Below are positions 1 through 64,000 of a stretch of DNA of 64,000 bases, in pieces. This DNA comes from an uncultured Actinomycetota bacterium. Lineage in GTDB: Bacteria > Actinomycetota > Actinomycetes > JAFAQI01. Within the stretch, counting starts at the first letter, position 1; each line of letters begins with the position of its first letter. Where the stretch lies: contig CAWBLI010000005.1 of assembly GCA_963789615.1 (NCBI GenBank), forward strand, positions 1,693,427 through 1,757,426. Reading direction: 5' to 3'. The position numbers and the translations under genes were made by a program. The notes beneath the pieces are model-generated. The model saw only the letters and a list, made by a program, of their open reading frames with translations. It did not search any database and was not told where the DNA came from.

Positions 1-199
1 GGTTCTCGAGATCGCCGTCCACGGCAGCGGCGAACCGCCGGAGCAGCCGCGCCCGGTCACCGGGCGCGACGTCACGCCAGGCCGGGAACGCCGCGCGGCC
101 GCGGGCGATCGCGGCGTCGGTCGCTTCTGCGTCGTACAGCTCGACCGTCGTGACGACCTGCTCGTCGGCGGGATTGATGACGTCGTGCATCGAGGGCAT
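1..199 (-). CDS. aldehyde dehydrogenase family protein, N-terminal fragment (continues beyond left edge)
   Basis: Minus-strand reading from ATG at 197-199 gives MPSMHDVINPADEQVVTTVELYDAEATDAAIARGRAAFPAWRDVAPGDRARLLRRFAAAVDGDLEN, a typical ALDH N-terminus. It is absent from the ORF track only because no stop lies in the window. It sits 14 nt downstream of the GS-like gene on the same strand. Confidence 0.7.
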   Translation of the reverse strand, partial: MPSMHDVINPADEQVVTTVELYDAEATDAAIARGRAAFPAWRDVAPGDRARLLRRFAAAVDGDLEN

Positions 200-213
200 G
201 AGAGGTGGCGTCC

Positions 214-1572
214 CTACATCCGTTCGAATCCGCGGATCCGCTCCCAGTCGGTGACCGTGCCGTTGAACGCGGCCAGCTCGACCCGGGCGGTGTTGAGGTA
301 GTGGTCGACGACGGCGTCGCCAAGCGACTCGCGAGCAAGCGCGCTGCCGGCCAGCAGGTCGGCGGCCTCCTGCAGGGTGGTGGGCACCCGCTCGGCGTCG
401 GCGACGTAAGCATTGCCCCCGAACGCCTCCGGCAGCGGCAGCTCGTGCTCGATGCCGTAGAGGCCGGCGGCGATCATCGCGGCCACCGCGAGATAGGGGT
501 TGACGTCGCCGCCGGGCACCCGGTTCTCGAACCGCAGCGACGAGCCCTGGCCGACCACGCGCATCGAGCAGGTGCGGTTGTCGATGCCCCACATGACGGC
601 GGTCGGCGCGAACGACCCGGCCTGGAACCGCTTGTAGGAGTTGATGTTCGGCGCGAAGAACGCGCTCAGCTCCCGCAGCCCGGCGAGCTGCCCGGCCAGG
701 AAGTGCTCGAAGACCTCGGAGACTCCGTGCTTGCGGTCACCAGCGAAGACCGGTACGCCGTCCTCGTCGCGCAGCGACAGGTGGATGTGGCAGGAGTTGC
801 CCTCACGCTCGTTGTACTTCGCCATGAAGGTCAGCGCGGAGCCGTGCTGCGCCGCGATCTCCTTGGCGCCGTTCTTGTAGATGGAGTGGTTGTCGCACGT
901 CCGCAACGCTTCGTCGAACTTGAACGCGATCTCGTGCTGGCCGAGGTTGCACTCGCCCTTGGCCGACTCGACCTGCAGCCCCGAGTCGCGCATTCCGAGA
1001 CGGATCGCGCGCAGCAGCGGCTCGACCCGGGCGGTGCCGAGCACGGAGTAGTCGACGTTGTACTGGTTGGACGGGATCAGGTCGCGATAGCCCTTCGACC
1101 AGGCCTGCTCGTAGGTGTCGTCGAAGAGGATGAACTCCAGCTCGGTGCCGACGTAGGCCTTCCAGCCGCGCTCGGCGAGCCGGTCGAGCTGGCGCTGCAG
1201 GACCTGACGCGGCGACTCGACGACGGGTGAGCCGTCCAGCCACAGCACGTCGGCCAGCACCATCGCCGAGCCGGGCAGCCACGGGATCCGCCGCATCGTG
1301 GCGAAGTCCGGCACCATCACGAGGTCGCCGTAGCCGCGCTCCCACGAGGAGATGGTGTAGCCGTCGACGGTGTTCATCTCGATGTCGACCGCGAGCAGGT
1401 AGTTGCAGCCTTCGCTGCCGTGCTCGAGAACTTCGTCGACGAAGTACTCCGCGTCGAGCCGCTTGCCCTGCAGCCGGCCTTGCAGGTCGACGAGGGCCAG
1501 GACCACCGTGTCGATCGACCCGTTGTCGACGTCGAGACGGAGCTCCTCGATCGTCAGTGGTGCAGCGGGCAT
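214..1572 (-). CDS. glutamine synthetase family protein, gamma-glutamyl-amine synthetase type (GlnA4/PuuA-like)
   Basis: 452 aa ORF with GS catalytic-domain motifs (GTELEFILF, NSCHIHLSL, NSYKRF, RFENRVPGGDVNPYL). It is flanked by GntR, an amidotransferase-like hydrolase and an ALDH, as in the Streptomyces glnA4 (gamma-glutamylethanolamide synthetase) and E. coli puu loci. Confidence 0.85.
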   Translation of the reverse strand: MPAAPLTIEELRLDVDNGSIDTVVLALVDLQGRLQGKRLDAEYFVDEVLEHGSEGCNYLLAVDIEMNTVDGYTISSWERGYGDLVMVPDFATMRRIPWLPGSAMVLADVLWLDGSPVVESPRQVLQRQLDRLAERGWKAYVGTELEFILFDDTYEQAWSKGYRDLIPSNQYNVDYSVLGTARVEPLLRAIRLGMRDSGLQVESAKGECNLGQHEIAFKFDEALRTCDNHSIYKNGAKEIAAQHGSALTFMAKYNEREGNSCHIHLSLRDEDGVPVFAGDRKHGVSEVFEHFLAGQLAGLRELSAFFAPNINSYKRFQAGSFAPTAVMWGIDNRTCSMRVVGQGSSLRFENRVPGGDVNPYLAVAAMIAAGLYGIEHELPLPEAFGGNAYVADAERVPTTLQEAADLLAGSALARESLGDAVVDHYLNTARVELAAFNGTVTDWERIRGFERM

Positions 1573-1637
1573 TGCGCTCCGATCCCGAGAAGGTCTGCCG
1601 ACCGTACCTCCTGAGCGAGTTCTTCGGTACGACGACG

Positions 1638-2372
1638 TCAGCAGAGCAGGCCGCGCAGCAGCGCGGCGGTGGCGTCGACGTGCTCTTCCATCTCGGCCCG
1701 GGCAAGCTCCGGCTGACCGGCGAGGATCGCCGCGATGATCGCCGCGTGCTGCCGGTCGGAGTGCGCGATGTTGGCGGGGATGACGGGGATGGCGCGCAGC
1801 ATCTCGGTCAGCCGCATCTGCACCTCGGCGACCACCGCGACGACGGCGGCGCTTTCCCCTGCCGCCGCGATCGCCATGTGCAGCCGGGAGTCCGCGAGCC
1901 GCCGCAGCTCGGGGTCGCTGGTGGCGGCGTCGTTCAAGCAGCCGTGCAACGTGGCACGGTCAGCTGCCGACAGGGTCCGGGTCGCCGCGAGCGCTGCCGC
2001 TCCCGGCTCGACAATCCGACGCAGGTCGAGGGCGTCGTTGACGGCAGCCGGCGACGGACGGTCGGTGTGGTCCCGGGTGGCGGGCCGCGAGTCGGTGGGC
2101 GCGACGACGAAGGTTCCCCCGCCGCGACCTCGCCGGGACTCCACCAGGTCCGCGGCACGCAGCGCCTTGATCGCCTCGCGGAGCGTTACCCGCGAGACAC
2201 CCAGCGTGTCGGCCAGCTCGCGTTCGGGAGGGAGCCGGTCGCCACCGGCGAGGACGCCGAGCCGGATGCTCTGGGCCAGCCGCTCGATCGTCACCTCAAA
2301 GGCGTTGCGCACCGGCACCGGCGCGAACACCGACCGGGCCCAGAGCGCCTCGACGTTGCCCGTAGTGGTCAT
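1638..2372 (-). CDS. GntR/FadR family transcriptional regulator
   Basis: N-terminal wHTH (LPPERELADTLGVSRVTLREAIKALRAADLVESRRGRGGGTFV) plus a FadR-type all-helical C-domain. I prefer the ATG at 2372 (MTTTGN), which overlaps the upstream stop as ATGA, over the track start at 2384. Confidence 0.85.
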   Translation of the reverse strand: MTTTGNVEALWARSVFAPVPVRNAFEVTIERLAQSIRLGVLAGGDRLPPERELADTLGVSRVTLREAIKALRAADLVESRRGRGGGTFVVAPTDSRPATRDHTDRPSPAAVNDALDLRRIVEPGAAALAATRTLSAADRATLHGCLNDAATSDPELRRLADSRLHMAIAAAGESAAVVAVVAEVQMRLTEMLRAIPVIPANIAHSDRQHAAIIAAILAGQPELARAEMEEHVDATAALLRGLLC

Positions 2373-3094
2373 GCCGCGGCCCACTCACGGCAGGCCTCGA
2401 CGAAGGCCGCGAACAGCGGTTCGCCGCCGACCACCTCGGGATGCCACTGCACTCCCAGCGTCCAGCGCCCGTCGGCACGCTCGACCGCCTCGATGGTTCC
2501 GTCGTCCGCCCAGCCGCTCGCCACCAGCGCGCGAGGGACCTCGGCGACGGCCTGGTGGTGATAGGTCGCGACCTCGATCCGGTCACCGACGATCGCGGCC
2601 AGCCGGCTGCCCGGCGCGACCTTGACGTCGTGACGGCCGTGTTCTCCGACGACCGGGCAGTGGGCGTCACCGCCGACCAGGTCCGGGAGGTGCTGCACCA
2701 GCCCAGCGCCGTGCGCCACCGCCAGCACCTGCATCCCACGGCAGACGCCCAGGACCGGCATCCCGCGTTGCTCGGCCGCCGACGCCAGGGTGAGCTCCCA
2801 GGCATCGCGGTCCACCCGCCCCGGCCCGGTGCTCGGGTCGCGCTCCGCGCCGTACCGGTCCGGGTCGACGTCGGCACCGCCGGTCAGCAGCAGGCCGTCG
2901 ATTCCCGCGAGCGCGGCCTCGACGACCTCGGCATGGGCGGGGCCGGGCGGCAGCAGCATCGGCACGCCGCCCGCGGCGGTGACGCCGGCCGCGTAGCTGA
3001 CCGGCAGCAGGTCGGCCGGCTCGTGCCACACCCCCCAGGCAGCGATCTCCCGGTACGTCGTCAACCCCACCCGCGGCGGCGGCGCGGTCGTCAC
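2369..3094 (-). CDS. gamma-glutamyl-gamma-aminobutyrate hydrolase family protein (class I glutamine amidotransferase-like, PuuD-like)
   Basis: 241 aa with the nucleophile-elbow motif GVCRGMQVL and a C-terminal WHPE motif typical of peptidase C26/PuuD. The GTG start overlaps the upstream stop (GTGA). Confidence 0.8.
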   Translation of the reverse strand: MTTAPPPRVGLTTYREIAAWGVWHEPADLLPVSYAAGVTAAGGVPMLLPPGPAHAEVVEAALAGIDGLLLTGGADVDPDRYGAERDPSTGPGRVDRDAWELTLASAAEQRGMPVLGVCRGMQVLAVAHGAGLVQHLPDLVGGDAHCPVVGEHGRHDVKVAPGSRLAAIVGDRIEVATYHHQAVAEVPRALVASGWADDGTIEAVERADGRWTLGVQWHPEVVGGEPLFAAFVEACREWAAA

Positions 3095-5560
3095 GTGACG
3101 CCCTTCAACCGCTTGCCGGCGGGATCGAACACCGGCTCGGCGACGACGGTGCCACCGTGCCGCTCACCGAACAGCTCGACGGTCACCGGCGTACCAGGCT
3201 CGGCGTCGCCGATGTCGAGGTAGCCGAAGCCGATCGAGGCTCCGACCGAGTAGCCGTAGCCGCCGGAGGTGATCCGGCCGGTGATCCGGTCGCCGACCCG
3301 GACCGGCTCGCTGCCGAGGACGACCGCGCGCGGATCGTCCATCGTGATCGCACACAGCCGCCGGGCCAGGCCGCGCTCGCGGGCCGCGATCAGCGCGTCA
3401 CGGCCCTCGAAGCCGCCGGGCTTGTCGAGCTTCACGCAGAAGCTGAGCCCCGCCTCGTCGGGCGACGTCTCCGGCGTGATGTCCGAGCCCCAGACCCGGT
3501 AGCTCTTCTCGATCCGCATGCTCTCGATGGCGTGGTAGCCGCCGACCACGAGGTCGTCGTCCTGGCCGGCCTCCCACAGCGAGCGCCACAGCGCCGCGCC
3601 GTACTCGGACGACGCGTAGAGCTCCCAGCCGAGCTCGCCGACGAACGTCACGCGCTGGGCACGGACCGGCACATCTCCGACGGTGATCTGCTGAGCGGTC
3701 ATGAACCGGAAGTCGTCCTCGTCGAGCGAGGTCGGCGTGAGCCGGCCGAGGATGTCGCGCGATCGGGGGCCCCACAGCGCGAAGCAGGCATAGCGCCCGG
3801 TGACGTCGGTGATCCGTACGTCGGCGGCGCGCCGTCTTGCCTGGGTTCGCAGCCACGCCAGGTCGTGGGTACCGTACGCCGTGCCGGTGACGATCTGGAA
3901 CTCGTCGTCATCGGTCCTGGTCACGGTGATGTCGGACATGATCCCGCCGCGCCGGTTGAGCGCCTGGGTGTAGGTCACCGCGCCGACGGCTCGCGCGACC
4001 CGGTTGTCGCACACCCACTCGAGCAGGTCGGCCGCGTCCGGGCCGGTCACCTCGATCATCGCGAACGACGACTCGTCGAACAGCCCGGCGCTCGCCCGGG
4101 TGCCGAGGTGCTCGACACCGACAGCAGGTGAGAACGGGCGAGCCGCCCAGCCGCGCGGGCGCAGCGACTCGTCCCCCCGCGCGATGTTGTGCCGGTAGTA
4201 GTCGACCCGCTCCCAGCCGGCCTTCTCGCCGAAGTGCGCGCCGTGCTCGCGATGCCAGGGGTACGCCGGGCTGGTGCGCAGTGGGCGACCCGAGGTGCGT
4301 TGCAGCCCGGGAAACGCGATGTCGTAGTAGGTCTGGTAGTTCTCCAGGGTCCGGCCGAGGGTGTAGCGCGGCGAGCGGTAGTGCCGCCCGAACCGGTTGA
4401 TGTCCATGTGCCAGACGTCGAAGCTGGGCTCACCCTCGACGATCCACTCCGCCATGACCCGGCCGATGCCGCCCGCGCCCGCGATGCCGTGCGCGCAGAA
4501 GCCGGCGGCGACAAAGAACCCGTCGACGTCGGTCTCGCCCAGGCAGAACTCGTTGTCCGGGGTGAACGCCTCCGGGCCGTTGATGATCCGGCGTACCCCG
4601 ACGTCGGCCATCGCCGGCACTCGGACCGCCGCGTTCGTCGCGATCTCCTCGAACCGCGGCCAGTCCTCCGGCAGCAGCCGCCCGTTGAAGGCCGGGTCTA
4701 TGGCGTCATACGACGTCGACGCTGGCGGTCCACGGTGCCGGGTCACGCTCGTAGCCGCCCATGACCAGGCCGTCGACCTCCTGCCGGTAGTAGACGAGCA
4801 GGTCCGGATCGCGCAGCGTGGGCAACGGCGCGCTGCGCGGCGGCAGGAACGCCTCGGTGACCAGGTACTGGTGCGACATCGGGACCACGGGCACCCGCAC
4901 GCCCGCGAGCCGGCCGATCTCGGCGGCGAACATGCCGCCGCAGTCGACGACGACCTCACACGCCACGTCGCCGCGGTCGGTCCGGACCCCGGCGACCCGC
5001 CCCGCCTCGACATCGATGCCGACCACCCGGGTGTGGGTGCGGATGGTCGCGCCGCCGGCCCGGGCGCGCGCTGCTAGCGCCATGCACAGCTGCGACGGGT
5101 CGAGATATCCGTCCGATTCCAGGTAGGCCGCACCGACCACACCCTCGGTGCTCATCAGCGGGAACCGCTCTGCCGCCTCGGCCGGGGAGATCTCGTGCAG
5201 CGGCAGGCCGTAGGCCCGGGCCCAGCCGATCTGCCGGCGGATCTCCTGCAGCCGATCTGGACTGGAGGCGAGCTTGATGCCGCCGCTCTCGGTCCAGCCG
5301 ACCGGGTTCTCGCCGGCCTGCAGGCTGCGGTAGAGCTCGACGGAGTACATGTTCATCCGGGTCAGCGTGGGATCGGCGCGCAGCTGCCCGACCAGCCCGG
5401 CGGAGTGGAACGTCGACCCGCTGGTGAGCTCGTCCCGGTCGAGGACCAGCACGTCGCGCTCGCCCAGCTCGGTGAGGTGGTAGGCGACGCTGGCTCCGCC
5501 GACACCGCCGCCGATGACGACGATCCGGGCAGCGCTCGGGAGGTCTCGCTCGGCGGTCAC
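3091..5560 (-). pseudogene. FAD-dependent oxidoreductase fused to GcvT-type aminomethyltransferase (dimethylglycine/sarcosine dehydrogenase-like), one frame break as assembled
   Basis: The N-terminal ORF 4706..5560 has the dinucleotide fold (IVVIGGGVGGASVAYHL) and a DAO domain. The C-terminal part of ORF 3091..5013 has a GcvT domain ([38 protein letters not shown]). The two frames join at ~4715-4745 (..GGYERDPAPW / SYDAIDPAFNGRLLPEDW..). Confidence 0.8.
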
Positions 5561-5593
5561 CGCGCCATCATGACGTGCGCCGACCTCACAGAA

Positions 5594-5614
5594 AAGGTCT
5601 TGGCACTAGACCTT
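5594..5614. promoter_or_regulatory. candidate GntR-type operator palindrome AAGGTCT-N7-AGACCTT
   Basis: Perfect 7-bp inverted repeat in the 143-bp divergent intergenic region between the FAD-GcvT operon (start 5560) and the kinase gene. The core GGTCT..AGACC fits the generic GntR t.GT-N-AC.a architecture. Confidence 0.35.
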
Positions 5615-5703
5615 GAACGGATTCGGCCCTACGATTCGCCCACCCCGAGGGCGAGAGCCCGTCGACGCGCCGTCGCGGGCTCACACGGAAGCAGGGAGGG
5701 CGT

Positions 5704-6666
5704 GTGAGCAGTGCACGCGCCGCTGCCCGTCCAGTAGGTGAGATGACGCTCGACGCCGCGATCCCAGCCGTCATCGAAGACGTCGTACGACGGGTGCCCG
5801 AGTTGTCCGACGGGCCGGTTCACGTGTCCCCGCTGCCGGGCGGGCTGACGAACCAGAACTACAAGGTCGTCGCGGCGAGCGGTCGCCAGGCAGTGATCCG
5901 GCTGTCGAGTGCTCAGGGTGCACTGCTCGCGATCGATCGCGATGTCGAGCACGCCAACTCGCTCGCCGCCGCGGCTGCAGGTGTCGCTCCCGCGGTCCTC
6001 GCGTACCTGCCCGACCTCGGTGCGTTGGTCATCGACTGGATCGAGGGCCGGACCCTCGGGGCGGCCGACCTCGACGACGCCGCGACGGTCGCCCGAGTTG
6101 CGGACACCTGCCGGCGGCTGCACGCCGGGCCGCGGTTCGCCGCCGACTTCGACATGGTGGCGCTCCAGCGTCGTTATCTCGACCTCGTCGTGTCCGAGGG
6201 CTATCGGCTGCCAGCGACGTACCTCGACCTGATGCCGCAGATCACGGCGATCGGTGCGGCGCTGCGGGCCCGGCCACTGCCCACCGTGCCCTGCCACAAC
6301 GACCTGCTGCCGGCGAACCTGATGGACGACGGCGAGCGGATCTGGTTCGTTGACTTCGAGTACTCCGGCAACGGCGACCCCTGCTTCGAGCTCGGCAACA
6401 TGTGGAGCGAGACCGAGTTCCCGGCCGACCGGCTCGACGGGATGGTCGAGGCGTACTTCGGTCGGCCCTCGCGCGCGATGGTCGCCCGGGCCCGGCTGTT
6501 CGGGCTGCTGGCGAACTACGGCTGGACGTTGTGGGCGTCCATCCAGACCGCCACCAGTGCGGTGGACTTCGACTTCTGGACCTGGGGGATGGGGAAGTTC
6601 GATCGGGCGGCCGCCGAGCTCGGGGGCCCAGACATGGCGGGGTTGATCAGCGATGTGCAGCAGTGA
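5704..6666 (+). CDS. choline/ethanolamine kinase family phosphotransferase (APH fold)
   Basis: Motifs LPGGLTNQNYKV (nucleotide loop), CHNDLLPANLM (Brenner H-x-D-x4-N) and WFVDFEYSGNGDPCFELGN (choline-kinase motif). An alternative ATG at 5743 is preceded by GGTGAG. Confidence 0.75.
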   Translation: MSSARAAARPVGEMTLDAAIPAVIEDVVRRVPELSDGPVHVSPLPGGLTNQNYKVVAASGRQAVIRLSSAQGALLAIDRDVEHANSLAAAAAGVAPAVLAYLPDLGALVIDWIEGRTLGAADLDDAATVARVADTCRRLHAGPRFAADFDMVALQRRYLDLVVSEGYRLPATYLDLMPQITAIGAALRARPLPTVPCHNDLLPANLMDDGERIWFVDFEYSGNGDPCFELGNMWSETEFPADRLDGMVEAYFGRPSRAMVARARLFGLLANYGWTLWASIQTATSAVDFDFWTWGMGKFDRAAAELGGPDMAGLISDVQQ

Positions 6667-6690
6667 CAACGATCACAAGGGGGACGACCA

Positions 6691-8262
6691 GTGACTGACA
6701 TCACGGGGTTGAGCGCGGACGACCAACGGCTCGCCGAGCTCGGCTACAAGCAGGAGCTGAACCGCTCGTGGTCCGGCTTCTCCAACTTCGCCATCTCGTT
6801 CTCGATCATCTCGATCCTGGCGGGCTGCTTCACCAGCTTCGGGCTCGGCTGGAACAACGGCGGCCCGATGGCGATCTTCTGGGGCTGGCCGATCATCTCG
6901 GCCTTCATCCTTGTCATCGGCTTCTGCATGTCGGAGCTGGTCTCGGCGTTCCCGACCTCGGGCGGGATCTACTGGTGGGCGTCGAAGCTCGGCGGCGCGA
7001 AGGCGGGGTACTACACCGGCTGGCTCAACCTGATCGGGCTGCTCGCCATTGTCGCGTCCGTCGCCTACGGCTGCGCGACGTTCTTCGACCTGACGCTCTC
7101 GACGTTCAGCAGCTCGTGGGCTAGTCACTACTCGCTGGACCGGGTCTTCATCGAGTTCATCGTCGTCCTGGTGCTGGCGTCGGTCATCAACATCTTCTCG
7201 AGCCACCTGCTCGCGGTTCTCAACAATGTGTCGGTCTGGTGGCACGTCTTCGGTGCCGCCGCCGTCATCCTCATCCTGTTCCTCGTCCCGGGCCACCACG
7301 CCAGCCTCCACACGGTCGCCACGACCCGGGTGAACAACACCGGCCTGTTCGGCGGCAAGACCACGGGTGCCGGCTTCATCCTCTATGTGCTGCCGCTGGC
7401 GGCAATCCTCACGCAGTACACGATCACCGGGTACGACGCCTCGGCGCACCTGTCCGAGGAGACGAAGAGCGCGGCCGACAGCGCCGCGAAGGGCATCTGG
7501 CGGTCGATCTTCTACTCGGCGGTCGGTGGCTGGATCCTGCTGCTGTCGTTCCTGTTCGCCGTCCAGAGCGTCAGCGGCGTCACGACCGGTGGCGGTGCGG
7601 TCAACACGATCTTCAGCCAGGCACTGGGCACCAACTGGCACGGCACCGTGCTCATCATCTCCACGTCCGGGCAGTTCTTCTGCACCGTGGCGTGTATGAC
7701 CAGCACGACCCGAATGCTGTTCGCGTTCAGCCGCGACGGAGCGGTGCCCGGCGGCAAGTACTGGCGGACACTGTCTGCCAGCCGGGTACCGATCTACGGC
7801 GTCATCCTCTCGGCGGTCATCGCGGTCATCCTCACGCTGCCCGCGCTGGTGAAGGTCGACATCGGTGGGGCACCGGTGCCCGTCGCTTTCTTCGCGGTCG
7901 TCTCGATCGGTGTCGTCGGCCTGTACCTCGCCTTCGCGATCCCGATCTACTACCGCTGGAAGGCGGGCGACAGCTTCGTTACTGGCAACTGGACGCTTGG
8001 CTCGAAGTACAAGTGGATGTGCATCGTGGCGATCGTCGAGATCATCGTCACCTCGATCGTGGCGTTGCTCCCGACATCGATCGGTGGCGTGCCGTGGGAG
8101 ACGGGCTTCGCGTGGAAGTACGTCAACTACACGATCCTCGTCGTACCCGGCGCCTTGATCGTGCTGTGGATCTACTGGCACGCCTCGGTGAAGAACTGGT
8201 TCACCGGGCCGAAGCACACGATCGACCTGCTGCCCGAGCAGGTCGCCGGCGCCACCGAGTAA
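6691..8262 (+). CDS. APC family amino acid/amine permease
   Basis: 523 aa, ~12 predicted TM helices, APC signature region (GFCMSELVSAFPTSGGIYWWA). The RBS AAGGGGGA precedes the GTG start. Confidence 0.85.
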   Translation: MTDITGLSADDQRLAELGYKQELNRSWSGFSNFAISFSIISILAGCFTSFGLGWNNGGPMAIFWGWPIISAFILVIGFCMSELVSAFPTSGGIYWWASKLGGAKAGYYTGWLNLIGLLAIVASVAYGCATFFDLTLSTFSSSWASHYSLDRVFIEFIVVLVLASVINIFSSHLLAVLNNVSVWWHVFGAAAVILILFLVPGHHASLHTVATTRVNNTGLFGGKTTGAGFILYVLPLAAILTQYTITGYDASAHLSEETKSAADSAAKGIWRSIFYSAVGGWILLLSFLFAVQSVSGVTTGGGAVNTIFSQALGTNWHGTVLIISTSGQFFCTVACMTSTTRMLFAFSRDGAVPGGKYWRTLSASRVPIYGVILSAVIAVILTLPALVKVDIGGAPVPVAFFAVVSIGVVGLYLAFAIPIYYRWKAGDSFVTGNWTLGSKYKWMCIVAIVEIIVTSIVALLPTSIGGVPWETGFAWKYVNYTILVVPGALIVLWIYWHASVKNWFTGPKHTIDLLPEQVAGATE

Positions 8263-8269
8263 ATCTCGA

Positions 8270-8317
8270 GTTTGTGCAGACCTAGCCGCCACCCCGTGCG
8301 GCTAGGTCTGCACAAAC
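8270..8317. terminator. bidirectional terminator-like hairpin (20-bp perfect stem, 8-nt loop)
   Basis: GTTTGTGCAGACCTAGCCGC-cacccc gt-GCGGCTAGGTCTGCACAAAC lies between the convergent genes ending at 8262 (+) and 8321 (-). There is no U-tract. Confidence 0.6.
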
Positions 8318-8320
8318 CGA

Positions 8321-9346
8321 TCAGCGGCGGCGGAGCGACACGTCGGTGAGTGACGGCGGCTGGTAGCCGTAGTCACCCATCGCGATGTTCAGCCCGGGCG
8401 GCACGATCTCGTCGATCCGGTCGAGGATGTCGCCGCTGAGCACCACGTCGACGGCGCCCAGCTGGGTCTCGAGCTGGTCCATCGTGCGCGGGCCGATGAT
8501 CGGCGCGGTCACGGCCGGGTGCTGCAACACGAACGCGATCGCCAGGTGCACGAGCGAGATCCCGCTGTCGTCGGCCAGCTGACCGAGGGCATCGGCGGCG
8601 TCGAGCTTGCGTTGGTTCTCGGGTCGCGATAGGTCGTAGCGCTCCGGGAGCATCGCGCTCCGCCGGCTGGTGAGATCGTCGCCACCCTTGCGCCACTTCC
8701 CGGACAGCCAGCCGCCGCCCAGCGGGCTCCATGGGATCACTCCCATGCCGTACCGCTGTGCGGTCGGCAGCATGTCGCGCTCGATCCCCCGGAACAGGAT
8801 CGAGTACGGCGGTTGCTCGCACACGAACCGCTCGCGGCCCCGGCGCTCCGCGACCCACTGGGCCTCGACGATCTCCTGCGCCGGGAACGTGGAGCTTCCG
8901 AGGTAACGGACCTTGCCGCTGCGCACCAGGTCGGTCAGCGCGCCGAGCGTCTCGTCGATGTCGGTGTCCGGGCTGGGCCGGTGGATCTGATACAGGTCGA
9001 TGTAGTCGGTGCCGAGCCGGGCGAGGCTGGCCTCCACCTCGCGGATCAGCCAGCGGCGTGAGTTGCCTTGCTGGTTGGGGTCCTTGCCCATCGCGCCATG
9101 CGCTTTGGTCGCCAGGACGACGTCGTCGCGGCGACCGCCGGCCAGCGCCTTGCCGACGATCTCCTCGGACTCGCCCCCCGAGTAGACGTCGGCCGTGTCG
9201 ATGAAGTTGATGCCGGCGTCCAGTGCCCGATGGATGATCTTCACCGAGTCGTCGTGGTCGGTGTTGCCCCAGGCGCCGAACATCATGGCGCCGAGGCACA
9301 GCGGGCTGACCTGGACACCGGTTCGACCGAGAGTTCGCATCTGCAT
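8321..9346 (-). CDS. aldo/keto reductase
   Basis: 341 aa with the AKR N-terminus MQMRTLGRTGVQVSPLCLGAMMFG and ..GINFIDTADVYSGGESEEIVGKAL. Confidence 0.9.
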   Translation of the reverse strand: MQMRTLGRTGVQVSPLCLGAMMFGAWGNTDHDDSVKIIHRALDAGINFIDTADVYSGGESEEIVGKALAGGRRDDVVLATKAHGAMGKDPNQQGNSRRWLIREVEASLARLGTDYIDLYQIHRPSPDTDIDETLGALTDLVRSGKVRYLGSSTFPAQEIVEAQWVAERRGRERFVCEQPPYSILFRGIERDMLPTAQRYGMGVIPWSPLGGGWLSGKWRKGGDDLTSRRSAMLPERYDLSRPENQRKLDAADALGQLADDSGISLVHLAIAFVLQHPAVTAPIIGPRTMDQLETQLGAVDVVLSGDILDRIDEIVPPGLNIAMGDYGYQPPSLTDVSLRRR

Positions 9347-9396
9347 GACTCAACCCTCTACCCCGGGCGAGCCGCACGCCACCTCGGGGTCAGCGA

Positions 9397-11509
9397 TCAG
9401 GGGCGGTGCTTGAGGTGCACCGTCACGTGACGGGCCGACCGGGAGAGCGTGACGGTGCCGGCCTGGTTGCTGACGTGACCGGCGCTCGCCGACGCGATGT
9501 TGTGCCGGAACGCCGGCAGCTCGAACACGACCGGTCCGGCCGCCTTGGCACCGGCCACCGTCAGCCGGACGGTCTTCCCGTGCGTGACGATCGACGCGGC
9601 GAGCCGGTGACGGTTCGTCGTCGGGAAGTGGCTGACCTTGATCGGTCGACCGCTGGTCAGCCAGGCGTTCGGTACGCCGCGACCCACCAGCAGCTGGCCG
9701 TTCGAGCGCTGCGCCAGCAGCGAGTCGAGCAGGACCATGTTGGCGTTGGCCATTCCCCAGGAGTGCGGCGACGATCCGTTGCCGGACGCCGGATGGGTGC
9801 CCTGCCACGGGCTGCCGGTGTTCGGGTTCGACGCGCTCTCCCACCACGACAGCGGGCCGCTCTGTGAGTTCTTGGTCATGAACTCGTAGCTGAGGATTCC
9901 TTGGGTGCGGTGGTGAGTGCTCGACAGGCCCCAGCTGCCGTAGCCGGCGTTGTACCCGGTGCTGTAGAAGTCGGGCGAGTAGCCGCCGAAGGTGTTGGCC
10001 GGCAGCTTGCCCTTCAGCCGGTTGAAGCCGTAGTTGTACGTCGCGTCGATCAGGCTCTTGCCCGGGCCGTCGAGATGGGCACCGAACAGATACCCGTCCC
10101 AGGCCCACCGGCCGAACAGGAACGGCGCCGCCCAGTTCGCGTCCTCCGGGTTGGAGCAGCGGTTGTCGGTGTTGGGCTCGATCATCGAGCACGGCAGGTA
10201 GTTGAGGTGGTACTTCGAGATCGTCGCGTCCAGGGTCTTGTTCACTGCCTTGAGCAGGCTGTTGTACTCCTTGGTGGCCCAGTGGACCTGGGCGGTGTTG
10301 CCGACCTTCTGCGCGACGTACTTGTACGCCGCAAGCCCGAACAGCGCCGAGTAGTCGTCGATCGTCCAGTAGCCGTTGGCGTCGATGTCGCTGGTCTCGA
10401 GCATGATGCCGCCCGGGCCGGTGCGGTCCTTCGCGATCAGGTGCGCGGTGGCCTCGATGCTCGGCTCGGTGGCACCCGACGGGCCGTCGGTGTCGAAGTT
10501 CTTCTTGGCGAATGCGACGTTGCCGGTCTTGAGGATGTACTCGGCCCACAGCCACGGGTACTTCCACACGCCGTCGTCGTACTGGCTCTGCGCGCCGACG
10601 ACCGACGCGGGCCCGGGTCATCAGGGTCTTGGCCTGGCTGAAGTCGCCCTGCACCAGCAGGTTCGCGAGGATGCCGATCACGTCATGGGAGAACTCCATG
10701 TCGTAGCCGTTCTCGCCGGTGTTGAGGTGCGTGCCGTCGCGGATGATCTGGGTGTAGATGTAGCCGGCCTTGTAGGCGTTGACCAGGCTCTTGTTGGGCA
10801 GCGCCTTGATGTTGGCGATCTGCTTGAGCTGGTGGTTCCAGTACGCCTTCATGTGAGCGAAGTGCTTCGCGTAACCGCCCGCGGACTTCAGCGCAGCGGC
10901 GGTCGGGAACGCGTAGCTGTTGCCGAACCGGTCGGCCGCGACGGCGTAGTCGTGGTGCACGGTCTTCCCGGCCGGCACCCTGGCCGCCGGGTTGGTCAGT
11001 CGGGTCAGCCCCGGCGTGGCGTATGGCTTGATGGTCACCGGCTTCGAGGTCGGGTTGTGGACCGCGAACCGGCTGTAGACCACGACGTACCGGTGGCCTC
11101 CGATGGTGACGGAGTCAGCGAAGTTGGTGATCTGGACCCGGGCACCGGAGCGGTGGAAGGTCGTGACGAGCGCCGGCAGGTAGCCGTCGGCGTTGACCCA
11201 GGTGGTCGGCGCGTTGTCGTAGGCGCCGTACCCGAGGGTCACGTTCTTGCCGTCGCGCACGTAGAAGCTGCCCCCCAGGCAGGCCACGACGCCGTCCTTG
11301 TCGCCCGCCCAGCCGATCAGCCCCGCGTCGCCGAACGTGCCGGACACCGTCATGTTCGCCTGCTCCCCGCAGGAGTACGGCGAAGGCGGGGCGGGCTTCG
11401 CGCCGGTGCTCGCACCGGCCGACCCGGTGGCGACCGTGGCGACGAGGCTCAGCGGTACGGCGACCGCGGTGAGCAGGGCGACAAGCGGGCGGGATGCGGC
11501 AATGCGCAC
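9397..11509 (-). pseudogene. secreted six-hairpin (alpha/alpha)6 glycosidase-like protein, one frame break as assembled
   Basis: The N-terminal frame carries a signal peptide (..LVALLTAVAVPLSLVATVATGSAGA) up to ..QAKTLMT at ~10617. The C-terminal frame (ORF 9397..10569) carries an Asp/Trp-rich barrel region (GYWTIDDYSALFGLAAY, SPHSWGMANANMVLL). The break lies at ~10605-10620 in a ccc/ggg run. I prefer the GTG at 11509 (RBS AGGAGA); the track start is 11548. The GH family is not assignable by eye. Confidence 0.5.
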
Positions 11510-11825
11510 GATGAGTCTCCTGGCGACGGCGTTGTCGGCACTGAGCACTTGGGCAGCCTCTACCCGCCAGCGAGGGAGATCACTCGCTTTTTCCGGTACA
11601 GCGGTTGGAGTGGGTCAACCGGGCCGGTGACTTCAGGGAACTTCCCCGATTCCCCGACCCCCGCGGACAGGTTGCCGACCCGGTCGACCAACTGATCCTA
11701 CGAAGATCGCTGCGGCGAACTCCCGCCAGGGCAGGCACCGTACGTGAACGGTTGATCACACAACCGGGCGTTGATCGCATCCGGACACCGGCCGACCGCC
11801 GCCAGCCGGCTGAGGACTGACGACC

Positions 11826-13369
11826 TCAGCCGTCGGCGGGCGGCGAAACTGCTCGGCCGGCTGCCCCGAAGGCCGCCAACTCGCCTGGCGACGTGGTGAG
11901 CTCGGTGTCGCAGCTACCCGTACTGTCGTCCCATTCGACCATTGCCCTGATGTTCGGGTGGCTGGTCAGAACCGACGGGATCTGGGAGTACCAGTCCGCC
12001 TGGGCGCTGGGAGAACTGGGTCGGAAACCGTGCCGTACTCCGGCAAGATGAACGGCTTGTCGCCGAATCCGTTGGCCTCCAGCCACTGGTACGCCGGGTC
12101 GATGGTCTGGTCGAAGTCCTTCCAGCCCTCGCTGTGGCAGGACGCGAAGTTGTAGGGGTCGTAGCCGACCCAATCGACATAAGAGCTGCCCGGGTACAGA
12201 GACTGGAACTCCGAGTCATGCCCGAGATAGCCCGTGATCGTCCACACCCAGATCACGTTGGTGACACCGAGCGTGGCGAAGACGTCATGGATATGCCGGT
12301 ACGCCGCGACGTAGTCGGCCGGTTGACCTGACGTCCCAACCCTGGTGTCCATCTCGTGGTCGAAGCTGAGCATTACCGGCTTGCCATAGGCCTTGAGGTA
12401 CTCCGCCTCCGGGTCGATCACCGACGCGTCGTACTTTCCTGCTGCGATGTCCGACCACTGGAGGTGGGTGCCCGCAGAGAAGATCCTCGACGCCCAGTCC
12501 TCGAGCAGGATGTGGCCGGAGGCAGCGAGCTGCTCGTCGGCGCTGTCCGGAAACAGCCCTCCCGAGAAGTCGCGGTAGCGGTAGACGATGCCGAACTGAC
12601 CATTACTGGCGGCCTCGAGGTTGGTCACCACGCTGGACCAGTCCTCCGAGTCGCCCGGATGTTTGTACGCCCCCCACCACACACCGCAGGACGACACCAA
12701 CATCGCCGAGACGGTGCACCCGGAGGTCGGCGTGGCCGTCGGAGTCGGCGTGGACGTGGGCGTAGGGGCGGACGTGCTGGCCGCTACAGGCACAACGCTC
12801 ACGTCATCGATCCGGTAGAAGCTCGGATCGTTGCGGATGCTGAACGTCAATGTCGCCGTCGTCGACGCGCCCGCCGGCACATCGAAGTCGCCACTGTACT
12901 GGCCATACCTGTCACCGATGGTCGTCCCGTCATCGGTGAAGACGGTCTGCTGGCTGCCGCCGGTCCCCGCCGGCCCGCTGACCGTCACGAGGAAGGACTC
13001 GCCGGCCGCACCAGGATCAAGGTTCTCGGACGCGAACGACACCTCGTAGGTCTCGCCAGGGCTCACCGGAAGCACCTGGCTCAGCAGGTCCGGGCCGCTG
13101 ACCGAGCCATCGTCGTATTCGTAGGTCCCGCTGTGGGGTGCGTCGTCGCCCACGACGCCGCTGCCCGATGTCGCTTGACCCGAGTCATGGGTCCATCCCG
13201 ACAGATCCCCGGATTCGAAGCCGCAGTTGGCCACGACATTGCCGGTGATCACCGCGCAGCCGGACGCTGCGGCGGTCGCCGTCGAGCCTTGCCACACCGC
13301 CGTCACACCGGCGCCGGCAACAACAGCCGCGGTCGTCACGGCAGCTAGAAGCCTTGCCTTGCGCGCCAT
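11826..13369 (-). pseudogene. secreted CBM-containing glycoside hydrolase, GH26 (beta-mannanase)-like, one frame break as assembled
   Basis: Signal peptide, then a jelly-roll CBM (NCGFESGDLSGWT), a P/T-rich linker (APTPTSTPTPTATPTSG), and a catalytic domain with the GH26-like acid/base segment LSFDHEMD and nucleophile segment FILPEYG. The C-terminus continues in ORF 11826..12173 (AQADWYSQIPSVL..). The break is at ~12015-12030. Confidence 0.6.
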
Positions 13370-13676
13370 CGCTACCCCCGTGAGTCACTGCATCGGGATC
13401 GAGTGCCTGACCTCCGAACGTATGGAATCGACGGCGAGGCGAGCGGGAGATCGCGCAACTTGGTCACAACGAGCCACGACGCCCACCCAAGACCCCTCCG
13501 ACCGGGCCAGGGATGTGGGCCTTACCGACCGTCGAGCGCCGTTCGCACCAGTTGACCGCACGGCTGGGCCGCCTCAAGCAGCCACTGAAATCGACGCCGT
13601 GTGAGGATCGTGGGGTGGTCTTCGGCCGGGGTCGTCGCACTCTCGGCTTAGCGACCGGACGATCACAGATGTCGGC

Positions 13677-15245
13677 GTGTGTTGCGTGATCGGCCGTCGG
13701 GTTCTCGTCCTCACGTGGTTGTCTGCGCTCGCGGGCCTCTTCGCGTTCACGATCGCCCCCGCTGTGCCCGTCGCTGCCGTGTCGCGGTCCGACCGTCCGA
13801 CCAACATCCATCTGCTTGCTGCAACGTCCGCATCGTTAACGGTGAGTTTCCGGCCGACCCCAGGGGCTCGGCGGTACCGGCTCGTGGTGTCACCGGTGAA
13901 GAGCGACTTGTTCACCCGCAACATCGACCGGCCCGGCAAGCACGCCAGATCCGTGACCGCCGACAAGCCCCGGCTCCGGATCCGGGGGCTGCGCTACACG
14001 ACTAAGCCCTACTACTACCGGGTGGCGACCATCCAGGCTCACAACGACACTTGGTCACGTCACTATCGGACGGCGTACCTGCGGCCGCCTGCACCCACCT
14101 CGCTGCAGCCAGTCTCGAACTCGAGCGGTACCTATCTCAGCTGGCACAGCGTCGCGGTGACCGGAGCGGTGATCGAGCAGGCTACCGACAGCGCGTTCAC
14201 TCAAGCCGTGCGCTTCTACCGCACGCGCAGTCCTGCCCGGCGGTTCACGCCCTACGACTTGGTCCCCGGCACGACGTACTACTTCCGGGTCCGCGCGGTG
14301 AACTCCGACGTCACCTCACCGCCCTCGGAATCGACAGCGACGACAGCAACAACGAACGAGAGCTTCGTGACGGTCGTGTCCTACAACTCGCTGGACGCCA
14401 GCTTCGACGGAGAGGAGCACCCCGGTGGAAAGGGCGCGCCTTTCGCGCAGCGGCGAGCCGAACAGCTGGCACTGCTCAGGAGAAGCAACGCCGCGATCAT
14501 CGGCATCCAGGAGGGCAACTCCTGCCTCGAGGAGATCCCGCATCAGCCGTGCTACCGCCAGATCGACTCACTGGCCGCCGGATTGCGGGCACGCTACGTG
14601 CTGGCTGACACGGACGCCAGTGCGACCGGCGCAAATCGCTACGCGGGCAACTACATTCTCTACGACCCCGACGTCGTCGAGCCGGTCGGCACCGGCGGCC
14701 ATTTCACCCTCGACCATGATCTGACTGTGCCCTTGCACCACGGCGGAGGTGGCAGATACGCCGCCTACCAGGTCTTCCGTGTCGACCAGACGGGCGCGAC
14801 CGTGCTGTTCGTCTCCACCCACCTGGCCTCACCGCGCGGGCACAAGTGGAACGTGGTGCGCGGTGATGAAACGCGAAACATGATCCACCAGGCGACGGCG
14901 TATGCCACGACCATGGGCGTCGGTCCGATCGTCTACACAGGCGACTTCAACTCCTACCCGCACGAGTTCGCGACGATTGACGAGCCCGGCAACGCGATGC
15001 GCGCCGCCGGTTATCTCGACGGGATCCAGGTCGCCCAGACCCTGATCAACGCCCAGTACGACAGCATCAACGGGCTATACCGAACCCCACCACGACATCA
15101 CGGGAGCGCAGACCACGTCTTCGTGTCACCCGGGGTGGGCGTCCAGTCCTGGCAGGAACTGTTACACCTGTCGAAAGGAAAGTTCGTCGGGACGATCCCC
15201 TCCGACCACAACCCAGTCGTCTCCGGTATCGACATCCCGTATTAG
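13677..15245 (+). CDS. secreted fibronectin type III repeat protein with C-terminal endonuclease/exonuclease/phosphatase (EEP) domain
   Basis: Signal peptide, then two FN3-like modules (LTVSFRPTPGARRYRLVVSP; YYFRVRAVNS), then an EEP domain (VVSYNSL.., IIGIQEGNS, FVSTHL, GDFNS, SDHNPVVSGIDI). Confidence 0.7.
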   Translation: MCCVIGRRVLVLTWLSALAGLFAFTIAPAVPVAAVSRSDRPTNIHLLAATSASLTVSFRPTPGARRYRLVVSPVKSDLFTRNIDRPGKHARSVTADKPRLRIRGLRYTTKPYYYRVATIQAHNDTWSRHYRTAYLRPPAPTSLQPVSNSSGTYLSWHSVAVTGAVIEQATDSAFTQAVRFYRTRSPARRFTPYDLVPGTTYYFRVRAVNSDVTSPPSESTATTATTNESFVTVVSYNSLDASFDGEEHPGGKGAPFAQRRAEQLALLRRSNAAIIGIQEGNSCLEEIPHQPCYRQIDSLAAGLRARYVLADTDASATGANRYAGNYILYDPDVVEPVGTGGHFTLDHDLTVPLHHGGGGRYAAYQVFRVDQTGATVLFVSTHLASPRGHKWNVVRGDETRNMIHQATAYATTMGVGPIVYTGDFNSYPHEFATIDEPGNAMRAAGYLDGIQVAQTLINAQYDSINGLYRTPPRHHGSADHVFVSPGVGVQSWQELLHLSKGKFVGTIPSDHNPVVSGIDIPY

Positions 15246-15287
15246 GCGAGCGCCCTGACCCGCTGAGATATCAGGCAGGCTGACGCC

Positions 15288-15736
15288 ATGACGACCACAC
15301 TGATCACTGGCGCCACCGGGGGCTGGGACGGGAGACGGCGCGCCGCCTCGTCGCCGCCGGGCACACCGTCTACCTCGGCGCGCGAGACCCAAACCGGGGC
15401 GCCGCGGCCGCGGCCGAGATCGGCGCTCACCCGGTCACGCTCGATGTCACCGACCAGTGATCGGTCGACGCCGCAGTCACGTTCCTTCGATCCGAGGTCG
15501 ACTCGCTCGACGTCCTGGTTAACAATGCCGGCATCGCCGGCGACCAGCTACCACCTGCGGCAGCGTCAATCGAGGACCTGCAACAGGTATTCGCCACCAA
15601 CGTGGTCGGCGCAACCCGAGTGCTCAAAGCTCTGACGCCGTTGCTCGATGCGAGCGGCTCACCCGTTGTCGTTCAGGTCAGCAGCGCCGTCGGGTCGTTG
15701 GCCCGCAACAGCGCTCCCGAGGCTCGTTGCCTCTGA
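15288..15736 (+). pseudogene. short-chain dehydrogenase/reductase remnant (frameshift, in-frame stop, 3' truncation)
   Basis: MTTTLITGATGG, then a frame break in a G-run at ~15321-15325. The shifted frame reads LGRETARRLVAAGHTVYLGARDPNRGAAAAAEIGAHPVTLDVTDQ-TGA(15458)-SVDAAV..LDVLVNNAGI..VVQVSS... It ends before the YxxxK motif, where the convergent phosphoesterase gene terminates. Confidence 0.7.
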
Positions 15737-15761
15737 AACCAGACGCTGCCCGGCTCACCAC

Positions 15762-17379
15762 TCAGCGCTGATGCATTGACCGATTCGCCACCGTCAGCAC
15801 GACGTTGCGGTCGCGAGCCGATCCGGCCGACGTACCGTCCACCCCTACCCGGTCCCGGACCTGCCAGCCGTTCGCCGCTAGCTCGCGGGACAGCCCGGCG
15901 AGCGCCAATGGGTCGAAGCGGCCCTCCCAGGCCAGCGCGCCGAGCGAGTCCAGCACCGTGGTGACCACGACGTAGTGCCCGTCGACCTCGAGCAGCTCGA
16001 CGATCCGGGACTGCTGCGGCCAGTCGATGTGCGAGGCGGTCGTGACCTGCACCAGCCCGACCGAGCCGTCGGGGCGGTGGATGGGCGATACCCGGTGGGC
16101 GTGGGTGTGGCCGTTGAGCCAGAGGACCACGTTCCGGTGCTCGACGATGCAGCGCGTGCAGCTCGCTGGCCAGCACCCGGGCTGGCTCGCCCGCCGCGTT
16201 GCGGTCGTTGAGCAGGGTCTCGAGCGGGTGGTGGCTCAGCAGAACCACCGGACGCTCGGCCGCCGCGGTGAGCTCGGCCCGCAGCCACTCCAGCTGCGGC
16301 CGGTCCAGCGACCCGTGCCAGCCGCCGTGCTCGTTGACGGTGTCGAGGACCACGATGCGGGCCGGGCCCTGGTCGAAGCCGTAGTACGCCGTGCCGTCGG
16401 CGGCGTTGGTGTCGGTGTAGCCGTGCCCGTGCGGCTCGCCACCACGGGACCGGTGCATCCGGACGTGCTCGGCGCGGGTGACGGCAGCCCGGCCCGGGTC
16501 CGGGTCGATGTCGCGGTAGACCGAGCCGACCAGCAGCTCGAGCGACTGCGGGTCGCAGTCGGCGAAGCCGCGGAATGCCCTGACGATGTCGAGCTCCGGC
16601 GCCGGGCTCACCGCCTTGCGGGCGCTGGTGTGGCTGTCGGTCCACGGGGCCAGTGACGGCACGGTCCCCTGCATCAGCAGGTCGTGGTTGCCGTGGACGG
16701 CGAGCCACGGGACGGCCAGCCCGGTCGACAGGAACGGCTCGCGCACCATGTCCAGCAATCCCGGTACCTCGGGGAAGCCGTAGCGGCGGCGCGCGAGGTC
16801 TTCGGGGCCGCCTTCCGGATGCCAGTACCGGGTGTCGTCGACGTCCGGCGATGCGACCCCGTCGTACCGGGTGAGGTCGCCGGAGTCCGGGACGATCAGC
16901 GACGAGCCGTCGAGCAGGTCGAGGTAGGCCTCGAGCTCGTTGCACTGCGCGTTGTCGGTCGAGTCGCCGGTGACGACGGCGAGGTCGACGGGGGCGCCGG
17001 AGACCGGGCCGCGCGGCTCGGCGTTGACGGCCAGCACCATCGCCTCGACGACGTGATGGGTGAACAGCTCCTGCGGCCGGTAGGTCCCGACGATCCCCAG
17101 CTCCCAGCGGAACGGCGACTCGAGGTCGACGAACCGGTCGAGCAGCTCCATCCGGGCGGGTGACTGGTGGTCGGTGACGTGCAGGTCGGACAGGTGCGCG
17201 ACGACCAGCACCGGTCGGGCCCGGTGGCGCCAGTCCTCCGGCAGTGCCGGGGCACCGGTCTCGCGGCGGACCTGGTGCGGTTCGCCGGGTGCCCAGACCA
17301 GCTGCCGGTAGCCGCCCGGCCCCGGCTCCCCGGGAGCGATCCGCCGTCCCGCCGTACTCACCGTGCCAGCCCCCCACAT
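15762..17379 (-). pseudogene. TIGR03767-type metallophosphoesterase, one frame break as assembled
   Basis: Calcineurin-like motifs ([35 protein letters not shown], then in ORF 15762..16130 [10 protein letters not shown]). The break is at ~16143-16150 (..ASELHAL / [14 protein letters not shown]..). The start lies 15 nt downstream of the etfA stop on the same strand. It is a paralog of 48899..50563. Confidence 0.8.
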
Positions 17380-17394
17380 GCATGGCGTGGGTCG

Positions 17395-18372
17395 CTAGTC
17401 GGGGAGGGCACGAAGCGCCTTAACAACGGCAGGCAGAACCTCGTGGAGATCTCCGATCACGGCGTAGTCCGCCGAACGCATGATGGGCGCGTCCGGGTCG
17501 GTGTTGACGGCGAGCAGGTGTTTGGCGCTCTTGCAGCCCGCCATGTGCTGGATCGCGCCGCTGATGCCGCAGGCGAGGTACAGCTCGGGGGCGATCCGGG
17601 TGCCGGTCTGGCCGACCTGGTCGCGGTGTGGCCGCCAGCCCAGGCTGGTCACCACCCGGGAGCCTCCGACGGTTCCGCCGAGCAGCGCGGCGAGCTCCTC
17701 GAGTACGGCGAACTCCTCGGCCCCGCCCACGCCACGACCGCCACCGACGACGACGCGGGCGTCGCTCAGCGAGATCGACCCGGCCTCGCGCGGCACCGTG
17801 CTGACGACCTGGCCGACCAGGTCCGCCGGCTCCAGCGACGGGCTGTGGTGATGCACGGCGACGTCGGCCGGCGTATCCACGGTCGTCGCCGGCACCAGCT
17901 GCGGCGCGACGGCGAGCAGCGCGCGCGGCGCCGAGAGAACGGCCTCCTCGAGCAGGCTGCCCGCCCACCGGATCCGGGTCAGCTCGAGCCCGCCGTCGCC
18001 GAGGGTCGCGGTGAGGCAGCCCGCTGCCATCGGCAGATCCGACAACGCCGCGAGATGAGCCAGCACGTCGTGCCCACGATCCGAGCCCGGCGCGACGACG
18101 GCGGAGGCGTCGAGTGAGTCGGCGACCTGCCGGGTCGCCTGCGCCCACGCCCGGGCAGCGAAGCCGTCCAGCTGGTGGTCGACGACGACGTGAAGATCGG
18201 TCACCCCGTGCATCGCGAGCCGCGACCCGACCTCGGGATCGGGTTCGCCGACCACGACAGCAGCGAGCCTGCCGTCGCCCTGCTCGGCCAGCGACCGCGC
18301 GAACGTCAATGCCTGCAACGACAATCCCGGCACCGCCGGGCCTTCGTGCTCGACCAGACACAGGACGCTCAT
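17395..18372 (-). CDS. etfA: electron transfer flavoprotein subunit alpha
   Basis: The true start MSVLCLVEHE overlaps the etfB stop (ATGA). The C-terminal FAD-binding signature is PELYLACGISGAIQHMAGCKSAKHLLAVNTDPDAPI. The track ORF extends spuriously upstream. Confidence 0.9.
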   Translation of the reverse strand: MSVLCLVEHEGPAVPGLSLQALTFARSLAEQGDGRLAAVVVGEPDPEVGSRLAMHGVTDLHVVVDHQLDGFAARAWAQATRQVADSLDASAVVAPGSDRGHDVLAHLAALSDLPMAAGCLTATLGDGGLELTRIRWAGSLLEEAVLSAPRALLAVAPQLVPATTVDTPADVAVHHHSPSLEPADLVGQVVSTVPREAGSISLSDARVVVGGGRGVGGAEEFAVLEELAALLGGTVGGSRVVTSLGWRPHRDQVGQTGTRIAPELYLACGISGAIQHMAGCKSAKHLLAVNTDPDAPIMRSADYAVIGDLHEVLPAVVKALRALPD

Positions 18373-19139
18373 GAGCCCACCAGCCCCAGCTTCTGCAGCA
18401 CCTCGACGACGCGCGGGGCCGCGTCGGCTCCGGTGCCCAGGACCTCGGTGGTACGCCGTACCCCTTCGGGCACCCGCAGCCGGCGGACCGAGAGACCGTC
18501 CGCACCGGCCACCGGCTCGCGCCGGTCGACCTGCGCCTTCTTCGCCTTGATCCGGCCCGGCAGCGACGGGTAGCGCGGCAGGTTGATCCCCTCGCGGACG
18601 CTGACGACGCACGGCAGCGGCAGCCGGTAGGTCTCGACCGCGCCGGCGTACTCCCGGGTGGCGAGGACGCCGTCGCCGTCAACGGTCAGCGACTTGACGC
18701 CGGTCGCGACCGGTACGCCGAGGGCGTGCGCCACCCGGATCGGCACCTGGTAGTCGCCGGTGTCGGCGGCCTCGTTGCCGAACAGCATCAGGTCGAAGCC
18801 ACGACCGGCCTCCTGCTCGGCCTGGATCGCGGCAGTGATCGCCTCGGCGGTGGCCTGCGGGCCCCACTCCTCGCCGCCGGTCGCCAGCAGGACGGCTTCC
18901 TTCATGCCGATCGAGATCGCGTCACGCAGCTGCTCGACCGCTTCGTCGGGGCCGAGGGTCAGCACCACCGAACGGCCGGGGTGCGCGCTTGTGATCCGGA
19001 CCGCCTCCTCGACCGCGCACTCCTCGTGCGGGCTGACCGTGAAACCGAGGTAGCGGGTATCGATCCCGAGCTCGTCCTCGGTCAGGCTCAGGGTCGCCCC
19101 TGGCATCGGCACCCGCTTGACGCAGACCAGCACATCCAC
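18369..19139 (-). CDS. etfB: electron transfer flavoprotein subunit beta
   Basis: GTG start giving (M)DVLVCVKRVP.., typical of the EtfB N-terminus. It also shows LLFGNEAADTGDYQVPIRVAHALGVP. It begins 5 nt after the stop of the upstream FAD-GcvT gene. Confidence 0.9.
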   Translation of the reverse strand: MDVLVCVKRVPMPGATLSLTEDELGIDTRYLGFTVSPHEECAVEEAVRITSAHPGRSVVLTLGPDEAVEQLRDAISIGMKEAVLLATGGEEWGPQATAEAITAAIQAEQEAGRGFDLMLFGNEAADTGDYQVPIRVAHALGVPVATGVKSLTVDGDGVLATREYAGAVETYRLPLPCVVSVREGINLPRYPSLPGRIKAKKAQVDRREPVAGADGLSVRRLRVPEGVRRTTEVLGTGADAAPRVVEVLQKLGLVGS

Positions 19140-19144
19140 CTCGG

Positions 19145-21667
19145 TCAGCCCCGCAGCCGGGTGTTGTCGGGGTCGAAGTACGGCCGCGAGCCGGCGACCA
19201 CAACGGTCACCGGATAGGTCTCGCCGAGGTAGCTCACCTGCAGCTGGTTGCCCTCCACCGCGTGCTCCGGCGGCAGGTAGGACATCAGCAGGTGCTTCCC
19301 GACCGACGGGCCGGACCCCGCACTCGTGACGTACGACGGCCGGCCGAGCGCGTCGACCAGCCGCTCGCCGGCCTGGTCGAGAATCGCCTCGCCGCCGATC
19401 ATGTAGCGGGCCGGGTCGGCAGCGTGGTCGAGAGCCCGGTGGTCGAGGGTCAGCGTGCACAGCAGCGCGGCCGGGGGCTCGTCGCGCTGCTTCAGATAGG
19501 CCTCGCGACCGACGAAGTCCGCGTCCTTGACCTTGGGCCGGGTCATACCGGCCTCGACCAGGTCGTACTCGGACCCCAGCTCGTCGCCGTAGGACCGGTA
19601 GCCCTTCTCGATCCGCGCGGTCGTCGCGTAGACGCCGATCCCGACCGGCACGATGCCCATCGGCGTACCGGCCTCCCAGAGCAGGTCCCACGCCCGGGAG
19701 CCGGTCTCGATCGGGACGTGCAGCTCCCAGCCGAGCTCGCCGACGTAGGAGATCCGCGACGCCAGGACCGGTACGCCGGCGAGGTCGATCGTGCGGGCGG
19801 TGCCGAAGCCGAAGGCGTCGTTGCTCACGGCGTCCTCGGTCAGCCCGGCGACCAGGTCGCGGGCGCGCGGCCCCCACACGCCGATCGTGGTCCAGCCGGA
19901 TGTCACGTCCATGAACTGCACGCTGCCGTCGGACGGCAGGTTCCGCTGGAACCACGCCTTGTCCAAGCCGCCGGTCGCGCCGCCGGTGACGATCCGGTAG
20001 TACTCCCGGCCGAGCCGCATGATCGTGAGGTCGGCCTTGATCCCACCGGTCGGCGTCAGCAGCGACGTGTAGATGACCCGGCCGATCGGCACGTCGACCT
20101 GCGAGACGGCGAGCCGCTGCAGGTAGTCGACGACGCCCGGCCCCTGGACATCGAACGAGCAGAACGCCGAGAGGTCGACCAGGCCGACCCGGTCACGCAG
20201 CGCCAGGTGCTCGGCGTTGATGATCGGTGACCAGTTCTTCGACTCCCAGGTGTCGCCGCGGTCCATCAGCCGACCGGCGTACTCGTCGAGCAGGGAGGAG
20301 TTGGACTCGTAGTACAACGGCCGTTCCCAGCCGCCACCCTCGATGAACAGCGCGCCGAGCCCGACTTCCTGGGGGTGCATCGGGGCCAGCCGCACGTTGC
20401 GCGCGGAGTACGCCTGCTCTTTCGGGTGCACGATCGCGTAGGTGTCGGAGAAGTGCTCGAAGGCCCGCTGCCGGACGTAGGAGCGGGTCCGCTGGTGCGG
20501 GTGGAAGCGCGCGATGTCGGCGGTGTGCGCGTCGATCTCCGACGTACCGGTGGTCATCCACTCGGCGACGGTCCGTGCGATCCCCGGGCCTTCCTTGATC
20601 CAGCTCGCGGCCACCGACCACAGGCCACGGACCTCGGGCGTCTCACCGAGCGCCGGCATGCCGTCGGGGGTCAGCGAGATCAGGCCGTTGATCGCGTAGC
20701 GGACACCGACCGACTCGTCGCCGAGGATGTCGGGCATCAGCTCGAGCGCGTCCTCCATCTGCGGGTCGAAGTCCTCGGCGGTGAACGGCAGCTCGGTCGG
20801 CGAGAGGGTCGCGGCCTCGTTGGAGGGGATGTCGTCGGCCTCGATGAGGATCGGCCGGTGCGCGTAGGAGCCGACCTCGAGGTCGCCGCCGTGCTGCCGC
20901 TCGTACATCTGGGTGTCGACGTCGCGGATGATCGGGTACTCGATCTCGCCCTTGGAGTCGGCGAACAGCGGCACCGGACCGACGCTGATCATCTGGTGCA
21001 CCACTGGCATCAGCGGGATCGTGGCGCCGGCCATCCGTGCGATCCGCGGGCTCCAGACCCCGCAGCAGATCGCGACGGTGTCGGTCGCGATCGTGCCGGC
21101 AGAGGTCTGTACGCCGATGACCCGGCCGTCATCGACGTCGATGCCGAGCACCTCGGTGTTGGCGAGGACGCTGAGCGCACCCGCCTCGATCGCGTTGTCG
21201 CGCATGATGGTCCCGGCCCGCAGCGAGTCGACGACCCCCGCCTCGGGGTAGTGGATGCCGCCGATGATGACGTCGTCGTCGAGGTAGGGCACCAGGTTCT
21301 TGACGTCCTTGGGCGAGAGCAGCTCGGCGGTGAGACCCCACACCTTGGCGGCGCTGCGCCGGCGTCCCAGCTCCTGCATCCGGGCCTCGGAGCGGGCGAC
21401 CTCGATGCCACCGCTCTCGGTGAACAGCCCCAGCTCCTTGTACTGCCGCATGCTGTCGAGGGTGAAGCGCTCCATCATCACGGAGTACTCGACCGGGAAG
21501 ATGAAGTTCGACGCGTGGCCGGTCGAGCCGCCCGGGTTCGGCAGCGGGCCCTTGTCGACCATCACCATGTCGCGCCAGCCGAGCTTGGCCAGATGGTGCA
21601 CCAGCCCGTTGCCGACGATGCCCGCTCCGATGACGACGACGCTCGCCGTCGTGGGGGTCTGGCTCAT
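19145..21667 (-). CDS. dimethylglycine oxidase/dehydrogenase-like FAD oxidoreductase fused to GcvT folate-binding domain
   Basis: 840 aa from [29 protein letters not shown] domain plus GcvT domain ([29 protein letters not shown]). Its ATG overlaps the betA stop (ATGA). The upstream 575 aa of track ORF 19145..23392 are an out-of-frame read-through of betA. Confidence 0.85.
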
Positions 21668-23340
21668 CTGTCGGGCTCCGATCTGGTGGCGGTTTGCAGG
21701 GCGTGTCGGTAGAACGGGGTCGGCTCGGGCGGGAGCGGCGGTCGACCGACGATGATGTCCGCGGCCTTCTCGGCGAGCATCATCACCGGCGCGTAGATGT
21801 TGCCGTTGGTGACGTACGGCATCACCGAGGCGTCGACGACCCGCAGCCCGTCGGTGCCGTGCACCCGCATCGTCGCGGGATCGACCACCGACATCGGTCC
21901 GGTGCCCATCGCGCAGGTGCAGGACGGGTGCAGCGCGGTCTCCCCGTCGCGGGCGACCCAGTCGAGGACCTCGGCATCGGTCGAGACCGACGGCCCGGGC
22001 GAGATCTCGCCGCCGCTGAACGGCTTCAGCGCGGGCTGCTCGAGGATGCTGCGCGCGACCCGGATCGCCTCGACCCACTCGCGGCGGTCCTGCTCGGTCG
22101 ACAGGTAGTTGAACTGGAGCGCCGGATGCACGGTCGGGTCGGTCGTCGTGATCTTCACGGAGCCGCGCGAGTCGGAGTACATCGGCCCGATGTGGACCTG
22201 GTAGCCGTGGTCGGAGGCGGGCGCGCTGCCGTCGTACCGCACCGCGATCGGCAGGAAGTGGAACATCAGGTTGGGGTAGGCGACCTCGTCGTTGCTGCGG
22301 GCGAAGCCGCCGGCCTCGAAGTGGTTGCTCGCGCCGGGGCCGCTGCGCAGGAACAGCCACTTCGCACCGATCCACGGCCGGTGCCGGTTCTTCAGCAACG
22401 GGTTGAGCGAGACGGGCTGGGTTGCGGCGTACTGGACGTAGACCTCGAGGTGGTCCTGCAGGTTCTCGCCGACCCCGGGCAGGTCGAGGATGCATTTCAC
22501 GCCGACGGCTCGCAGCTCGTCGGCGTTGCCGATGCCGGACAGCTGGAGCAGCTGCGGGGAGTTGAAGGCGCCGCCGCACAGGATGACCTCGTCGGCCCGC
22601 GCGGTCACCGGTGCACCGCGACCGTGCGAGTACTCGACCCCGACCGCAGTCGTGCCGTCCATCACGACCCGGCGCACCAGGCTGCGGGTCTTGACCGTGA
22701 GGTTCGGTCGCGACATCGCGGGGTGCAGGTAGGCGCGCGCCGCCGACCAACGGCGGCCCCGGTTGATGTTGCGATCGAAACGCGCGAAGCCCTCCTGCCG
22801 GTAGCCGTTGACGTCGTCGGTGAGCTGGTAGCCGGCCTGCTGGACCGCGCCGAGGAACGCCCCGAACAGCGGGTTGGTCGCCGGCCCGCGCTCGAGGATC
22901 AGGGGGCCGTCGCCGCCACGGAAGTCGTCGGCGCCGGCGCGGGTGGTCTCCATCTTCTTGAAGTAGGGCAGGCAGTGGGCGTAGTCCCAGTCGGCCATGC
23001 CGGGGTCGGCGGCCCAGCGTTCGTAGTCCAGCGGGTTGCCGCGCTGGAAGATCATGCCGTTGATGCTGCTCGACCCGCCCAGCACCTTGCCCCGGGCGTG
23101 GTAGATCCGGCGGCCGTTCATGTACGGCTCGGGCTCGGACTCGTACTTCCAGTCGTAGAACCGGTTGCCGATCGGCATCGTGAGTGCCGCGGGCATGTGG
23201 ATGAGCGGGTCCCAGAGCGAGTCGGGCCGGCCGGCCTCGAGCACCAGTACGGTCACCGCAGGGTCGGCGGAGAGCCGGTTGGCCAGCGCACTGCCGGCCG
23301 ACCCGCCGCCCACGATGACGACGTCGTAGTGCTCGCTCAT
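21664..23340 (-). CDS. betA: GMC family oxidoreductase, choline dehydrogenase
   Basis: 558 aa from [27 protein letters not shown] signatures present ([18 protein letters not shown]; HPSCTCAMG; [10 protein letters not shown]). RBS GGAGAG. It is co-linear with the DMG-oxidase-like gene and etfBA. Confidence 0.85.
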
Positions 23341-23360
23341 TGGCTCTCCACTGCAGTTGC

Positions 23361-23385
23361 GTATCGCGAAACTCGCGCGCGATAC
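23361..23385. promoter_or_regulatory. candidate IclR operator palindrome GTATCGCG-N9-CGCGATAC
   Basis: Perfect 8-bp inverted repeat in the 156-bp divergent betA/IclR intergenic region. A related half-site pair occurs next to the second IclR gene (56258..56276). Confidence 0.35.
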
Positions 23386-23496
23386 GGAACAAGCATCGTG
23401 GTCGGCAGGACAGTGGTCAAGACGTCGGCGGGTTCTGGTCCACGGTGGGCCGGCCGAGTTGCTGCGGACATCTCGCAGAGTACGTACTGTTGCACC

Positions 23497-24318
23497 ATGA
23501 GCAACGGCCGATCGGGGCCTGACGGGGATGCGCCCACGGGGGTCGCGAAGCGCGCGCCCGGGTCGGTGCAGTCCGTCGACCGGGCGCTGCGGGTCCTCGA
23601 GATCCTCGCCGACCACGGCGCGCGAGGTGTCACCGAGATCGCCGATGAGCTCGGCGTCCACAAGTCGACGGCGTTCCGGCTGATCTCCGTGCTGGAGGAT
23701 CACCAGCTGGTCGAGCAGGTCGAGGACCGCGGCCGCTACCACCTCGGTTTCGGGATCGTCCGGCTCGCGGGCGCCACCTCGGCGCAGCTTGACCTCACCC
23801 GGCAGAGCCAGCCGGTCTGCGAGGACCTGGCGAGCGCGCTCGACGAGACGGTCAACATCGCGGTGCTCGAAGGGTCATCGGTCATCAACATCAGCCAGGC
23901 CCGTGGCGGTGCCGCGATCGCGAGCCACAACTGGGTGGGCCAGCTCACTCCCCCGCACGCCACGTCGAGCGGCAAAGTGCTGCTGGCGGCGCTGAGCGAT
24001 GCCCAGGTGTCGGCGCTGCTCCCCGACCCGCTGCGCCGCTTCACCGACGCGACGCTGACCTCGCGCACCAAGCTCCGGCAGGCGCTGCGCGAGGTGCGGG
24101 CAGAGGGGTACGGCGTGACCGAGGGCGAGCTCGAGGTCGGGCTCAACGCGGTCGCCGCGCCGGTGCACGGACCGGACGGCGAGATCATCGCGGCGCTGTC
24201 GGTGTCGGGTCCGACGTACCGGATGTCGAGTGACCTGCTCCCGGAGATCGCCAAGAGCGCCGTCGCGGCCGCGGACGAGATCAGCCGACGGCTGGGCTAC
24301 CGCGCTCCGCTGGGTTGA
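23497..24318 (+). CDS. IclR family transcriptional regulator
   Basis: 273 aa from [10 protein letters not shown]. wHTH ([42 protein letters not shown]) plus an IclR effector domain ([20 protein letters not shown]). Only the last third of track ORF 21694..24318 is real. Confidence 0.9.
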
Positions 24319-25088
24319 TACTGACCGTCGTGCCTACCGATCCGAGCAACGTCCGCGACCAAGCCACTGCTGCGATCGACACGGCCCGCGAGCGCGGCAT
24401 CCCGTTGCGGTTGCTCGGCGGCATGGCGGTGCAGGTCCTGACCCCGGACTTCCCGCCCCGGACCCGGGACGACCAGGACATGGACTTCGCCTCCACCGAC
24501 CGCGACAAGTCGGGGCTGCTCTCGCTGTTCGACGACCTGGGGTACGTCGGTGACAAGCGCTTCAACACGCTGCACGGTCACCGGCAGATGTACTTCCGGA
24601 CGCCGGACGGGACCCGTGCCGTCGACGTCATCATGAACAAGCTGATGATGTGCCACGAGCTGGTCTTCAAGGACCGGATCGACCGGATGCCCTACACCCT
24701 CGACGTCACCGACCTGCTGCTCACCAAGCTCCAGGTCGTCGAGCAGAACGAGAAGGACGTGCACGACGTCTGCTACCTGCTCGCCGCGTTCCCGGTTGCT
24801 GCGGGCGACGAGCCCGGGCAGATCGGCGAGGCTCGGGTTGCCGACGTACTCGGCTCCGACTGGGGCTGGTGGCGCACCGTCACCGGCAACCTCGAGCGGG
24901 TGGCGGAGCTGCTGTCGACGACGCTGTCCGGCCTGGTGCCGGCCGGTGCGCCGTACGACCCGGTGGTGCAGGCCCGGTCGTTACGGCAGTACGCCGACGA
25001 CTGCTCGAAGTCGATGAAGTGGAAGGTGCGCGCCAAGGTCGGCGACCGCAGCCGCTGGTACGAGCTCCCCGAAGAAGTCGCCCACTAA
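24315..25088 (+). CDS. hypothetical protein, nucleotidyltransferase-fold (AbiEii/DUF1814-like motifs)
   Basis: 257 aa. LRLLGGMAVQ (GG[ST]A-type motif), DQDMDF (DxD) and LLLTKLQVVEQNEKDVHDVCYLL (K..x..KD.xD.xxL) resemble the three NTase motifs of AbiEii-type proteins. The TTG start overlaps the IclR stop. High GC3 supports coding. Confidence 0.45.
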   Translation: MILTVVPTDPSNVRDQATAAIDTARERGIPLRLLGGMAVQVLTPDFPPRTRDDQDMDFASTDRDKSGLLSLFDDLGYVGDKRFNTLHGHRQMYFRTPDGTRAVDVIMNKLMMCHELVFKDRIDRMPYTLDVTDLLLTKLQVVEQNEKDVHDVCYLLAAFPVAAGDEPGQIGEARVADVLGSDWGWWRTVTGNLERVAELLSTTLSGLVPAGAPYDPVVQARSLRQYADDCSKSMKWKVRAKVGDRSRWYELPEEVAH

Positions 25089-25153
25089 CCCACCACCACG
25101 CATGGCCCATTGATGGGGCTAGGGGACCACCAATGGGCCATGCGTGTGGTGGG
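25089..25153. repeat. hairpin repeat family 1, copy A (CACGCATGGCCCATYGRTGG core)
   Basis: CCCACCACCACGCATGGCCCATTGATGG-ggctagggga-CCACCAATGGGCCATGCGTGTGGTGGG lies between convergent stops (25088 +, 25154 -). It is near-identical in its core to 38605..38656. Confidence 0.7.
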
Positions 25154-26802
25154 TCACTCCACGGGGATTTCGCCGTAGACCATCTTGAGGTCGATGCCCT
25201 GCGACTTGCGGACCAGCTTCGCGCCGACGTACAACACGATCGCCAGCCCGTACATACAGCCCATGAAGATCAACGACGTGTGGTTGTTGACGCCGTACGT
25301 CGAGTTGGTCAGCCACTTCTCGATGTTCCAACCCAGGAAGATGGCGGCGAGGGCCGACGTGATCGTGAGCACCGGTACTCCGGCGACCTGGTACTTGGCG
25401 ATCGGGGAGTTCTGGTAGAGCTCCCGCTTCCGCCAGGGCAGGATCATCGCCGCGATGAGGGTGCCGAAGAACGTGACCGCGATGACCAGCGCCGCATCGA
25501 GGATGAACTTCTTGAACTCGGACGTGTAGGCGTAGAGCCCACTGACCACGAGCGACGGGGCCAGCATCAAGACCATGCCCCAGATCGGTACGTGCCGCTT
25601 CTCCGACACGTACGACGCGCGCTCCGGCAGGATCCGGTCGAACGCGGCGGCGAAGATCACCCGGGTCGAGGACAGGAACAGCGTGCCGGCCCAGCCGAGG
25701 AACCAGGTCGCGAACAGCAGGATGAACACGACCTTGAGGAACGTGGTCGGGATGATCATCGACACCAGCAGCGGCGGGAACGCCCACACCGGGATCGGCG
25801 ATGTCCCGTAGCCCCAGTACGTCGCGTTGGACGCGTTGAAGAACTGCCAGCCGAAGGTGCGCTCCGCGAGGAACAGGAAGACGATCGCGATGAGCACCGT
25901 GACCCACAGGCCGCTCATCATGCCGCGCAGCACGCCGCGGAAGTCGCTCGCGCCGCGGACCTCGCCGTACAGCGTGGCTCCCCAGTTCGGGTAGAGGATC
26001 CAGAAGCACAGGAGCGGGACCAGCAGCGCCGTCTGCGCCGAACAGCGACGAGAACCCGAGGTGCTTCGCGGAGTCGAAACCGCCCTTATGAGCCGCGGCG
26101 ATGGTGTTGGCGTAGGTGTTGCCCGTCGTACCGAACAGGTGGTGGGTCGAGGAGTTGTAGTGCGACACGAAGCTGCCCCGCGACGTGAACAGCATGATGA
26201 CGAACATCAGCAGCAGCACCACGCCACCGAGGTAGAAGCAGACTCGCTGGACCTTCGCGTAGCCCTCCATCCCCAGCGCGACGAGCGCGCCGGCGAGGAT
26301 GGTCGTCGCGACGCAGACGACGAAGATGCCGGTGTCCGACGCCAGCCAGGTCAGCGTCCCGCCGGCCTTGAGCAGGGCCGCCAACGGCTGCAGCACCTCG
26401 ACGTTGAGGATGTTCGCGTAGACCGGCGTCCAGTACCAGAGGATGAACCACCAGCCGGTGACGGCGAGCACGAACCCGATGCCCGGGCTCAACACCCGGC
26501 TCTGCCAGACGTAGTCACCACCGGCGCGCGGCATCACCGAGATCAGGCCGGCGTAGGAGAAGACCAGGAACGACACGAAGATCGCCGCCACGATCAGCGC
26601 GGGCAGCACCTGGCCGGTCGCGAAGAACGGCAGCGCGGAGAAGCTGAAGAACAAACCCAAGCGTGACGAAGTTGACCGACATGTAGGAGTAGACGAACGC
26701 ATCGAGCCGCGACCACCCCTTGACCAAGCCGGTGGCGTTGCGCAGGAACAGGTCCGGTGCCCCGGTGGATCCGGCCGATGTCGGGGGAACTGTGGTGGCC
26801 AC
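25154..26802 (-). pseudogene. APC family amino acid/amine permease, two frame breaks as assembled
   Basis: Three frames read continuously as a permease: MATTVPPTS..SYMSVNFVT, then LGLFFSFSALPFFATGQ..AKHLGFSSLFGA, then QTALLVPLLCFWILYPNWG..GEIPVE. The breaks are at ~26655 (extra t in a ttt run) and ~26033. Confidence 0.8.
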
Positions 26803-26839
26803 GCTGACCTCCTGGTCGGTGCTTGACCGTCAGCGGCGG

Positions 26840-27797
26840 TTAGCCGTTGACGAGGACGTAGTTCTTGACCTTGGCCTTCTTCAAGTCCAGGGTCACCAGC
26901 GCTCCCTGCAGCACGCCTTCTTCATACGCACTGCCGGGATTGAGAGCCAGCGTGCGGCCGATCCGGACCGCCGCCCGGCTCTCGTGGATGTGCCCGTGCA
27001 GCCCGAGCAGCGGCTGCACGTCCTGGATCGCCGCGCGGATCGAGGTCGACCCGACCGGCCGCATCGCCTGGCCGCCGGCCAGGATGTTCATGTCCGCGTC
27101 GAGGGCGGGGGCCTGGTCGAGACCACTGCCGTATGGCGGGGCGTGGAAGTTGAAGATCATGCGGGTCGGGTCCTTGACCTTCGAGACGATCTCGTCGACC
27201 CGTTTGCCGAGCTCATCCTCCGGCAGCTCGCGGAAGGTGTTCCACGGGGTCGGGATTGGTCCAGCCGAGCGACACCATCTCGAATCCCTCGAGGTCCATC
27301 GGGTCGTCGCCGTTGGTCTCGACCACGCGGCCCTGCTGGTTCAGCAGGGGGTCGAGCTCGAACATGTCGTCGTTCGCCGGGCAGACGACGACGCGATGCA
27401 CCTTGTCCCGGAGCTTGTCGTCCGCCATCTGCAGCCAGCGTTCGGTCTCGTCGAGCATGACCTTCGTGAAGCGCGCGTCCTTGAGGGAGTCGTCGGCGCG
27501 CATGCCGTCGTACTCGTCCTCGGACATCCGCACCGGGTAGTAGCCCCGGTTGCGGATCTTCGCCTCCACGTCGACGACCTCGGCCTCGGTCTCGAGGACG
27601 GTGTGCCGCTCGAACATCACGGTGTCCCAGCGACCGTTGCGCTCGACGACCGGCACCATGGCCTTGCCCGTGATGTCACCACCGACGATGACGACGTCCG
27701 CTTTGTAGAACGCCCCGGCGTTGAGGAACTTGCGCCAGCAGATCTCGGAGCCGTGAATGTCGGTGACGTAGAAGATCGTCAGGGAGTTCTTCGACAC
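26840..27797 (-). pseudogene. metallophosphoesterase family protein, one frame break as assembled
   Basis: GTG start at 27797 with RBS GGGGAGG. FYVTDIHGS and VVIVGGDITGK motifs, then, after the break at ~27243 (extra c in GWTNP-ccc-), PWNTFRELPEDELGKRVDEIV..MIFNFHAPPYG..GLHGHIHES. Confidence 0.75.
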
Positions 27798-28006
27798 GGC
27801 GCACCTCCCCGGCCAACCGCACGGTTGCGTCCTGCGCAACTGGCGTCGCATGACGCGAGGGGAGAATCGCACCAGGCTCATGGCCTGTCAACGGCCAGCG
27901 CCAACCCGCGACGCCGGTTCGCCGCCGCTTGACAGCAGCGGTTCCGGCGGACACTGTTGCGCATGATGGCACGAGTCGCCCTCCACGCAACGCGATAGGC
28001 GTCACA

Positions 28007-29197
28007 ATGGAGCGACCGAGCCAGGCCGACCGAGGGATGACCAGGATGACCGCTACCGCAGGCGACGCGACGACCAGCGCGCTTCCGGACAGCCTGCTGC
28101 CGACGATGCCCGGCCACTACTACAACGACCCCGCCATCTTCGCCCTGGAGCAGGCCAAGATCTTCGAGGCGATGTGGTTCTGCGCCGTACGCAGTTCCGA
28201 CCTCATCGAAGCGGGCGAGTTCCGCACCGTGCAGGTCGGCCGCGAGTCGATCCTCGTGGTCCGCGGCTCCGACGGCGAGCTGCGTGGCTTCTTCAACGTC
28301 TGCCGGCATCGTGGCGCGCGGCTCTGCATCGAGCCGGAGGGCAAGGTACGACGGTCGATCCAGTGCACGTACCACGCCTGGACCTACGCGCTGGACGGGA
28401 AGCTCGTCGCGGCACCCAACCTCACCTCGATGCCAGACGTCGACCGGATCGGCTTCGGCCTGGTGCCGGTCCACCTCCGCGAGTGGCTCGGGTATGCCTG
28501 GGTCTGCCTCGCCGACGAGCCGCCGTCGTTCGAGGAGCAGGTCATCGGCGCGTGCACCGAGCGGCTCGGCGACCCGGCCGCGATCGACCACTACAAGATC
28601 GACTCGCTGGCGGTCGGCAAGCGGATCAGGTACGACGTGGCCGCGAACTGGAAGCTCATCATCGAGAACTTCATGGAGTGCTACCACTGCGCGACGATCC
28701 ACCCGGAGCTCACCGAGGTGCTGCCGGAGTTCGCGAACGGTTTCGCGGCGCAGTACTACGTCGGTCACGGCGCGGCGTTCGGGCCGGAGATCAAGGGCTT
28801 CACGGTCGACGGCAGTGAAGGCTTCGAGCGGATCGACGGCGTCACCGAGGAACAGGACCGCAAGTACTACGCGATCACGGTGCGGCCACAGGTGTTCATC
28901 AACCTGATCCCCGACCACGTGATCATCCACCGAATGTTCCCGATGGCCGTCGACCGCACGGTCATCGAGTGCGACTGGCTGTTCGCCCCCGACCTGCTCG
29001 CGGCGAATCCCGACCTGACCCGATCGGTCGAGCTGTTCGACCGGGTGAACCGGCAGGACTTCGACGCCTGCGAGCGGTGCCAGCCCGGGACCACGTCACG
29101 GCTCTACGCGAACGGCGGCGTGCTGGTGCCCGCCGAGCATCACATCGCCGGACTCGGCGAGTGGATCCACGACGTCCTGGGAGATGCTCTCGACTGA
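28007..29197 (+). CDS. Rieske [2Fe-2S] ring-hydroxylating-oxygenase alpha-subunit family protein (candidate glycine betaine/quaternary-amine N-demethylating monooxygenase)
   Basis: Rieske motif [17 protein letters not shown] and a mononuclear-iron region [15 protein letters not shown]. The start is uncertain (ATG 28007, 28037 or 28046; GAGGG lies 9 nt before 28046). The stop overlaps the sdaA start (TGATG). Confidence 0.8.
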
Positions 29198-30570
29198 TGG
29201 CCCTCAGCGTCTTCGACCTGTTCAGCGTCGGGATCGGGCCCTCGAGCTCCCACACCGTCGGGCCGATGCGCGCCGCCCGGCTGTTCTCCGCAGGTCTCGA
29301 CGACGACGGGCTGATGGACTCGGTCGTGCGCGTCCACGTCGAGCTGTTCGGCTCCCTCGGCGCAACCGGTCACGGTCACGGCAGCCCGCGCGCGATCGTC
29401 CTGGGGCTGCTCGGCGAGACGCCCGAGACCGTTGACCCGGCTGGCTGCGACGAGATCGTGGCGGCCGCCCGGCGTACCGGCCAGCTCGAGCTGATGGGCC
29501 ACCACGCGATCGACTTCGACCAGGACGACGACCTGGTGCTGCACCGGCGCAAGAGCCTGCCGCTGCATCCGAACGGGATGACGTTCGAGGCCTTCGACGC
29601 CGCCGGCACGTCACTGCGGCTCCGCACCTACTACTCGGTGGGTGGCGGGTTCGTCCTCGACGAGTCCGCGGCCGAGGGCGGCCGGGTGGTCGCCGACGAC
29701 ACCGTGTTGCCGTTCCCGTTCGAGACGGCCGCTGACCTGATGGCGCACTGCGAGACGACCGGGCGGCCGATCGACAGCCTGATCATGGAGAACGAGCAGC
29801 ACTGGCGCAGCGCCGAGGACGTGCATGCCGGCCTGCTGCGGCTCTGGGACGTGATGCAGGAGTGCGTCACGAACGGCACCAACCACGAGGGTGTCCTGCC
29901 GGGCGGACTGAAGGTACGCCGACGGGCGCCGGCCTTGGCGCGCGTGCTCGCCACCGAAGAAGGCTCGACCGATCCGATGCGGGCGATGGACTGGGTGAAC
30001 CTCTACGCCCTGGCCGTCAACGAGGAGAACGCCTCAGGCGGCCGAGTCGTGACCGCCCCGACGAACGGCGCCGCAGGCATCATCCCGGCGGTGCTGCACT
30101 ACTACGTCCGGTTCATCCCCGGCGCTGACCTCGATGGCGTCGTACGGTTCCTGCTGACAGCCGGCGCGATCGGCATGATCTACAAGCAGACCGCCTCGAT
30201 CTCCGGCGCCGAGGTCGGGTGCCAGGGGGAGGTCGGGTCGGCTGCGTCGATGGCAGCCGGGGCGCTGGCCGCCGTGACCGGTGGGACGCCCGCGCAGGTC
30301 GAGAACGCCGCCGAGATCGCGATGGAGCACAACCTCGGCCTGACCTGCGACCCGGTCGGCGGGCTGGTACAGATCCCGTGCATCGAGCGGAACGCGATCG
30401 GTGCGGTGAAGGCGATCAACGCGGCTCGGATGGCGCTGCGTGGTGACGGGTTGCACATCGTCAGCCTCGACCGCGTGATCAAGACGATGCGCGAGACCGG
30501 CGCCGACATGAGCGTCAAGTACAAGGAGACCGCCCGCGGCGGCCTCGCCGTCAACGTGATCGAGTGCTAA
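29197..30570 (+). CDS. sdaA: L-serine ammonia-lyase (iron-sulfur dependent, single chain)
   Basis: 457 aa from [27 protein letters not shown], with YYSVGGGFV and [31 protein letters not shown]. These are classical SdaA motifs. Confidence 0.9.
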
Positions 30571-30573
30571 CCA

Positions 30574-30637
30574 CGCCGAGTGCGACGTTCTGTCCCTAAC
30601 TCGGTGCCCGGAAAGGGCAATAACGTCGCACTCGGCG
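30574..30637. terminator. large-loop hairpin between convergent genes (16-bp perfect stem, 32-nt loop)
   Basis: CGCCGAGTGCGACGTT..(32 nt)..AACGTCGCACTCGGCG, 4 nt after the sdaA stop and 4 nt before the stop of the minus-strand gene at 30641. Confidence 0.5.
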
Positions 30638-30640
30638 GGG

Positions 30641-31954
30641 TCAGCCGTTGACTCCGAAGCTACTGCTGGTGACGACCGCGCGGTTGCGGGAGAAGAAGCC
30701 GAGGTCGAGCGAGTCGCCGGTATAGGGCAACGTCACCTGCACGGGATCGGCGTCGTGATCACGCCCGGCCTCGCACGCCGTGATGAGCTCCGCCATCGCG
30801 TGACCCGCCACCGGCGCGTTCTTGAACTGGTTGCCGCTGGAGCCGATCGCCATGTAGTAGCCCGGCAGATCCGAAACGTCGTACACCGGGATCCAGTCGT
30901 CCGACACGTCGTAGAGGTCGACGACGCCTGCCATTCGAGACGGCACCTCGAGCCCCGGGATCCGGCGCGCCAACCGATAGACCTGCGCCTCCCAGTGCGA
31001 CCGCGTCACCGTGCGGTTGAAGGAGTCCGGGTCGTCGACCCAGTCGCGGTCGTCGCACTCCGGGTCCTCGCTGCCGACCAGGAGGGTGCCGCCCGACTCC
31101 GGCCGGAAGTAGATCCCCTGGTCGCCATCCGCGGTGTGGAATCCCTCGACGTCCAGGTCGACTCCGGGCGGGCCGGGTACGACGTGAACCTCGTGGCGCA
31201 TCGGGCGGGTGCGGATCTTCATCGCCTGCTCGACGCCGGCCATCCGGTTGACGACACCTGAGTAGGGTCCCGCCACGTTGACGATGATCGGCGCGTCGAT
31301 GCGGTCACCGTTGTCGAGCGTCACTCCGCGCACCCGGCTGTCGCTGCGGATCTCACGCACCTCGCGGCGGAAGACGAACCGACCGCCGGCAGCCTCGGCC
31401 GCCCGCTGCAGGTTGTGGGTCGCCAGCGCCGGGTCGCTCATGTACCCCGAGTCCGGCGTATAGATCGCGCCGTCGAGCACGGTCGTCGACGGCTCCCAGA
31501 AGCTGTCGTCCGACGGTCGCGACGGTGGCCAGAACCGGTGCGCGTCGTAGTAGGGCACCCGCCGGAGCAGGGTGTCGGTGTCCCAGTCCTCGTAGGCGAC
31601 GCCGAGCTCGTCGTACAGCTCGGTTGCTTTCAGGTACTGGCCCTCGTCGCTCTTCAACAGCACCGTGCCGCAGTTCACGTACCGGGCGATGCCGCGCTCG
31701 TCCTCGACGCCGAGGTAGTTGCCCCAGTCCTTCCAGTACGAGAAACCAGCGTGCGCCATCGCGACACCGGGCCGCGAGGAGTAGTGCGCCCGCACGCAGG
31801 CGGACGAGCTCGAGGTCGAGCCGTAGCCCGCCGCCGGGAACTTGTCGACGTTGACCGTCCGCAGCCCGCGCTTGCACAGCTCGAAGGCCACGGCCGCACC
31901 GATCACGCCGGCCCCGATGATGACCGCGTCGGCGGTCCCGCTGGTCTCAGTCAT
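30641..31954 (-). CDS. FAD-dependent oxidoreductase (DAO family; candidate sarcosine/N-methyl-amine oxidase)
   Basis: 437 aa from MTETSGTADAVIIGAGVIGAAVAFELCKRG, with a DAO-type fold throughout. It starts 2 nt after the DksA-like stop. Confidence 0.75.
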   Translation of the reverse strand: MTETSGTADAVIIGAGVIGAAVAFELCKRGLRTVNVDKFPAAGYGSTSSSSACVRAHYSSRPGVAMAHAGFSYWKDWGNYLGVEDERGIARYVNCGTVLLKSDEGQYLKATELYDELGVAYEDWDTDTLLRRVPYYDAHRFWPPSRPSDDSFWEPSTTVLDGAIYTPDSGYMSDPALATHNLQRAAEAAGGRFVFRREVREIRSDSRVRGVTLDNGDRIDAPIIVNVAGPYSGVVNRMAGVEQAMKIRTRPMRHEVHVVPGPPGVDLDVEGFHTADGDQGIYFRPESGGTLLVGSEDPECDDRDWVDDPDSFNRTVTRSHWEAQVYRLARRIPGLEVPSRMAGVVDLYDVSDDWIPVYDVSDLPGYYMAIGSSGNQFKNAPVAGHAMAELITACEAGRDHDADPVQVTLPYTGDSLDLGFFSRNRAVVTSSSFGVNG

Positions 31955-31956
31955 CG

Positions 31957-32331
31957 TCAACGCCTCCTGGTCCGGCTGCGGGTGGCGGCGCGACTGCCGC
32001 CCTGGCAGGCGAGGCACCGTACGGCGGTGGGCAGTGCCTCGAGCCGGGCCTCCCCGATCGGCTTGCCGCAGTCGTCGCAGCTGCCGTAGCTACCCTCGGC
32101 CAGCTTGGCGATGGCGCGGTTGACGACGCTGAGCTGGCCGTCGAGCTTCTCGGCCGTGACGGCGCGCTCCTCCTGCTCGGTCGCGATCGCGGTGAAGTCG
32201 CCGGCCCGCTTCCCGAAGCCGATCGCCGCCATCCCCTCCTCGCGCGGGAGGTTAAGCCGGGTGATCTGCGCGATCAGCTCGTCACGCCGACGGTCGAGCT
32301 CGGCCCGGATCTCGTCGTCCGACGCCGTCAT
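31957..32331 (-). CDS. TraR/DksA family zinc-finger protein
   Basis: 124 aa: a coiled-coil N-terminal half plus CDDCGKPIGEARLEALPTAVRCLAC (C-x2-C-x17-C-x2-C). The ATG overlaps the ferredoxin-reductase stop (ATGA). Confidence 0.8.
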   Translation of the reverse strand: MTASDDEIRAELDRRRDELIAQITRLNLPREEGMAAIGFGKRAGDFTAIATEQEERAVTAEKLDGQLSVVNRAIAKLAEGSYGSCDDCGKPIGEARLEALPTAVRCLACQGGSRAATRSRTRRR

Positions 32332-33515
32332 GCCGGCACCGGGCCATGGCGCGGGGTGAGCTGCCGGCGCAGCTTGTTGAAGGACCGGCCCGCGTTCATC
32401 GCGATCACCGCACTGACCTGGTCGCCGTGGTCGTAGACCGCGACGAAGCTCCCCGCTTCCGGGTCGCCCTCGACGACGCGGACCGGGTCGCTCGGCTCGC
32501 GGTGGCCGGCGAACTGGATCATCACGCCGTACTGGTCGGACCAGAAGTACGGGGCGCGAGGGTGGGCGAGCGCGTCGACGTCGCCGCCGAGCAGCGCAGT
32601 GATGGTGCGCGCCGGGTTCTCCAGGGCGTTGGTCCAGTGCTCGACCCGATGCGGAGCCGCGGTCCACGGTCCGGCGGGACGCGCGACGTCGCCGACCGCG
32701 GCGACGTGAGGAAATGAGGTCAGACCGTGCGCGTCGGTGACGACGCCGTTGTCGAGCTGCAGCCCGCTGCCCTCGAGCCACTCGGTCACCGGTGCCGCGC
32801 CCACCCCGACCAGGACCAGGTCGGCATCGAGCACCGAGCCGTCGCTGAGCTCGACTCCGGTGACGCGGTCGTGGCCGCGCAGGGCGGTCACGCCGACTCC
32901 GGTGCGCAGCCTGACGCCGTTCGCGGCGTGCAGGGCGGCACAGATCGCGCCCATGTCCTCACCCAGGGCCAGCGAGAGCGGGACGTCGAGCATCTCCACG
33001 ACCGTGACGTCCGCGCCCAGGGTGCGGGCCGCGCCGGCCACCTCGGAGCCGATGAAGCCGGCACCGACGACCACCAGCCGGACGCCGGGGACCAGCACAT
33101 CACGCAGCGCCAGCGCATCCTCGATGGTCCGGAGCAGATGGACCCCCGCGAGCGGGGCGGCGCCGCGCAATGCCCGCGGCCGGGAGCCGGTGGCGAGCAC
33201 GACGTGGTCGGCAACGATCTCCTCATCACCGACGAGGACGGCGCGGTCGGCGGCGCGCAGCCCGGTCGCGACCTCGCCGAGCCGGCGCTCGACGGCCAGA
33301 GTGTCGAGCTCGGTCTCGTCGGCGAGCTCGAGCTTCTCGCGACTGACCGTGCCGAGCAGGAATCCCTTGGACAGCGGCGGCCGGTCGTAGGGCAGATGCG
33401 GCTCCTCGCCGATGAGCACCAGCCGACCGTCGTACCCCTGCTCGCGCAAAGCGCGCACGGCACCGAGGCCGCCCAGCGACGCGCCGACCACGACCGCCGT
33501 CTCGCGCGCGGTCAT
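32328..33515 (-). CDS. NAD(P)/FAD-dependent ferredoxin reductase
   Basis: 395 aa with two Rossmann motifs (VVVGASLGGLGAV; VVVGAGFIGSEVAG) and the typical ferredoxin-reductase C-terminal domain (YFWSDQYG). Confidence 0.85.
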   Translation of the reverse strand: MTARETAVVVGASLGGLGAVRALREQGYDGRLVLIGEEPHLPYDRPPLSKGFLLGTVSREKLELADETELDTLAVERRLGEVATGLRAADRAVLVGDEEIVADHVVLATGSRPRALRGAAPLAGVHLLRTIEDALALRDVLVPGVRLVVVGAGFIGSEVAGAARTLGADVTVVEMLDVPLSLALGEDMGAICAALHAANGVRLRTGVGVTALRGHDRVTGVELSDGSVLDADLVLVGVGAAPVTEWLEGSGLQLDNGVVTDAHGLTSFPHVAAVGDVARPAGPWTAAPHRVEHWTNALENPARTITALLGGDVDALAHPRAPYFWSDQYGVMIQFAGHREPSDPVRVVEGDPEAGSFVAVYDHGDQVSAVIAMNAGRSFNKLRRQLTPRHGPVPA

Positions 33516-33844
33516 GCCGTCGCCCTTCGGCGGTGAACGTCCACGAAGACGGCGCCGTCACGGACCTCGACGTAGTAGGTCTTGACCGGCCGCTTGGCGG
33601 GTGGCGACGTCACCTCACCGGTCCGCAGGTCGAAGAACGACGCGTGCAACGGGCACTCGACCAGACAGCCCTCGAGGTAGCCCTCGGCGAGGGAGGCGTC
33701 CTGGTGGGTGCAGGTGTCGTCGATCGCGAACCAGCCCTCATCGGCATGGAACACCGCGACGGGATGGCCACCGATGACGACCCGCCGGGCCTCGCCGGGC
33801 GGCAGCTCGTCCGCCCCGAAGACCTCGACCATCCGCTTCTCCAC
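33512..33844 (-). CDS. Rieske-type [2Fe-2S] ferredoxin
   Basis: 110 aa with CTHQDASL..CPLHASFFDLRTGE (C-x-H..C-x2-H). It overlaps the reductase start by 4 nt. Confidence 0.85.
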   Translation of the reverse strand: MEKRMVEVFGADELPPGEARRVVIGGHPVAVFHADEGWFAIDDTCTHQDASLAEGYLEGCLVECPLHASFFDLRTGEVTSPPAKRPVKTYYVEVRDGAVFVDVHRRRATA

Positions 33845-33866
33845 CCACGCGTGCCTAGTTGTGCCT

Positions 33867-33895
33867 TACGCAACAGTTACCGTTATACGCAACAG
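33867..33895 (+). promoter_or_regulatory. two direct TACGCAACAG boxes (19-bp register) in the ferredoxin/betB divergent promoter region
   Basis: cTTACGCAACAGttaccgtTATACGCAACAGcc. The same box occurs at 23356-23364 (reverse complement), 27955-27964 (reverse complement, ATGCGCAACA), 27984-27991 and 46486-46495. Confidence 0.4.
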
Positions 33896-33998
33896 CCTGG
33901 CGCACCTGTCCCATACCGGTCAAGGTGTGAAACCCTGAGCACTGTCGCGCTGTTCAGGAACGCTGTCAGGAAACAGTACGGCCTGCCAGGAGGACCTC

Positions 33999-35469
33999 GT
34001 GTCGAGTCTGTTCATCGCCGGTCGCTGGAGGTCGTCGGCATCCGGCGCCACCGACGACGTCATCAATCCCGCGAACGGCGAGGTCATCGAGGCGGTCGAC
34101 CGAGCCGGAGCCAACGAGGTGGACCAGGCGATCGCGGCGGCGCGGTCGGCGTTCGACACCGGGCCGTGGCCGAAGACGCCGGCGGCCGAGCGAGGGAAGC
34201 TGCTCGGTCGCGTCGCCGACCTGCTCGAACGCGACCGGTCCGAGCTCGGCCGGCTGGAGACGACGGACACCGGCAAGACCGCGCGGGAGGGTCTGCTCGA
34301 CATCGACGACGTCGTGTCGGTCTTCCGCTACTACGCGGATCTCGCCGGCCACGACCTCGACCACGACGTCCTGATCCCAACCCCCGGCGTACGCAGCCGA
34401 ATCCGCCACGAACCGGTCGGCGTCTGCACCCTGATCACGCCGTGGAACTACCCGCTGCTGCAGATCTCGTGGAAGGTCGCGCCGGCGCTCGCGGCCGGCA
34501 ACACGACGATCGTGAAGCCGAGCGAGGTCACCCCGCTCACCACGATCAAGCTGGTCGGGCTGCTCGCCGAGGCCGGCGTACCCGGACGGGGTCGTCAACC
34601 TGGTCCTCGGCCCCGGCGGCGAGGTCGGGACGCCGCTGGTCACCGACCCACGGGTCGACATGGTGTCGTTCACCGGTGGCCTCGCGACCGGGCGGACCAT
34701 CATGGCCGCCGCGGCAGGCACCGTGAAGCGGATCGCGCTGGAGCTCGGCGGCAAGAACCCGAACATCGTCTTCGCCGACTCCGACTTCGAGACCGCCGTC
34801 GACCACGCGCTCACCGGTGCGTTCCTGCACTCCGGTCAGGTCTGCTCGGCCGGCTCGAGGATCATCGTCGAGCGCAGCATCCACGACGACTTCGTCGCCG
34901 AGCTCGCGCGTCGCGCCGATCGGGTACGGGTGGGCGACCCGCTCGACGAGTCGAGCGAGTGCGGGCCGCTGGTGTCGCAGGCACAGCTGGACAAGATCGA
35001 GCGGTACGTCGACATCGGCCGGTCGGAAGGTGCGCGGCTGGAGTGCGGCGGCATCCGGCCGACCGAGGGTGCGCTCGGCGATGGCTTCTTCTACCGGCCG
35101 ACGCTGTTCTCCGGCTGCGACCGGACGATGCGGATCGTGTCCGAGGAGGTCTTCGGCCCGGTGGCGACGGTCGAGGTCTTCGACACCGAGGCCGAGGCGA
35201 TCACCCTCGGCAACGACACGACGTACGGGCTCGCCGGCGCGGTCTTCACCACCGACGTCGAACGCGGCGAGCGGGTCGCGGAGGCGCTGCGACACGGGAC
35301 GGTATGGATCAACGACTATCACCCGTATCTGCCGCAGGCCGAGTGGGGCGGCATGAAGCAGTCGGGCATCGGGCGAGAGCTCGGCGTGACCGGGTTGCTG
35401 GAGTACATGGAGATCAAGCACGTCTATCGCACCCTCGAGCCGGCACCCCCGGGCTGGTTCACCGGCTAG
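33999..35469 (+). pseudogene. betB: betaine-aldehyde dehydrogenase-like aldehyde dehydrogenase, one frame break as assembled
   Basis: ALDH motifs (VCTLITPWNYPLL, ELGGKNPNIVF, catalytic SGQVCSAGSR, EEVFGPV). The break at ~34581 (extra c: AGVP-ccc-) joins ORF 33999.. to ORF 34660..35469 (..AGVPDGVVNLVLGPGGEVGTPLVTDPRVDMVSFTGG..). The betB assignment rests on context. Confidence 0.75.
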
Positions 35470-35472
35470 TCA

Positions 35473-35508
35473 TCAGCGATAGTTAAGCAATCACTTGACT
35501 ATCGCTGA
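35473..35508. promoter_or_regulatory. 11-bp perfect inverted repeat TCAGCGATAGT-N14-ACTATCGCTGA (betB terminator and/or ArsR operator)
   Basis: It lies 4 nt after the betB stop and 22 nt before the ArsR start. The AT-rich spacer and flank carry repeated TTAAGC/TTAAC half-sites. Confidence 0.4.
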
Positions 35509-35529
35509 GAGCCGTGCAAGGTTAAGCGA

Positions 35530-35871
35530 ATGGTTAACGATGCGGCCGTCCTGGATCGGGTTTTCCATGCCCTCGGCGATCCGACCCGGCGCGGCATTCT
35601 CGAGCAGCTCAGCCAACGCCCCATCTCTGTCAGCACGCTGGCATCGCCGCTCGACATGAGTCTCCCCGCCGTGTTGCAGCACGTCCGGGTGCTCGAGGAC
35701 TGCGGACTCGTCAGCACGACCAAGGTCGGCCGCACCCGTACCTGCGTTCTTGAGCCCGAGACGTTGCAGACCGCGACGGATTGGCTGACCGAGCGGCGGC
35801 GCGCGTGGGAGGCACAGTTCGACCGCTTGGGCGCCTTCCTCGCCCGACAACAGAGGAGACGACATGACTGA
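35530..35871 (+). CDS. ArsR/SmtB family transcriptional regulator
   Basis: 113 aa with FHALGDPTRRGILEQLSQRPISVSTLASPLDMSLPAVLQHVRVLEDCGLV. Confidence 0.85.
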   Translation: MVNDAAVLDRVFHALGDPTRRGILEQLSQRPISVSTLASPLDMSLPAVLQHVRVLEDCGLVSTTKVGRTRTCVLEPETLQTATDWLTERRRAWEAQFDRLGAFLARQQRRRHD

Positions 35872-36355
35872 GGCACCTGCATTCCACATTCGCACCGACG
35901 TGACGACGCACGGCACGTTCGTCATCGAGCGCGACTACCCCACGCCGCCCGAGAAGGTCTTCGCGGCGTTCTCGACGGCAGAGGCCAAACGGGCATGGTT
36001 CCGGCCACCTGCCGACTGGAGCGTGGAGCCGGCCGAGTTCGAGTTCGTCGCCGGCGGCGCCGAACGGCATGTCTCCGTATCACCCGATGGCACCCGCCAT
36101 GGGTACGACGGCCGCTACATCGATATCGCCAAGAACGCCCGCATCGTCTTCTCCTACGCCATGGACTACAACGGCGAGCCGCTCTCCGCGTCGCTGGTCA
36201 CTGTCGAGTTCGAAGCGACCACGTCCGGCACCCACATGACCTTCACCGAGCAGGGCGCCTATTACCTCGAAGGTGATCGCGACGAGATCGTCGGCGGCCG
36301 CGAGTGGGGCACCCGCATCGGACTCGACCAGCTTGATAACTATCTGACCGACTGA
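35864..36355 (+). CDS. SRPBCC family protein (Aha1/activator of Hsp90 ATPase homolog-like domain)
   Basis: 163 aa. It overlaps the ArsR gene by 8 nt, which is the classic ArsR-SRPBCC pairing. Motifs AWFRPP.., YIDIAKNARIVFSY, MTFTEQGAY. Confidence 0.8.
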   Translation: MTEAPAFHIRTDVTTHGTFVIERDYPTPPEKVFAAFSTAEAKRAWFRPPADWSVEPAEFEFVAGGAERHVSVSPDGTRHGYDGRYIDIAKNARIVFSYAMDYNGEPLSASLVTVEFEATTSGTHMTFTEQGAYYLEGDRDEIVGGREWGTRIGLDQLDNYLTD

Positions 36356-36452
36356 CCCCGGACGATCCAGCTGGCCTCTCCGCGCGCCAAATCGGACACG
36401 TAGCGCGGTCTCCTGTCCGTTTCTGCGCACGGAGTACGGATCGCCGACCCGA

Positions 36453-37104
36453 TCAGTGCCTTGGGTGGGGAAGCACCATATTCATGACGCGGACCCGACG
36501 AGTGCCGTCGGGCCGCTTGCCGAGGGCTCGTTCGCGGTAGGGCTCGAGGACGGCCGCGAGGGCGACGTTTATCTGCTCGGCCTCCTCGGCGGTCAGCCAG
36601 AGGTCGGCGTTGGCCAGGGCCGCGACGTCCTGCCACTCCTCGGGTTCCTCGCGCTCGGTCGCGATGAACTCCTCCGCCATCGCCCGGCTGCGGTCGAAGA
36701 ATGCTAGGGCGACGGCGGCTGCCGCGGCCGCACCAGCGGGGGTGGACGGCTCGAGATCGACCTGCGTCTTGCGCCCGGTCGCCCGCCACGGCCTTTCCCG
36801 TCCGTCGCTTCGGGCGGGGGCGGGCTCGACGAAGTTGTAGCGCTCCAACAACTTCAGGTGATACGCCGTCGCGCTCGGGCTGAGTCCCGGTCAAGGCAGC
36901 GCAGTCGGTAGCAGTCAGCTCGTCCCCCGACCCGAGGGCATCGATAATCGCCACCCGCGCAGGGTGGGCGAGGGCGCGGATGTCACGGGCGTCCTGCAGG
37001 TACAGGGTGTCCTCGTCATGGGTCCCTGACCGACGGGCCTGCGGCCCGCGCCGGGCTCGACGGGACGGCGGATCGCCACTACGGGACGACCGATCGGCAG
37101 ACAT
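36453..37104 (-). pseudogene. ArsR-like winged-helix transcriptional regulator, one frame break as assembled
   Basis: The N-terminal frame reads IRALAHPARVAIIDALGSGDELTATDCAALTG. After the break at ~36886 it continues LSPSATAYHLKLLERYNFVEPAPAR.. (ORF 36453..36851). It is divergent from the MFS gene. Confidence 0.7.
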
Positions 37105-37210
37105 CGACTCAGAACATAGCCCTTGACCGACAGTTGTTAAGGAAATACTGTTCAACAAATGCTTAACATCTACCGGAAACCGCGACCTGGCCATCGCCCT
37201 CACAGGGCGC

Positions 37211-38392
37211 ATGGTGTCGACGTTCGGCGACGGAGTGGCGCTCGTTGCCCTAACCCTGCGGCTGCAGGAGGACGGCGGCCACCCCTACGAGGTGGCGCTG
37301 CTGCTGTCCGCCGGTGTCGTCCCGCTGCTGCTGCTCGCCCGCCCGGTCGGGCTACTCGTGGACGCCCACGACTCCCGGCGCCTGCTCATCGGGGGTGGCC
37401 TGGTCGAGGTGGCTGCCACGATCCCGCTGATCTTCCTGCATTCGATCGTCCCGATCGTGGCACTCGTCGCTGTGCTCGGCGCAGCCGCGTCGGTGACCGG
37501 GGCGACCTGGTCGGCCCTCGTCCCCCGAGTGGCCGGCGAAGACCACATGGCGGAGGCGGTCTCGGCTCAACAGTCCCTGAGCGTCCTCGCCCTCGTCGGC
37601 GCCCCAGCGATCGGCGGTCTGTTGGCCGGGGCGTTCGGCTCTGGCGTTCCGGTAGCCATCGACGCCGCCACGTTCGTCGTCGTGACCATCGCCGCTGCTC
37701 TGGTCCGCACCCGCCGGGTGCCCGAACGGACGGCCAGCGGCGACGGACCGAGCCAAGCTCGGGGTGGATTCGCCATCCTCCGAGCTGACCGGGTTCTCGC
37801 TCCTCTTCTCGCCGGCGTAGCGCTCGTTGTCCTGCTGGTCGGGATGGTTGACGTCGTACTCGTGTACCTGGTCCGCGAGACTCTCCGCGCCGGAGGCGTC
37901 TGGTATGGCGTAGCCGAGGCCTCCTGGATGGCCGGCATGGTGGCGGGATCGCTCGGGGCGGGTCGCGTCCGGACCGAACGTGGGCAAGTGCGCGCCACCA
38001 TCGCCGGCGCAGCCCTCGCCTGCGCCGGCCTCGCCGGTTTCGCCGTCGCGCCCACGGTGTGGATCCTGGTACCCCTTTCGGTGCTCGGCGGTATCGGGAA
38101 CGGCTACGCCGGGACCTGTCTGTCGACCTTGCTCGTGACCCGCACCCCCGACAGCGCACGTGGCCGGGTGTCCGCCACCGCCAACGCGCTCTTCGGCGGC
38201 GCCCAGGGCGCCTCACTTCTGCTGGGCGGCGCCATCGCGGTGGTGCTGTCACCCCGCGCGATCTACGCCGTCGCCGGTCTGCTCGGCCTGGCCGCTGCCG
38301 CGATCGTGGCCGTCACGCACTCCTCGCCGGATTCTGGACCGGCTCTGAGCGACGGCCGTCTGGCCGGAGTAGCCGTGAGTCAGGAGTTGTGA
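37211..38392 (+). CDS. MFS transporter
   Basis: 393 aa, ~11-12 TM helices. The in-frame upstream sequence (..GNRDLAIALTGR-M) looks like a conserved MFS N-terminus but has no canonical start, so the 5' end is uncertain. Confidence 0.8.
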   Translation: MVSTFGDGVALVALTLRLQEDGGHPYEVALLLSAGVVPLLLLARPVGLLVDAHDSRRLLIGGGLVEVAATIPLIFLHSIVPIVALVAVLGAAASVTGATWSALVPRVAGEDHMAEAVSAQQSLSVLALVGAPAIGGLLAGAFGSGVPVAIDAATFVVVTIAAALVRTRRVPERTASGDGPSQARGGFAILRADRVLAPLLAGVALVVLLVGMVDVVLVYLVRETLRAGGVWYGVAEASWMAGMVAGSLGAGRVRTERGQVRATIAGAALACAGLAGFAVAPTVWILVPLSVLGGIGNGYAGTCLSTLLVTRTPDSARGRVSATANALFGGAQGASLLLGGAIAVVLSPRAIYAVAGLLGLAAAAIVAVTHSSPDSGPALSDGRLAGVAVSQEL

Positions 38393-38404
38393 GGGCGACT
38401 TCCC

Positions 38405-38562
38405 GCCGACCCGGGACGCATTGAAGTGCGCAACCTGCTTGGAGCTGTTGACCTTCAGCGGTGGCTTCGACTTCTTCGACCAGCGACAAGGGCGTGCTGT
38501 GCCTGTCCTTGAGCGTCGTGGTCTTGGTCGCAGGGTTGTGGTGACCCAGCACCAGCGAGCCG
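38405..38562 (-). pseudogene. remnant of a paralog of the secreted protein gene 38665..39375
   Basis: ~80% nucleotide identity to 39121..39290. It translates, with an internal frame break, to GSLVLGHHNPATKTTTLKD..SKPPLKVNSSKQVAHFNAS, against GSLVLGHHNSATKTTTLKD..TKPPLKVNSSKQVAHLNAS in the intact copy. There is no start, signal peptide or C-terminal half. The left boundary may extend to ~38340, under the MFS 3' end. Confidence 0.6.
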
Positions 38563-38604
38563 TCACCCCCCGGCTGGTTCACCGGCTGACGCGCCCGCTC
38601 GCTG

Positions 38605-38656
38605 CACACATGGCCCATCGGTGGGGTCATAGCACCACCGATGGGCCATGCGTGTG
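38605..38656. repeat. hairpin repeat family 1, copy B
   Basis: CACACATGGCCCATCGGTGG-ggtcatagca-CCACCGATGGGCCATGCGTGTG, 8 nt from the stop of the minus-strand gene at 38665. It shares its core with 25089..25153. Confidence 0.7.
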
Positions 38657-38664
38657 GGGCTAGC

Positions 38665-39375
38665 TCAGCGCCCTGGCGCCGCCACGTGGGTGTGCTTCGC
38701 CGCGATCGCTGGCTGCGTGACCGAGGTGGCGTGAGCGATGCGGATCGCGAAGATACCGGCGTTGTACGCGAAGGCCGTGGTCGCACCGTTGCTCTCGCAG
38801 TACTGCCCGTACCTGATCGGTGTTGTCACCTTCACGACGGCCGTCTCGCTGGCCTGTGAGTAGTCCGCCGTGCCGGTGGTGTCCGGTTCGAAGCCACCCC
38901 ACTGCACGGCCGTCGATGTGTTGTCGCTCGTCCCGATGTAGCAGAAGCCCCCGTCGCTGCCCTGGAGCAGTGTCGAGGCGTTCACGTAGTAGGTGCCCTT
39001 GTTGAGCACGCTGGTCTGCGAGACGAGGATTTCCGACCCGTTCGGGATGGTGAGGTCTGTGGCCACCGGAATCTGTCCCGCGGATCCCGAGCTCAACTGC
39101 GACGCCGACAAGCCCCCGAGCAGGGATGCGTTGAGGTGTGCGACCTGCTTGGAGCTGTTGACCTTCAACGGTGGCTTCGTCTTCTTGCCGACCAGCTTCA
39201 AGGGCGTGCCCTTGCTGTCCTTCAGCGTCGTCGTCTTCGTTGCCGAGTTGTGGTGCCCCAGCACGAGGGACCCGCCGTTCGCTGCGGTCGCGATACCCAG
39301 ACCCCCCACCGTCAGCGCCAATGCACCGATGCCGCCGGCCACAACGCCACGGCCAAATAGCTGCCGTACCTTCAT
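38665..39375 (-). CDS. secreted hypothetical protein
   Basis: 236 aa with a signal peptide (MKVRQLFGRGVVAGGIGALALTVGGLGIATAA) and RBS GGGGGTAGGA. High GC3. No recognisable catalytic motif. Confidence 0.65.
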   Translation of the reverse strand: MKVRQLFGRGVVAGGIGALALTVGGLGIATAANGGSLVLGHHNSATKTTTLKDSKGTPLKLVGKKTKPPLKVNSSKQVAHLNASLLGGLSASQLSSGSAGQIPVATDLTIPNGSEILVSQTSVLNKGTYYVNASTLLQGSDGGFCYIGTSDNTSTAVQWGGFEPDTTGTADYSQASETAVVKVTTPIRYGQYCESNGATTAFAYNAGIFAIRIAHATSVTQPAIAAKHTHVAAPGR

Positions 39376-39456
39376 TTCCTACCCCCAGATCGACATGGGG
39401 CGCCGAGGATCGACCCCCCACGCGAACCATACAACCGGGGACAAGCAGCACGGATG

Positions 39457-40977
39457 TCACCGAACCGGTGGGAACCGGGCCATCTCCTCGAGATCGTTGA
39501 GATCCATGTGGTTGCGGATGTAGCGACGGGACGCGTCGTACGTCGGGGTGAAGTCCCACGGAGTCTGTACGCCGGTCCCGAGCGCCTTGCTCACGGCGAA
39601 CCGCCGCTGCTGGCTCTCCCGCACCTCACGATCAAGCGCCGCCAGATCCCATCGGGCGGCAACCTCGCGGCGGAACTCCTCCACCACCGCCAGGGACTGC
39701 GGATCGTCGACCAGGTTGACCTGCTCGTGCGGGTCGGCCACCAGGTCGAAGAGCTGGTCGGGGTCGGCAGGTGAGTGAATGAACTTCAGTCGGCCACGGC
39801 GGATCATCACAATCGGTGCAATCGCCCCCTCGGCGAGGTACTCCGCGACCGTCTCATCATGGTCGGGGACGCCGGACAGGTGCGGCAGCAGGCTACGGCC
39901 GTCGAGCGGCCCCACCACACCCGACTCGTCGCCATCGTGGGCGAGCCCGAACAACGTCGGCAACAGGTCCATGGTCGACACCGCGGTCGACACCCGGCCG
40001 GGCTCGAAGAGCCGAGGGGCGCGTACGACGAGCGGCACTCTCGCTGATCCCTCGTAGAAGCTCATCTTGTACCAAGCACCACGCTCCCCGAGCATCTCGC
40101 CGTGGTCGCTGGTCACGATGACGACGGTGTCGTCGAGCCGACCGGTCTCCCGGAGCAGGCCGATCAGCCGGGAGGTGTGGTCGTCGACGTAGGAGATCGC
40201 GCCGTAGTACGCCCGGCGTGCGGCGCGCACGTGGTCCTCGGTGATCTCGACGCCGTTCATCGCGCACACCTCGCGCAGCCGCCGCTCGTGCGGGTGCAGC
40301 GAGGCCTCGTCGTACCCGACGTCGGGCATCGGGACGTCCTCGTCGCGGTAGAGGTCCCACCACTTGCGCGGAATCGCGAACGGGTCATGCGGGTGGCTGA
40401 ACGAGACGACATAGCAAAACGGCCGCTCGTCGCCGGAGCGGATGTGGCCGAACAGCGAGCGTTCGGCCGCGAACGCGACCTCGTCGTCGAAGTCCAGCTG
40501 GTTGGACCGCACGCACGGTCCGGCGTCGATGACCGAGAGCATGTCGTGGTACCAGCTCGGCCGGTCGTGCGGGCGGTCCCAGTTCGGCGTCCAGCCGTAG
40601 TCCGCCGGGTAGATGTCCGTGGTGAGTCGTTCCTCGAAGCCATGCAGCTGGTCGGTCCCGCAGAAGTGCATCTTTCCGGAGAGCACGGTCCGGTAGCCGG
40701 CCTGTCGCAGGTAGTGCGCGAACGTCGGGATCTCCGAGGTGAACTCCGCCGCGTTGTCGTAGGCGCGGTGGCGGGACGGCAGCAGCCCGGTCATGAACGA
40801 CGCCCGTCCTGGAGAGCAGAGCGGACTGCCGGTGTACGCCGCGTCGAACACCACCCCGGACTCGGCCAGCCACGACATTGCGGGTGTCGCCACGATCGGA
40901 TTTCCGTGGAACGGCAACGCTGACGGCACCATTTGGTCCGCCATGATGATCAGGACGTCGGGCTGACGAGCAGGCAT
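39457..40977 (-). CDS. betC: choline-sulfatase
   Basis: 506 aa with the sulfatase signature SPLCSPGRASFMTG (C-x-P-x-R). Long blocks match my memory of rhizobial BetC (GKMHFCGTDQLHGFEERLTTDIYPADYGWTP; RYIRNHMDLNDLEEMARFP). Confidence 0.85.
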   Translation of the reverse strand: MPARQPDVLIIMADQMVPSALPFHGNPIVATPAMSWLAESGVVFDAAYTGSPLCSPGRASFMTGLLPSRHRAYDNAAEFTSEIPTFAHYLRQAGYRTVLSGKMHFCGTDQLHGFEERLTTDIYPADYGWTPNWDRPHDRPSWYHDMLSVIDAGPCVRSNQLDFDDEVAFAAERSLFGHIRSGDERPFCYVVSFSHPHDPFAIPRKWWDLYRDEDVPMPDVGYDEASLHPHERRLREVCAMNGVEITEDHVRAARRAYYGAISYVDDHTSRLIGLLRETGRLDDTVVIVTSDHGEMLGERGAWYKMSFYEGSARVPLVVRAPRLFEPGRVSTAVSTMDLLPTLFGLAHDGDESGVVGPLDGRSLLPHLSGVPDHDETVAEYLAEGAIAPIVMIRRGRLKFIHSPADPDQLFDLVADPHEQVNLVDDPQSLAVVEEFRREVAARWDLAALDREVRESQQRRFAVSKALGTGVQTPWDFTPTYDASRRYIRNHMDLNDLEEMARFPPVR

Positions 40978-40990
40978 TACCGGATCCTCG

Positions 40991-42856
40991 CTAGGTCCCG
41001 ACCGGGTCGGCCGGCGGCTCGCCGAGAGCCACGTCCGCCTCCGCGGCAGCGGCGGCGACCTCCAACGACGGGGTATCGGAGAGCAGCTGCTGGGTGTACT
41101 CCACTGTCGGGTTCGACAGCACCTGCGCGGTCTCGCCGAGCTCGACGATGCTGCCGTTGCTCATCACTGCGACCCGCTGCGCGATCGACCGGACCAGCGG
41201 CAGGTTGTGCGTGACGAACAGCATCGCGAGCCCAAGGTCGCGCTGCAAGTTGCCGAGCAGCTCGACGATCGCGGCCTGCACGCTGACGTCGAGCGCCGAC
41301 GTGACCTCGTCGCAGATCAGCACCGTGGGCTCGCACACCAGTGCCCGCGCGATCGCGACCCGCTGCCGCTCCCCACCGGAGAGCTGGTCGGGATAACGGT
41401 TCGCGTACGCCCCGGTCAGCGACACCCGCTCGAGCATCTCGCCCACCCGCAGGTCGGCGTCGCGGCCGCTCGCCGTTCCGAAGACCTTCAACGGCTGGGC
41501 GATCGTCTCCCCGACCGTACGGCGGGGGTTCAGCGAGCCATACGGGTTCTGGAAGATGTACTGGATCTGCCGGCGGGCGTCGTTGCTGCGGCTGCGGGCC
41601 GACGGCTGCAGCTCCTCGTTCCCCAGCTTGATCGTGCCGGTCCATCCCCGGTGCAGACCGGCGACCGACCGCGCCGTCGTCGTCTTGCCCGACCCGGACT
41701 CGCCGACCAGGGCCACGCACTCTCTCGCCGCCAGGTCCAGCGTCACCGAGTGGACGACCTCGAGCTTTCCGTACGACGCCGTGACGTTCTGCAGCCGCAG
41801 CGCCGGCATCGCGCCTTCGGCGTCGGACGGCATCTCGATCGGGTCGCCGGCGACGCCGCGCTGCTGGGTGATGACGAGCTCCGCCCGGATGCAGCGGGCC
41901 GAGTGGTCCGGGGCGATCGGGCGCAGCTCGGGCAGCGCCGCGTCGCACTCCTCGATCCGCAGGCTGCAGCGCGGCGAGAAGGCGCATCCGTTCGGTCGCT
42001 GGCCGGGAGACGGTGCGTGCCCTGGGATGCCGAGCAACATGCGGCCGCCGGTGAGCCGCGGGATCGCGCCGATCAGCCGGCGGGTGTACGGGTGACCCGA
42101 GGACTCGAACAGGTCGTCGGCATCGCCGAGCTCGACGATGCGACCGGCGTACATGACGGCGACTCGCCGGGCCAGGGTCGCGACGACGGCGAGGTCGTGG
42201 CTGACGTAGAGCGCGGCGACATCGTGCAGGGTGGCGAGCTCCCGCACCGTCGACAGCACGTGCGCCTGGGTCGTGACGTCCAGGCCCGTGGTCGGCTCAT
42301 CCAGCACGATCAGCCGCGGTCGGTTCGCGAACGCCATCGCGAGCCCGACGCGTTGCTGCTGCCCACCGGAGAGCTCATGCGGATAACGCTTGAGGAACTT
42401 CGGGTCGTCGGGCAGCGCGACCTCGCGCATCATCTCCGCGATCCGAGCCGCGTGGTCCTCACCGCCGGTGGCATGCGCCTGCAGCGCCTCGCGCAGCTGG
42501 GTACCGATCCGCAGTGCAGGGTTCAGCGACGACGCCGGGTCCTGCGGCACGTAGGAGACGACGGCCCCGCGCAGCTTGCGGCGTCGCTCGTCGTCGAGCG
42601 CGAGCACGTCCTGGTCGCCGAGCAGCACGCTGCCGCTGCTGATCCGCAGCCCGCGCCGGGCGTGGCCCAGCAGCGCAAGGCCGATGGTCGTCTTCCCGGA
42701 GCCGGACTCACCGACGACGCCCATGATCTCGCCGCGCGCGATGTCGAACGACACGTCCGTGACGACGGGCGTACCGGTCGTGTCGATCTGGATGTTGAGG
42801 TCCTGGACCGAAACGGCGAGCTCCGTCGTCGGAGCGGCCGGCGCCGGAGCGGTCAC
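40991..42856 (-). CDS. ABC transporter ATP-binding protein, duplicated ATPase (DppD/DppF-type fusion)
   Basis: 621 aa with two Walker A motifs (GESGSGKTT twice), two ABC signatures (LSGGQQQR, LSGGERQR) and oligopeptide-type C-terminal extensions. Confidence 0.9.
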   Translation of the reverse strand: MTAPAPAAPTTELAVSVQDLNIQIDTTGTPVVTDVSFDIARGEIMGVVGESGSGKTTIGLALLGHARRGLRISSGSVLLGDQDVLALDDERRRKLRGAVVSYVPQDPASSLNPALRIGTQLREALQAHATGGEDHAARIAEMMREVALPDDPKFLKRYPHELSGGQQQRVGLAMAFANRPRLIVLDEPTTGLDVTTQAHVLSTVRELATLHDVAALYVSHDLAVVATLARRVAVMYAGRIVELGDADDLFESSGHPYTRRLIGAIPRLTGGRMLLGIPGHAPSPGQRPNGCAFSPRCSLRIEECDAALPELRPIAPDHSARCIRAELVITQQRGVAGDPIEMPSDAEGAMPALRLQNVTASYGKLEVVHSVTLDLAARECVALVGESGSGKTTTARSVAGLHRGWTGTIKLGNEELQPSARSRSNDARRQIQYIFQNPYGSLNPRRTVGETIAQPLKVFGTASGRDADLRVGEMLERVSLTGAYANRYPDQLSGGERQRVAIARALVCEPTVLICDEVTSALDVSVQAAIVELLGNLQRDLGLAMLFVTHNLPLVRSIAQRVAVMSNGSIVELGETAQVLSNPTVEYTQQLLSDTPSLEVAAAAAEADVALGEPPADPVGT

Positions 42857-43758
42857 TCCTCACCTCGCGCCCGGTCGATGCCGGCGGCGGTCCGCGCGAT
42901 GCCGTCACCCATCAGGCCGGTGCCCAGCGTCAGTGCCGCGAGGGCGATGACCGGCGCGAGCACGCCCCACGGTTGCACGGCCAGCGCGACCTGGTTCTCC
43001 TGGATCATCGTGCCCCAGTTCGCGCCGTTCGGGTTCGGCGCGAGGCCAAGGAAGGCCAGCGCGGCGATGACGCCGATGGAGTAGGTCAGCCGCAGGCTCG
43101 ACTCGACCATGATCGGTCCGAGGATGTTCGGGAGCAGCTCACCGGTCAGGATCCGCCAGCGCGGCACGCCCATCGCCTCGGTGCATGCGACGAAGTCGCG
43201 TTCGACGACGGGCTGGGCCGTCCCGCGGGTAACGCGCGCCACACGCGGCATCGTGGTCAGCGCGATTGCGACGACGATCACCCAGGCGTGCGCACCGATC
43301 ACGGTGACCGCCACCAGCGCCAGCATGATCTGCGGGAACGCCATGATGACATCCATCGCGCGCATCAGGACGTCGTCGAGAGCGTTCCGGGAGTACGCCG
43401 CAATGAGGCCGATCAGGACACCGAGCACGATGCCGATGCCCGTCGCGATGATCGCCATGACCAAGATGCTGCGACCGCCGTAGAGGAACCGGCTCAGCAC
43501 ATCCTGCCCGAGATAGTCGGTGCCGAGCCGAGCAACACTGCTGGGACTGGAGTTGGGCGCGCCGATGAACGCGCTCGCGCCGTGCGGCGCCAGGTAGGGA
43601 CCGACCAGTGCTACCAGCACGAGAAGCAGGATCAGGCCGAGGCCGATGCGGGTCCGCCACAGCCGCAGCGAGCGGCGGAGCAGTGACGACGGCTTGACCG
43701 GCGGGCTGGCCAGCTCCATCCCGGCGGTGGCGACCGCGCCGCCGGTGCCCGGGTTCAC
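42853..43758 (-). CDS. ABC transporter permease (DppC/OppC-type)
   Basis: 301 aa, 6 TM helices, EAA-loop region (CTEAMGVPRWRILTGELLPN). It overlaps both neighbours by 4 nt. Confidence 0.9.
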   Translation of the reverse strand: MNPGTGGAVATAGMELASPPVKPSSLLRRSLRLWRTRIGLGLILLLVLVALVGPYLAPHGASAFIGAPNSSPSSVARLGTDYLGQDVLSRFLYGGRSILVMAIIATGIGIVLGVLIGLIAAYSRNALDDVLMRAMDVIMAFPQIMLALVAVTVIGAHAWVIVVAIALTTMPRVARVTRGTAQPVVERDFVACTEAMGVPRWRILTGELLPNILGPIMVESSLRLTYSIGVIAALAFLGLAPNPNGANWGTMIQENQVALAVQPWGVLAPVIALAALTLGTGLMGDGIARTAAGIDRARGEE

Positions 43759-44726
43759 AGCCGGGTCCTCAGTCGTGGCGTTACCAGGATGGTGGCAATG
43801 TCCGCGAGCAGGTTGAGCACGACGTACACCGTGGCGATCAGCATCGCGAGAGCCTGGACCAGCGGGATGTCATGGTTGACGACCGCGTCCTGCAGGGCAC
43901 TGCCGATCCCGGCGTAGTTGAAGACGTACTCGATGACGACGATGCCGCCGGCGAGGTAGGCGAGGCTGATGGCGATCACCTGGAAGACCGGGCCGAGCGC
44001 GTTCGGCAGCGCGTGCCGGATCAGCACGACGCGCTCCGGCAAGCCCTTGAGCCGAGCCATCTCGACGTAATCGCTCTCCAGCACCTCGATCATGGACGCG
44101 CGCATGATCCGGGCGACGTACGGCGCCACCACGATCACCAAGGTGAGGGTCGGCAGGATCAGTGCTTCCTTGTGGTCCCAGGGACGAGAGCCCGGTGGGA
44201 TCTGGCTGATCGCCGGCAGCCAGTGGAAGACCGTCGTGGAGACCAGGATGACCAGCAGAAGCGCCACCACGAACTCCGGTAACGCGGCCAGTGCCAACAG
44301 CAGCAACGAGCTCGAGGTGTCGAAGATCTTCTCGCGGCGCAGCGCCGCCCACGAGCCGATCGCCACCGACAGCGGGATCGAGATGACGGCCGCGAGGAAG
44401 ATCAGCACCCCGGAGTTCACCAGCCGGGGACCCAGCACCTTCGTCACCGGCTGCTGGGCGGCGAGCGAGATCCCGAGATTGCCGTGGAACAGCCCGCTCA
44501 GCCAGGTCCAGTACTGGTGGACGATTGATTGGCCGAGATGCAGCTGCCGGCTCAGCGCGGCCAGGCTGGCCGGGGTCGCGTTACGGCCGAGAATCGCGCG
44601 AGCCGGGTTGCCCAGCGCCTGGGTCGCACCGAAGACGAGGACCGAGACCAAGAACAGCACCAGGATGGCCAGCAGGGTGCGGCGGACGATGAACGCCGCG
44701 ATCCCGCCGGATCTGAGCCAGGTCAC
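43755..44726 (-). CDS. ABC transporter permease (DppB/OppB-type)
   Basis: 323 aa with YVEMARLKGLPERVVLIRHALPNAL, typical of DppB. Confidence 0.9.
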   Translation of the reverse strand: MTWLRSGGIAAFIVRRTLLAILVLFLVSVLVFGATQALGNPARAILGRNATPASLAALSRQLHLGQSIVHQYWTWLSGLFHGNLGISLAAQQPVTKVLGPRLVNSGVLIFLAAVISIPLSVAIGSWAALRREKIFDTSSSLLLLALAALPEFVVALLLVILVSTTVFHWLPAISQIPPGSRPWDHKEALILPTLTLVIVVAPYVARIMRASMIEVLESDYVEMARLKGLPERVVLIRHALPNALGPVFQVIAISLAYLAGGIVVIEYVFNYAGIGSALQDAVVNHDIPLVQALAMLIATVYVVLNLLADIATILVTPRLRTRL

Positions 44727-44745
44727 GGTCGTGGCCTCGCCCGCG

Positions 44746-46338
44746 TCAGGCGAACCAGATGCTGCGGAACCCGTGCCCGAAGCTGTCGAGGTTCAGCGTG
44801 CCCTTGCTGGGCACCAGACCGTGCACCTTCGATGAGTAGCCGTCGATGAGGTCGCCGAAGAACGGGATGATGTAGCCGCCGATGTCGTACTCGAGCTTCT
44901 GCATCTCCTGCTCGATCTCGATCCGCTTCGAGCTGTCGGTAGCGGCGAGCGCCTGCTGGTAGAGCGACCCGAAGTTCGAGCCGGTGCCGGACTTCGGCGG
45001 CCAGTGGGTCTCGTTGTACGGCGAGGTGGGCAACGAGCCCTGCTGCACCTGGCTGAGGTAGTTGCGGGTCCCCCAGAAGTCGATCGAGAACGCGAGCTTG
45101 AGGTACTGGCTGCCGTAGTAGTTGGGGTCGTTGTGGACGTTGATCGTGACCCCGGCCGCCTTCGCCTGCGACGCGAACACGTCCGCGGTCTCCACCATGC
45201 CCGCCGCACCGTTGGTGGTGTGCAGGTCGACCGTCAGCCCGGCGTGGCCGGCCTGCTTGAGCAGCGACTTGGCCTGGTCGATGTCCTGGGTCCGCTGGGG
45301 CAGCGAGTGGTCGTAGCCCGCGTCGAAGGGCGCATAAAGGTCGTTGCCGACGAAACCGTAGCCAGAGGCGACCTGCTCGATCATCTGCGGCCGGTCGACG
45401 ATCAAGCGCATGGCCTGCCGAACCCGGACATCGTCGAACGGCGGCATGTCGATGGCCATACAGAGCGGCAGCCAGCCGCCGGTCTTGGAGATCAGTGCCT
45501 TCTGGCCGTGGCTCTGCGCGATCTTGACCTGCGCCGCGGGAAGATCCGTGATCGCGTCGACCGAGCCGCCGAACAGCGCGTTCGCCTGGGCGGTCGAGGA
45601 GCTGAAGTCGATGATCGTCACCTGGTCGAACCAGGGCTGCCCGCCGCCCCGCCAGTAGTTCGGGTTGCGCGTGTGGACGCTCTGCTGGCCCGGCGTGAAG
45701 CTCTTCAGCTTGTAGGCCCCGGTCCCGATCTGTGCGTGCGGATAGGCCTGGTAGCCGGTCGGCACGATGCCGAAGGTGTAGCCCGCAAGCGTGTCGGGGA
45801 TCGTGGAGTCCGGGGATTTCAGTGGCAGCCGGACCGTGTACTTGTCCATCTTCTTGATGTTCGCGATGTCCATCGTGGCCGTCGAGGCGAACCCGGTGAG
45901 GCCGTTGCGCTTCGTCCCGATCCGCTGGAAGGAGTAGATGACGTCGTCCGCCGTCATCGTCTTGCCGTTCTGGAACTCGACACCCTGCCGCAGCTCGATC
46001 GTGTACTGCTTCGGGTTGTCCTGGGTCACGTGCGTGGCGAGCCCGGTCTCCTGCAGCTGGTAGTTCTCGTCGTACTCCAGCAGGGTCTCAAAGGCGGTCA
46101 CCAGCCGCGCCTGGTCGGGCTTGGTGATGATGTCCTGCCCGTCCATGATGTCCTTGGACCCGCCGCCGGTGACCCCGAGGCGGAAGTTGCCGCCGGCCTT
46201 AGGGGTGCCGGCCGCCGCCGAGGTGCTGGTGCTCGGCGACGAACCGGAGCTCGAGCTCCCGCACGCGGCCGCCAGGCCCCCGAGGACCGCCACGCCCGCG
46301 GCGCCGGTGAAGAACTGACGCCTGCTGACATCCGTCAT
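44746..46338 (-). CDS. ABC transporter substrate-binding lipoprotein, family 5 (peptide/nickel-type), Tat signal
   Basis: 530 aa from MTDVSRRQFFTGAAGVAVLGGLAAC (twin-arginine motif plus lipobox). A family-5 SBP fold is evident throughout. The upstream 569 aa of track ORF 44746..48045 are antisense to the serine hydrolase and MFS genes and are rejected. Confidence 0.9.
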   Translation of the reverse strand: MTDVSRRQFFTGAAGVAVLGGLAAACGSSSSGSSPSTSTSAAAGTPKAGGNFRLGVTGGGSKDIMDGQDIITKPDQARLVTAFETLLEYDENYQLQETGLATHVTQDNPKQYTIELRQGVEFQNGKTMTADDVIYSFQRIGTKRNGLTGFASTATMDIANIKKMDKYTVRLPLKSPDSTIPDTLAGYTFGIVPTGYQAYPHAQIGTGAYKLKSFTPGQQSVHTRNPNYWRGGGQPWFDQVTIIDFSSSTAQANALFGGSVDAITDLPAAQVKIAQSHGQKALISKTGGWLPLCMAIDMPPFDDVRVRQAMRLIVDRPQMIEQVASGYGFVGNDLYAPFDAGYDHSLPQRTQDIDQAKSLLKQAGHAGLTVDLHTTNGAAGMVETADVFASQAKAAGVTINVHNDPNYYGSQYLKLAFSIDFWGTRNYLSQVQQGSLPTSPYNETHWPPKSGTGSNFGSLYQQALAATDSSKRIEIEQEMQKLEYDIGGYIIPFFGDLIDGYSSKVHGLVPSKGTLNLDSFGHGFRSIWFA

Positions 46339-46587
46339 GTGAAGACCCTTCTGTTCGCCCGGCGCGCACCACTCGCAGCATCCACCATCCGAGCCGCCAG
46401 GGCCGGGAAGTTCGCGCGATTCCTCACGCGGACTTCCCCTTCTCGGCGAGCGAGTGGCGTTGCAGTCCGCGAACCTAGTCGCGGGATACGCAACATTGAC
46501 CCGTAGGCCGAGGACTGTCAACCTCTTCCGCGAAGGTGCTTCCGGGTTGTTACCTGAAGGCATGGGACGAGTACGGACGGACAGGGC

Positions 46588-47709
46588 ATGACCGGCGCTG
46601 ACGACCTCCGAGAACCGCAACGCCGAGGTGCCCACGTCGAGGTGGCGGCGACCGCCCCACGCCCGTGGCCGACCCGGCTGATCGACCTGCAGACGACCGT
46701 CGCGGGTGCAGGACGCGTCATGACCCTCGACGAGATGCTCGACATCACAGTCGCGACGGCACTGATCGTCATCGTCGACGGCGTCCTGGTGCACGAGCGC
46801 TACTTCCAGGGCACGGCACCGGACGACCGGCTGCTCGGCATGTCCGCCACCAAGTCCGCGCTCGCCCTGCTCGTCGGCCTGGCCGTCGAGGCCGGACGGC
46901 TCCCTGAACTCGACGCCCACGTCACCGATCTGGTGCCCGAGCTCAGTAACAGCGGGTACGCCGATGTCACGCTGCGTCACCTGCTCACGATGACCAGCGG
47001 CGTGGGGTGGGCCGAGGACTACTTCGATCCGGACAGTCGGGCCTCCGCGATGTTGCGGCGCTGGCGCGCCGGTGAGGGCGGGTTGCGCGAGGTGCTGCTC
47101 GACATGCCGCCCGGCGATACGCCCGGGAGCCGCTACGCCTACTGCACCCCCGACTCGCTCGCGCTGGACTGGGCGAGGGAACGAGCGACCGGCGAGTCGT
47201 TCCCCGAGGCGATGGCCGGCCTGTGGACGGTGCTCGAGGCGGAGCGGCCCGCGGTGATCGGGCTGGACGCGCCCGCCGACCGCGGCGGCATCCCGATGGC
47301 CGGCGGTTCGCTCGCTGCCACGGCACGCGACTGGGCCCGGATCGGCCAGCTCCAGATCGACGGCCGCTGGGGCGGACGCCAGCTGGTCAGCAGCTCCTGG
47401 GTCGAGGACAGCAGCCGCCCGTCTCAGCGCTTCCTCGAGCCGGGTCGGCTGCCGAGCACACTCACAACCCACGCCGGCTTCGGCTACCACTGGTGGCCGC
47501 TCGACGCCGAGGGCCGGACCGTGACCGCCGACGGCATGCGCGGCCAGTTCGTCTACGTCGACCGGCCGCGGCGCACCGTCGTGGTCAAGACCTCCGCCTG
47601 GCCGTACGCCGATTCGTGGTGGGACCGGCAGTGCCGCGACCTGTCCTACCTGGCGCTGCCAGTCATCGCCGATGCCGCCGTCGCCGCAGTCGCCGCGTCG
47701 CGCGGCTGA
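46588..47709 (+). CDS. serine hydrolase (beta-lactamase/class C-like family)
   Basis: S-x-x-K motif (GMSATKS), a YAYCTPD Tyr motif and GFGYHWW. The start is uncertain; ATG 46720 (MTLDEML) is an alternative. Confidence 0.75.
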   Translation: MTGADDLREPQRRGAHVEVAATAPRPWPTRLIDLQTTVAGAGRVMTLDEMLDITVATALIVIVDGVLVHERYFQGTAPDDRLLGMSATKSALALLVGLAVEAGRLPELDAHVTDLVPELSNSGYADVTLRHLLTMTSGVGWAEDYFDPDSRASAMLRRWRAGEGGLREVLLDMPPGDTPGSRYAYCTPDSLALDWARERATGESFPEAMAGLWTVLEAERPAVIGLDAPADRGGIPMAGGSLAATARDWARIGQLQIDGRWGGRQLVSSSWVEDSSRPSQRFLEPGRLPSTLTTHAGFGYHWWPLDAEGRTVTADGMRGQFVYVDRPRRTVVVKTSAWPYADSWWDRQCRDLSYLALPVIADAAVAAVAASRG

Positions 47710-48878
47710 CCGCTTCGCCTGCGCCGGAGCCCGGCCGCCAGCACGATCCCCAGAACGGCGGGCAAGATCGCCGCGACCACGAGCGTCGGCTGGACTCCCA
47801 GCCGCTGCTCGAGCCAGCCCGCCGCCAGCGGGCCGACGGTCATGCTCACGGCCCACAGCAGGTTGAGCAGCCCCATCACCATGCCCGCTCCGGCGCCCGT
47901 CCCAGCCTGGGAGCGCGCGGCAAGCGGGTAAGAGATCGTGTTCAGCTCGGCCCGGCACAGCGCGAGACCGAGCAGGCAACCGACCAGCGCGGCGGTGCTG
48001 GTGCCGATCGCGGCCGGAAGGACAGCGACGGACAGCAGCAGGCACCCCACGACCACACCGGCGCCGGAGACGATCCGGCCGCCGGCTCGGGCGATGACCG
48101 CGCTCACGACGACGTACACCACCCCGGCGACGGAGAGCACACCGCCGAGCGCGGCGGCCGACTCACCGGACCGGTGCAGCGCCAACGGCACCAGCAGCTG
48201 CACCGCTCCCCAGACCGCACCGACGGCGACCATCGCGACCGCCGCACAGACCAGGTCGCGACTGCGTGAGGCGTGCCGGACCTGCCGCCACCAGCTGACA
48301 CCGGCCGGTCGGGGTGATGGCACCTGCTGCGCGGTCAGGCAGACGACAGCCGTGAAGCCGGCCGTCGCCGCGGCGAGCACCAGGAACGGCGCCGCGAGGC
48401 CGAACCGGTCGGCGAGCAGCCCAGCCAGGGCCGGCGCAGCGATCGACCCGGCCGCCGAGCTGGTCACCACCGCACCGATCCGGCCGTCGGAGGCCTGCCG
48501 ACCCGGCTCGCTGAGCCACGCCGGTCCGCTGGTCCAGATCGCGGTGAACCCGAGACCGAACAGCGCCCGACCGGCGAGCAGCAACGGCAACGACGGGCAG
48601 GCCTGCAGCAGGTCGGAGGCGACGAGGAGGATCGCGGCGGCAACCGTGACGCGCCGGGCGCCCCACCGGTCACAGATCGCCCCCATCGGCAGCGCCATGA
48701 CGAGCATCGCCAGGCTCGGCAACGCCAGCAGCAGCGCGATCGCCGGCGTGGTGAGGCCGAACCGCTGCCCCAACGTCGGAAGCAGTGGCACCACCGCGTT
48801 CTGGGTCATCGACGTGACGAGGATCAGGCCGTGGACTCCGGTCGGGACCAGGTCACGCCGACGTCGCGCCGCCGTCAT
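47646..48878 (-). CDS. MFS transporter
   Basis: 410 aa, 12 TM helices, motif-A-like GAICDRWGARRV. Its 3' end overlaps the convergent hydrolase gene by 64 nt. An alternative start lies at 48809. Confidence 0.85.
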   Translation of the reverse strand: MTAARRRRDLVPTGVHGLILVTSMTQNAVVPLLPTLGQRFGLTTPAIALLLALPSLAMLVMALPMGAICDRWGARRVTVAAAILLVASDLLQACPSLPLLLAGRALFGLGFTAIWTSGPAWLSEPGRQASDGRIGAVVTSSAAGSIAAPALAGLLADRFGLAAPFLVLAAATAGFTAVVCLTAQQVPSPRPAGVSWWRQVRHASRSRDLVCAAVAMVAVGAVWGAVQLLVPLALHRSGESAAALGGVLSVAGVVYVVVSAVIARAGGRIVSGAGVVVGCLLLSVAVLPAAIGTSTAALVGCLLGLALCRAELNTISYPLAARSQAGTGAGAGMVMGLLNLLWAVSMTVGPLAAGWLEQRLGVQPTLVVAAILPAVLGIVLAAGLRRRRSGQPRDAATAATAASAMTGSAR

Positions 48879-48898
48879 AGCCTGACCCGATCCTCACG

Positions 48899-50563
48899 GT
48901 GCAACGAACCCTGGTTCCGGGCCCGGTGCTGCGCCGCGGCACCGTGCGCGCCTACCACGCGCTGGCCGACGGACCCGGCGAGCGGCACGTCGTCCGGGAC
49001 GACCTGGTCGCCGGTTCCGCTCCGGTGACGACCGGCGAGCCGCCGCGACGCCGGTCGTTGCTCGCCTTCGCGCACGCCACCGACCTGCAGCTCGCGGACG
49101 TCCAGTCGCCGGCCCGCTTCGAGTTCTGCAACCGCGACTACGACGACCCTCGCTTCGCGCGGATCGTCCCGATGCATCGGCCGCAGGAGGCGCTGGCCGC
49201 CCGCGCCGTCCACGCGATGGTCGAGACCCTCAACGCGATCACCGAGGCACCGGTCACCGGCGTACCGGTCGAGCTGGTCGTCACGACCGGCGACGCCGTC
49301 GACAACGCGCAGTGGAACGAGATGCGGATGTTCCTCGCGCTCTTCGAGGGCGGCATGGTCCGGCCCGGGTCGGGACGGCCGGGGTACGACGGGGTGCAGT
49401 CGCTGTCGTGGCCCGATCCGGCGTACTGGACCCCGGACGGGGAGCGGGCGGCCGGGCCCGACTGGTATCGCACCCGCTATGGCTTCCCGCACCTGCCCGG
49501 CCTGCTGGACCAGGCCCTCGCCGCCTTCCGCTCCGACGGGCTGCGGCTGCCGTGGCTCGCCTGCTTCGGCAACCACGAGGTGCACGCCCAGGGCATGGCA
49601 CTGCTGACCCCGGCGATCCGGGCGGCGTTCGTCGGGGCGAGCAAGGCCGTCGGCTATCCGGTCGACCTGGAGCGCGACGGGTTGCTCGAGCGGGTCGTGA
49701 ACTCCCCCGAGCTGTTGCTCGCCGGCCCGCACCGGCCGGTCGCCATCGACCCGGAGCGGCGGGCGGTCAGCCGGGTGGAGTTCGTCGAGGGTCACTTCGG
49801 CGCGGCGTCGCGGCCCGAGGGCCACGGCTTCAGTGACGCCAACCGGCGGGACGGTACGGCGTACTACGCCCACGACGTCGGGCCGGTGCGACTGCTGTGC
49901 CTCGACACCACCTGCCGCGCCGGCGGGTCGGACGGCTGCCTCGACGACGACCAGCTGCACTGGTTGGAGCGGCAGCTGCAGGGAGCCCACTCGTCGTACC
50001 TGGCACCGGACGGCACCACGGTCACGACCACCGAGCCGGACCGGCTCGTCGTCGTGTTCTCCCACCACGGCATCGACACGATGACCAACCGGCGCGGCGA
50101 CCATGACGGCCCGGACGGCGTGCCGCTGCACGGTGGACAAGCGGTTCGTGAGCTGCTGCACCGATTCGGCAACGTCGTGCTGTGGCTCAACGGCCACCAG
50201 CACCGCAACCGCGTGCTCGCCCGCGCCGACCTGTCGGGGCGCACGAACGGCTTCTGGGAGGTGACGAGCTCGTCGCTGATGGACTGGCCGAGCCAGGCCC
50301 GGGTCATCGAGCTGGCCGACAACGGCGACGGGACGCTGTCCGTGCTCTGCACGATGGTCGACCACCACGGTGTCGTGCAGCCGGACCCGACCGCGGAGCG
50401 CAGCGGCCGCTGGCTCGCCGGCATGCATCGCGAGCTCGCGGCCAACGAGCCGTACCGCGGCGTCGGCTCCGGTCGCGAGGGCGACGTGACGGACCGCAAC
50501 GTCGACCTGCGACTGACCGCGCCGTTCGGGTTGCAGCAGCTCAGCCAAGATTCCTCGCGATGA
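48899..50563 (+). CDS. TIGR03767-type metallophosphoesterase (intact paralog)
   Basis: 554 aa with AHATDLQLADV, VVTGDAVDNAQ, ACFGNHE, VVFSHHG and LWLNGHQHRN. It is colinear with the frameshifted copy at 15762..17379. Confidence 0.8.
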   Translation: MQRTLVPGPVLRRGTVRAYHALADGPGERHVVRDDLVAGSAPVTTGEPPRRRSLLAFAHATDLQLADVQSPARFEFCNRDYDDPRFARIVPMHRPQEALAARAVHAMVETLNAITEAPVTGVPVELVVTTGDAVDNAQWNEMRMFLALFEGGMVRPGSGRPGYDGVQSLSWPDPAYWTPDGERAAGPDWYRTRYGFPHLPGLLDQALAAFRSDGLRLPWLACFGNHEVHAQGMALLTPAIRAAFVGASKAVGYPVDLERDGLLERVVNSPELLLAGPHRPVAIDPERRAVSRVEFVEGHFGAASRPEGHGFSDANRRDGTAYYAHDVGPVRLLCLDTTCRAGGSDGCLDDDQLHWLERQLQGAHSSYLAPDGTTVTTTEPDRLVVVFSHHGIDTMTNRRGDHDGPDGVPLHGGQAVRELLHRFGNVVLWLNGHQHRNRVLARADLSGRTNGFWEVTSSSLMDWPSQARVIELADNGDGTLSVLCTMVDHHGVVQPDPTAERSGRWLAGMHRELAANEPYRGVGSGREGDVTDRNVDLRLTAPFGLQQLSQDSSR

Positions 50564-51702
50564 GCAACCGCATGATGTCCGACGTACCTTCCTCGATCTC
50601 CTCGAGCTTCGCGTCGCGCATCCACTGCTCGACCGGATGCTCGCGCGAGTAGCCCCAGCCGCCGAGGGTCTGCACCGCAGCCCAGGTGCAGTGCATCGCC
50701 GTCTCCGAGGCGGTGAGCTTGGCCATGGCCGCCAGCGACGTCGCCTCGTTCCCGGCGTCGATGGTCCGCGCGGCGTGCAGCACCAGCAGCCGAGCCGCCT
50801 CGATCCGAGTGGCCATGTCGGCGAGCCGGAACCCGACCGCCTGGTGCTCGACGATCGGCCGGCCGAACTGCTCGCGCGTCCTGGCGTAGTCACGCGCGTA
50901 CTCGAAGGCGGCGCGCGCGACTCCGACCGCAGCGGCACCGAGGACGACCCGGGAGATGTCGAAGGTCTTCATCAGCCCGACGAAGCCCTGACCCTCGCTC
51001 GCCGAGCCGGTCGGCCTCGGGCACCACCACGTCGTCGAAGAAGACCTCGCGGCAGACGATGGCGCGCTGTCCCATCTTGCGCATCGGCGCACCGAACGCC
51101 CAGGCCCGCGCGCGTCCTTGGTGAGCAGGAACGCCGAGACGCCGCGCGAGCGCTGCGCCGGGTCGGTCTTGGCGAACACCACGTAGAACTCGGCGGCGCC
51201 GGCGTTGGAGATCCACGCCTTCTGGCCGTTGAGGACGTAGCCCCGACTCGGTCCGGCGGGCGGTCGTGACGATGGAGGCGGCGTCGGACCCGGATCCCGG
51301 CTCGGTCGTGGCCAGCGCGGTCAGCGGCGGTGTCGGGCCGGTCAGCGGGCGCAGCCATCGCTCCTGCTGCTCCGGGGTTCCGAGCGCGAGCACGGGTCGG
51401 CGAAGAAACCGTTGGAACACAACAGGTTTCCGATGCCCGGGTCACCCCAGCACAGCTCTTCCTGCACCAGGCACTGGGTGAACACGTCGGTGAACCCGCC
51501 ACCGCCGTAGCTCGGCCGGGATCATGAAGTCGGTGATGCCGACGGCGGCCGCCTTCGCGAACAGGTCGACCGGAGTCACGATGTCGGCCTCGTCGACCTC
51601 CCGGCCCCGCGGCCTGACCTCGCGGGCCGCGAAGTCGCGCGCCAGCGCGACGACCGCGCGCTGCTCGTCGGTCAGCGGCCAGGGCTCACTCGCGGTCGGC
51701 AT
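50541..51702 (-). pseudogene. acyl-CoA dehydrogenase, about five frame breaks as assembled
   Basis: The conserved ACAD sequence can only be read by hopping frames at ~51507, ~51395, ~51243, ~51110 and ~50990. The reconstructed reading is MPTASEPWPLTDEQRAVVALARDFA..FMIPAE/YGGGGFTDVFTQCLVQEELCWGDPGIGN../VLALGTPEQQERWL..TEPGSGSD../YVLNGQKAWISNAG../PMRKMGQRAIVCREVFFDDV../QGFVGLMKTFD..GWGYSREHPVEQWMRDAKLEEIEEGTSDI. Confidence 0.8.
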
Positions 51703-53745
51703 CGGTCTCCTCGTTGATGATTCGGGCATCGAGCGCCAACGCCCCGGCCGGTGTGACCAGGAGCGGGTTGATCTCGAGCTCGCCGATATCGCGGGATCCG
51801 CGGTGGCGATATCGCCGACAGCGACGATCAGGCGCGCGGCGGCGTCGAGGTCGACGGGGGTGCGGCCGCGGGCGCCGGTCAGCAGGCCGGCACCGCGCAG
51901 CCGGCTCGAGCATCGCTGATGCCCGCGGCAGGTCGAACGGCGCCAGGTCGACCTGCACGTCGTCGAAGAGCTCGGTGAAGATGCCGCCGATCCCCACCAT
52001 GACCACCGGTCCGAAGTGCGGGTCGCGACGGGCGCCGACGATCGAGCTCGACCCCGTCAGTGGCGTCGGCCAGCACCTCGACGACGCAACCGTCCGGCGC
52101 CAGCAGCGCCACCATCTCGCGGTACGCCGCCACCAGGTCGGTGACCGTCTCGATGCCGAGCCGGACGCCGCCGGCATCGGACTTGTGCAGCAGGCCGTTG
52201 GCCTTAGCACCCAGGGAGCGTGCAGCCGTTGGGCGGCCTGGATGAGGGCGGCCTCGTCGCGGACCAGCCGGGCCGACGGGAACGGCAACGCCCGCGGCCG
52301 CGAGCCGCTGCCTCGCGGTCCAGTAGTCGACTGCCGCTGACGTGGTCCGGGACGTGGAGGGTCGGCGCGACGCGCTGTCGCGGGTGGTGCGAGCCGACCC
52401 AGCCCGACGGTGGCGGACTCGACCCGCCGGAACACCGCGAGGCCGCGGGCCCGCAACCGGTCGGCCATCGGCGACGCGGGGAACATGGTGTGCACCGCGA
52501 CCGGTCGCCCGGTCCGGTGCACGACGTCGGCAAGCTCGGTCGGCGATGTCCAGCTCGGCAGCGGCGAGCTCCGGGCCGTACTCGCCGTACCCACCGAAGT
52601 AGCCGCTGACCAGGAGCGCGTCGACCTCACCGGCGTCGAGCAGGTCGGCCGCCACCCGGGGGATGCAGTGCAGGTCCTGCTCGGCGCCGCCTGCGACGTC
52701 GACCGGGTTGGACGTCGCGGCGTGGGACGGCAGGTGGCCGGCGATCCGCGCCCGCAGCGGGTCGGAGAGCACCGGTACGTCGAGACCGGACCGGTGGGCC
52801 AGCTCGGCAGCGACGGCGGCATGCCCACCACCGTCGGTGAGGACGGCGAGCCGGCGCCCCGCCGGTCGGGCCGGGGCCGCGAGCAATGCCAACAGGTCCG
52901 CGAGCTCGCCGAGGCTGTGGACGCGGTAGGCGCCGGCCACGGCGCACGCGGCGTCGATGACCGCCGACGCCGAGACCATCGAACCGGTGTGAGAAGCCGC
53001 AACCCTCGCCGCTGCGGGGCTCGACCCGGCGGCCAACACGACGACCGGCTTCCCGACCGAGCGGGCCGCCTCGACGAACCGGCGGCCGTCGGTGAACTGC
53101 TCGACAGTAGACGGCGATGACGTCGGTGTCGGCGTGGTCGGCGCACGACTCGATCAGCTCGGGCAGCTCGATGTCCGCCTGGTTGCCCACCGAGACGAAC
53201 CGTGAGAAACCCAACCCGTGCTCGACCAGCAGCCCGGCGAGGTCGAGGGAGAGGTTGCCGCTCTGCGAGAGCAGCGCCACCCGACCGGAGGGCAACGGGT
53301 TGGACGTCAGCCGCAAATCGCTGGCCGCGTCGAAGAGTCCGAGACAGTTCGGGCCGAGCAGCCGCGCACCGGCGGACCGCACCCGCCGCGCCATCTCCTC
53401 CTCGACCCGGCGGCCGCCGTCGCCGGTCTCGGCGAACCCCGCCGCGATCCCGACGACCGCCGCCGCGCCCGCGGCGAGCGCGTCGTCGACCGCCTCCGGC
53501 ACCTGCGGCGCGGGCACGCACAGCGCGACCAGCCCGACCGGACCCGGCACATCCGCGACTGACCGGTAGGAAGCCCGGCCGAGGACGACGTCACGGCTGC
53601 GGTTGACGAGGTACGCCGGCCGGGGCCCGGTGAGCGCCGCGCGGCCGAGCCAGTTGCCCCACTTCCGCTCGTCGTCACTCGCGCCGACGACGACGACCGA
53701 CACCGGGTCGAACAGCGCCGCCAGGGAGTCGACGACGACGGTCAT
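51686..53745 (-). pseudogene. ADP-forming acyl-CoA synthetase (acetate--CoA ligase family; CoA-binding + succinyl-CoA-synthetase-like + ATP-grasp), about eight frame breaks as assembled
   Basis: N-terminus VVVVGASDDERKWGN..LLGPNCLGL..LLSQSGNL..VSVGNQADI. The gene then hops frames at ~53098, ~52545, ~52365, ~52295, ~52205, ~52040, ~51895 and ~51795. This recovers ..VEQFTDGRRFVEAARSVGKPVVVLAAG.., ..VLKANGLLHKSDAGGVRLGI.., ..IVGARRDPHFGPVVMVGIGGIFTE.., ..ELEINPLLV. Confidence 0.8.
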
Positions 53746-54539
53746 CTGCCCTTCCAGTGCGGAGCTCGCCGCTCCGCGAACGCCGCCGGCCCCTCGGCCG
53801 CATCCTCGGAGGCCAGCATCGCGTCGTACCGGGTCAACCGGCCGGAGCGCATGGTGCGGTAGCCGTCGGCCACCGACCCGCCCTCGGTCGCGGCGAGCAC
53901 CTCCAGGACGGCAGCGACCGCGAGCGGTGCGGATCGCACGATCCGGCGGGCGAGGTCGCGGGCCGCGGTCAGCAGGAGGTCGGCGGGGACGACCTGGTTG
54001 ACCAGGCCGAGGTCGAACGCCTCGTCCGCGCCCAGCCGGCGGCCGGTCAGGAGCAGCTCGACGGCCAGCGGGCGCGGCAGCCGTCGCGGCAGCCGAAGGA
54101 CGCCGCCCGCGTCCGGGATGATCCCGAGGCCGGTCTCCGGCAGGCCCACCTCGGCGACGTCGGACATCACGATCAGGTCGGCGGCCAGCGCCAGCTCGAA
54201 GCCGCCGCCGAGCGCCAAGCCGTTGACCGCCGCGATGACGGGCTTGGTCCGGTCGTGCAGCTCGGTGAGCCCGGCGAAGCCACCGGGGCCGTGGTCGGCG
54301 TCGACCTCCTCGCCGGCGGCCGCGGCCTTGAGGTCCCAGCCAGCGCAGAAGAACCGCTCGCCGCCGCCGGTGATGATGCCGACGCGGAGCTCGGGGTCGG
54401 CTTCGAGACGGGCGAAGGCGTCGTACAGCGCGAGGCTGGTCGGGGCGTCGACGGCGTTCGCCTTCGGCCGGTCGAGGGTGATGGTGAGGATCCCGTCGGC
54501 GGCCTCGACCCGCACCGGATCGTTGGTAGTGCTCGACAT
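53742..54539 (-). CDS. enoyl-CoA hydratase/isomerase family protein (CaiD carnitinyl-CoA dehydratase-like)
   Basis: 265 aa from [29 protein letters not shown]. Crotonase motifs FCAGWDLKA and [20 protein letters not shown]. It starts 1 nt after the ACAD stop and its stop overlaps the ACS start. Confidence 0.8.
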
Positions 54540-54540
54540 C

Positions 54541-55706
54541 TCAGGCTCCCCGCTCCCGCAGCATCGCCCGCGAGATGATGTGGCGCTGCACCTCGCTGGT
54601 GCCGTCCCAGATCCGCTCGACCCGGGCGTCACGCCAGAACCGCTCGATCGGCAGGTCGCTCATCAACCCCATGCCGCCGTAGATCTGGACCGCGCGGTCG
54701 GTCACCCGGCCCAGCATCTCCGATGCGTAGAGCTTCGCCATCGCAGCGTCGGAGTCGCTCATCCGGCCCTCGGTCAGCTTCCACGCGGCCTGCAGCGTCA
54801 GCAGCTCCGCAGCCTCGATCTCGGTGGCCATGTCGGCGAGCTGGAAGCCGACGCCCTGGAACCGGCCGACCGGCTGCCCGAACTGGTGGCGGCTCGCCGC
54901 CCATTCCGTGCTCAGCTCCATCACCCGTCTCGCGCGGCCGACGCTGAACGCCGCCACGGTCAGCCGGCTGGCACCGAGCCACTCGCTGAGCAGGTCGAAG
55001 CCGCGGCCCTCGTCGCCGAGCAGCGCCGTACCCGGCACCCGGCAGTCGACGAAGGACAGCTCGCAGTGGTGGTAGCCGCGGTGCGAGACCGACGCCGCAC
55101 CGCGGCGCACGGTCAGGCCTGATGTGTCGTGGTCGACGAGGAACGCGGAGATCGCACTTCGCTCCCCACGCGCCGTCTGCTCGGTGCCGGTCACCGCGAA
55201 CAGCACGACGAAGTCGGAGACGTCCGCGTGGCTGATGAAGTGCTTGGTGCCGTTGATGATCCAGCGTCGCCGTCGCCGTCCCGCCGGGCGCTCGTCGTCA
55301 TGGCCCGCACGTCGGAGCCGGCGCCGGGCTCGGTCATCGCGAGGCAGTCGTGCCGCTCGCCGCGGATCGTCGGCAGCAGATAGCGCTCGACCTGCTCGCC
55401 CTGACAGGCCTGCAGGATGTTGCTGGGCCGGGTGACCAGCGCCTGCAACGCGTACGACGTCCACCCCAGCTCCCGCTCGACCAGCGTCAGCGACAGCGCG
55501 TCGAGGCCGCCGCCGCCGAGCTCGGCGGGGAAGTTCGCGGCGTACAGGCCGGCGGCGATCGCCTTGCCTCGGATGTCACGGGCCAGCTCGTCGGGGACCT
55601 CGTCCAGCCGCTCGACCAGGTCCTCGTGCGGCACCAGCTCGCGGCGGACGAAGTCGCGGACGGTCGCGACGATCGCGCGGCGTTCCTCGTCGAGCCCGAA
55701 GTCCAT
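54541..55706 (-). pseudogene. acyl-CoA dehydrogenase, one frame break as assembled
   Basis: MDFGLDEERRAIVATVRDFV..CLAMTEPGAGSDVRAMTTSARRDGDG, then the break at ~55273, then [47 protein letters not shown]. Confidence 0.85.
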
Positions 55707-55717
55707 GACGCTGCCCC

Positions 55718-56200
55718 TCAGCCCACCGGCCGGCGGATGCCCATGACGTGACCGACCGCGTCGGGGCGCGGCAGCGAGGCGTGGGCGTCGCGGATCGCGG
55801 CGATGCGTTCGTAGAGGTCGGTCGGCATCGGGACGACGCGACCGCTCGCCATGTCGACGTGGACGAGCAGCTGCTCGGCGGTCGCGACCGGTTCGCCGGT
55901 GGACTCGTCGCGCACCACGAGGAACAGGTGCAGGCTCTTCGGGCCTAGGTCGAGGACCTGCAGCGTCGAGTCGAGGTGGTCGCCGAGCCCGGACTCCCGC
56001 AGGTGGTGCAGGTGAGTCTCGGCGGTGTAGAGCGAATGACCGGCGGCGCGGTAGTCGTCGTCGATCCCGACGTACCGGAAAAACGCGTCTGCCACGTCGC
56101 CCACCATGACGAGGTAGTTGGCCTCGCTCATGTGGCCGTTGTAGTCGAGCCAGTCGGAGGGCACGACGGTCCGGTAGAGGGCGAGCGGCGCATCGATCAC
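55718..56200 (-). CDS. hotdog-fold thioesterase (betainyl-/carnitinyl-CoA thioesterase-like, CdhB-like)
   Basis: 160 aa with VVPSDWLDYNGHMSEANYLVM..YTAETHLHHLRE. It is a clear paralog of the C-terminal domain of 58205..59645 (VREEWIDYNGHLHDACYAIVL..YTVECHIRFLAE). Confidence 0.75.
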   Translation of the reverse strand: MIDAPLALYRTVVPSDWLDYNGHMSEANYLVMVGDVADAFFRYVGIDDDYRAAGHSLYTAETHLHHLRESGLGDHLDSTLQVLDLGPKSLHLFLVVRDESTGEPVATAEQLLVHVDMASGRVVPMPTDLYERIAAIRDAHASLPRPDAVGHVMGIRRPVG

Positions 56201-56257
56201 GACGCGGCGACCCCCAACCCGGAGCGTCGCTCCCGCGAGATCGGTGCGACGAGTGTT

Positions 56258-56276
56258 CGTATCGTGCGACGATAGG
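56258..56276. promoter_or_regulatory. candidate IclR operator CGTATCG-N5-CGATAGG
   Basis: Imperfect palindrome in the 115-bp divergent region between the thioesterase operon (start 56200) and IclR (56316). Its half-sites resemble those of 23361..23385. Confidence 0.3.
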
Positions 56277-56315
56277 GACGCTCGGCATCACCCGTCAACC
56301 AGACAGGACGGCACC

Positions 56316-57140
56316 GTGAGCACACCCGAGGGCGTCGTCGATCCCGCGGACCCGGCCGCCGACTCACCCACGATCTCGCCCGTCGGCTCGGGCGGCCGGG
56401 TGCAGTCGGTAGAGCGCGCGCTGGCCCTGCTCGACGCTGTCGCGGCGGCCTCACCGCGGGGCGAGACGGTGGCCGAGCTGGCGCTGGTCTGCGGGATCAA
56501 CCGCGCGACCGCCTGGCGGCTGCTCGCCACGCTGGAGGCACACGGCCTGGTCGACCGGGACCCCGGCACCAACCGCTACCAGGTCGGGTACACCGTCGCC
56601 CGGCTGGCCGCGTCCTCCGGCGTCGACGGGCTGGTCCGTCGTACCCATCACGTTCTCGAGCGGGTCTGCAATAAGACCGGTGAGGCGGCCGATCTGGCGG
56701 TCGGCCGACGTACCGAGCTGGTGTACGTCGACGAGGTCGCGCCGCCCGCGGTGCTCACGGTCAACTGGCTCGCTCGCCCGGTGCCGCTGCACGCGACCTC
56801 GACCGGCAAGGCGTGGCTGGCGTGGCTCCCGGCCGCGGAGGTCCTCGGCCTGCTCGGCACCCACCTCGAGGGCTTCACCGACGCGACCGTCACCGACATC
56901 CCGCGGCTGCTCGCCGAGCTCGAGGAGATCCGCGAGCGGGGCTTCGCCGTCTCCGCCGGGGAGCTCGAGACCACGCTGTACGGCGTGTCCGCTCCGGTGC
57001 TGCGGGTTGGCGAGGAGCGACCGCTCGCGGTGTTCAGCATCTGGGGCCCGGTCAACCGGGTGCCCGCCGCCCGATTCGAGGCGCTCGGCGCGGTGGCGAT
57101 CGAGGCCGCCGCGGCGGTCGAGGTGGCGCTGCGCGACTGA
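56316..57140 (+). CDS. IclR family transcriptional regulator
   Basis: GTG at 56316 (AGGA 7 nt upstream). wHTH VQSVERALALLDAVAAASPRGETVAELALVCGINRATAWRLLATLE and an effector domain GFAVSAGELETTLYGVSAPV. Confidence 0.85.
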   Translation: MSTPEGVVDPADPAADSPTISPVGSGGRVQSVERALALLDAVAAASPRGETVAELALVCGINRATAWRLLATLEAHGLVDRDPGTNRYQVGYTVARLAASSGVDGLVRRTHHVLERVCNKTGEAADLAVGRRTELVYVDEVAPPAVLTVNWLARPVPLHATSTGKAWLAWLPAAEVLGLLGTHLEGFTDATVTDIPRLLAELEEIRERGFAVSAGELETTLYGVSAPVLRVGEERPLAVFSIWGPVNRVPAARFEALGAVAIEAAAAVEVALRD

Positions 57141-57268
57141 GCGAGCTGGTACTGCTTGACAACCGGACCCGAGTCCGAGACCGTTTCACATGCTGCAGTG
57201 CACGACTCATTATGTGCGTTCGATGCGCTGTGCATTCATCGTCTGTGTAGTCGACTTCGGAGGTTCCC

Positions 57269-58208
57269 GTGGCGCCAGCCCGCAAGGTCATCATCACGTG
57301 CGCGGTCACCGGGTCCGGTCACACGCCCACGATGTCGCCGCACCTGCCCTACACGGTCGAGGACGTGGTCGGCCAGTCGGTCGCCGCCGTCGCGGCCGGG
57401 CGCGTCGGTGATCCACCTGCACGCCCGTGACCCCAAGGACGGCAGCCCGACCGCCGACCCCGCGGTGTTCCTCGAGTACCTCAAGGCGATCAAGGCCGAG
57501 ACCGACGCCGTGATCAGCATCACGAGCGGCGGCGCCACCGACCAGACGGTGGCCCAGCGGCTGCGGGTGATCTACGAGACCAAGCCCGAGCTGTGCACCC
57601 TCAACCTGGGGACGTTCAACTACGGCAGCTTCCCGATGATCCCGAAGTACGCCGGCCAGTGGAAGTTCGACTGGGAAGAGCCGTATCTCGAGAGCACCCG
57701 TACCGAGCCGTTCGTCAGCACCTTCGCCGACATCGAGCGCATGCTCACCGACGTCGGCCCGGAGACCGGGGCGCGCTTCGAGTACGAGGCCTACGACGTC
57801 GGGCACCTCTACACGCTCGCGTACTACCTCGAGGCCGGGCTCGTGAAGCCGCCGATCTTCCTGCAGACAATCATGGGCGTGATGGGCGGCATCGGCGCCG
57901 AGGTCGACCACCTCTCCCACATGAAGAACACCATCGACAAGCTGTTCGGCGACGCGGTGCAGTGGTCGGTGCTGGGCGCCGGGCGGCACCAGTTCAACAT
58001 GATCACGGTCTCGGCCGTGATGGGCTCGCACGTGCGGGTCGGGCTCGAGGACGGGCTGTTCATCGGCAAGGGCCAGCTGGCGTCGTCGAACGCCGAGCAG
58101 GTCGAGAAGATCACGCGGATCCTCGGCGAGCTCTCGTTGGATATCGCCACACCGGCCGACACCCGCGAGATCCTCGGCCTCAAGGGCATCGACCAGGTCG
58201 GTTGGTGA
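57269..58208 (+). pseudogene. beta-keto acid cleavage enzyme (BKACE/DUF849; dehydrocarnitine cleavage enzyme CdhC-like), one frame break as assembled
   Basis: GTG 57269 with RBS GGAGG 5 nt upstream. VAPARKVIITCAVTGSGHTPTMSPHLPYT..AAG, then the break at ~57399, then ASVIHLHARDPKDGSPT..ISITSGG..GRHQF..HVRVGLEDG (ORF 57156..58208). Confidence 0.8.
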
Positions 58209-59645
58209 GCCAGGGCGGCCGCCCGTCGCCGGAGGACGTCCGCACCGTCGCGATCATCGGGACCGGTGTCATCGGCGCCGGGTGGGCGGCGCACTTCCTG
58301 CGGATGGGCTACGACGTCGTCGCGCTGGGATCCCGGTGCCCGGGCCGAGGAACGGCTCGGCTCGCTGGTTGACACGGCGTGGCCCTCATTGGAGCGGCTC
58401 GGGCTTGCTGATGGTGCGTCGCGTGACCGGCTGCGGTTCTCCGACACGTTGGCGGGTGCGCTCGCCGGCGCGGACTTCGTGCAGGAGTCCGCGCCCGAGG
58501 TGCTCGACGACAAGGTGGCGCTGCTGGCCTCGATCGACGCGGCCACGCCGGCCGGCATGGTGGTGGCGTCGAGCACGTCGGGATTCATGATGAGCGACAT
58601 GGCCGTCGGTACGACGACGCCGGGGCGGTTCGTGGTCGGTCACCCGTTCAACCCGCCGTACCTGATCCCGATCGTCGAGGTCGTCGGCGGCCAGGACACC
58701 GATCCCGACGTGGTCGCGTGGGCGGAGACGTTCTACACGCTGGCCGGCAAGGTGACCCTGACGATGGACCGCGAGGTCCCGGGCTTCGTCGGGAACCGGC
58801 TGCAGGAGGCACTGTGGCGCGAGGCGCTGCACATGATCGACTCCGGCCAGGCGACGGTGCAGCAGATCGACGACTCGATCGCCTACGGCCCGGGGCTGCG
58901 GTGGGCGCTGATGGGGCCGATGCTCACCTTCCACCTGGCCGGCGGCCAGGGTGGCATGGCGCACATGCTGGACCAGTTCGGCCCCGCGCTGCTCGAGCCG
59001 TGGACTCGGCTGACGGCGCCCGAGCTGACGCCGCGGCTGCGGGACCTCGTCGTGGCGGGCGTGGACGAGTCGGTCGGCGACACCACGATCCGCGAGCTGG
59101 AGCAGCAGCGCGACGCGTTCCTCGTCGACCTGTTGCTGTTGCTCGAGAAGTATCGCCGCCGACTGAGCTGCATGCCGGCGCGCCTTACCAGCGGCTACCG
59201 CACCGACGTCCGCGAGGAATGGATCGACTACAACGGCCACCTGCACGACGCCTGCTACGCCATCGTCCTGAGCGAGGCGAACGAAGTGATGTTCGCTGAC
59301 CTCGAGCTCAGCGAGGACTACCGCGTCGAGACCGGTCGGGCGATGTACACGGTCGAGTGCCACATCCGCTTTCTCGCCGAGAGCAAGCGCGGCGACACGC
59401 TGGTCGCGTCGTCGATCCTGGTCAGCGCCGACCCGAAGCGGATGCGAGTGCACACTCTGCTGAGTCTGGACGACGGCACCGCCGTTGCGACCGGCGAGTT
59501 CTTCTACCTGCACGTCGACGAGGCCGCGGGCGGCGTCACGCCGATGCCCGACGACCGATGGGCGCTCGTCGAGGCGCTGCTCAGTGCGCACGCGTCACTG
59601 GAACGACCCGCGCATCTCGGTCGCGGCGTCGCCGCCCCGCGCTAA
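58205..59645 (+). pseudogene. lcdH: L-carnitine dehydrogenase (3-hydroxyacyl-CoA dehydrogenase fold) fused to C-terminal thioesterase, one frame break as assembled
   Basis: The GTG start overlaps the BKACE stop (GTGA). VRTVAIIGTGVIGAGWAAHFLRMGYDVVA, then the break at ~58326, then WDPGARAEERL..FVQESAPE..GHPFNPPYLIPIVEVV..PGFVGNRLQEALWREA, followed by the hotdog domain. Confidence 0.8.
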
Positions 59646-59652
59646 CCCTCGC

Positions 59653-59701
59653 AACTTGTCAGGGCGCTCGGCCCAAACGCAGGCTCAACCGTCCTGACAA
59701 G
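59653..59701 (+). repeat. repeat family 2, copy C1 (ACTTGTCAGG-N29-CCTGACAAGT)
   Basis: acttgtcagggcgctcggcccaaacgcaggctcaaccgtcctgacaagt, 8 nt after the lcdH stop. It has 10-bp perfect terminal inverted arms. Confidence 0.65.
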
Positions 59702-59708
59702 TGGCGGG

Positions 59709-59735
59709 ATGTCGAGGATCCGCGGCCGGCTCCGT
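59709..59735 (+). promoter_or_regulatory. ECF-type promoter candidate TGTCGA-N17-CGTC upstream of the DGPF-sigma operon
   Basis: TGTCGA at 59709-59714 and CGTC at 59732-59735, ~55 nt upstream of the DGPF start. This matches my recollection of the ECF42 autoregulatory motif (-35 TGTCGA, -10 CGTC/CGAC). Confidence 0.45.
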
Positions 59736-59788
59736 CCCCGTCAGTGGACGCGACCACAATGGGTCGCACCAGCACCGAGGAGAACCCG

Positions 59789-60198
59789 ATGGCCAAGTAC
59801 TTGCTGCTCAAGCACTACCGCGGCGCCCCGGCGGCGGTCAACGACGTGCTGCATGGACCAGTGGACGCCGGAGGAGGTCTCGGCGCACATGCAATACATG
59901 AGCGATTTCGCGGACCGGCTCGAGGGAACCGGGGAGTTCGTTGACGGCCAGGCCCTCGCCCCCGACGGGATGTGCGTGCGGTACGACGGCGAGGGTCGGC
60001 CACCGGTCACCGATGGCCCGTTCGCCGAGACCAAGGACCTCATCGCCGGCTGGATGGTGATCGACGTCGACAACCAGGAGCGCGCCATCGAGCTGGCCGG
60101 GCGAGCTCTCGGCCGCTCCAGGGGCGGGCGGGAAGCCGATCCACGAGTGGCTCGAGGTGCGCCCGTTCCTGACCGCGCCACCGACCATCACGGAGTGA
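59789..60198 (+). pseudogene. YCII-related DGPF-domain protein, two frame breaks as assembled
   Basis: RBS GAGGAG. MAKYLLLKHYRGAPAAVNDV, then a break at ~59845, then MDQWTPEEVSAHMQYMSDFADRLEGTGEFVDGQAL..PPVTDGPFAETKDLIAGWMVIDV..AIELAG, then a break at ~60105, then ELSAAPGAGGKPIHEWLEVRPFL. The stop overlaps the sigma start (GTGA). Confidence 0.75.
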
Positions 60199-61354
60199 CC
60201 TCGGAACTGAACGAGGTCCTACTCCGGAGCCTCACGCCGAGCGTGCTCGGGATCCTCGTCCGCCGCGGAGCCGACTTCGCGGCGGCCGAGGACGCCGTAC
60301 AGGACGCGCTGGTCGAGGCGGTCCGCGTCTGGCCGGCCGATCCGCCGCGGGACCCGAAGGGCTGGCTGGTCACCGTGGCCTGGCGCCGGTTTCTCGACGC
60401 GACCCGGGCGGACGCCGCACGTCGTCGGCGCGAAGACCTCGTCGACGAGGAGCCGGCGCCGGGCCCCGCGTCCGGACGGTGGACGACACGCTCCAGCTCT
60501 ACTTCCTGTGCGCTCACCCGTCGCTGACGCCGTCGTCCGCGGTCGCACTCACGCTGCGCGCCGTCGGCGGGCTGACCACCCGTCAGATCGCCCAGGCGTA
60601 CTTGGTGCCCGAGGCGACCATGGCGCAGCGCATCAGCCGGGCCAAGCGCACCGTTTCCGAGCGTGCGCTTCGACCGCCCGGCGACGTCGCCACCGTGCTG
60701 CGCGTCCTCTACCTGGTGTTCAACGAGGGCTACTCCGGCGACGTCGACCTTGCGGCAGAGGCCATCCGGCTCACCCGTCAGCTCGCGGCCTCGATCGACC
60801 ACCCCGAGGTGTCGGGGCTGCTCGCCCTCATGCTGCTCCACCACGCCCGGCGCGCCGCTCGGACCACGCCCGATGGCCGCCTGGTGCCGCTCGCCGAGCA
60901 GGACCGCGGCCGCTGGGACACCACGTCGATCGCCGAGGGAGTCGAGATCCTGCAGGCGGCCCTCGCCCGCGACCGGCTGGGCGAGTTCCAGGCCCAGGCC
61001 GCCATCGCGGCACTCCACGCGGACGCGGCCACCGCCGAGGAGACCGACTGGGTACAGATCGTCGAGTGGTACGACGAGCTCGTGCGCCTGACCGACAGCC
61101 CGGTCGTCCGGCTCAACCGTGCGGTGGCCGTCGGCGAGGCCGACGGGCCGCGGGCCGGCCTGGCGGCGCTCTCGGCGCTGGACGACTCGCTGCCCCGGCA
61201 CACCGCGGTGGCGGCGTACCTCCACGAGCGCGACGGCGACCTGGCGACGGCGGCACGGTTGTACGCCGAGGCGGCGCACAAGGCGCCCAACCTCGCCGAG
61301 CGCGACCACCTGACCCGCCAGGCCGCCCGGCTCAACGCCCGCCAGCCTCGCTGA
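60195..61354 (+). pseudogene. ECF sigma factor with C-terminal TPR-like extension (ECF42-type), one frame break as assembled
   Basis: Region 2 reads AEDAVQDALVEAVRVWP..PKGWLVTVAWRRFLD. After the break at ~60470, region 4 reads LYFLCAHPSLTPSSAVALTLRAVGGLTTRQIAQAYLVPEATMAQRISRAKR. A ~230-aa helical extension follows (FNEGYSG.., RAVAVGEADGPRAGL..). Confidence 0.8.
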
Positions 61355-61380
61355 CGCGCGCCGGCCCCTGCGACCCCGCA

Positions 61381-61430
61381 GACTTGTCAGGGCGCTCGGC
61401 CCAAACCCACGCTCGGGCGTCCTGACCCGT
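61381..61430 (+). repeat. repeat family 2, copy C2 (right arm degenerate)
   Basis: gacttgtcagggcgctcggcccaaacccacgctcgggcgtcctgacccgt, 27 nt after the sigma stop. Confidence 0.65.
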
Positions 61431-61462
61431 TCGGCCGGGCGCATTCGGGGGAAAATGTCGGC

Positions 61463-61849
61463 ATGTCTCGTCGTACGCCGCGCGACTGGCCACCGGGCAA
61501 CAACCTGACCATCGAGCGGCTCGCGTTCCTGGCCGCCCGCCCGCAACTGGTGAAGCGCAGCTCCAGGGGGCTCCCCGGGATTCTCCGGTTCCTTGAGGCC
61601 GCCGGTGGCATGAACGGGGTGCGGATGCGAGCCGGCACGATCTCCTCGGGCGGTTACGTCGGACCGGGCCAGGACCTTCGCAACCACCGGATGGAAGACC
61701 TCGTCGTCGCGTGCGACACGCTTGCCCAGCAGTTACATCCCGAGGACAAGGCGATCCTGCGGATCAGCGGCCGGCTGCCGGACGACTTCTTCGACCGTGT
61801 CGAGGCCGAAGCGACCCGGCTGCACCGCGACAATCACCACGGCAGGTGA
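61463..61849 (+). CDS. hypothetical protein
   Basis: 128 aa with moderately high GC3 and no motif I recognise. It is bracketed by repeat copies C2 and C3. Confidence 0.5.
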   Translation: MSRRTPRDWPPGNNLTIERLAFLAARPQLVKRSSRGLPGILRFLEAAGGMNGVRMRAGTISSGGYVGPGQDLRNHRMEDLVVACDTLAQQLHPEDKAILRISGRLPDDFFDRVEAEATRLHRDNHHGR

Positions 61850-61858
61850 CCGCCGCGG

Positions 61859-61909
61859 ACTTGTCAGGGTGCTCGGCCCAACGCCACGCTCGGGCGTCCT
61901 GACAGGTCA
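61859..61909 (+). repeat. repeat family 2, copy C3
   Basis: gacttgtcagggtgctcggcccaacgccacgctcgggcgtcctgacaggtc, 10 nt after the stop at 61849. Its right arm contains the stop codon of the convergent DUF1003 gene. Confidence 0.65.
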
Positions 61910-62347
61910 GGTGGTGATCGAGTCCTGGCCCGGGCCGCAGGTGCGGTGGTGGATCTCGACGGCCAGCGCATGGATCGCCTTGGTGAGATCGGTGTTGGTG
62001 TGCAGCTCCGACTCCTGCTCGTTGAAGTCGCGATCGGCCTTGGCTTGCTGGAAGTCCGACTGCCGGTTCTGGCCGATCATCACGAACGTCGACAGGAAGA
62101 TGGCTTCCAGCGACACGATGAGCGTCAGCGTCTGCCACGGACTCTTCTCGAGGAAGAGCATCCACAGCGCGAACACCACGATGTGCACGTAGACGAACAT
62201 CATCGAGCCAGCGAACTTCGTGATCCCGTCGGCGACTCGCAGCTGCAGGTCCTGCGCCCGTTTCCGCTCGTGCTCGAGGACGACGGGACTGTGCGGCAGC
62301 GGTGCCGTCTGCGCGGGCGGCGCAGCTGTCGTTGTCGTCTGTGACAT
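61907..62347 (-). CDS. DUF1003 domain-containing membrane protein
   Basis: 146 aa with FAGSMMFVYVHIVVFALWML, two TM helices, then FVMIGQNRQSDFQQAKADRDF, the DUF1003 hallmark. Confidence 0.8.
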   Translation of the reverse strand: MSQTTTTAAPPAQTAPLPHSPVVLEHERKRAQDLQLRVADGITKFAGSMMFVYVHIVVFALWMLFLEKSPWQTLTLIVSLEAIFLSTFVMIGQNRQSDFQQAKADRDFNEQESELHTNTDLTKAIHALAVEIHHRTCGPGQDSITT

Positions 62348-62475
62348 GGGGGTTCTCCTCGGGCCGGGGAATCGGACTCATGATCCCCAACTCGATGCCA
62401 ACTCATGCCACGCCGCGCGGGAGGGTTCGAACCGCGGCAACAGGGGACACCGGCAGGGACGAAAGGTGAGGTGCG

Positions 62476-62676
62476 ATGCTCAGGCTGATCGGGATCTTGC
62501 TCATCATCTGGCTGGCGATCGGCGCGATCGCCGCCGGGCAGCGGCACTACTACAGCGGATCCGCCACCAACTGCGCCAAGAACAGCACCACCGCGGTCAC
62601 GATCGTCGCGGGCCCACTCAACTATGCCGGAGCGAACCCCAAGGTGAAGTGCAAGATCCCGCAGCCCAGCAAGTGA
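62476..62676 (+). CDS. small membrane protein (hypothetical)
   Basis: 66 aa. A strong RBS AAGGTGAGG lies 5 nt upstream. N-terminal TM helix MLRLIGILLIIWLAIGAIAAG. High GC3. Confidence 0.55.
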   Translation: MLRLIGILLIIWLAIGAIAAGQRHYYSGSATNCAKNSTTAVTIVAGPLNYAGANPKVKCKIPQPSK

Positions 62677-62691
62677 CGCCATGATGGGGGC

Positions 62692-64000
62692 ATGAGCGAC
62701 GACGGCGTCCAGTTCAGCCGAGGCCGGCGGTCGACGCAGCAGCTCGACGACGGCACGAGACGTGCTCGCTGCGGCGGTCCGTCCGATCGACGCCGAGCTG
62801 GCCGACCGGATCGAGCGAGAACCCAACTGGCGCAAGACCTATCCCACTCACCTGCGCCGGCTGACCGAAGTCTCCGCCTCGACGGCTGACGCCGGTCACG
62901 TCATCGCTCGCTCGGGCCTCGACGCCTTGCATGCTCGGTTCGAGTTGGTTCGTGACGGCGTACCTCGGCCGTTGCTCGCCGCCGTTGCGGACGACGAGCC
63001 GCGGCCGGTCGACACCGAAACGGTTGTCGGCACCGGCACACCACCGAGCGAGCTCGTCGTACCGCTCGGATCGCAGCGGCTGCGCGGCCAGGCGCTGCGC
63101 GACCGCGTCGACGACTGGGTACGACGAGGCCTGGTCGAGCCGTCATTCGCGACCGCGATCCATCAGGTCATCGACCATCCCGAGTGGCTCGACCTCTCCG
63201 GCCGCACGTTCGCCCTGCTCGGTGGCGGCGGCGAGATGTCGCCGCTGTCCTCCCTGCTCGACTGGGGTGCCGACGTCGCTGTCGTCGACCTACCGCGCGC
63301 CGACATCTGGCGACGCATCATCGACCTGGCCAAACGAGGACCGGGACGCCTCCAGATTCCCGTCATGCCGACCCGGGCCAAAGCCACTGACCTCGAAGAC
63401 CGAGCCGGCATCGACCTGCTCGTCGACGCACCGGCGGCCCGGCAGTGGATCGCGCACCTTCCCGGGCCGTTGGTGCTCGGCAACTACGCGTACGCCGATG
63501 GGGCCAGCTTCGTGCGGGTCGCGATGGCCGCCGACGCCATCGCCGCGACACTGCTCGACCAACGCGACGACGTCTCGCTCGCCTACCTGGCGACGCCGAC
63601 GGATGTGTTCGCCGTACCGCCCGAAGTGGTCGCGGACGCCCGGGCCCGAGTCGCCACGACGAGCGCGGTGTGGCGGATGCTGGATTCACCGATGCGGATG
63701 GGTACAGCCGGCCGCGCCTTCGTGCCGCACTACCGCTCGACGGTGAAGGACAGCAGCGGCCGCGAGCTCGGTGTCGCCGACACCCTGATCGTGCAGCAGG
63801 GGCCGAACTACGCGCTGGCGAAACGGCTGCAGCGCTGGCGCGCCATCACCGCGCGGTACGACGGTGTCTGGTCGTCGGCACACATCGCGCCGCCGAGCCG
63901 GACCAAATCGGTGACCAAGAACCGCATCCTCGGCGCGGCCTACACCGGCTCGTCGCGGCTCGGCGTCGAGGCGTTCGAGCCGGCGACCTCCAGCGTGCTG
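62692..64000 (+). pseudogene. hypothetical protein, 5' frame break as assembled, continues beyond right edge
   Basis: A stop-free frame runs from 62695 to the window end. It reads ..DVLAAAVRPIDAELADRIEREPNWRKTYPTHLRRL..FALLGGGGEMSPLSSLLDWGADVAVVDLPR..LIVQQGPNYALAKRLQRWRAI... It has no stop, so it is not in the ORF track. The only ATG plus context (62692, MSDDGVQFS..) is one frame off, with the junction at ~62755. A GTG at ~62759 is an alternative start. Confidence 0.5.

Follow-up and report, generated by a model that had tools for sequence, protein, structure and literature searches.

Gene content of the locus

The window, a 64,000-nucleotide stretch from an uncultured Actinomycetota bacterium, is most closely related among public sequences to a MAG labelled Mycobacteriales. 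It carries four modules: a GlnA4-type gamma-glutamylation set (module 1, 1-8.3 kb), a choline/betaine oxidation module (module 2, 15.8-35.5 kb), a module with an ABC importer, BetC and a hydrolase (module 3, 39.5-50.6 kb) and a carnitine-type module (module 4, 50.5-59.6 kb; Table 1). All gene classes named in the original prediction were found by profile searches within 1-59645, and its counts of three IclR/GntR regulators and five transporters were correct. Of its three metallophosphoesterases, two belong to TIGR03767, whereas the third has only sub-threshold Pfam matches. Profile searches and solved structures place the key enzymes in the proposed families rather than in unrelated ones, namely a group V Rieske oxygenase, a dimethylglycine-oxidase orthologue and a choline sulfatase. 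The window holds no glyA, folD, purU, soxBDAG (sarcosine oxidase) or folate-recycling genes, and no classical betaine/choline transporter of the BCCT or OpuAC type was found in it.

Table 1. Genes and candidate operator motifs of the four modules
Module	Feature	Position	Strand	Remarks
1	aldehyde dehydrogenase N-terminus	2-199	-	runs off window; NCBIfam/Pfam
1	GlnA4-like gamma-glutamyl-amine synthetase	214-1572	-	NCBIfam/Pfam; profiles not GlnA4-specific
1	GntR regulator	1638-2384	-	NCBIfam/Pfam
1	C26 gamma-glutamyl hydrolase	2369-3094	-	NCBIfam/Pfam
1	DAO-GcvT fusion, dimethylglycine-oxidase paralogue	3091-5560	-	frameshift-split near 4.70-4.75 kb
1	choline/ethanolamine-kinase-like phosphotransferase	5743-6666	+	Pfam APH and Choline_kinase above cut-off
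1	APC amino-acid/ethanolamine-type permease	6691-8262	+	TIGR00907-like
2	TIGR03767 metallophosphoesterase paralogue	15762-17379	-	last gene of betA operon; frameshift near 16.13-16.20 kb
2	etfA	17395-18372	-	profile search
2	etfB	18369-19139	-	profile search
2	dimethylglycine-oxidase orthologue, DAO-GcvT fusion	19145-21667	-	571 bits to 1PJ5
2	betA	21664-23340	-	NCBIfam 870 and 827 bits, above curated cut-offs
2	IclR-family regulator	23497-24318	+	profile search; conserved in L087-L089
2	co-transcribed 257-aa protein	24315-25088	+	no family match; conserved in L087-L089
2	APC-family permease	25154-26702	-	frameshift near 25.95 kb
2	~320-aa weakly metallophosphoesterase-like protein	26840-27797	-	frameshifted; sub-threshold Pfam
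2	group-V Rieske oxygenase, candidate glycine betaine N-demethylase	28007-29197	+	profile and structure matches
2	L-serine ammonia-lyase SdaA	29197-30570	+	NCBIfam 688 bits, above curated cut-off
2	DAO-family flavoprotein	30641-32017	-	profile search
2	DksA/TraR zinc-finger protein	31957-32331	-	profile search
2	ferredoxin-NAD reductase	32328-33515	-	profile search
2	Rieske-type ferredoxin	33512-33844	-	profile search
2	TACGCAACAG, two direct copies	33868..33895	+	ferredoxin/betB divergent spacer
2	betaine-aldehyde dehydrogenase BetB	33999-35469	+	broken by extra G at 34585
2, 3	copies related to TACGCAACAG	23354-23361, 27835-27842, 27954-27961, 46488-46495		
3	choline sulfatase BetC	39457-40977	-	last gene of ABC operon; NCBIfam equivalog, 767 bits, above curated cut-off
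3	fused double ATPase	40991-42856	-	profile search
3	permease	42853-43758	-	profile search
3	permease	43755-44726	-	profile search
3	family-5 solute-binding protein	44746-46338	-	profile search
3	beta-lactamase-fold serine hydrolase, NylB-like	46588-47709	+	profile search, AF2 model and fold search
3	MFS transporter	47646-48878	-	missing from relatives
3	TIGR03767 metallophosphoesterase	48899-50563	+	NCBIfam 388 bits, above curated cut-off
4	ACAD	50541-51702	-	indel errors; profile search
4	ADP-forming acyl-CoA synthetase	51686-53741	-	indel errors; profile search
4	CaiD-like enoyl-CoA hydratase	53742-54539	-	best model CaiD, 355 bits vs cut-off 500
4	ACAD	54541-55706	-	profile search
4	4HBT thioesterase	55718-56200	-	profile search
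4	TCGTATCGTGCGAC	56257..56270	+	thioesterase/IclR spacer; one exact copy in window
4	IclR regulator	56316-57140	+	profile search
4	BKACE	57269-58208	+	extra base at 57401
4	carnitine-dehydrogenase-like 3HCDH and 4HBT thioesterase	~58240-59645	+	extra base at 58323; fusion doubtful

Frameshifts are assembly errors

At least 13 window genes appear to be split by 1-nt indels, breaks on which the original prediction was silent. Taken at face value, these interruptions would describe a decaying region in which the frameshifts are genuine and much of the catabolism has been lost, but such decay is very improbable. When the window was compared with short-read soil contigs of 96-100 % identity, all seven listed indels (12017, 34585, 51393, 55264, 57401, 58323 and 60097) were missing from the contigs and lay at or beside predicted breaks. 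Undoing them closes the breaks in BetB, the BKACE, the second ACAD and a GH26 protein, restores the N-terminus of the carnitine dehydrogenase and gives a YCII gene its stop codon; the change at 51393 is not enough for the first ACAD, which is still disrupted by more indels. Every defect is a 1-nt indel, and in-frame stop codons, deletions and insertion elements are all lacking; the errors cluster at 50.9-53.2 kb, and codon-position GC remains coding-like across every break. Four indels at 59159-59193 also set the window apart from the closest MAG. Since the indels are missing from nearly identical short-read contigs and the orthologues of the broken genes are uninterrupted in relatives, the frameshifts are assembly artefacts, a conclusion as directly supported as the family assignments, the gene order and the conservation and linkage of the modules.

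The GlnA4 module is a separate unit

Module 1a (2..3094) has the gene set and order of soil contigs L152 and L171, and also those of the Streptomyces coelicolor SCO1610-SCO1615 cluster (GlnA4, EpuRI), the precedent for ethanolamine utilisation by the GlnA4 pathway, with which module 1 shares the aldehyde dehydrogenase, GlnA4-like synthetase, GntR-type regulator, gamma-glutamyl hydrolase and amino-acid/ethanolamine-type permease (PMC6529630). Unlike that cluster, the window, like many soil relatives, also has a DAO-GcvT fusion, whose orthologues are unbroken in one frame in L152, L171, L092, L129 and L126, and a choline/ethanolamine-kinase-like gene, which accompanies the GlnA4 set in metagenome loci together with the APC permease. 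The module is conserved as a unit in relatives. When 80 related metagenome loci were examined, 38 of which span 9 kb or more, none had bet genes within 10 kb of it. Judged by these comparisons, it is an independent conserved unit.

Choline and betaine oxidation

Within the betA operon (17395..23340), neighbouring genes either overlap by 4 nt or leave a 5-nt gap. The order betA-dimethylglycine oxidase-etfB-etfA is likewise found in L087 and L088, and the order of module 2 is kept in L087-L089; the DAO-family flavoprotein gene is missing from L087. After frameshift correction, BetB reaches 626 bits against TIGR01804, whose cut-off is 669. The dimethylglycine-oxidase orthologue aligns end to end with the 840-aa Arthrobacter enzyme 1PJ5 (residues 6-840) and shares the DAO, FAO_M and GcvT-like folate-binding architecture of this A. 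globiformis oxidase. It differs in that its gene lies directly upstream of etfBA, which suggests a dehydrogenase using electron-transfer flavoprotein instead of O2.

The Rieske protein, whose true start probably lies ~12-20 codons further downstream, has GbcA as its best match (216 bits, far under the cut-off of 670) and Stc2 and CntA as its nearest solved structures. When aligned with CntA and Stc2, its signature E-C-Y-H-C-A-T-I-H fits the pattern E-C-x-H-C-x3-H of group V, the quaternary-amine group (PMC10952381). With the group V oxygenases CntA, Stc2 and GbcA/BmoA it shares the Rieske CxH...CxxH motif, the bridging Glu, the His-x4-His iron ligands and the Cys-x-x-Cys pair (ECYHCATIH; PMC10952381); it departs from them in falling under the GbcA equivalog cut-off and in having partner proteins of the three-component type. 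The ferredoxin and reductase form one operon with the DksA/TraR protein and the DAO flavoprotein (30641..33844, minus strand). Among 80 actinobacterial genomes, the genes within 10 kb of the Rieske gene include the reductase and the ferredoxin (74/80 each), IclR (72/80), betB (53/80) and betA (47/80). Divergent from the Rieske gene is the pair formed by the permease and the metallophosphoesterase-like protein (25154..27797), whose intact counterparts in relatives measure 547-548 and 319-320 aa, respectively.

Importer, sulfatase and phosphoesterases

The importer operon (39457..46338) is repeated in L084 and L091, and in L090 without BetC. The NylB-like hydrolase and TIGR03767 phosphoesterase genes are neighbours in L081, L084 and L091. 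The second TIGR03767 member, in module 2, gives a two-frame match to its module 3 paralogue, and its N-terminal piece scores 273 bits to the family model. Such genes occur in the choline/carnitine clusters of several lineages, where they often close an ABC-importer operon, and a Frankiales MAG has an ABC importer and a TIGR03767 gene in the middle of its choline cluster.

An ACGCAAC promoter motif is common to modules 2 and 3, and it is kept at orthologous spacers in L087, L088, L091, L084, L090 and L173; in 80 more distant genomes, the neighbourhood of the Rieske gene showed no enrichment of the exact 8-mer. TACGCAACAG is proposed as a candidate shared operator of these modules. TCGTATCGTGCGAC, conserved in L081, L091, L082, L084 and L090, resembles an operator and belongs specifically to the carnitine-type module.

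The carnitine-type module

Module 4a orthologues are intact in L081, L082, L084, L090 and L091. The original prediction of a BKACE with a carnitine dehydrogenase-thioesterase stands insofar as the BKACE has a carnitine-dehydrogenase-like gene and CdhB-like thioesterase genes as neighbours, the arrangement of cdhCAB; the fusion is doubtful, and is probably an assembly artefact, the two being separate genes in every relative examined and the four indels relative to the closest MAG (59159-59193) falling within this stretch. After correction, the BKACE clears the curated threshold of a model that bears the name 3,5-dioxohexanoate:acetyl-CoA acetone transferase (NF053538, 454 bits, cut-off 430), so its putative role in carnitine degradation rests on gene context. 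The module might instead degrade a different beta-hydroxy or beta-keto acid, for instance via 3,5-dioxohexanoate: some JGI records label close BKACE homologues accordingly, and both the dehydrogenase and the hydratase fall under carnitine-specific cut-offs. We nevertheless regard this as quite unlikely. None of the matching NCBIfam models is named for a BKACE that cleaves dehydrocarnitine, so that the closest one with a name prevails by default; the two best models of the dehydrogenase are both carnitine dehydrogenases (399 and 353 bits, cut-offs 592 and 414), the next reaching 233 bits; the match of the free thioesterase to carnitine 3-dehydrogenase is confined to the C-terminal domain of the latter; CaiD is the best model of the hydratase; and linkage of the module to BetC and betaine-demethylation genes recurs.

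Discussion

From these assignments we infer the substrates, the electron path and the regulation as follows. BetA and BetB would convert choline into glycine betaine, from which a three-component group V system (oxygenase, Rieske-type ferredoxin and glutathione-reductase-type reductase) would remove the first methyl group and the dimethylglycine-oxidase orthologue the second, with electrons probably passing to EtfAB; the third may be taken by the same orthologue or by another DAO-family flavoprotein of the window. The predicted funnel to glycine, serine and pyruvate is borne out in part: SdaA would convert serine into pyruvate, but the step from glycine to serine must come from a glyA outside the window. 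The peptide-type importer operon ends in BetC, which would cleave choline-O-sulfate, while the NylB-like esterase/amidase and the cytosolic TIGR03767 phosphoesterase may act on other esters to yield choline or carnitine. In the carnitine-type module, presumably under its own IclR regulator and operator, the CoA ligase, ACAD, CaiD-like hydratase and thioesterase would turn gamma-butyrobetaine into L-carnitine; the dehydrogenase would yield 3-dehydrocarnitine, which the BKACE would convert with acetyl-CoA into betainyl-CoA, and a thioesterase would free glycine betaine. Module 1 would take ethanolamine to glycine by the actinobacterial gamma-glutamylation route.

The P. aeruginosa genes compared were betIBA, cbcXWV, sdaB, gbdR, caiX-cdhCAB-hocS, cdhR, dgcAB, gbcAB and soxBDAG; we take the choline, glycine betaine and carnitine genes to lie close together across PA5372-PA5421. 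A scattering of these functions over several proteobacterial loci, as originally supposed, is overstated, for Pseudomonas and Vibrio cluster them too: a single P. aeruginosa clone, PA5380-PA5389, covers gbdR to cdhR (PMC5806209), and betaine clusters are contiguous in Vibrio species (PMC12093977). In P. aeruginosa, which has a caiX-cdhCAB-hocS operon, carnitine and choline catabolism meet at glycine betaine (PMC5806209). The two systems are alike in leading both routes through glycine betaine and glycine to pyruvate via serine dehydratase, in a carnitine operon with binding protein, BKACE, dehydrogenase, thioesterase and acylcarnitine hydrolase, and in two interlocking regulators. They differ in that the window has a separate ferredoxin and reductase in place of the single GbcB, a fused dimethylglycine-oxidase-type enzyme in place of DgcAB, IclR/GntR instead of AraC/TetR regulators and a peptide-type instead of an OpuAC-type ABC importer; it lacks SoxBDAG, glyA and purU, and includes BetC, TIGR03767 phosphoesterases and a gamma-butyrobetaine-type CoA branch. 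In S. meliloti, BetC likewise clusters with choline oxidation genes (betICBA) and a BKACE leads from dehydrocarnitine to betainyl-CoA; one bifunctional protein is both carnitine dehydrogenase and betainyl-CoA thioesterase (cited in PMC12482172 and PMC10132767), whereas the window fusion is suspect. The window BetC, in contrast, ends an importer operon 4 kb from betB, outside any bet operon, and S. meliloti demethylates betaine by BHMT, not by a Rieske enzyme (PMC12093977).

The locus is not the contiguous 60 kb first described: each of its modules has its own regulator (GntR, two IclR), and unrelated genes occupy about 8.3-15.7 and 35.8-39.4 kb, those between modules comprising secreted hydrolases, an aldo-keto reductase, an SRPBCC protein and MFS genes. 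This layout, the separateness of module 1 and the housekeeping genes that follow the carnitine-type module in L082 would suit four independent operons that are neighbours by chance, with integration limited to within each module. We consider this unlikely, although less so than the other alternatives above, because modules 2, 3 and 4 co-recur in several lineages. Modules 3 and 4 are side by side in L081, L091, L084 and L090, and in L090 the module 2 ferredoxin and reductase adjoin the ABC operon; the promoter motif shared by modules 2 and 3 and the TIGR03767 family, which ties choline to carnitine genes in several orders, also argue against chance. Linkage in other actinobacterial lineages is thus seen for the choline/betaine, BetC/ABC and carnitine-type modules, whose association exceeds chance, and not for the GlnA4 module, which stands apart.

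We therefore favour, as the fairly probable reading, a soil actinobacterium with four neighbouring catabolic modules converging on glycine betaine and glycine. The pathways themselves are already known; the newer element is that three of these modules recur jointly in relatives, always with TIGR03767 phosphoesterases, a family that may release choline from phosphoesters.

Organization of the locus

The original prediction described a single contiguous run of genes for the catabolism of choline, choline-O-sulfate, betaine, carnitine and ethanolamine-type amines, an interpretation that our analysis supports in part: the gene classes that it named are present, but they are arranged in four modules (M1-M4) with unrelated genes as spacers. 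Gene calling by codon usage and codon-position GC gave about 57 genes in the window, where G+C is ~69% along the whole length (Table); the contig that it comes from is 1.89 Mb long. Arrival of the whole 60 kb as a mobile island was considered and rejected; the region is without tRNA, integrase or transposase genes and its GC is even at 0.66-0.75. The tRNA-Asp (anticodon atc) called by ARAGORN lies inside the ORF of an MFS transporter and has no Rfam support, and is therefore probably spurious; an Rfam scan of the window returned no riboswitch or other RNA family.

Table. Coordinates of modules, genes and candidate sites (window positions)
Feature	Position (strand)	Content or remark
M1	1-8.3 kb	GlnA4 set: aldehyde dehydrogenase, GlnA4-like ligase, GntR regulator, C26 hydrolase, second DAO-GcvT fusion, choline/ethanolamine-kinase-like protein, APC permease
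Second DAO-GcvT fusion and kinase-like gene	3091-6666	M1
~717-aa reading frame	9397-11548 (-)	frameshift near 10.57-10.62 kb; no Pfam/NCBIfam match; beside secreted CBM4_9-GH26 gene
fn3-Exo_endo_phos (EEP) gene	13677-15245 (+)	secreted; preceded by ACGCAACA at 13680 (region 13380-13900)
Short-chain dehydrogenase-like frame	15288-15760 (+)	MTTTLITGATGG...VLVNNAGI...; between EEP gene and phosphoesterase; looks frameshifted and truncated, may be a gene remnant or an assembly casualty
TIGR03767 paralogue	15762-17379 (-)	M2
M2	15.8-35.5 kb	betA, dimethylglycine oxidase, etfBA, phosphoesterase; IclR and unknown; permease and small phosphoesterase-like; Rieske, sdaA; ferredoxin, reductase, zinc finger, DAO; betB
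betA	21664-23340	M2
257-aa protein	24315-25088 (+)	4-nt overlap with the IclR stop codon
sdaA	29197-30570	M2
DAO gene	30641-32017	M2
M3	39.5-50.6 kb	family-5 ABC importer operon with terminal betC; NylB-like serine hydrolase; MFS; TIGR03767 phosphoesterase
betC	39457-40977	M3
Probably spurious tRNA-Asp call	48055-48129 (-)
TIGR03767 gene	48899-50563 (+)	M3
M4	50.5-59.6 kb	ACAD, CoA synthetase, hydratase, ACAD, thioesterase; IclR, BKACE, dehydrogenase, thioesterase
Dehydrogenase and thioesterase	58209-59645	one ORF in the window
YCII and ECF-type sigma-factor pair	59700-61354	right end of the window
Genes between modules		unrelated: aldo-keto reductase, 717-aa unknown, secreted CBM4_9-GH26, secreted fn3-EEP, SRPBCC protein, MFS transporter, secreted protein
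Single-base differences to short-read contigs	12017, 34585, 51393, 55264, 57401, 58323, 60097
TACGCAACAG candidate sites	23.35, 27.8-28.0, 33.87, 46.49 kb	M2 and M3
TCGTATCGTGCGAC	56.26 kb	separate conserved element of M4 spacers

Numerous genes of the window switch frame mid-gene while the coding GC3 signal is kept across the break: the second DAO-GcvT fusion, the 717-aa unknown, the GH26 protein, one TIGR03767 phosphoesterase, the APC permease of M2, the 320-aa phosphoesterase-like protein, betB, both ACADs, the CoA synthetase, BKACE, the carnitine-dehydrogenase-like gene and the YCII/sigma pair. Near-identical DNA is present in public soil metagenomes, whose short-read contigs match the window at 96-100% identity but disagree with it at seven single-base sites, all of which fall at or beside predicted breaks. 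With these bases changed, the break is closed in each of four genes (those for BetB, BKACE, the second ACAD and the GH26 protein), the dehydrogenase regains its Rossmann N-terminus and the YCII gene its stop codon; the first ACAD is still broken after the corrections by further indels. Comparison with L081, the closest public MAG (labelled Mycobacteriales; 90% nucleotide identity), revealed ~14 further frameshifting differences within 50.9-53.2 kb. Metagenome depth (≥96% likeness) is low over 50900-53200, and a low-coverage patch of the source assembly is a possible origin of this density of indels. Each broken gene that could be checked has intact orthologues in relatives. From the short-read differences at the breaks and these intact orthologues, we conclude that the frameshifts, which amount to roughly 25-30 one-base indels, are assembly errors; real pseudogenization of window genes was considered and rejected because of the read evidence. 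As a warning for annotation, indel errors here would turn more than 12 pathway genes into called pseudogenes.

The linkage of the modules was examined in related loci. A census of the genes within 10 kb of Rieske homologues (~70% identity; 80 actinobacterial genome loci kept, from genera including Streptomyces, Lentzea, Amycolatopsis and Geodermatophilus) found a reductase and a ferredoxin at 74 of the 80 loci each, an IclR regulator at 72, betB at 53, betA at 47, a DAO-GcvT fusion at about 40 and sdaA at only 6. The complete M2 order is kept in close relatives (83-93%). M3 adjoins M4 in L081 and in three further related loci (L091, L084 and L090), betC is the terminal gene of the ABC operon in L084 as in the window, and in L090 ferredoxin and reductase genes directly abut the ABC operon. 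M1 is kept as a unit, fusion and kinase-like gene included, and bet genes were found within 10 kb of it in none of 80 metagenome loci (38 of these at least 9 kb long). Judging from the gene orders of relatives, the M2-M3-M4 linkage is thus recurrent; the placement of M1 beside M2-M4 may be only local.

Several smaller differences between relatives were seen. In the related locus L087 (12810-14815), which is 83% identical, the YCII/sigma pair is located between sdaA and the zinc-finger gene, the position held in the window by the DAO gene; this is a local rearrangement inside the cluster. A DUF222 (HNH-type) gene found in L081 (12392-13606) at the right boundary of M4 (window 59652-59654) is absent from the window. 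The 257-aa protein gave no family match; its L087 orthologue has a weak NTP_transf_5 match (E 0.005), and the gene is kept beside the IclR regulator in the related loci L087-L089.

Candidate enzymes of the choline and carnitine branches

M2 encodes enzymes proposed for steps between choline and pyruvate. BetA scores 827 bits against TIGR01810 (cut-off 732) and 870 bits against NF002550 (cut-off 605) over residues 2-551; BetB, with the indel at 34585 removed, reaches 626 bits with TIGR01804, under the cut-off of 669 and ahead of every other model by 131 bits; and SdaA scores 688 bits against the L-serine ammonia-lyase model TIGR00720 (cut-off 345). The best model for the Rieske protein is GbcA (NF058607), at 216 bits and under the cut-off of 670, the next model reaching 94 bits. 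Alignment with Stc2 (3VCA) and CntA (6Y8J), quaternary-amine enzymes that are also its nearest solved structures, identifies the cluster ligands (CRHRG...CTYHAW), and the bridging Glu, the iron-binding histidines and a Cys-x-x-Cys pair (ECYHCATIH) are present. Ligands, bridging Glu, iron site and closest relatives together place it among the group V Rieske oxygenases, the class acting on quaternary ammonium substrates whose signature was defined in PMC10952381. Electrons would be delivered to it by a Rieske-type ferredoxin (HcaC-like, 142 bits) together with a glutathione-reductase-type reductase that has Pyr_redox_2 and Reductase_C domains (HcaD/AndAa-like). The system is three-component, whereas GbcAB is two-component with GbcB as sole reductase; GbcB is of the FNR type and carries a plant-type ferredoxin domain, and no gene resembling it was found in the window. 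The 840-aa DAO-GcvT fusion aligns end to end (residues 6-840) with the Arthrobacter dimethylglycine oxidase 1PJ5 at 571 bits and matches mammalian DMGDH at 267 bits, and its L087 orthologue contains PF01266, PF16350 and PF01571. This full-length similarity and domain order assign it, on sequence grounds, to the dimethylglycine oxidase/dehydrogenase type; etfB and etfA lie directly downstream.

In M4, BKACE membership is clear from PF05853 on near-identical homologues. The corrected protein passes a single curated model, NF053538 (3,5-dioxohexanoate:acetyl-CoA acetone transferase; 454 bits, cut-off 430). Its NCBIfam matches include no model bearing the name of a dehydrocarnitine-cleaving BKACE, and its carnitine reading consequently rests on the gene context, which resembles cdhCAB. 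The two best models for the corrected carnitine-dehydrogenase-like protein are the carnitine dehydrogenases NF005471 and NF005716, both below cut-off (353 bits for 414 and 399 bits for 592, respectively), the next model scoring 233 bits. The match of the free thioesterase is confined to the C-terminal domain of carnitine 3-dehydrogenase, CaiD (NF002936) is the best model for the hydratase at 355 bits, under the cut-off of 500, and the CoA ligase belongs to the ADP-forming acyl-CoA synthetases. The dehydrogenase and thioesterase, which read as one ORF in the window, are two overlapping genes in all five relatives examined (L081 10936-12379), and the fusion is doubtful; the window and L081 differ by four small indels at 59159-59193, a spot outside the read evidence.

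In M3, BetC scores 767 bits against TIGR03417 (cut-off 433) over profile positions 2-500 of 500, and its L084 orthologue carries PF00884 and PF12411. The M1 ligase remains under all cut-offs for glutamine synthetase and gamma-glutamylputrescine synthetase (252, 232 and 211 bits), and the gene set and order of M1 are those of the GlnA4 gene cluster described in Streptomyces (PMC6529630) and are kept in the soil contigs L152 and L171. GlnA4 clusters of many soil contigs (L152, L171, L172) retain a DAO-GcvT fusion and a choline/ethanolamine-kinase-like gene, to which the ethanolamine pathway as published assigns no role. A fusion of this type is located 6.5 kb from an ABC-plus-TIGR03767 operon in L172.

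Candidate operators

The window contains four copies of the 8-mer ACGCAACA, against 1.2 expected, and all four are in divergent promoter spacers (two in the ferredoxin/betB spacer, one between the binding protein and the hydrolase, one between GH26 and EEP genes); five of the seven copies of CGCAACWG are within three M2 spacers. The M2/M3 motif sites are kept at orthologous spacers in the related loci L087, L088, L091, L084 and L090 and in the Frankiales MAG L173. A test on 80 other actinobacterial genera showed no enrichment of the exact 8-mer CGCAACWG upstream of their Rieske genes, and the motif claim is therefore restricted to the lineage of the window and the MAGs named here. The M4 14-mer is not commoner than chance when three mismatches are allowed, so that only its single exact copy counts. 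The different conserved spacer elements suggest one regulon for M2 and M3 and a separate one for M4, a putative layout that can be likened to the GbdR/CdhR pair of P. aeruginosa (PMC5806209).

One ACGCAACA copy precedes the secreted fn3-Exo_endo_phos gene. Since the Exo_endo_phos superfamily includes sphingomyelinases, its product might be a choline-phosphoester-releasing exoenzyme controlled within the same regulon; the occurrence of the motif could equally be due to chance.

The TIGR03767 phosphoesterases

The protein encoded between M3 and M4 scores 388 bits against the metallophosphoesterase model TIGR03767 (cut-off 331), and its paralogue, terminal in the betA operon, 273 bits as a truncated piece. 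Across 55 homologues the invariant residues are D62, G131-D132, N225-H226, H389-H390 and H433/H435. A literature search returned no described function for TIGR03767; the single paper found to name it speculates on organic-phosphate solubilization. No sequence relative was found in the PDB at E ≤ 1. A fold search with a confident AF2 model (pLDDT 86.6, pTM 0.90) retrieved the glycerophosphodiesterase GpdQ, PhoD, Lmo2642, acid sphingomyelinase/SMPDL3 and Rv0805 with modest TM-scores, as expected where the catalytic core is common but the inserts are large. The N-terminus belongs to the fold in this model, so that the protein looks cytosolic. For the 320-aa protein of M2, the phosphoesterase label is tentative, all metallophosphoesterase matches being sub-threshold.

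The family also occurs in other loci. In L173, a binding-protein/permease/ATPase operon with a terminal phosphoesterase is found in the middle of a choline cluster, importer-plus-phosphoesterase operons of the same type are present in the related loci L086 and L172, and in Goekera deserti the TIGR03767 gene and an OpuAC-type ABC system are divergently oriented. BetC is terminal in an ABC operon like the phosphoesterase, which suggests that import of an ester followed by its de-esterification is a general design. Our own analogy for such an ABC operon with its hydrolase is the ugpBAEC-ugpQ operon of E. coli.

Discussion

Pathways for these compounds are known from P. aeruginosa (bet, gbc, dgc, sox and cdh), from S. 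meliloti (betICBA and carnitine genes) and, for dimethylglycine oxidase, from Arthrobacter. As each pathway was already known and betaine clusters are contiguous in Vibrio (PMC12093977), the contrast originally drawn with scattered proteobacterial loci was overstated. The novelty lies in the set of components that actinobacteria use, in the recurrence of the M2-M3-M4 linkage, in the candidate operators and in the association with phosphoesterases; the best lead from the locus is the TIGR03767 family.

We tentatively propose, as a possible rather than a probable reading, that the TIGR03767 proteins are cytosolic phosphoesterases releasing choline or a related quaternary amine (from glycerophosphocholine or phosphocholine), and that together with BetC and the NylB-like esterase they constitute an import-then-de-esterify front end sharing an ACGCAAC-type operator with the betaine-demethylation genes. 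Each ABC importer operon would end with the matching hydrolase, the ester being imported and then cleaved inside the cell, and the front-end genes would be under the same operator as those for betaine demethylation; glycerophosphocholine or phosphocholine as the substrate is something that we only infer. If this is true, the neighbourhood would serve the salvage of phospholipid headgroups and osmolyte esters, and not only as an osmolyte funnel.

Proteobacterial pathways are mostly credited with the turnover of choline, glycine betaine and carnitine in soil. The locus and its relatives outline an actinobacterial version of this turnover, with a candidate three-component group V Rieske demethylase that betA and betB accompany at most of the 80 genome loci kept, a dimethylglycine oxidase fusion paired with EtfAB, and a modular branch for, probably, carnitine and gamma-butyrobetaine; they also yield a concrete candidate function for the uncharacterized TIGR03767 family and candidate operators for two regulons.

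Follow-up and report, generated by a model that had tools for sequence, protein, structure and literature searches.

Uncorrected single-base indel errors very probably account for nearly all frame breaks in a 64-kb soil actinobacterial contig window

Introduction

When conserved proteins of a bacterial contig can be read only by switching frame, are the genes decaying or is the sequence wrong? Genome decay with many frameshifted pseudogenes is found, for example, in Mycobacterium leprae and in recent host-restricted pathogens, and real decay is further marked by nonsense mutations, deletions, raised dN/dS and lesions shared within a population. Gene-fragmenting indel errors in long-read assemblies were reportedly described by Watson and Warr in 2019. 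Here we address this question for a 64,000-nt stretch of soil-actinobacterial DNA of about 70% GC (hereafter, the window). A first-pass annotation had claimed about 30 frame breaks in 17 of its genes and had preferred indel-type sequencing or assembly error to old pseudogenes, with very recent decay as an open rival.

Results

A GC3 frame plot changes its coding frame at the listed places, and independent comparators put a frame-changing indel at each, which bears out the earlier number of breaks and genes. About 33 frame-switch places in 17 genes were found (Table 1), all within about 40 nt of the positions first listed. The claimed five frame switches in the first acyl-CoA dehydrogenase (ACAD) gene and eight in the synthetase gene were likewise recovered. 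Most individual positions stood, but 27243 and 62755 were 12 and 37 nt away from the true sites. Both intergenic extra bases in Table 1 are additions to the earlier list. The stretches that had been called clean proved so wherever they were compared (19.2-25.1, 28-33.9 and 46.4-50.9 kb), with ORFs, the level at which 37.4-46.4 kb was assessed, intact there too; 1-10.8 kb is also clean apart from its two breaks. The nucleotide-level comparison covered every break but that at about 60410-60470.

Table 1. Broken genes and intergenic extra bases, in window coordinates
Feature	Start	End	Strand	Lesion
DAO/FAO_M/GCV_T dehydrogenase gene (dimethylglycine/sarcosine-dehydrogenase-like)	3091	5560	-	one extra C at 4722
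Secreted protein, family unknown	9400	11548	-	one extra base (C) at 10606/10607
CBM_4_9 + GH26 secreted glycoside hydrolase (Pfam)	11829	13369	-	G missing after 12017 (GGG vs GGGG)
SDR (adh_short) remnant	15288	15733	+	frameshift near 15324; in-frame TGA 15458-15460; C-terminal third missing
Metallophosphoesterase gene, paralog of 49040-50521	15765	17361	-	one extra base at 16149
APC-family amino-acid permease gene	25154	26802	-	extra G at 26037, extra A at 26660
Metallophosphoesterase gene, 318 aa	26840	27797	-	extra A at 27255
Aldehyde dehydrogenase gene	33999	35469	+	one extra base at 34585
ArsR/HTH_20-type regulator gene	36453	37104	-	one extra base at 36889
Intergenic extra base	37175	37177		one base absent in all four runs
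First ACAD gene	50541	51702	-	six single-base events: +1 at 50999, 51099, 51109, 51240, 51508; -1 at 51396
ADP-forming acyl-CoA synthetase gene (CoA_binding_2, Succ_CoA_lig, ATP-grasp_5; Pfam)	51686	53745	-	eight frame switches: 51785+51787, 51901/51906, 52043, 52205(-), 52284, 52335/52343, 52537, 53106
Second ACAD gene (Pfam domains)	54541	55805	-	extra GCGTC at 55264, beside GCCGTCGCCGTC
BKACE (beta-keto acid cleavage enzyme) gene	57284	58208	+	extra C at 57396-57401
Gene with 3-hydroxyacyl-CoA dehydrogenase and thioesterase domains	58209	59645	+	extra C at 58323
Intergenic extra base	59741	59741		absent from X1 and X22 contigs
YCII-domain protein gene	59789	60198	+	extra bases at 59850/59852 and 60102
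ECF-type sigma factor gene (Sigma70_r2, r4_2, DUF6596)	60195	61354	+	frame switch between 60410 and 60458
Gene of unknown function, runs off window end	62692	64000	+	one extra base at 62718

Public short-read metagenome contigs stood in for raw reads, and 11 public runs were compared with the window. Since these contigs come from other soil metagenomes, they represent either the same population or a sister one, and identity of the clone is not provable. They are at least 93% alike to the window, several with 0-2 mismatches, and some are 100% identical to it on both flanks. Structural variants were also seen in the population, namely a variant of 18 nt at 12751 and, in X1, a joint linking 11544 to 15776. 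Short-read contigs free of the indel were found at 10606/7, 12017, 16149, 26037, 26655, 34585, 36889, 57401, 58323, 59850 and 62718 and, in the cluster region, at 50997, 51098, 51105, 51393, 51785/7 and 53106. At every break compared at the nucleotide level, the extra base is absent from, or the missing base present in, short-read contigs or MAGs.

The closest matches are nearly exact. At 12017, contigs of four runs (X2, X20, X1 and X22), with 0-2 mismatches over 206-517 nt, all have one more G. Contigs at 57401, 58323 and 62718 show 0-1 mismatches and a single gap each: a 307-nt X2 contig (1 mismatch) lacks one base at 57401, a 359-nt X2 contig (0 mismatches) and an X11 contig lack the base at 62718, and the base at 58323 is absent from X2 and three X1 contigs. 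A possible exception is one short X1 contig (at least 98% alike, depth 5.6), which spans 58323 without showing the deletion. The extra base at 34585 is missing from an 848-nt X2 contig (5 mismatches, 1 gap) and from an X20 contig, that at 36889 from X2 and X1 contigs, one base at 10606/10607 from X20 and X1 contigs, and one at 16149 from an X1 contig. In the permease gene, reads lack one base at 26037/41 and another at 26655/59, and related-strain contigs in X1, X3 and X6 lack one base at each site of the YCII gene, whose joined reading matches the YCII domain. Reads confirm the first-ACAD events at 50997, 51098, 51105 and 51393, with X20 showing one gap within 51115-51269, and the synthetase events at 51785/51787 and 53106.

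Relatives and homologs give a second view of the same genes. In the relatives that span them (the NCBI MAG SMAG_U5597, loci L001 and L079, and the JGI contigs L087, L088 and L089, all short-read), the genes are each one intact ORF, 90-91% identical in nucleotides, and within genes the relatives' frame-changing gaps fall only at the claimed places. The dehydrogenase is a single 822-aa ORF in L079 and L089, with 4722 as its sole frame-changing gap, and the gap at 10606 is seen against L079. In L087 and L088 the permease is an intact 554-aa ORF, both showing gaps at 26037 and 26660, and its Pfam profile coordinates continue from piece to piece. The 318-aa metallophosphoesterase is also intact in these two contigs, with a gap at 27255 against both, a site crossed by none of the read contigs, and its joined reading is 98% identical over 100% of the length to P0241, likewise of 318 aa. 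Against L001, gaps mark the events of the first ACAD and synthetase genes, the BKACE break and 58323. The gene broken at 58323 is probably of the L-carnitine-dehydrogenase type.

Homologous ORFs change frame at the same places, seven at 34582, 65 at 55264 and 63 at 58323. A distant homolog (L081) aligns with the 15765-17361 metallophosphoesterase in frame -2 down to 16132 and in frame -3 from 16163; the break in the regulator gene is where its HTH_20 match ends, at profile position 28 of 51, and the downstream piece of BKACE begins at profile position 39. Four homologs of the sigma factor, compared at the protein level only, follow frame 3 as far as 60410 and resume in frame 2 at 60458, and its Pfam domains are divided over both frames. 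For 4722, 27255, 52043-52537, 55264 and about 60410-60470, the only comparators are relatives of about 90% identity or protein homologs, which show an intact gene to be the normal state but do not show the window base to be wrong. The event at 55264 comprises 5 nt, absent from eight relatives, within a hexamer repeat and is no simple single-base error.

Programmed ribosomal frameshifting or transcriptional slippage might also allow genes read in two frames to be expressed despite the breaks; the intact sequence on either side of each break is the only favorable sign. We regard this reading as scarcely credible: it would require about 30 sites, spread over 16 unrelated genes, that share no common slippery motif or context, most of them outside homopolymers, whereas the orthologs are plain single ORFs without a shift, and same-population DNA without the indels already contradicts it at the DNA level.

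The events have a marked error signature. Approximately 27 insertions stand against 4 deletions, mostly outside homopolymers. An association with short homopolymers had been suggested for several breaks, but it is weak, with about 12 of 17 well-placed insertions not lengthening a run; the proposed indel error thus stands in the form of mostly single-base insertions outside homopolymers, and homopolymer slips do not. The rate is about 5 per 10 kb overall and about 8 per kb in 50999-53106, where 16 of the approximately 33 events fall within 2.1 kb (Poisson P ~7e-14). In this cluster, X2 contigs show 2-4% mismatches, and run X2 contains a 0.18 share of the 31-mers, versus 0.57 in a clean stretch. 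Three indels lie between 10.5 and 17.5 kb, a region in which the eight longest X2 contigs show no mismatch over 3.2 kb. Coding and non-coding DNA are both affected, and events track local consensus quality, the cluster coinciding with raised mismatches. About 130 single-base insertions were counted over 11.7 kb of L080 (ENA contig_95032), a related long-read-style contig whose gene calls are fragmented.

It is possible, although we think it unlikely, that the consensus is chimeric, the indels lying where an assembler or polisher merged diverged co-occurring strains, rather than reflecting errors in raw reads where coverage is low. The raised mismatches to the X2 population in the cluster and the structural variants noted above fit this origin. 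However, there is no evident strain mixing around isolated errors such as 12017 and 34585, whose surroundings are otherwise the same as in the population, and a chimeric consensus would in any case be a sub-case of assembly artefact and no biological alternative.

One broken gene is a genuine pseudogene. An X1 contig spanning 15431-15809 runs through the TGA of the SDR remnant and agrees with the window throughout (0 mismatches, 0 gaps), and the joined reading of the remnant matches positions 2-142 of the 195-position adh_short profile. In the short-read contigs, no indel call fell at 15321-15325, despite depth in that bin. Because an Illumina contig reproduces the TGA exactly and the 3' end is missing, the SDR remnant is a real pseudogene, the seventeenth gene and the sole exception among the broken genes, one that the first-pass annotation had rightly set apart.

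The other broken genes carry no such marks. Six of them, spanned by L001 or L079, were frame-corrected against those loci; all have 0 internal stops, in agreement with the earlier statement that in-frame stops are confined to the SDR remnant, and their dN/dS of 0.083-0.204 compares with 0.009-0.234 for unbroken neighbors. The corrected dehydrogenase is 95.7% identical (dN/dS 0.083), the first ACAD 94.8% (0.10) and the synthetase 87% (0.19); dN/dS is 0.115 for the second ACAD. The corrected genes are thus under normal purifying selection. Raised dN/dS, nonsense mutations and truncations were not found in the broken genes, the stop and truncation of the SDR remnant apart, and its TGA is the only lesion reproduced in independent same-population sequence.

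Genuine, very recent pseudogenisation would mean that the clone carries about 30 frameshifts, for example in a mutator lineage or in a relaxed niche that inactivates choline, carnitine and acyl-CoA catabolism. The concentration of breaks in catabolic genes at 50.5-62.8 kb speaks for it, as do a real pseudogene in the same window and the origin of the compared reads in samples other than the source. Nevertheless, we consider it very improbable. Besides the selection results, indels are about as frequent as substitutions relative to a population with identical flanks, intergenic DNA is also affected, and insertions predominate, with 16 events in 2.1 kb together with raised mismatches. No break was reproduced among the listed differences or displayed contigs of the 11 runs, with the possible exception of the one X1 contig at 58323. 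Very recent decay, left open earlier, is therefore disfavored. If anything, we give still less credence to a version in which the indels are real in one clone, through an insertion-biased mutator defect that very recently frameshifted about 16 genes and left a hypermutated patch at 51-53 kb, with the sister population intact.

Discussion

Because short-read data from the same population and its sisters do not contain the indels, we attribute nearly all breaks to single-base consensus errors. We hold with high confidence that the assembly consensus of the window carries uncorrected single-base indel errors, that 16 genes are intact in the organism and that the SDR remnant is a real pseudogene. 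The earlier preference for indel-type error over old pseudogenes is thus supported by short-read contigs, selection and error signature alike. The source is most likely a metagenome or MAG contig of long-read type (Nanopore or PacBio CLR) that received no polishing with accurate reads. The cluster at 50999-53106 may stem from a consensus built at low local coverage or from mixed strains. Each error within a gene shifts the frame, and 16 functional genes therefore appear broken.

The breaks themselves carry little biological weight, and the choline, betaine, sarcosine, carnitine and acyl-CoA catabolism genes of the window should be treated as intact. Automatic annotation of the contig will falsely report about 16 genes as pseudogenes, or yield about 40 gene fragments, and pathway-completeness, pangenome and dN/dS analyses based on it can be expected to be biased. 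Proteins from 50.5-62.8 kb need frame correction first, and the position list provided here is directly usable for polishing the sequence. Public short-read metagenomes can replace missing raw reads in MAG audits.

As in decaying genomes such as that of Mycobacterium leprae, many genes in one region of the window are cut by frameshifts. Unlike in those genomes, nonsense mutations, deletions, raised dN/dS and shared lesions are absent from the window, the SDR remnant excepted. Indels that fragment genes are well documented in long-read bacterial and metagenome assemblies (PMC12007338; PMC9262707). The window resembles such Nanopore or PacBio CLR assemblies in that single-base indels split conserved ORFs without nonsense mutations, short reads or orthologs resolve the breaks and the density of breaks probably depends on local coverage; the sister contig L080 shows the same pattern in more severe form. 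It differs from the classic Nanopore signature of homopolymer deletions in its ratio of insertions to deletions of about 27:4, mostly outside homopolymers, a pattern more like that of raw or CLR-type error, or of a very-low-coverage consensus.

Frame breaks in relatives and protein homologs

Overall G+C content of the window is approximately 70%, with the very high third-position GC that is typical of actinobacteria, and in a GC3 frame plot the coding frame changed at many of the positions flagged in the first-pass annotation. Compared with species-representative genomes, the intact IclR regulator (56427-57137) matched only MAGs of uncultured soil Actinomycetota, the best match being "Mycobacteriales bacterium SMAG_U5597" (98% amino acid identity for this gene), a megahit-assembled MAG with two contigs collinear with the window. 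Exact-sequence searches with three clean window proteins gave no match. Intragenic gaps of a net length not divisible by three between the window and these two contigs or three JGI metagenome contigs were found only at or near the claimed places (table). Loci L082-L086, fetched around the SoxB-like gene, were too divergent or non-syntenic for nucleotide checks of 25-37 kb.

Window positions of relatives, frame-changing gaps, frame-corrected genes and further features
Feature	Window positions	Nucleotide identity	Internal stops	dN/dS
L001 (SMAG_U5597 contig)	46439-59652	89.7%		
L079 (SMAG_U5597 contig)	3-10808	91.5%		
L089 (JGI metagenome contig)	1897-9944	~90%		
L087 (JGI metagenome contig)	19170-29832	~90%		
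L088 (JGI metagenome contig)	22118-28729	~90%		
Frame-changing gaps versus ~90% relatives	4722, 10606			
Frame-changing gaps versus ~90% relatives	26037, 26660, 27255			
Frame-changing gaps versus ~90% relatives	50999, 51099, 51109, 51240, 51396, 51508			
Frame-changing gaps versus ~90% relatives	51786, 51901/51906, 52043, 52205, 52284, 52335/52343, 52537, 53106			
Frame-changing gaps versus ~90% relatives	55264, 57396, 58323			
DAO/GCV_T	3091-5560		0	0.083
First acyl-CoA dehydrogenase	50541-51702		0	0.099
Second acyl-CoA dehydrogenase	54541-55805		0	0.115
BKACE	57284-58208		0	0.125
Acyl-CoA synthetase	51686-53745		0	0.189
3-Hydroxyacyl-CoA dehydrogenase/thioesterase	58209-59645		0	0.204
Metallophosphoesterase paralogs	15765-17361; 49040-50521			
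SDR remnant	15288-15733			
Stretch missing from L080 (5.9 kb)	11544-17394			
Palindromic intergenic inserts	8263-8320; 25102-25163			

The relatives carry single ORFs for the DAO/GCV_T protein (822 aa), permease (554 aa), phosphoesterase (318 aa), acyl-CoA dehydrogenase (~400 aa) and acyl-CoA synthetase (~690 aa). When joined, the phosphoesterase of the 27-kb gene is 318 aa long and 98% identical over its full length to a 318-aa JGI protein. Seven aldehyde dehydrogenase homologs change frame at 34582, and four sigma factor homologs match frame 3 as far as 60410 and then, from 60458 onwards, frame 2. One scan of metagenome contigs gave a single match, a 46% homolog, used only as a protein-level check of the break at 16149; there a 44% homolog aligned in frame -2 down to 16132 and in frame -3 from 16163. 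Pfam profile coordinates were continuous across the pieces of the permease, HTH regulator, BKACE, 3-hydroxyacyl-CoA dehydrogenase, YCII and sigma factor genes; Pfam had no match for three pieces, namely the 27-kb phosphoesterase's N-terminal part, the C-terminal part of GH26 and the first part of the permease.

Screening by blastx, with every stop-to-stop ORF of the fetched loci as subject, yielded many false junctions because of gene boundaries, antisense open frames in high-GC DNA and frameshifts within subjects, and only junctions with many or short-read subjects were kept. Subject-side frameshifts were present in long-read MAG loci and in a fragmented serine dehydratase gene of JGI contigs. 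In the latter, L-serine dehydratase alpha is split into two small ORFs (L084:8880-9474, L085:6949-7542, L086:6913-7498), unlike the intact window copy (29185-30567).

Gaps, homologs and Pfam continuity together establish that the breaks are real, with approximately 33 events in 17 genes, and the five and eight visible frame switches reported for the two worst genes were reproduced. Two positions given in the first-pass annotation were slightly displaced (27243 for 27255 and 62755 for 62718). A CaiB-like assignment of the gene at 54.5-55.8 kb was rejected, as Pfam identified a second acyl-CoA dehydrogenase. An extra GCGTC adjoins GCCGTCGCCGTC at 55264 in the window and is missing from eight relatives; this resembles an added hexamer unit minus one base, and the site is therefore probably a repeat difference (real or artefactual) combined with a one-base error.

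Short-read contigs at the breaks

A check against accurate reads, proposed at the outset as decisive, was run on Logan contigs of Illumina soil metagenomes other than the source sample, which contain the same population. All public runs sharing 31-mers with the window were soil metagenomes; the share in run X2 was 57% in a clean stretch versus 18% in 50.5-53.8 kb. The eight longest X2 contigs in 10.5-17.5 kb (3.2 kb in total) had zero mismatches.

Even so, a G was inserted in this stretch after 12017 in all four runs (X2, X20, X1, X22), and one base was dropped at 10606/7 (X20 and X1) and at 16149 (X1). In 25-37.4 kb, one base was dropped at each of 26037/41, 26655/59 and 36889, and at 34585 in an 848-nt X2 contig 99.4% identical to the window. 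In 48-64 kb, contigs at least 98% alike dropped one base at 57401, 58323 and 62718, and related strains did so at 59850/52 and 60102. Within the dense cluster, 50997, 51098, 51105, 51393, 51785 plus 51787, and 53106 were confirmed by contigs at least 94% alike. Extra window bases also occur at 37175-37177 (absent in four runs) and 59741 (absent in two runs, contigs at least 98% alike), which escaped the first-pass annotation because they are intergenic, where reading frames cannot reveal them.

Among the differences listed and the contigs displayed, no break recurred as written in the window; the one possible exception is a short X1 contig at 58323 that was not flagged with the deletion. Contigs aligned narrowly to 27100-27400 included none across 27243-27255, and the break at 27255 was settled by the JGI contigs instead. 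Because the two acyl-CoA dehydrogenases are paralogous, metagenome contigs cross-align and create spurious joints of ~4 kb in the alignments.

Variable stretches and gene content

The stretch missing from L080, a related contig, has the appearance of a strain-variable island. It encodes a GH26/CBM protein, the SDR remnant, a metallophosphoesterase and, as judged from its sequence, a putative endonuclease/exonuclease/phosphatase-like protein with fibronectin-type repeats; its GC content is slightly lower (~0.66), and a variant in run X1 joins 11544 to 15776. At 12751, an in-frame insertion of 18 nt in one X1 contig lengthens the GH26 protein's Pro/Thr-rich linker, which is natural repeat-length variation. 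The two palindromic inserts (~50 nt), absent from ~90% relatives (L079, L089, L087), each contain long inverted repeats by eye and may represent hairpins or elements resembling a terminator.

Window positions 1-37000 and 53700-59700 contain DAO/GCV_T dehydrogenases, a Rieske oxygenase, a SoxB-like oxidase, serine dehydratase, aldehyde dehydrogenase, BKACE, IclR and GntR regulators and a fused 3-hydroxyacyl-CoA dehydrogenase-thioesterase of the carnitine dehydrogenase type. This content suggests a putative role in choline, glycine betaine, sarcosine and carnitine catabolism.

Selection and the SDR remnant

Window genes were frame-corrected with the ORFs of the relatives as a guide. Internal stops and dN/dS gave no sign of relaxed constraint in the six genes (table); unbroken neighbors had dN/dS of 0.009-0.234. 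The SDR remnant had been set apart as an exception, and rightly so: it is a real pseudogene. It covers only positions 2-142 of 195 of the adh_short profile, carries an in-frame TGA at 15458-60 that an X1 contig shares with zero mismatches, and ends at the start of the convergent phosphoesterase gene. Its frameshift near 15324 is likely also real.

Origin of the breaks

In approximately 27 events the window has an extra base, and in approximately 4 a base is missing. An association with homopolymers, as first noted, holds at some sites (for example, GGG versus GGGG at 12017) but not for approximately 12 of the 17 best-placed insertions, which do not lengthen a same-base run. As the sites mostly lie outside homopolymers and have no motif in common, both programmed frameshifting and a homopolymer-slip model were rejected. 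Sixteen of the ~33 events fall within 2.1 kb (50999-53106; Poisson P ~7e-14), where mismatches to the X2 population reach 2-4%.

The short-read contigs, normal dN/dS and this technical signature identify the feature as an assembly artefact and not a wave of pseudogenization, which supports the original preference for indel-type sequencing or assembly error. Insertion excess, non-homopolymer sites, intergenic events, clustering and the comparison with L080 point to a long-read consensus that was left unpolished and is poor over one stretch. That stretch may stem from low depth or mixed strains, and the platform, too, is inferred. The practical value of these results is a position list for correction; otherwise they are of little interest.

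L080 (ENA ERZ25039594 contig_95032), a related contig of long-read style, is a far worse case of the same artefact: compared with the window, it carries ~130 single-base insertions over 11.7 kb (~1% error per base), and it has fragmented gene calls. Indel errors of this kind have been documented for long-read assemblies (PMC12007338; PMC9262707).

Follow-up and report, generated by a model that had tools for sequence, protein, structure and literature searches.

The window analysed here, a 64,000-nucleotide stretch of DNA, carries on its minus strand the consecutive genes betA, a FAD-GcvT dehydrogenase gene, etfB, etfA and a metallophosphoesterase (MPE) gene, MPE1. The host of this operon is a soil actinobacterium. 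The product of betA (21664..23340) is a choline dehydrogenase that passes the equivalog cutoff of TIGR01810 (827 versus 732 bits). The next gene (19145..21667) matches NCBIfam soxA and GcvT models and encodes an 840-residue FAD-GcvT fusion dehydrogenase of the dimethylglycine/sarcosine dehydrogenase type, whose orthologues have the architecture DAO + FAO_M + GCV_T + GCV_T_C and are followed by etfB and etfA. With its dedicated electron-transfer flavoprotein, this gene has what characterizes a dimethylglycine/sarcosine dehydrogenase, with dimethylglycine or another N-methyl amine as its predicted substrate. Its ATG overlaps the betA stop codon (ATGA), and etfB (beta subunit, 18369..19139) begins with a GTG 5 nt past the FAD-GcvT stop. 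A second ATGA overlap joins etfB to etfA (alpha subunit, 17395..18372), which matches NCBIfam EtfA-type models and whose orthologues carry the Pfam domains ETF and ETF_alpha. The ATG of MPE1 lies 15 nt past the etfA stop. Re-reading the sequence thus returned exactly the gene order and junctions of the preliminary description (ATGA, 5 nt, ATGA and 15 nt). Orthologues of MPE1, however, start at an in-frame GTG (17361), which leaves a 33-nt spacer with a GGGGGG run 10–15 nt upstream, and this GTG is likely the true start.

Upstream of betA lies a palindrome (23356..23390, an inverted repeat with 13-nt arms), a candidate operator that is kept in the window and in the related contigs L003, L091 and L093, and further upstream a −35-like TTGACC box. 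An IclR-family regulator gene (23497..24318, plus strand, NCBIfam IclR-type matches) is divergent from betA and occupies the same position in L003, L090, L091 and L093. A promoter and terminator scan of positions 15000..24500 returned no more than chance, and Rfam gave no match over the whole window. Given that one conserved palindrome and one −35-like box precede betA, and that the junctions within the operon are overlapping or short, with 3–33 nt spacers before the MPE gene in four of five lineages, we infer that MPE1 is co-transcribed with betA-FAD-GcvT-etfBA.

MPE1 (15762..17379) is the last gene of the operon. After correction of a frameshift described below, its 538-residue product scored 381.4 bits on TIGR03767 over model positions 1–494 of 496, above the curated NCBIfam whole-protein cutoff of 330.75 bits that defines membership, and the family assignment made earlier therefore holds. 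All five motifs of the calcineurin-like superfamily (PF00149) are conserved: DxH (D65/H67), GDxxDN (G138-D139..N143), GNH[DE] (G230-N231-H232), H (H383/H384) and GHxH (G423-H424-H426). One MPE1 orthologue (P0001) scored 35.4 bits on PF00149. The AF2 model of a 95%-identical orthologue (pLDDT 94) matched only MPE-fold proteins in Foldseek, the nearest solved folds being the phosphodiesterases Lmo2642, SMPDL3B, acid sphingomyelinase, GpdQ, Rv0805 and ADPRibase-Mn-like proteins. Motifs and alpha/beta sandwich fold together place MPE1 in the calcineurin-like metallophosphoesterase superfamily. Searching PDB sequences with a profile of the family returned only remote MPE matches. MPE1 itself matched metallophosphoesterase models only, with homology neither to PF04185 nor to HAD-type PchP.

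Typical members of TIGR03767 carry an N-terminal twin-arginine (TAT) signal according to the family description, and many have C-terminal extensions; MPE1 and its relatives in ABC-importer operons lack both. Neither a hydrophobic nor a TAT signal was found at the MPE1 N-terminus, and residues 1–25 of the orthologue form confidently folded beta strands in the AF2 model, so that MPE1 has no signal peptide and is a cytoplasmic protein. It nevertheless aligns over its full length with the secreted TIGR03767/PPA1498 proteins of Cutibacterium, Streptomyces and others, with all metal-binding motifs kept. The family comprises 432 clusters at 50% identity (E ≤ 1e-30). A tblastn search of plasmids with an MPE1 orthologue found only distant copies (33–35%) in Streptomyces, Streptantibioticus and Tsukamurella. 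In the literature, TIGR03767 is mentioned only in two secretome papers and one genome paper, with no substrate or biochemistry for any member, in agreement with the earlier remark that the family has no assigned substrate; a role in solubilising organic phosphorus has been put forward for secreted members of the family (PMC9723661).

Two further metallophosphoesterases are encoded in the window. MPE2 (48899..50563, plus strand) had been put forward as an intact paralog suitable for expression. Its reading frame is indeed intact and it scores 388.5 bits on TIGR03767, but it is a distant paralog of a different subfamily, only 39% identical to MPE1, and its motif I reads D-L-Q instead of the canonical D-x-H. 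The D-x-Q form is shared by its closest representatives (P0156, P0161, P0173 and P0168), and MPE2 falls in with a second clade of paralogs linked to ABC importers. Low identity and altered motif make it a poor proxy for MPE1 in assays. MPE3 (26840..27797, minus strand) is a Metallophos_3-like protein of about 315 residues. As described previously, it is divergent from a Rieske oxygenase gene (27929..29197, plus strand) whose product is GbcA-like (NF058607, 216 bits, below cutoff); the description was silent on a 1-nt insertion at ~27255 that shifts the MPE3 frame. The contig L090 has a Rieske/Ring_hydroxyl_A gene in the same position and an intact MPE3 orthologue (L090:549-1511) that is 85–92% identical. 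The MPE3 family, of proteins about 313 residues long, has about 8000 homologues (E ≤ 1e-10), and MPE3 had no match in a PDB sequence search.

Downstream of MPE3 and co-directional with it lies an APC-family permease gene (25154..26800, minus strand), reconstructed by three-frame translation and alignment to L091, with 1-nt insertions at ~26035 and ~26654; the L091 orthologue is intact. A 257-residue nucleotidyltransferase-like protein, hyp257 (24315..25088, plus strand), has an invariant G-G...D-x-D motif, and its homologues match NTP_transf_5 weakly in 30 of 34 cases. Across 44 loci the permease gene adjoins MPE3 in 41 and hyp257 in 36. The MPE3 family travels with both partners beside FAD-GcvT-etfBA and betA, and it does so across phyla. 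Although it had been treated as peripheral, MPE3 has the deepest bet/etf linkage of the window's three metallophosphoesterases. Two other genes named previously were found as described, betC for choline sulfatase (39457..40977, minus strand; TIGR03417, 767 bits versus a cutoff of 433) and a choline/ethanolamine-kinase-family gene of the APH fold (5704..6666, plus strand; Pfam APH 89 bits, Choline_kinase 75 bits).

The MPE1 frame is interrupted in this record. A single-base insertion at ~16149 (GCGCTG[C]ATCGTC) separates motifs I–IV from GHxH, so the break implied by the preliminary description is real in the record, and if the sequence is correct this copy of MPE1 would be inactive. Programmed frameshifting was rejected, as all orthologues are single-frame and the site has no slippery run. 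We consider it unlikely that MPE1 was genuinely inactivated in the recent past and that MPE3 and the permease decayed likewise into pseudogenes, the strain having lost its phosphoester branch. The insertion does truncate MPE1 ahead of the GHxH metal motif and lies outside any homopolymer, and MPE3 and its permease are affected too while betA through etfA are intact. However, the 64 kb contain no fewer than eight frameshifts, which also break unrelated genes (a second FAD-GcvT gene, an ALDH, an acyl-CoA dehydrogenase and an acyl-CoA synthetase), a density that is not plausible in an actinobacterium that is free-living and catabolically rich. Every frameshift with a determinable direction is +1, as judged by frame arithmetic alone for MPE1, MPE3, the permease at ~26035, the second FAD-GcvT gene and the ALDH, and by alignment to the L091 orthologue for the permease at ~26654. 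Those frameshifts that could be compared with other contigs are private to this record. The MPE1 orthologues in L001, L002, L003, L088 and L094 are intact and lack the ~16149 insertion, which is missing from four orthologous lineages. L002 and L090, two closely related contigs in the public record with accession numbers so close as to suggest a single project, are themselves full of indels. The number of frameshifts across the window makes an assembly error likelier than a pseudogene, and the MPE1 frameshift is probably such an error.

Five lineages keep the arrangement betA-FAD-GcvT-etfBA-MPE1 (window/L002, L001, L003/L004/L005, L088 and L094, with betA scored where the contig reaches upstream), with MPE proteins 78–95% identical and different downstream genes in each. 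Its recurrence in the independent metagenome contigs L001, L003/L004, L088 and L094 places it beyond chance. The etfA-MPE junction measures 3–33 nt in four of the five lineages; in L001 a tandem repeat of about 100 nt lies between the two genes, and co-transcription is therefore not guaranteed everywhere. Neither etf nor FAD-GcvT genes were found near more distant relatives (0 of the best 80 genome loci, 44–62% identity), and the bet/etf linkage is thus specific to this clade and not a property of the family. The preliminary description had named a lack of conserved linkage with choline genes as evidence against its proposal, and no such lack is seen: five lineages with differing downstream genes keep the linkage, two distant relatives (L075 and L076) directly adjoin choline genes, and in a sister lineage an unrelated phosphoesterase occupies the slot of MPE1. 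In L075, betA (74%) and an ALDH gene are divergent from an importer-MPE operon, and in L076 a GbcA-like gene (69%) lies directly upstream. At L080, a glutamine-synthetase-like/PuuD-like/APC-permease amine cluster lies directly downstream. These three loci with choline or amine neighbours are few in number, and they were noticed after the fact.

In a sister lineage (L090/L091/L092, etfA 82% identical), the slot of MPE1 after etfA is taken by a protein unrelated to it, a PF04185 phosphoesterase of the PLC/AcpA family with a TAT signal (85.7 bits). The gap before this gene is 84 nt and it may have its own promoter. As the PF04185 protein is secreted and MPE1 cytoplasmic, the two would at most catalyse separate steps. 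That this slot can be filled by an unrelated phosphoesterase fits a release of choline from phosphoesters, supporting it without proving it. In L093, etfA is followed by an ABC transporter, which we considered and rejected as the family's importer as it is a ProV/OpuA-type betaine/choline transporter.

We analysed 78 family genes in 77 loci, within the best 80 loci of TIGR03767 relatives. In 52 of the 78, the MPE gene directly follows a PotA/PhnT2-like ABC ATPase gene (19 with a 4-nt overlap) and closes an ABC importer operon of the PhnS/T/U/V-like kind, in many cases with aminophosphonate-catabolism genes alongside. TIGR03351 phosphonatase-like genes adjoin MPE in 30 of the 77 loci and TIGR03364 (PbfD-type) genes in 38, counts that are inflated by shared ancestry since much of this adjacency comes from a single MAG family, Streptosporangiaceae, whose core-genome synteny is conserved, with trp genes and dnaE nearby. 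The importer ATPase has PhnT2 as its best match. For the binding protein (SBP_bac_6), PhnS is the sole named match, weak and far below cutoff, and in the PDB it matches only 5T1P, annotated as an ABC-transporter periplasmic substrate-binding protein. No recurrent theme was found among genes downstream of MPE in diverse loci. In the tree, the bet-linked clade is nested inside importer-linked clades, which makes the last position of a PhnS/T/U/V-like importer operon the ancestral place of MPE1. In the window, MPE1 follows etfA, with no same-strand importer directly before it and none of this kind in the 64 kb. Comparing bet-linked with importer-linked clades, we found no substrate-switch signature near the motifs, since the importer-linked P0007 and P0069 have the bet-clade residues there.

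The importer-linked arrangement resembles E. coli ugpBAEC-ugpQ, where a cytoplasmic phosphodiesterase gene also ends an ABC importer operon, and by analogy follows the same scheme, in which uptake precedes hydrolysis in the cytoplasm. UgpQ has a GDPD fold, unlike MPE1, and the importer of the family is of the PotD/PhnS type (SBP_bac_6) and not of the UgpB type; the window lacks this importer, and MPE1 is part of the bet-etf operon there. Enterobacter aerogenes GpdQ, a glycerophosphodiesterase that also hydrolyses phosphonate monoesters, has the same calcineurin-like dimetal fold and ranks with the best structural matches (3d03, E 1e-9), with sequence identity of only ~12–13% and a TM-score of 0.34 over the query, low because of about 250 extra residues in MPE1. 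Acid sphingomyelinase, SMPDL3A/B and ADPRibase-Mn share the MPE fold and are among the top-ranking hits of the fold search (5jg8, 9k2e and 2nxf). The substrates of this group, which includes the CDP-alcohol hydrolase ADPRibase-Mn, include the phosphocholine diesters sphingomyelin and CDP-choline. Only the catalytic core of MPE1 superposes on these enzymes (TMq 0.32–0.37), with no common saposin or C-terminal domains and sequence kinship confined to the motifs. In P. aeruginosa, PlcH and PchP, phosphoesterases that release phosphocholine or choline, are induced via GbdR along with the catabolism of choline, betaine and dimethylglycine (PMC3170909, PMC3572970). MPE1 is homologous neither to PlcH, a PF04185 phospholipase C/sphingomyelinase, nor to PchP, a HAD phosphorylcholine phosphatase, although a PF04185 protein occupies its slot in the sister lineage. 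PlcH and PchP are secreted or periplasmic whereas MPE1 is cytoplasmic, and coupling to choline catabolism would be by operon membership for MPE1 and is by a shared activator in P. aeruginosa.

Related genomes suggest that MPE1 frees choline from phosphate esters. In the model we propose, a cytoplasmic dinuclear-metal phosphoesterase of the TIGR03767 family would have moved, in this lineage, from an importer operon to the 3' end of an IclR-controlled betA-FAD-GcvT-etfB-etfA operon. There it would supply substrate by hydrolysing a choline-containing phosphoester inside the cell, with phosphocholine, glycerophosphocholine and CDP-choline as candidates, and the free choline would pass into the route from BetA via betaine and dimethylglycine to glycine that the neighbouring genes encode. 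A choline-containing phosphoester is the substrate we infer from the gene context, and we rate the model as a whole at about an even chance. Several observations speak against it: the family-wide context fits aminophosphonates (AEP or N-methyl-AEP) at least equally, and the 80 best more distant loci have no etf or FAD-GcvT gene. The small number of further loci with choline or amine neighbours, the secretion of the PF04185 protein, the frameshift in this copy of MPE1 (if real) and the tandem repeat in L001 count against it as well.

The family may instead hydrolyse imported 2-aminoethylphosphonate esters or those of the N-methylated forms, for example phosphonolipid head-group esters, passing the released aminophosphonate to an FAD oxidase and a phosphonatase-like hydrolase; in the bet operon, carbon from an N-methylated or trimethylated aminophosphonate would then feed betaine metabolism. 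The activity of its structural relative GpdQ on phosphonate monoesters, the PhnT2-like ATPase and the adjoining TIGR03351 and TIGR03364 genes point this way, PbfD (TIGR03364) being known to oxidise N-methyl-AEP and AEP (PMC10590968). We nonetheless judge this improbable, as no phosphonate genes adjoin MPE1 in the window or its close relatives, the PhnS matches of the binding protein are far below cutoffs and much of the adjacency stems from Streptosporangiaceae MAGs. It is also rather unlikely that MPE1 serves general organophosphate scavenging, as a phosphatase or phosphodiesterase, and reached its place after etfA by neutral rearrangement, with no link to choline. The role proposed for secreted family members, an importer-operon context typical of nutrient uptake and the variable genes downstream of MPE are consistent with this. 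The short etfA junction in four of five lineages, a linkage that outlasts the turnover of all downstream genes, the unrelated phosphoesterase in the sister lineage's slot, and an IclR-type regulator with a conserved candidate operator, with no Pho-type context seen, argue against it.

In practical terms, MPE2 is the wrong surrogate for MPE1, and labelling MPE1 a pseudogene is premature. Beyond this locus, we tentatively raise the possibility, doubtful as it stands, that two unrelated metallophosphoesterase families, the cytoplasmic TIGR03767 clade and the MPE3 family, are integral to a widespread choline/N-methylamine catabolic system. If so, this system would include a branch not recognised so far, by which phosphoesters or a phospho- or nucleotidyl-linked intermediate enter it, parallel to the aminophosphonate route that accompanies the TIGR03767 clade elsewhere. 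The genomic contexts suggest choline and ethanolamine phosphoesters and aminophosphonate esters as candidate substrates for both families. Soil actinobacteria would then have a direct path from membrane head groups, supplied by phosphatidylcholine breakdown or by phosphonolipids, to one-carbon and glycine metabolism, in a Gram-positive counterpart of the Pseudomonas PlcH/PchP system.

Frame analysis and ORF translation placed five genes consecutively on the minus strand: betA (21664..23340), a gene for an 840-aa FAD-GcvT fusion dehydrogenase (19145..21667), etfB (18369..19139), etfA (17395..18372) and the gene for the TIGR03767-family metallophosphoesterase MPE1 (15762..17379). BetA matched the TIGR01810 equivalog model with 827 bits (cutoff 732), while the other assignments were made by domain architecture. 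This confirmed the preliminary description of a metallophosphoesterase gene ending the run, and the junctions it gave (ATGA, 5 nt, ATGA and 15 nt) were matched exactly. A final spacer of 33 nt rather than 15 nt is possible, since MPE1 orthologues begin at an in-frame GTG (17361 in the window), which is preceded by a G-run and has the etfA stop 33 nt upstream. An IclR-family regulator gene (23497..24318, plus strand) is divergent from betA, and the region between them contains a TTGACC box and a palindrome, GTTCCGTATCGCGCGC.AGTTTCGCGATACGCAAC (23356..23390), which is a candidate IclR operator. Both elements are kept in four lineages, the palindrome down to 67% etfA identity, so a single regulated promoter probably serves the whole operon. 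The DNA is GC-rich (approx. 69%), and best matches indicate that it is actinobacterial, probably from near Mycobacteriales or Jatrophihabitans.

MPE1 homologues of 78-95% identity, metagenome-derived without exception, sit after etfA in every contig long enough to show the position. These include L001, L094 and L088, the last with a 3-nt spacer, as well as L003, L004 and L005, where the order is IclR, betA, FAD-GcvT, etfB, etfA, MPE. The genes 3' of the metallophosphoesterase gene vary by lineage (a 700-aa protein, an ABC exporter, an ArsP permease), so that the etfA-MPE linkage itself appears to be what is retained while its surroundings change. The window and the related contig L002 have in common an approx. 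4.2-kb insertion (11557..15776) that L001 lacks, located after MPE1 and before the next gene shared with L001. It encodes a secreted protein (13677..15245) that has an endonuclease/exonuclease/phosphatase domain and matches Pfam fn3 once, and it includes another coding region, possibly for a glycosyl hydrolase (11966..13384). L001 has approx. 100 nt of tandem repeats of approx. 36 nt (ATGGCCCATTGGTGTTGCCATAGCC..., L001:1824-1925) between etfA and the metallophosphoesterase gene; these are absent from the window, and a 229-nt gap in L094 may be similar.

Searching outward from etfA gave the most telling evidence on function. In a sister lineage (L090, L091, L092; etfA 82% identical) the whole neighbourhood matches the window, in the order Rieske gene, MPE3 (an unrelated metallophosphoesterase), permease, 257-aa protein, IclR, betA, FAD-GcvT, etfB, etfA. 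There, MPE1's place is taken by a gene for a 531-aa PF04185 phosphoesterase (85.7 bits; L091:10474-12069) with a twin-arginine signal, belonging to the phospholipase C/acid phosphatase family and followed 3' by a gene for a secreted YVTN beta-propeller protein. That one operon slot is filled by two unrelated phosphoesterases argues for the usefulness of phosphoester cleavage at this point. The PF04185 protein, being secreted, would act at a different step from the cytoplasmic MPE1. L093 (etfA 67%) has a ProV/OpuA-type betaine/choline transporter in the slot, and nothing comparable follows etfA in L095 (etfA 60%).

MPE1 is split into two frames, with the break at approx. 16149 within GCGCTG[C]ATCGTC, and one rival explanation is that the enzyme is truly inactivated in the source strain. 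Without the extra base, the gene encodes a 538-aa protein that scores 381 bits against TIGR03767 (cutoff 330.75) and has all five metallophosphoesterase motifs. The base is absent from the 95%-identical orthologue in L001 and from L002, L003, L088 and L094; L002 matches the window at approx. 94% over 17 kb and probably comes from the window's own species or a close relative of it. At least eight single-base frame breaks interrupt otherwise conserved genes of the window. Besides that in MPE1, they affect MPE3 (approx. 27255), an APC permease (approx. 26035 and 26654), the DAO domain of a second FAD-GcvT gene (approx. 4720), an aldehyde dehydrogenase (approx. 34575), and genes for an acyl-CoA dehydrogenase and an ADP-forming acyl-CoA synthetase (the remaining break positions being 50541..53745 and approx. 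55280), with a ninth likely in a second acyl-CoA dehydrogenase. Breaks of determinable direction all behave as +1 insertions, as called by hand frame arithmetic for MPE1, MPE3, the permease at approx. 26035, the second FAD-GcvT gene and the aldehyde dehydrogenase, and from alignment for the permease at approx. 26654. Wherever other contigs allowed a comparison, the break was unique to this record. Indels also abound in the public contigs L002 and L090, which are related and whose closely spaced accession numbers suggest one project. Given the number of breaks, their direction and these indel-laden relatives, the breaks look like insertion-type assembly error, which we rate as roughly four times more probable than true pseudogenisation.

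Operon membership is real and conserved, but the linkage is specific to one clade. Among the 80 best loci from a scan of one genome per species, which carry MPE1 relatives at 44-62% identity, none had etfA, etfB or FAD-GcvT within 10 kb. The context already changes at 62% identity, where in L089 (protein P0007) and L060 an ABC ATPase gene overlaps or adjoins the metallophosphoesterase gene. Such a same-strand ATPase gene lies directly 5' of 52 of 78 family genes (19 with a 4-nt overlap); genes for two permeases and an SBP_bac_6 binding protein come before it. This importer-MPE pairing spans MAGs of Acidothermaceae, Jatrophihabitans, Mycobacteriales and Pseudonocardiales, plus Modestobacter with the gene order reversed. 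In a neighbour-joining tree, the bet-linked clade is monophyletic and nested among importer-linked sequences (sisters L060, P0007 and L007), which makes the bet-etf position the derived one. The clade lacks a signal peptide, its N-terminus belonging to the fold (model pLDDT 94); many other TIGR03767 representatives have twin-arginine signals and long C-terminal extensions.

The importer-linked loci bear on a second rival explanation, that MPE1 acts on aminophosphonate esters. The best match of the ATPase is PhnT2, a putative 2-aminoethylphosphonate (AEP) transporter ATPase, and the named matches of the binding protein are PhnS only, and weak. Of 77 loci, 30 have a gene for a TIGR03351 phosphonatase-like hydrolase and 38 have one for a TIGR03364 FAD oxidoreductase, and these genes are mostly convergent on the metallophosphoesterase gene. 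Relatedness inflates both counts, since much of the adjacency is contributed by MAGs of Streptosporangiaceae, in which core synteny is conserved. N-methyl-AEP and AEP are oxidised by PbfD, a member of TIGR03364 (PMC10590968). The searchable literature yielded no mention of a metallophosphoesterase within phosphonate clusters.

MPE2 (48899..50563, plus strand), previously proposed for assays as an intact paralog, is indeed an intact TIGR03767 member but a poor proxy for MPE1. The two share just 39% identity, and MPE2 carries D-L-Q instead of D-x-H as metal-binding motif, with a glutamine common to its whole subfamily (P0156, P0161, P0168, P0173). It groups with a second paralog clade, likewise importer-linked, with a LacI-type regulator upstream. 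In L013, L032, L050 and L067, two importer-MPE operons are adjacent; the enzyme is MPE1-like in the first type and MPE2-like in the second, and a LacI-family regulator precedes the second.

MPE3 (26840..27797, minus strand) belongs to a separate, very conserved family of approx. 313 aa with approx. 8000 homologues. The solved structures nearest to MPE3, aq_1956 and TT1561, were deposited without functional names. Neighbours of MPE3 across 44 metagenome loci (each 6 kb or longer) were an APC permease (41), the 257-aa protein (36; window 24315..25088), FAD-GcvT (21), aldehyde dehydrogenase (14), an IclR-family regulator (13), etfB (9), etfA (8) and a 68-76% identical betA (9). The 257-aa protein has a G-G...D-x-D signature and weak but consistent nucleotidyltransferase-family matches. 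All three module genes occur on a plasmid of the haloarchaeon Halobellus, MPE3 and permease on an approx. 918-kb Thermomicrobium roseum plasmid, and in L095 MPE3 runs in the same direction as FAD-GcvT-etfBA. Judged from these neighbourhoods, MPE3 is the one of the three metallophosphoesterases with deep linkage to the betA/FAD-GcvT/etf pathway. The module (window 24315..27797; L086, L087, L090, L091, L095, L097-L176) usually adjoins FAD-GcvT-etfBA, betA, aldehyde dehydrogenase and IclR genes. In L095 (GCA_037025125.1), the MPE3-permease-FAD-GcvT-etfBA cluster is adjoined by a corrinoid methyltransferase set (B12-binding, Pterin_bind, RACo-type activase) with FTHFS (14276-20960), a hint that methylated amines may also be demethylated by another route.

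The searchable literature yielded no substrate assignment for TIGR03767/PPA1498. Solved proteins share only the catalytic core with the MPE1 model (TM 0.3-0.44 over the query), and the nearest (Lmo2642, SMPDL3B, GpdQ, ADPRibase-Mn-like phosphatase, acid sphingomyelinase, Rv0805, purple acid phosphatases) are phosphodiesterases for the most part. Phosphocholine diesters are substrates of several of them. Amine-catabolic genes directly adjoin the importer-MPE operon in three distant loci: L075 has betA (74%) and aldehyde dehydrogenase divergent from it, L076 a GbcA-like Rieske gene (69%) immediately upstream, and L080 a cluster with glutamine-synthetase-like, PuuD-like and APC-permease genes. 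The same cluster lies at window 214..8262 (glutamine-synthetase-like, regulator, PuuD-like amidohydrolase, the frameshifted second FAD-GcvT, choline-kinase-family kinase, APC permease), its bulk recurring at L080:6117-12965, directly downstream of the importer-MPE operon; it probably encodes a route that gamma-glutamylates an amino alcohol or amine. A further rival is that MPE1 serves general phosphorus scavenging. The interpretation in the preliminary description is partly borne out. Hydrolysis of choline phosphoesters, the role it proposed, is the best single explanation of MPE1, and we give it an even chance of being correct. A precedent that fits the logic of its operon is found in Pseudomonas aeruginosa, where the phosphoesterases PlcH and PchP are coupled to choline catabolism through GbdR-dependent induction alongside choline, betaine and dimethylglycine catabolism (PMC3170909, PMC3572970). 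The arrangement is of a known kind, in which a phosphoesterase is linked with choline catabolism or with an importer; the protein families involved here have no assigned function.

Follow-up and report, generated by a model that had tools for sequence, protein, structure and literature searches.

A conserved, usually doubled palindrome at choline and betaine catabolic operons of an actinobacterium and an adjacent IclR-family protein as its candidate repressor

Glycine betaine and choline are major soil osmolytes, which also serve as carbon and nitrogen sources, and regulators of their catabolism are known from Proteobacteria. Among these, the TetR-family protein BetI acts on betIBA and betT as an autoregulated repressor of the choline-to-betaine conversion that binds at divergent promoters and is relieved by a compound of the pathway, and the AraC-family activators GbdR, CdhR and SouR of Pseudomonas are devoted to betaine, carnitine and sarcosine, in a pathway that includes a gbcAB-type Rieske oxygenase and the dimethylglycine and sarcosine steps. 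Within the IclR family, PcaU, PobR and PcaR control aromatic catabolism, mainly as activators, with the PcaU site consisting of a palindrome and a direct half-site repeat over about 45 bp. The repressor TtgV of Pseudomonas putida binds as a tetramer to a two-repeat operator of about 40 bp covering the –10 region of divergent promoters, from which it is released by its effector, and BhcR is the IclR-family regulator of the beta-hydroxyaspartate cycle. A full-text literature search returned no description of an actinobacterial regulator of choline/betaine catabolism.

The 64-kb stretch of actinobacterial DNA analysed here (the window, Table 1) encodes an IclR-family regulator, IclR1, with an N-terminal winged helix-turn-helix domain (PF09339, HTH_IclR, residues 26–75, E = 3.1e-16) and a C-terminal effector-binding domain (PF01614, IclR_C, residues 97–264, E = 1.2e-40). 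IclR1 matches solved IclR structures over its full length, including TtgV (PDB 2XRN/2XRO, E = 5.7e-17), where the match is at family level only. TtgV provides the mechanism that we propose for IclR1, for which a tetramer is presumed, but it differs in its operator sequence and in its regulon, a solvent efflux pump instead of quaternary-amine catabolism. The protein scored below every curated NCBIfam subfamily cut-off tested, namely BhcR (189.7 bits, cut-off 350), PcaR/PcaU/PobR (142.8, 284.75), KdgR (139.5, 275), IclR (127.7, 380) and AllR (114.6, 406). BhcR, although the best model and aligned over the full length, is thus not an equivalog and is found in a different gene context; PcaU, PobR and PcaR also differ in ligands and regulon. 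The role of BetI is analogous, but it belongs to an unrelated family, with no TetR_N match to IclR1 in the Pfam search to suggest a BetI identity, and is confined to betaine synthesis, whereas the regulon predicted for IclR1 would extend to the breakdown of betaine, dimethylglycine and sarcosine and to choline-sulfate uptake. GbdR, CdhR and SouR share the pathway but not the family, the mode of action or the binding sites, IclR1 being a putative repressor; the carnitine-type cluster in the window is accompanied by a second IclR paralogue.

Table 1. Operators, candidate promoters and genes in the window.
Feature	Position	Strand	Details
Predicted target operon 1	17395–23340	–	betA, dimethylglycine-dehydrogenase-type enzyme, ETF beta, ETF alpha
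ETF alpha	17395–18255	–	Pfam ETF
ETF beta	18369–19133	–	Pfam ETF
Dimethylglycine-dehydrogenase-type enzyme	19145–21667	–	Pfam DAO/FAO_M/GCV_T
Choline dehydrogenase betA	21664–23340	–	NCBIfam betA 827 bits, cut-off 732
Composite operator A	23356–23390		17-mers 23356–23372 (GTTGCGTATCGCGAAAC) and 23374–23390 (CGCGCGCGATACGGAAC); PWM 20.1 bits
Inferred betA promoter	23391–23420	–	TTGACC (23420–23415), 18-nt spacer, ATGCTT (23396–23391) abutting operator A; read by eye
Single palindrome	23489–23505		GTTGCACCATGAGCAAC; PWM 16.6 bits; over IclR1 ATG (23497) and TACTGT –10-like hexamer (23485–23490)
IclR1, candidate operator binder	23497–24318	+	Pfam HTH_IclR and IclR_C
Metallophosphoesterase, predicted target	26840–27797	–	Frameshifted near 27240
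Operator B1, single perfect palindrome	27824–27840		GTTGCGTCCTGCGCAAC; PWM 22.7 bits, best in window
Composite operator B2/B3	27956–27991		GTTGCG-N24-CGCAAC, perfect outer half-sites
Oxygenase/dehydratase operon, predicted target	28046–30570	+	Pfam
Rieske oxygenase related to glycine-betaine monooxygenase GbcA	28046–29197	+	Pfam
L-serine dehydratase	29197–30570	+	Pfam
Ferredoxin operon, predicted target	30641–33844	–	Pfam; same order in L003–L005
DAO-family oxidase	30641–32017	–	Pfam
DksA/TraR zinc-finger protein	31957–32331	–	Pfam
Ferredoxin reductase	32328–33515	–	Pfam
Rieske ferredoxin	33512–33844	–	Pfam
Composite operator C	33858–33893		GTTGTGCCTTACGCAAC, then TTACCGTTATACGCAAC 19 bp on; PWM 20.6 bits
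betB-type aldehyde dehydrogenase	33999–35486	+	Pfam Aldedh over two reading frames; frameshifted near 34580
SBP-betC operon, predicted target	39457–46338	–	SBP, two permeases, fused ATPase, betC; Pfam
Choline sulfatase betC	39457–40977	–	Pfam
Fused ATPase	40991–42856	–	Pfam
Family-5 solute-binding lipoprotein (SBP)	44746–46338	–	Pfam; Tat/lipobox N-terminus visible
Composite operator D	46459–46494		GTTGCAGTCCGCGAACC, then GTCGCGGGATACGCAAC; PWM 15.9 bits
Beta-lactamase-family serine hydrolase	46588–47709	+	Pfam Beta-lactamase; divergent from SBP operon

An initial annotation had described a box of 9–10 nucleotides shared by promoter regions of the choline/betaine genes, and its coordinates were all correct on re-examination. 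The sequence TACGCAAC is found at 23356–23363 on the minus strand and on the plus strand at 33867–33874, 33886–33893 (the two copies being 19 bp apart) and 46487–46494, ATGCGCAACA at 27955–27964 on the minus strand and cACGCAAC at 27984–27991, besides the palindrome of operator B1. As a bare 8-mer, TACGCAAC is only marginally in excess in the window (4 matches against 0.81 expected, a number reached in 2 of 100 shuffles), which taken by itself would leave room for some AT-richer intergenic stretches resembling each other by chance. The recurrence of the box is borne out; as described, the 9–10-mer (A)TACGCAAC(A) amounts to only half of a larger site, the palindrome GTTGCG-N5-CGCAAC. Allowing one mismatch at most, this palindrome matches the window four times against 0.33 expected, a count not reached in any of 100 shuffles, and the matches are distributed one per promoter region, all within the four intergenic regions. 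A position weight matrix (PWM) built from orthologous sites gives seven matches scoring 12 bits or more, compared with 0.27 in shuffles, and six of these seven are non-coding. As had been remarked before, the sites fall into relatively AT-rich non-coding stretches, with a GC content of 0.61–0.64 in the four regions and of 0.695 throughout the window.

The basic unit is thus a 17-bp palindrome, which is mostly doubled, with two 17-mers located 18–19 bp apart forming a composite operator of 35–36 bp. The half-site nature of the boxes, this pairing, from which the four composite operators A, B2/B3, C and D result, and the site at 23489–23505 had been overlooked when the five box sites were listed. 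The best-conserved parts of the composite operator are the outer half-sites GTTGCG and CGCAAC, found as GTTGCG-N23/24-CGCAAC in all four regions, whereas the inner ones are degenerate. Unpaired palindromes are the perfect one at 27824 and a weaker one over the IclR1 start codon at 23489.

Conservation of the sites was analysed in 82 IclR-centred loci of other actinobacteria (1.64 Mb, 12.5% non-coding), with IclR1 orthologues from species-representative genomes being 54–90% identical. Perfect palindromes occur 26 times in non-coding and twice in coding DNA, and for those with up to one mismatch the numbers are 94 and 9, equivalent to an approximately 65-fold difference in density, while 12 control palindromes with permuted half-sites gave 0–3 non-coding matches each. 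The spacing between neighbouring sites is 19 bp in 65 cases, with the next commonest spacing found six times. A palindrome is located upstream of betA in 22 of 28 cases, of the Rieske ferredoxin gene in 47 of 59 and of the IclR gene in 58 of 82, compared to 3.3% of random 320-bp windows, with the co-occurrence with IclR in L006–L085 being partly by construction, as these loci were chosen through the IclR gene. Strong sites precede genes for IclR in 31 loci, Rieske ferredoxin in 23, betA in 21 and dimethylglycine-dehydrogenase-type enzymes in 20, and further genes for a reductase, betB, PurU, formate-THF ligase and SDH. The Rieske oxygenase gene has a site directly upstream in only 10 of 62 orthologues, many of which appear to reside inside operons. 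Independent support for the link to IclR is limited to differing gene orders, 'orphan' IclR loci and one locus, L107. In L001 (IclR 90% identical) and in L004, where IclR is 69% identical and the gene order differs, the same sites are found at the same positions as in the window; in Streptomyces loci without adjacent catabolic genes, the operator is still located upstream of the IclR orthologue; and in L107, an IclR1-type gene with the same recognition helix lies directly upstream of an SBP-betC operon carrying a perfect operator. Being enriched in non-coding DNA and holding a fixed position in front of orthologous genes in different genera, the element shows the features of an operator. The strong enrichment, the fixed spacing and the conservation across genera refute a chance origin, which we consider to have a negligible probability, and sequence comparison confirms the recurring box as half of a 17-bp palindrome, conserved and in most cases paired, which marks the promoters of choline/betaine genes wherever an IclR1 orthologue is encoded nearby in actinobacteria.

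Operator A is located 16–50 bp upstream of the betA ATG and is also present in L001, where its distal half-site is a perfect CGCAAC and which shares the gene order of operon 1. The palindrome at 23489 is a putative autoregulatory site, kept as GTTxCGnnATGAGCAAC in many orthologous loci, a conservation that may be partly coding because ATGAGCAAC encodes Met-Ser-Asn. Operator B1 precedes the start codon of the metallophosphoesterase (GTG, 27797) by 27–43 bp and lies downstream of TTGACA(27891..27886)-17-GATTCT; this enzyme shows a DxH/GDxxG-type N-terminus in one frame and a Metallophos_2-like C-terminus in another. Operator B2/B3 overlaps the end of TTGACA(27929–27934)-18-ACTGTT, 55–90 bp upstream of the ATG of the Rieske oxygenase, whose best NCBIfam model is GbcA, yet below cut-off (216 vs 670 bits), and its half-site pair, 30 bp from start to start, recurs upstream of the L004 oxygenase orthologue. 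Abutting TTGACC(33923..33918)-18-CAGGCT, operator C is located 14–49 bp upstream of the ferredoxin GTG, and the L004 ferredoxin operon is likewise preceded by the GTTGTG variant together with the second CGCAAC at 19 bp. The divergent betB, whose reading frame switches at residues 194/195 in tblastn with an intact orthologue, has operator C 106–141 bp upstream and is a possible target. Operator D, the weakest of the operators, follows TTGACA(46521..46516)-18-AATGTT on the minus strand, 121–156 bp upstream of the SBP ATG (46338). Among orthologous SBP operons, whose gene order is kept in L086–L165, about 20 have preserved its outer half-sites 30–31 bp apart, and many lack the operator and bear another palindrome instead. 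On the other side, TTGACC at 46496–46501 directly follows operator D. The serine hydrolase, which in many loci is likewise arranged divergently to the SBP gene, is another possible target.

At four promoters of the window, a TTGACx element followed after 18 nt by a hexamer read by eye abuts the operator, with the geometry at betA matching the TTGACG-18-GATTCT-operator arrangement of a Streptomyces consensus, which displays GATTCT-18-TTGACG on one side of the operator and TAACAT on the other. Several of the –10 hexamers read by eye are poor (CAGGCT, ATGCTT, AATGTT), and a scan for E. coli-type promoters found none in any of the four regions. Since the sites appear downstream of promoter-like elements and would be transcribed, the inverted repeats could instead act as hairpins in 5' untranslated RNA, as attenuators or as protein-binding RNA, with GTTGCG-N5-CGCAAC providing a 6-bp stem. 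We regard this as highly improbable, given that it is the sequence of the half-sites itself and not the pairing that is kept (only 6 of 161 sites with two mismatches have these in mirror positions, three of them compensatory), that a single operator is shared by divergent genes and so acts in either orientation, that the inner parts enclosed by the outer half-sites, 30 bp apart, are not complementary, and that an Rfam search yielded no family match.

The location of the operators directly after promoter-like elements suggests repression. The sign of regulation is uncertain because many catabolic members of the IclR family, PcaU and PobR among them, are activators, and IclR1 might bind the operator as an activator or a dual regulator. 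The palindrome and direct half-site repeat of operator C resemble the layout of the PcaU site, and the candidate –35 elements of betB and of the beta-lactamase-family gene have the operator upstream of them. Conversely, in front of betA, the ferredoxin operon, the oxygenase and the SBP operon, the operator comes after the –10-like hexamer and before the start codon, ending only 14–16 bp ahead of the latter at betA and ferredoxin, and one site overlaps the start codon of IclR1 itself, which renders activation or dual regulation rather unlikely.

We think it likely that the binder of the operator is the adjacent IclR1, acting as repressor of these operons and of its own gene. The proposal that one regulator serves them, with the IclR at 23497 as candidate, is supported by comparative evidence from synteny, upstream-site frequencies and orphan loci. 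In about 65 of 80 genomes, the IclR1 orthologue resides beside Rieske ferredoxin, reductase or oxygenase genes and/or betA and betB. The same choline and betaine catabolic neighbourhood, together with that in the window, speaks against the GylR-type name 'glycerol operon regulatory protein' carried by some orthologues in UniRef, for which genes of glycerol kinase, a facilitator and G3P dehydrogenase would be expected nearby; no glycerol genes were found in the gene listings of the orthologous loci inspected. The residues of the recognition helix are invariant among orthologues, which fits the invariant motif, and a 17-bp palindrome, usually in tandem at 19 bp, is consistent with the dimer or tetramer operators of IclR proteins. 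A genuine operator might also be bound by another factor, either the second IclR (56316–57140) or a protein encoded elsewhere, with IclR1 as a co-regulated passenger. In many metagenomic loci, an orthologue of the second IclR (65–84% identity) is encoded only a few kb away from the SBP-betC operon; five of these loci also bear the GTTGCG...CGCAAC operator, and an unlinked factor would be compatible with the IclR-centred loci. We consider both options improbable: the recognition helix of the second IclR differs (GINRATAWRL), its gene belongs to the carnitine-type cluster and is not preceded by an IclR1-type site, at least five loci with its orthologue (L129, L153, L155, L160 and L162) contain no operator upstream of the SBP gene, and IclR1 orthologues come with the operator whatever the gene arrangement, orphans included.

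In the mechanism proposed for IclR1, the 17-bp palindrome GTTGCG-N5-CGCAAC would be bound by a dimer, and two units 18–19 bp apart would permit cooperative binding of a dimer of dimers, for which near-invariant outer and degenerate inner half-sites are as expected; since the centre-to-centre spacing of 19 bp does not correspond to an integral number of helical turns, the geometry of the tetramer is a conjecture. Bound to the operator, IclR1 would block RNA polymerase and thereby repress its targets and its own gene until released by a metabolite of the pathway, for instance choline, glycine betaine or a product of demethylation. The predicted regulon would comprise uptake and hydrolysis of choline-O-sulfate (SBP-ABC-betC), choline oxidation (betA, possibly betB), betaine demethylation (Rieske oxygenase, ferredoxin and reductase), dimethylglycine/sarcosine oxidation (dimethylglycine-dehydrogenase-type enzyme, ETF and DAO oxidase), serine dehydratase and the metallophosphoesterase. 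The regulon is well supported by comparison between loci, and we infer DNA binding, effector and sign of regulation from sequence. On a wider scale we lean, by a small measure, towards the view that Actinobacteria at large possess in IclR1 a so far unnamed master repressor for the breakdown of quaternary amines, from choline, choline-O-sulfate and glycine betaine to dimethylglycine and the linked C1/folate steps. Its 36-bp operator, with two palindromes spaced by 19 bp, would be an unusual one, and the choline-sulfate operon would have been rewired, in different soil lineages, between IclR1 and other IclR paralogues with the related but distinct palindrome GTTCA-N5-TGAAC.

A local repressor acting on a palindromic operator would be biology of an ordinary kind, with a mechanism that is not new; it is the regulon itself that appears to be new and that is well supported. 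Operator and candidate regulator span a range from Streptomyces to Geodermatophilus, Pseudonocardia and Mycolicibacterium and could be used for genome-wide prediction of the regulon. They would also provide a functional name for a widespread IclR protein that is now unnamed or mislabelled 'glycerol operon regulator', and a candidate betaine- or choline-responsive switch for the engineering of Streptomyces.

The initial annotation had described a short box shared by four promoter regions of the choline/betaine genes, and on recount all of its coordinates proved correct. Within the window, which has a GC content of 69.5%, the excess of the 8-mer is modest, with four matches compared to 0.81 expected and the same number reached in 2 of 100 shuffles. 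Inspection of the four regions reveals a palindrome, GTTGCG-N5-CGCAAC, of which each box constitutes the right half. At up to one mismatch, this palindrome is found four times in the window (at 23356, 27824, 33858 and 46478), always in intergenic DNA, compared to 0.33 expected matches and a count of four in none of 100 shuffles. If up to three mismatches are permitted, the count equals background, and the signal is thus carried by the good sites only. All four regions contain outer half-sites GTTGCG and CGCAAC at a start-to-start distance of 29-30 bp, and each paired operator consists of two 17-mers at a distance of 18-19 bp, with degenerate inner half-sites. A position weight matrix (PWM) derived from orthologous sites and then run on the window assigns 12-23 bits to the operator sites and finds just one further match, with 0.27 expected. 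The latter (GTTGCGGATGTAGCGAC, 39511-39527, 12.6 bits) is located within the coding sequence of the choline sulfatase betC and probably reflects chance.

Positions of boxes, operators and genes in the window (gene families from Pfam and NCBIfam)
Feature	Position	Strand	Remark
Box TACGCAAC	23356	minus	
Box TACGCAAC	33867	plus	
Box TACGCAAC	33886	plus	
Box TACGCAAC	46487	plus	
Box ATGCGCAACA	27955	minus	
Box cACGCAAC	27984		
Operator A	23356-23390		paired half-sites
Extra palindrome	23489-23505		overlaps ATG of IclR1
Operator B1, GTTGCGTCCTGCGCAAC	27824-27840		single perfect palindrome
Operator B2/B3	27956-27991		outer half-sites perfect
Operator C	33858-33893		paired half-sites
Operator D	46459-46494		paired half-sites
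betA, dimethylglycine (DMG)-dehydrogenase-type enzyme, ETF beta/alpha	23340 down to 17395	minus	
IclR regulator (IclR1)	23497-24318	plus	followed by ORF without assigned family
Amino-acid-type permease	25119-26702		frameshifted
Metallophosphoesterase	26840-27797	minus	frameshifted (~27240)
Rieske oxygenase (GbcA-related), L-serine dehydratase	28046-30570	plus	
Rieske ferredoxin, ferredoxin reductase, DksA/TraR zinc-finger protein, DAO oxidase	33844 down to 30641	minus	
betB	33999-35486	plus	frameshifted (~34580)
Family-5 solute-binding protein (SBP), two permeases, ATPase, choline sulfatase (betC)	46338 down to 39457	minus	
Beta-lactamase-family hydrolase	46588-47709	plus	
Carnitine-catabolism-like cluster	53742-59645		also a thioesterase, an acyl-CoA dehydrogenase, an enoyl-CoA hydratase
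Acyl-CoA dehydrogenase	54541-55706		frameshifted
Second IclR (IclR2)	56316-57140		within carnitine-type cluster
BKACE	57408-58208		
3-Hydroxyacyl-CoA dehydrogenase fused to thioesterase	58449-59645		

As judged from this gene map, the functional labels of the initial annotation are essentially right. At least four genes are broken by single frameshifts, which in betB occurs at residues 194/195 due to an additional G in CCCGGAC, and the presence of four such events within 64 kb suggests assembly indel errors rather than four real pseudogenes. Directly 3' of the IclR1 gene, overlapping or abutting its stop codon, an ORF of about 252 residues (24315-25088) shows no significant family match and is 86% conserved in a related locus (L001, 10867-11625). 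The gene of a small DksA/TraR C4 zinc-finger protein (31957-32331) is kept within the Rieske ferredoxin-reductase-oxidase operon, with a counterpart at 14933-15277 of locus L004. Further phosphoesterase genes surround the cluster at 13896-15245, 15673-17211 and 48926-50563 (one with fn3 and Exo_endo_phos domains, two calcineurin-like metallophosphoesterases); their products may release choline from phospho-esters, and no operator is found upstream of these three genes.

The closest relatives of IclR1 are metagenomic; the best matches are encoded on a JGI contig of 2.3 kb (100% identity) and an ENA metagenome contig (90%), while none of the GTDB representatives exceeds 62%. In L001, where IclR is 90% identical, the same operator resides in the betA-IclR intergenic region, here with a perfect CGCAAC as distal half-site. 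In three loci with 69% identity (L003-L005) the gene order has changed, with IclR placed immediately before the Rieske oxygenase and beside dimethylglycine dehydrogenase (DMGDH) and ETF. Here, GTTGTG-N5-CGCAAC with a second CGCAAC 19 bp further is found before the ferredoxin operon, and GTTGCG...CGCAAC at 30 bp before the oxygenase, both matching the window exactly. A short intergenic tandem repeat of about four copies of GGAGGTCTTCAGGAGC, which is absent from the window, is located beside the ferredoxin-operon operator of L004 (16890-16960).

An IclR-alignment search with one genome per species provided 80 loci of 54-62% identity from Streptomyces, Geodermatophilus, Blastococcus, Actinoplanes, Pseudonocardia, Kutzneria, Actinophytocola, Nonomuraea and Mycolicibacterium, about 65 of which contain IclR beside genes of the Rieske ferredoxin, reductase and oxygenase and/or betA and betB. 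Sites were counted in 20-kb windows around IclR in 82 IclR-centred loci, drawn from this set and the metagenomic relatives after removal of duplicate contigs, using our own gene calls with a codon-usage start chooser to separate coding from non-coding DNA. In this set, perfect palindromes occur 26 times in non-coding and twice in coding DNA, and palindromes with up to one mismatch 94 and 9 times, with non-coding DNA accounting for 12.5% of bases, compared to 0-3 non-coding matches for each of 12 control palindromes with permuted half-sites. Neighbouring sites are spaced by 19 bp in 65 cases, the next commonest spacing being found 6 times. Strong sites directly precede the genes of IclR, Rieske ferredoxin, betA, DMGDH-type enzymes, ferredoxin reductase, betB, a permease, PurU, formate-THF ligase and SDH. 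The initial annotation had named conservation of the box in orthologous promoters as a check, and such conservation is seen: betA is preceded by a site at a distance of up to 300 bp in 22 of 28 loci, IclR in 58 of 82 loci and the ferredoxin gene in 47 of 59 loci, compared to 3.3% of random windows. These conservation data exclude a recurrence of the box by chance.

Upstream of orthologous SBP genes, the 17-mer PWM matches in just 13 of 64 loci, and an early reading that site D is not conserved was overturned by the finding that outer half-sites are kept at a spacing of 30-31 bp, while inner ones differ. Alignment by eye displays TTGACA, 17-18 nt and a TACTAA-like hexamer, followed by GTTGCG...CTGCGG...CCGCAG...CGCAAC, with perfect outer half-sites at this spacing in about 20 SBP loci. 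In other lineages, GTTCA-N5-TGAAC is present instead of the operator, and a third IclR-like gene accompanies it. Perfect copies of this motif, either upstream of SBP or near the IclR-like gene, are found at SBP-betC loci of other soil lineages (L093, L098-L100, L102, L106, L108, L111, L128, L133, L135, L136, L140 and L157). It precedes the SBP gene in the inspected loci L099, L100, L106, L128, L133 and L135. In L099, L106, L133, L135 and L136, a second copy is located just downstream of an IclR-like gene, the product of which is 46-50% identical to IclR2. Its commonest version, GTTCATATCGTGAAC, has no match in the window at up to three mismatches. Taken together, the perfect outer half-sites in some loci and GTTCA-N5-TGAAC in others indicate from comparative sequence data that site D is a genuine element with conservation in some lineages, that the place of the choline-sulfate operon in the predicted regulon is lineage-specific, and that this operon appears linked to a different IclR paralogue depending on the lineage.

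As the IclR-centred loci were selected through the IclR gene, co-occurrence of the operator with this gene is partly circular. Less circular evidence for IclR1 as candidate binder comes from Streptomyces orthologues lacking catabolic neighbours, which still carry a composite operator just upstream, from the retention of the operator position through several distinct gene orders, and from recognition-helix residues that are invariant among orthologues. Similarly, in L107, which belongs to the independently selected SBP set, a gene with an IclR1-type recognition helix is located immediately upstream of an SBP-betC operon with a perfect operator. The contrast to IclR2 points in the same direction. 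We have considered this paralogue as binder of site D, which is unlikely, since it is only 37% identical to IclR1, contains a different recognition helix (GINRATAWRL), lacks an IclR1-type site before its own gene, and has orthologues that occur at loci without the operator at the SBP promoter. IclR2, located in the carnitine-type cluster, is probably a separate regulator of a carnitine-to-betaine module. A direct repeat, GTGCGACGA...GTGCGACGA, is found upstream of its gene (56236-56273). IclR1, although clearly a family member, reaches the cut-off of none of the curated subfamily models, and the label 'glycerol operon regulator' attached to some orthologues is not supported by gene context.

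On the transcribed strand, four window promoters, with hexamers assigned by eye, share a TTGACx motif, 18 nt and a second hexamer, which the operator follows directly or with a 3-bp overlap, and B1 follows TTGACA-17-GATTCT at a distance of about 22 bp. The predicted geometry appears the same on both flanks of one operator in the Streptomyces consensus, where TAACAT and 3 nt precede the operator on one side, and GATTCT, 18 nt and TTGACG (reverse strand) follow on the opposite side. For betA and the ferredoxin gene, 14-16 bp separate the end of the operator from the start codon. A scan of the four regions with E. coli-type promoter and terminator models, which are uninformative for an actinomycete of 70% GC, gave no match. 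The position of operators near start codons and after promoter-like hexamers, which in the window were assigned by eye and not picked up by the scan, favours repression, in which bound IclR1 would either occlude the promoter or act as a roadblock, and would also repress its own gene. By analogy to TtgV, an IclR-family member matched in our search, the paired palindromes suggest occupation by a dimer of dimers. That they would instead work as RNA hairpins is unlikely, as divergent genes share single operators; this reading was rejected in light of the absent compensatory pattern among sites and the lack of an Rfam match.

Functional parallels exist in Proteobacteria with BetI of the TetR family and GbdR, CdhR and SouR of the AraC family, whereas the regulator described here belongs to a different family; searches of the literature outside subscription journals found no published description of it. 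Since the regulon spans steps on either side of betaine, choline or glycine betaine are natural guesses for the effector. The prediction of this regulon is solid and testable, and its mechanism would be an ordinary one.
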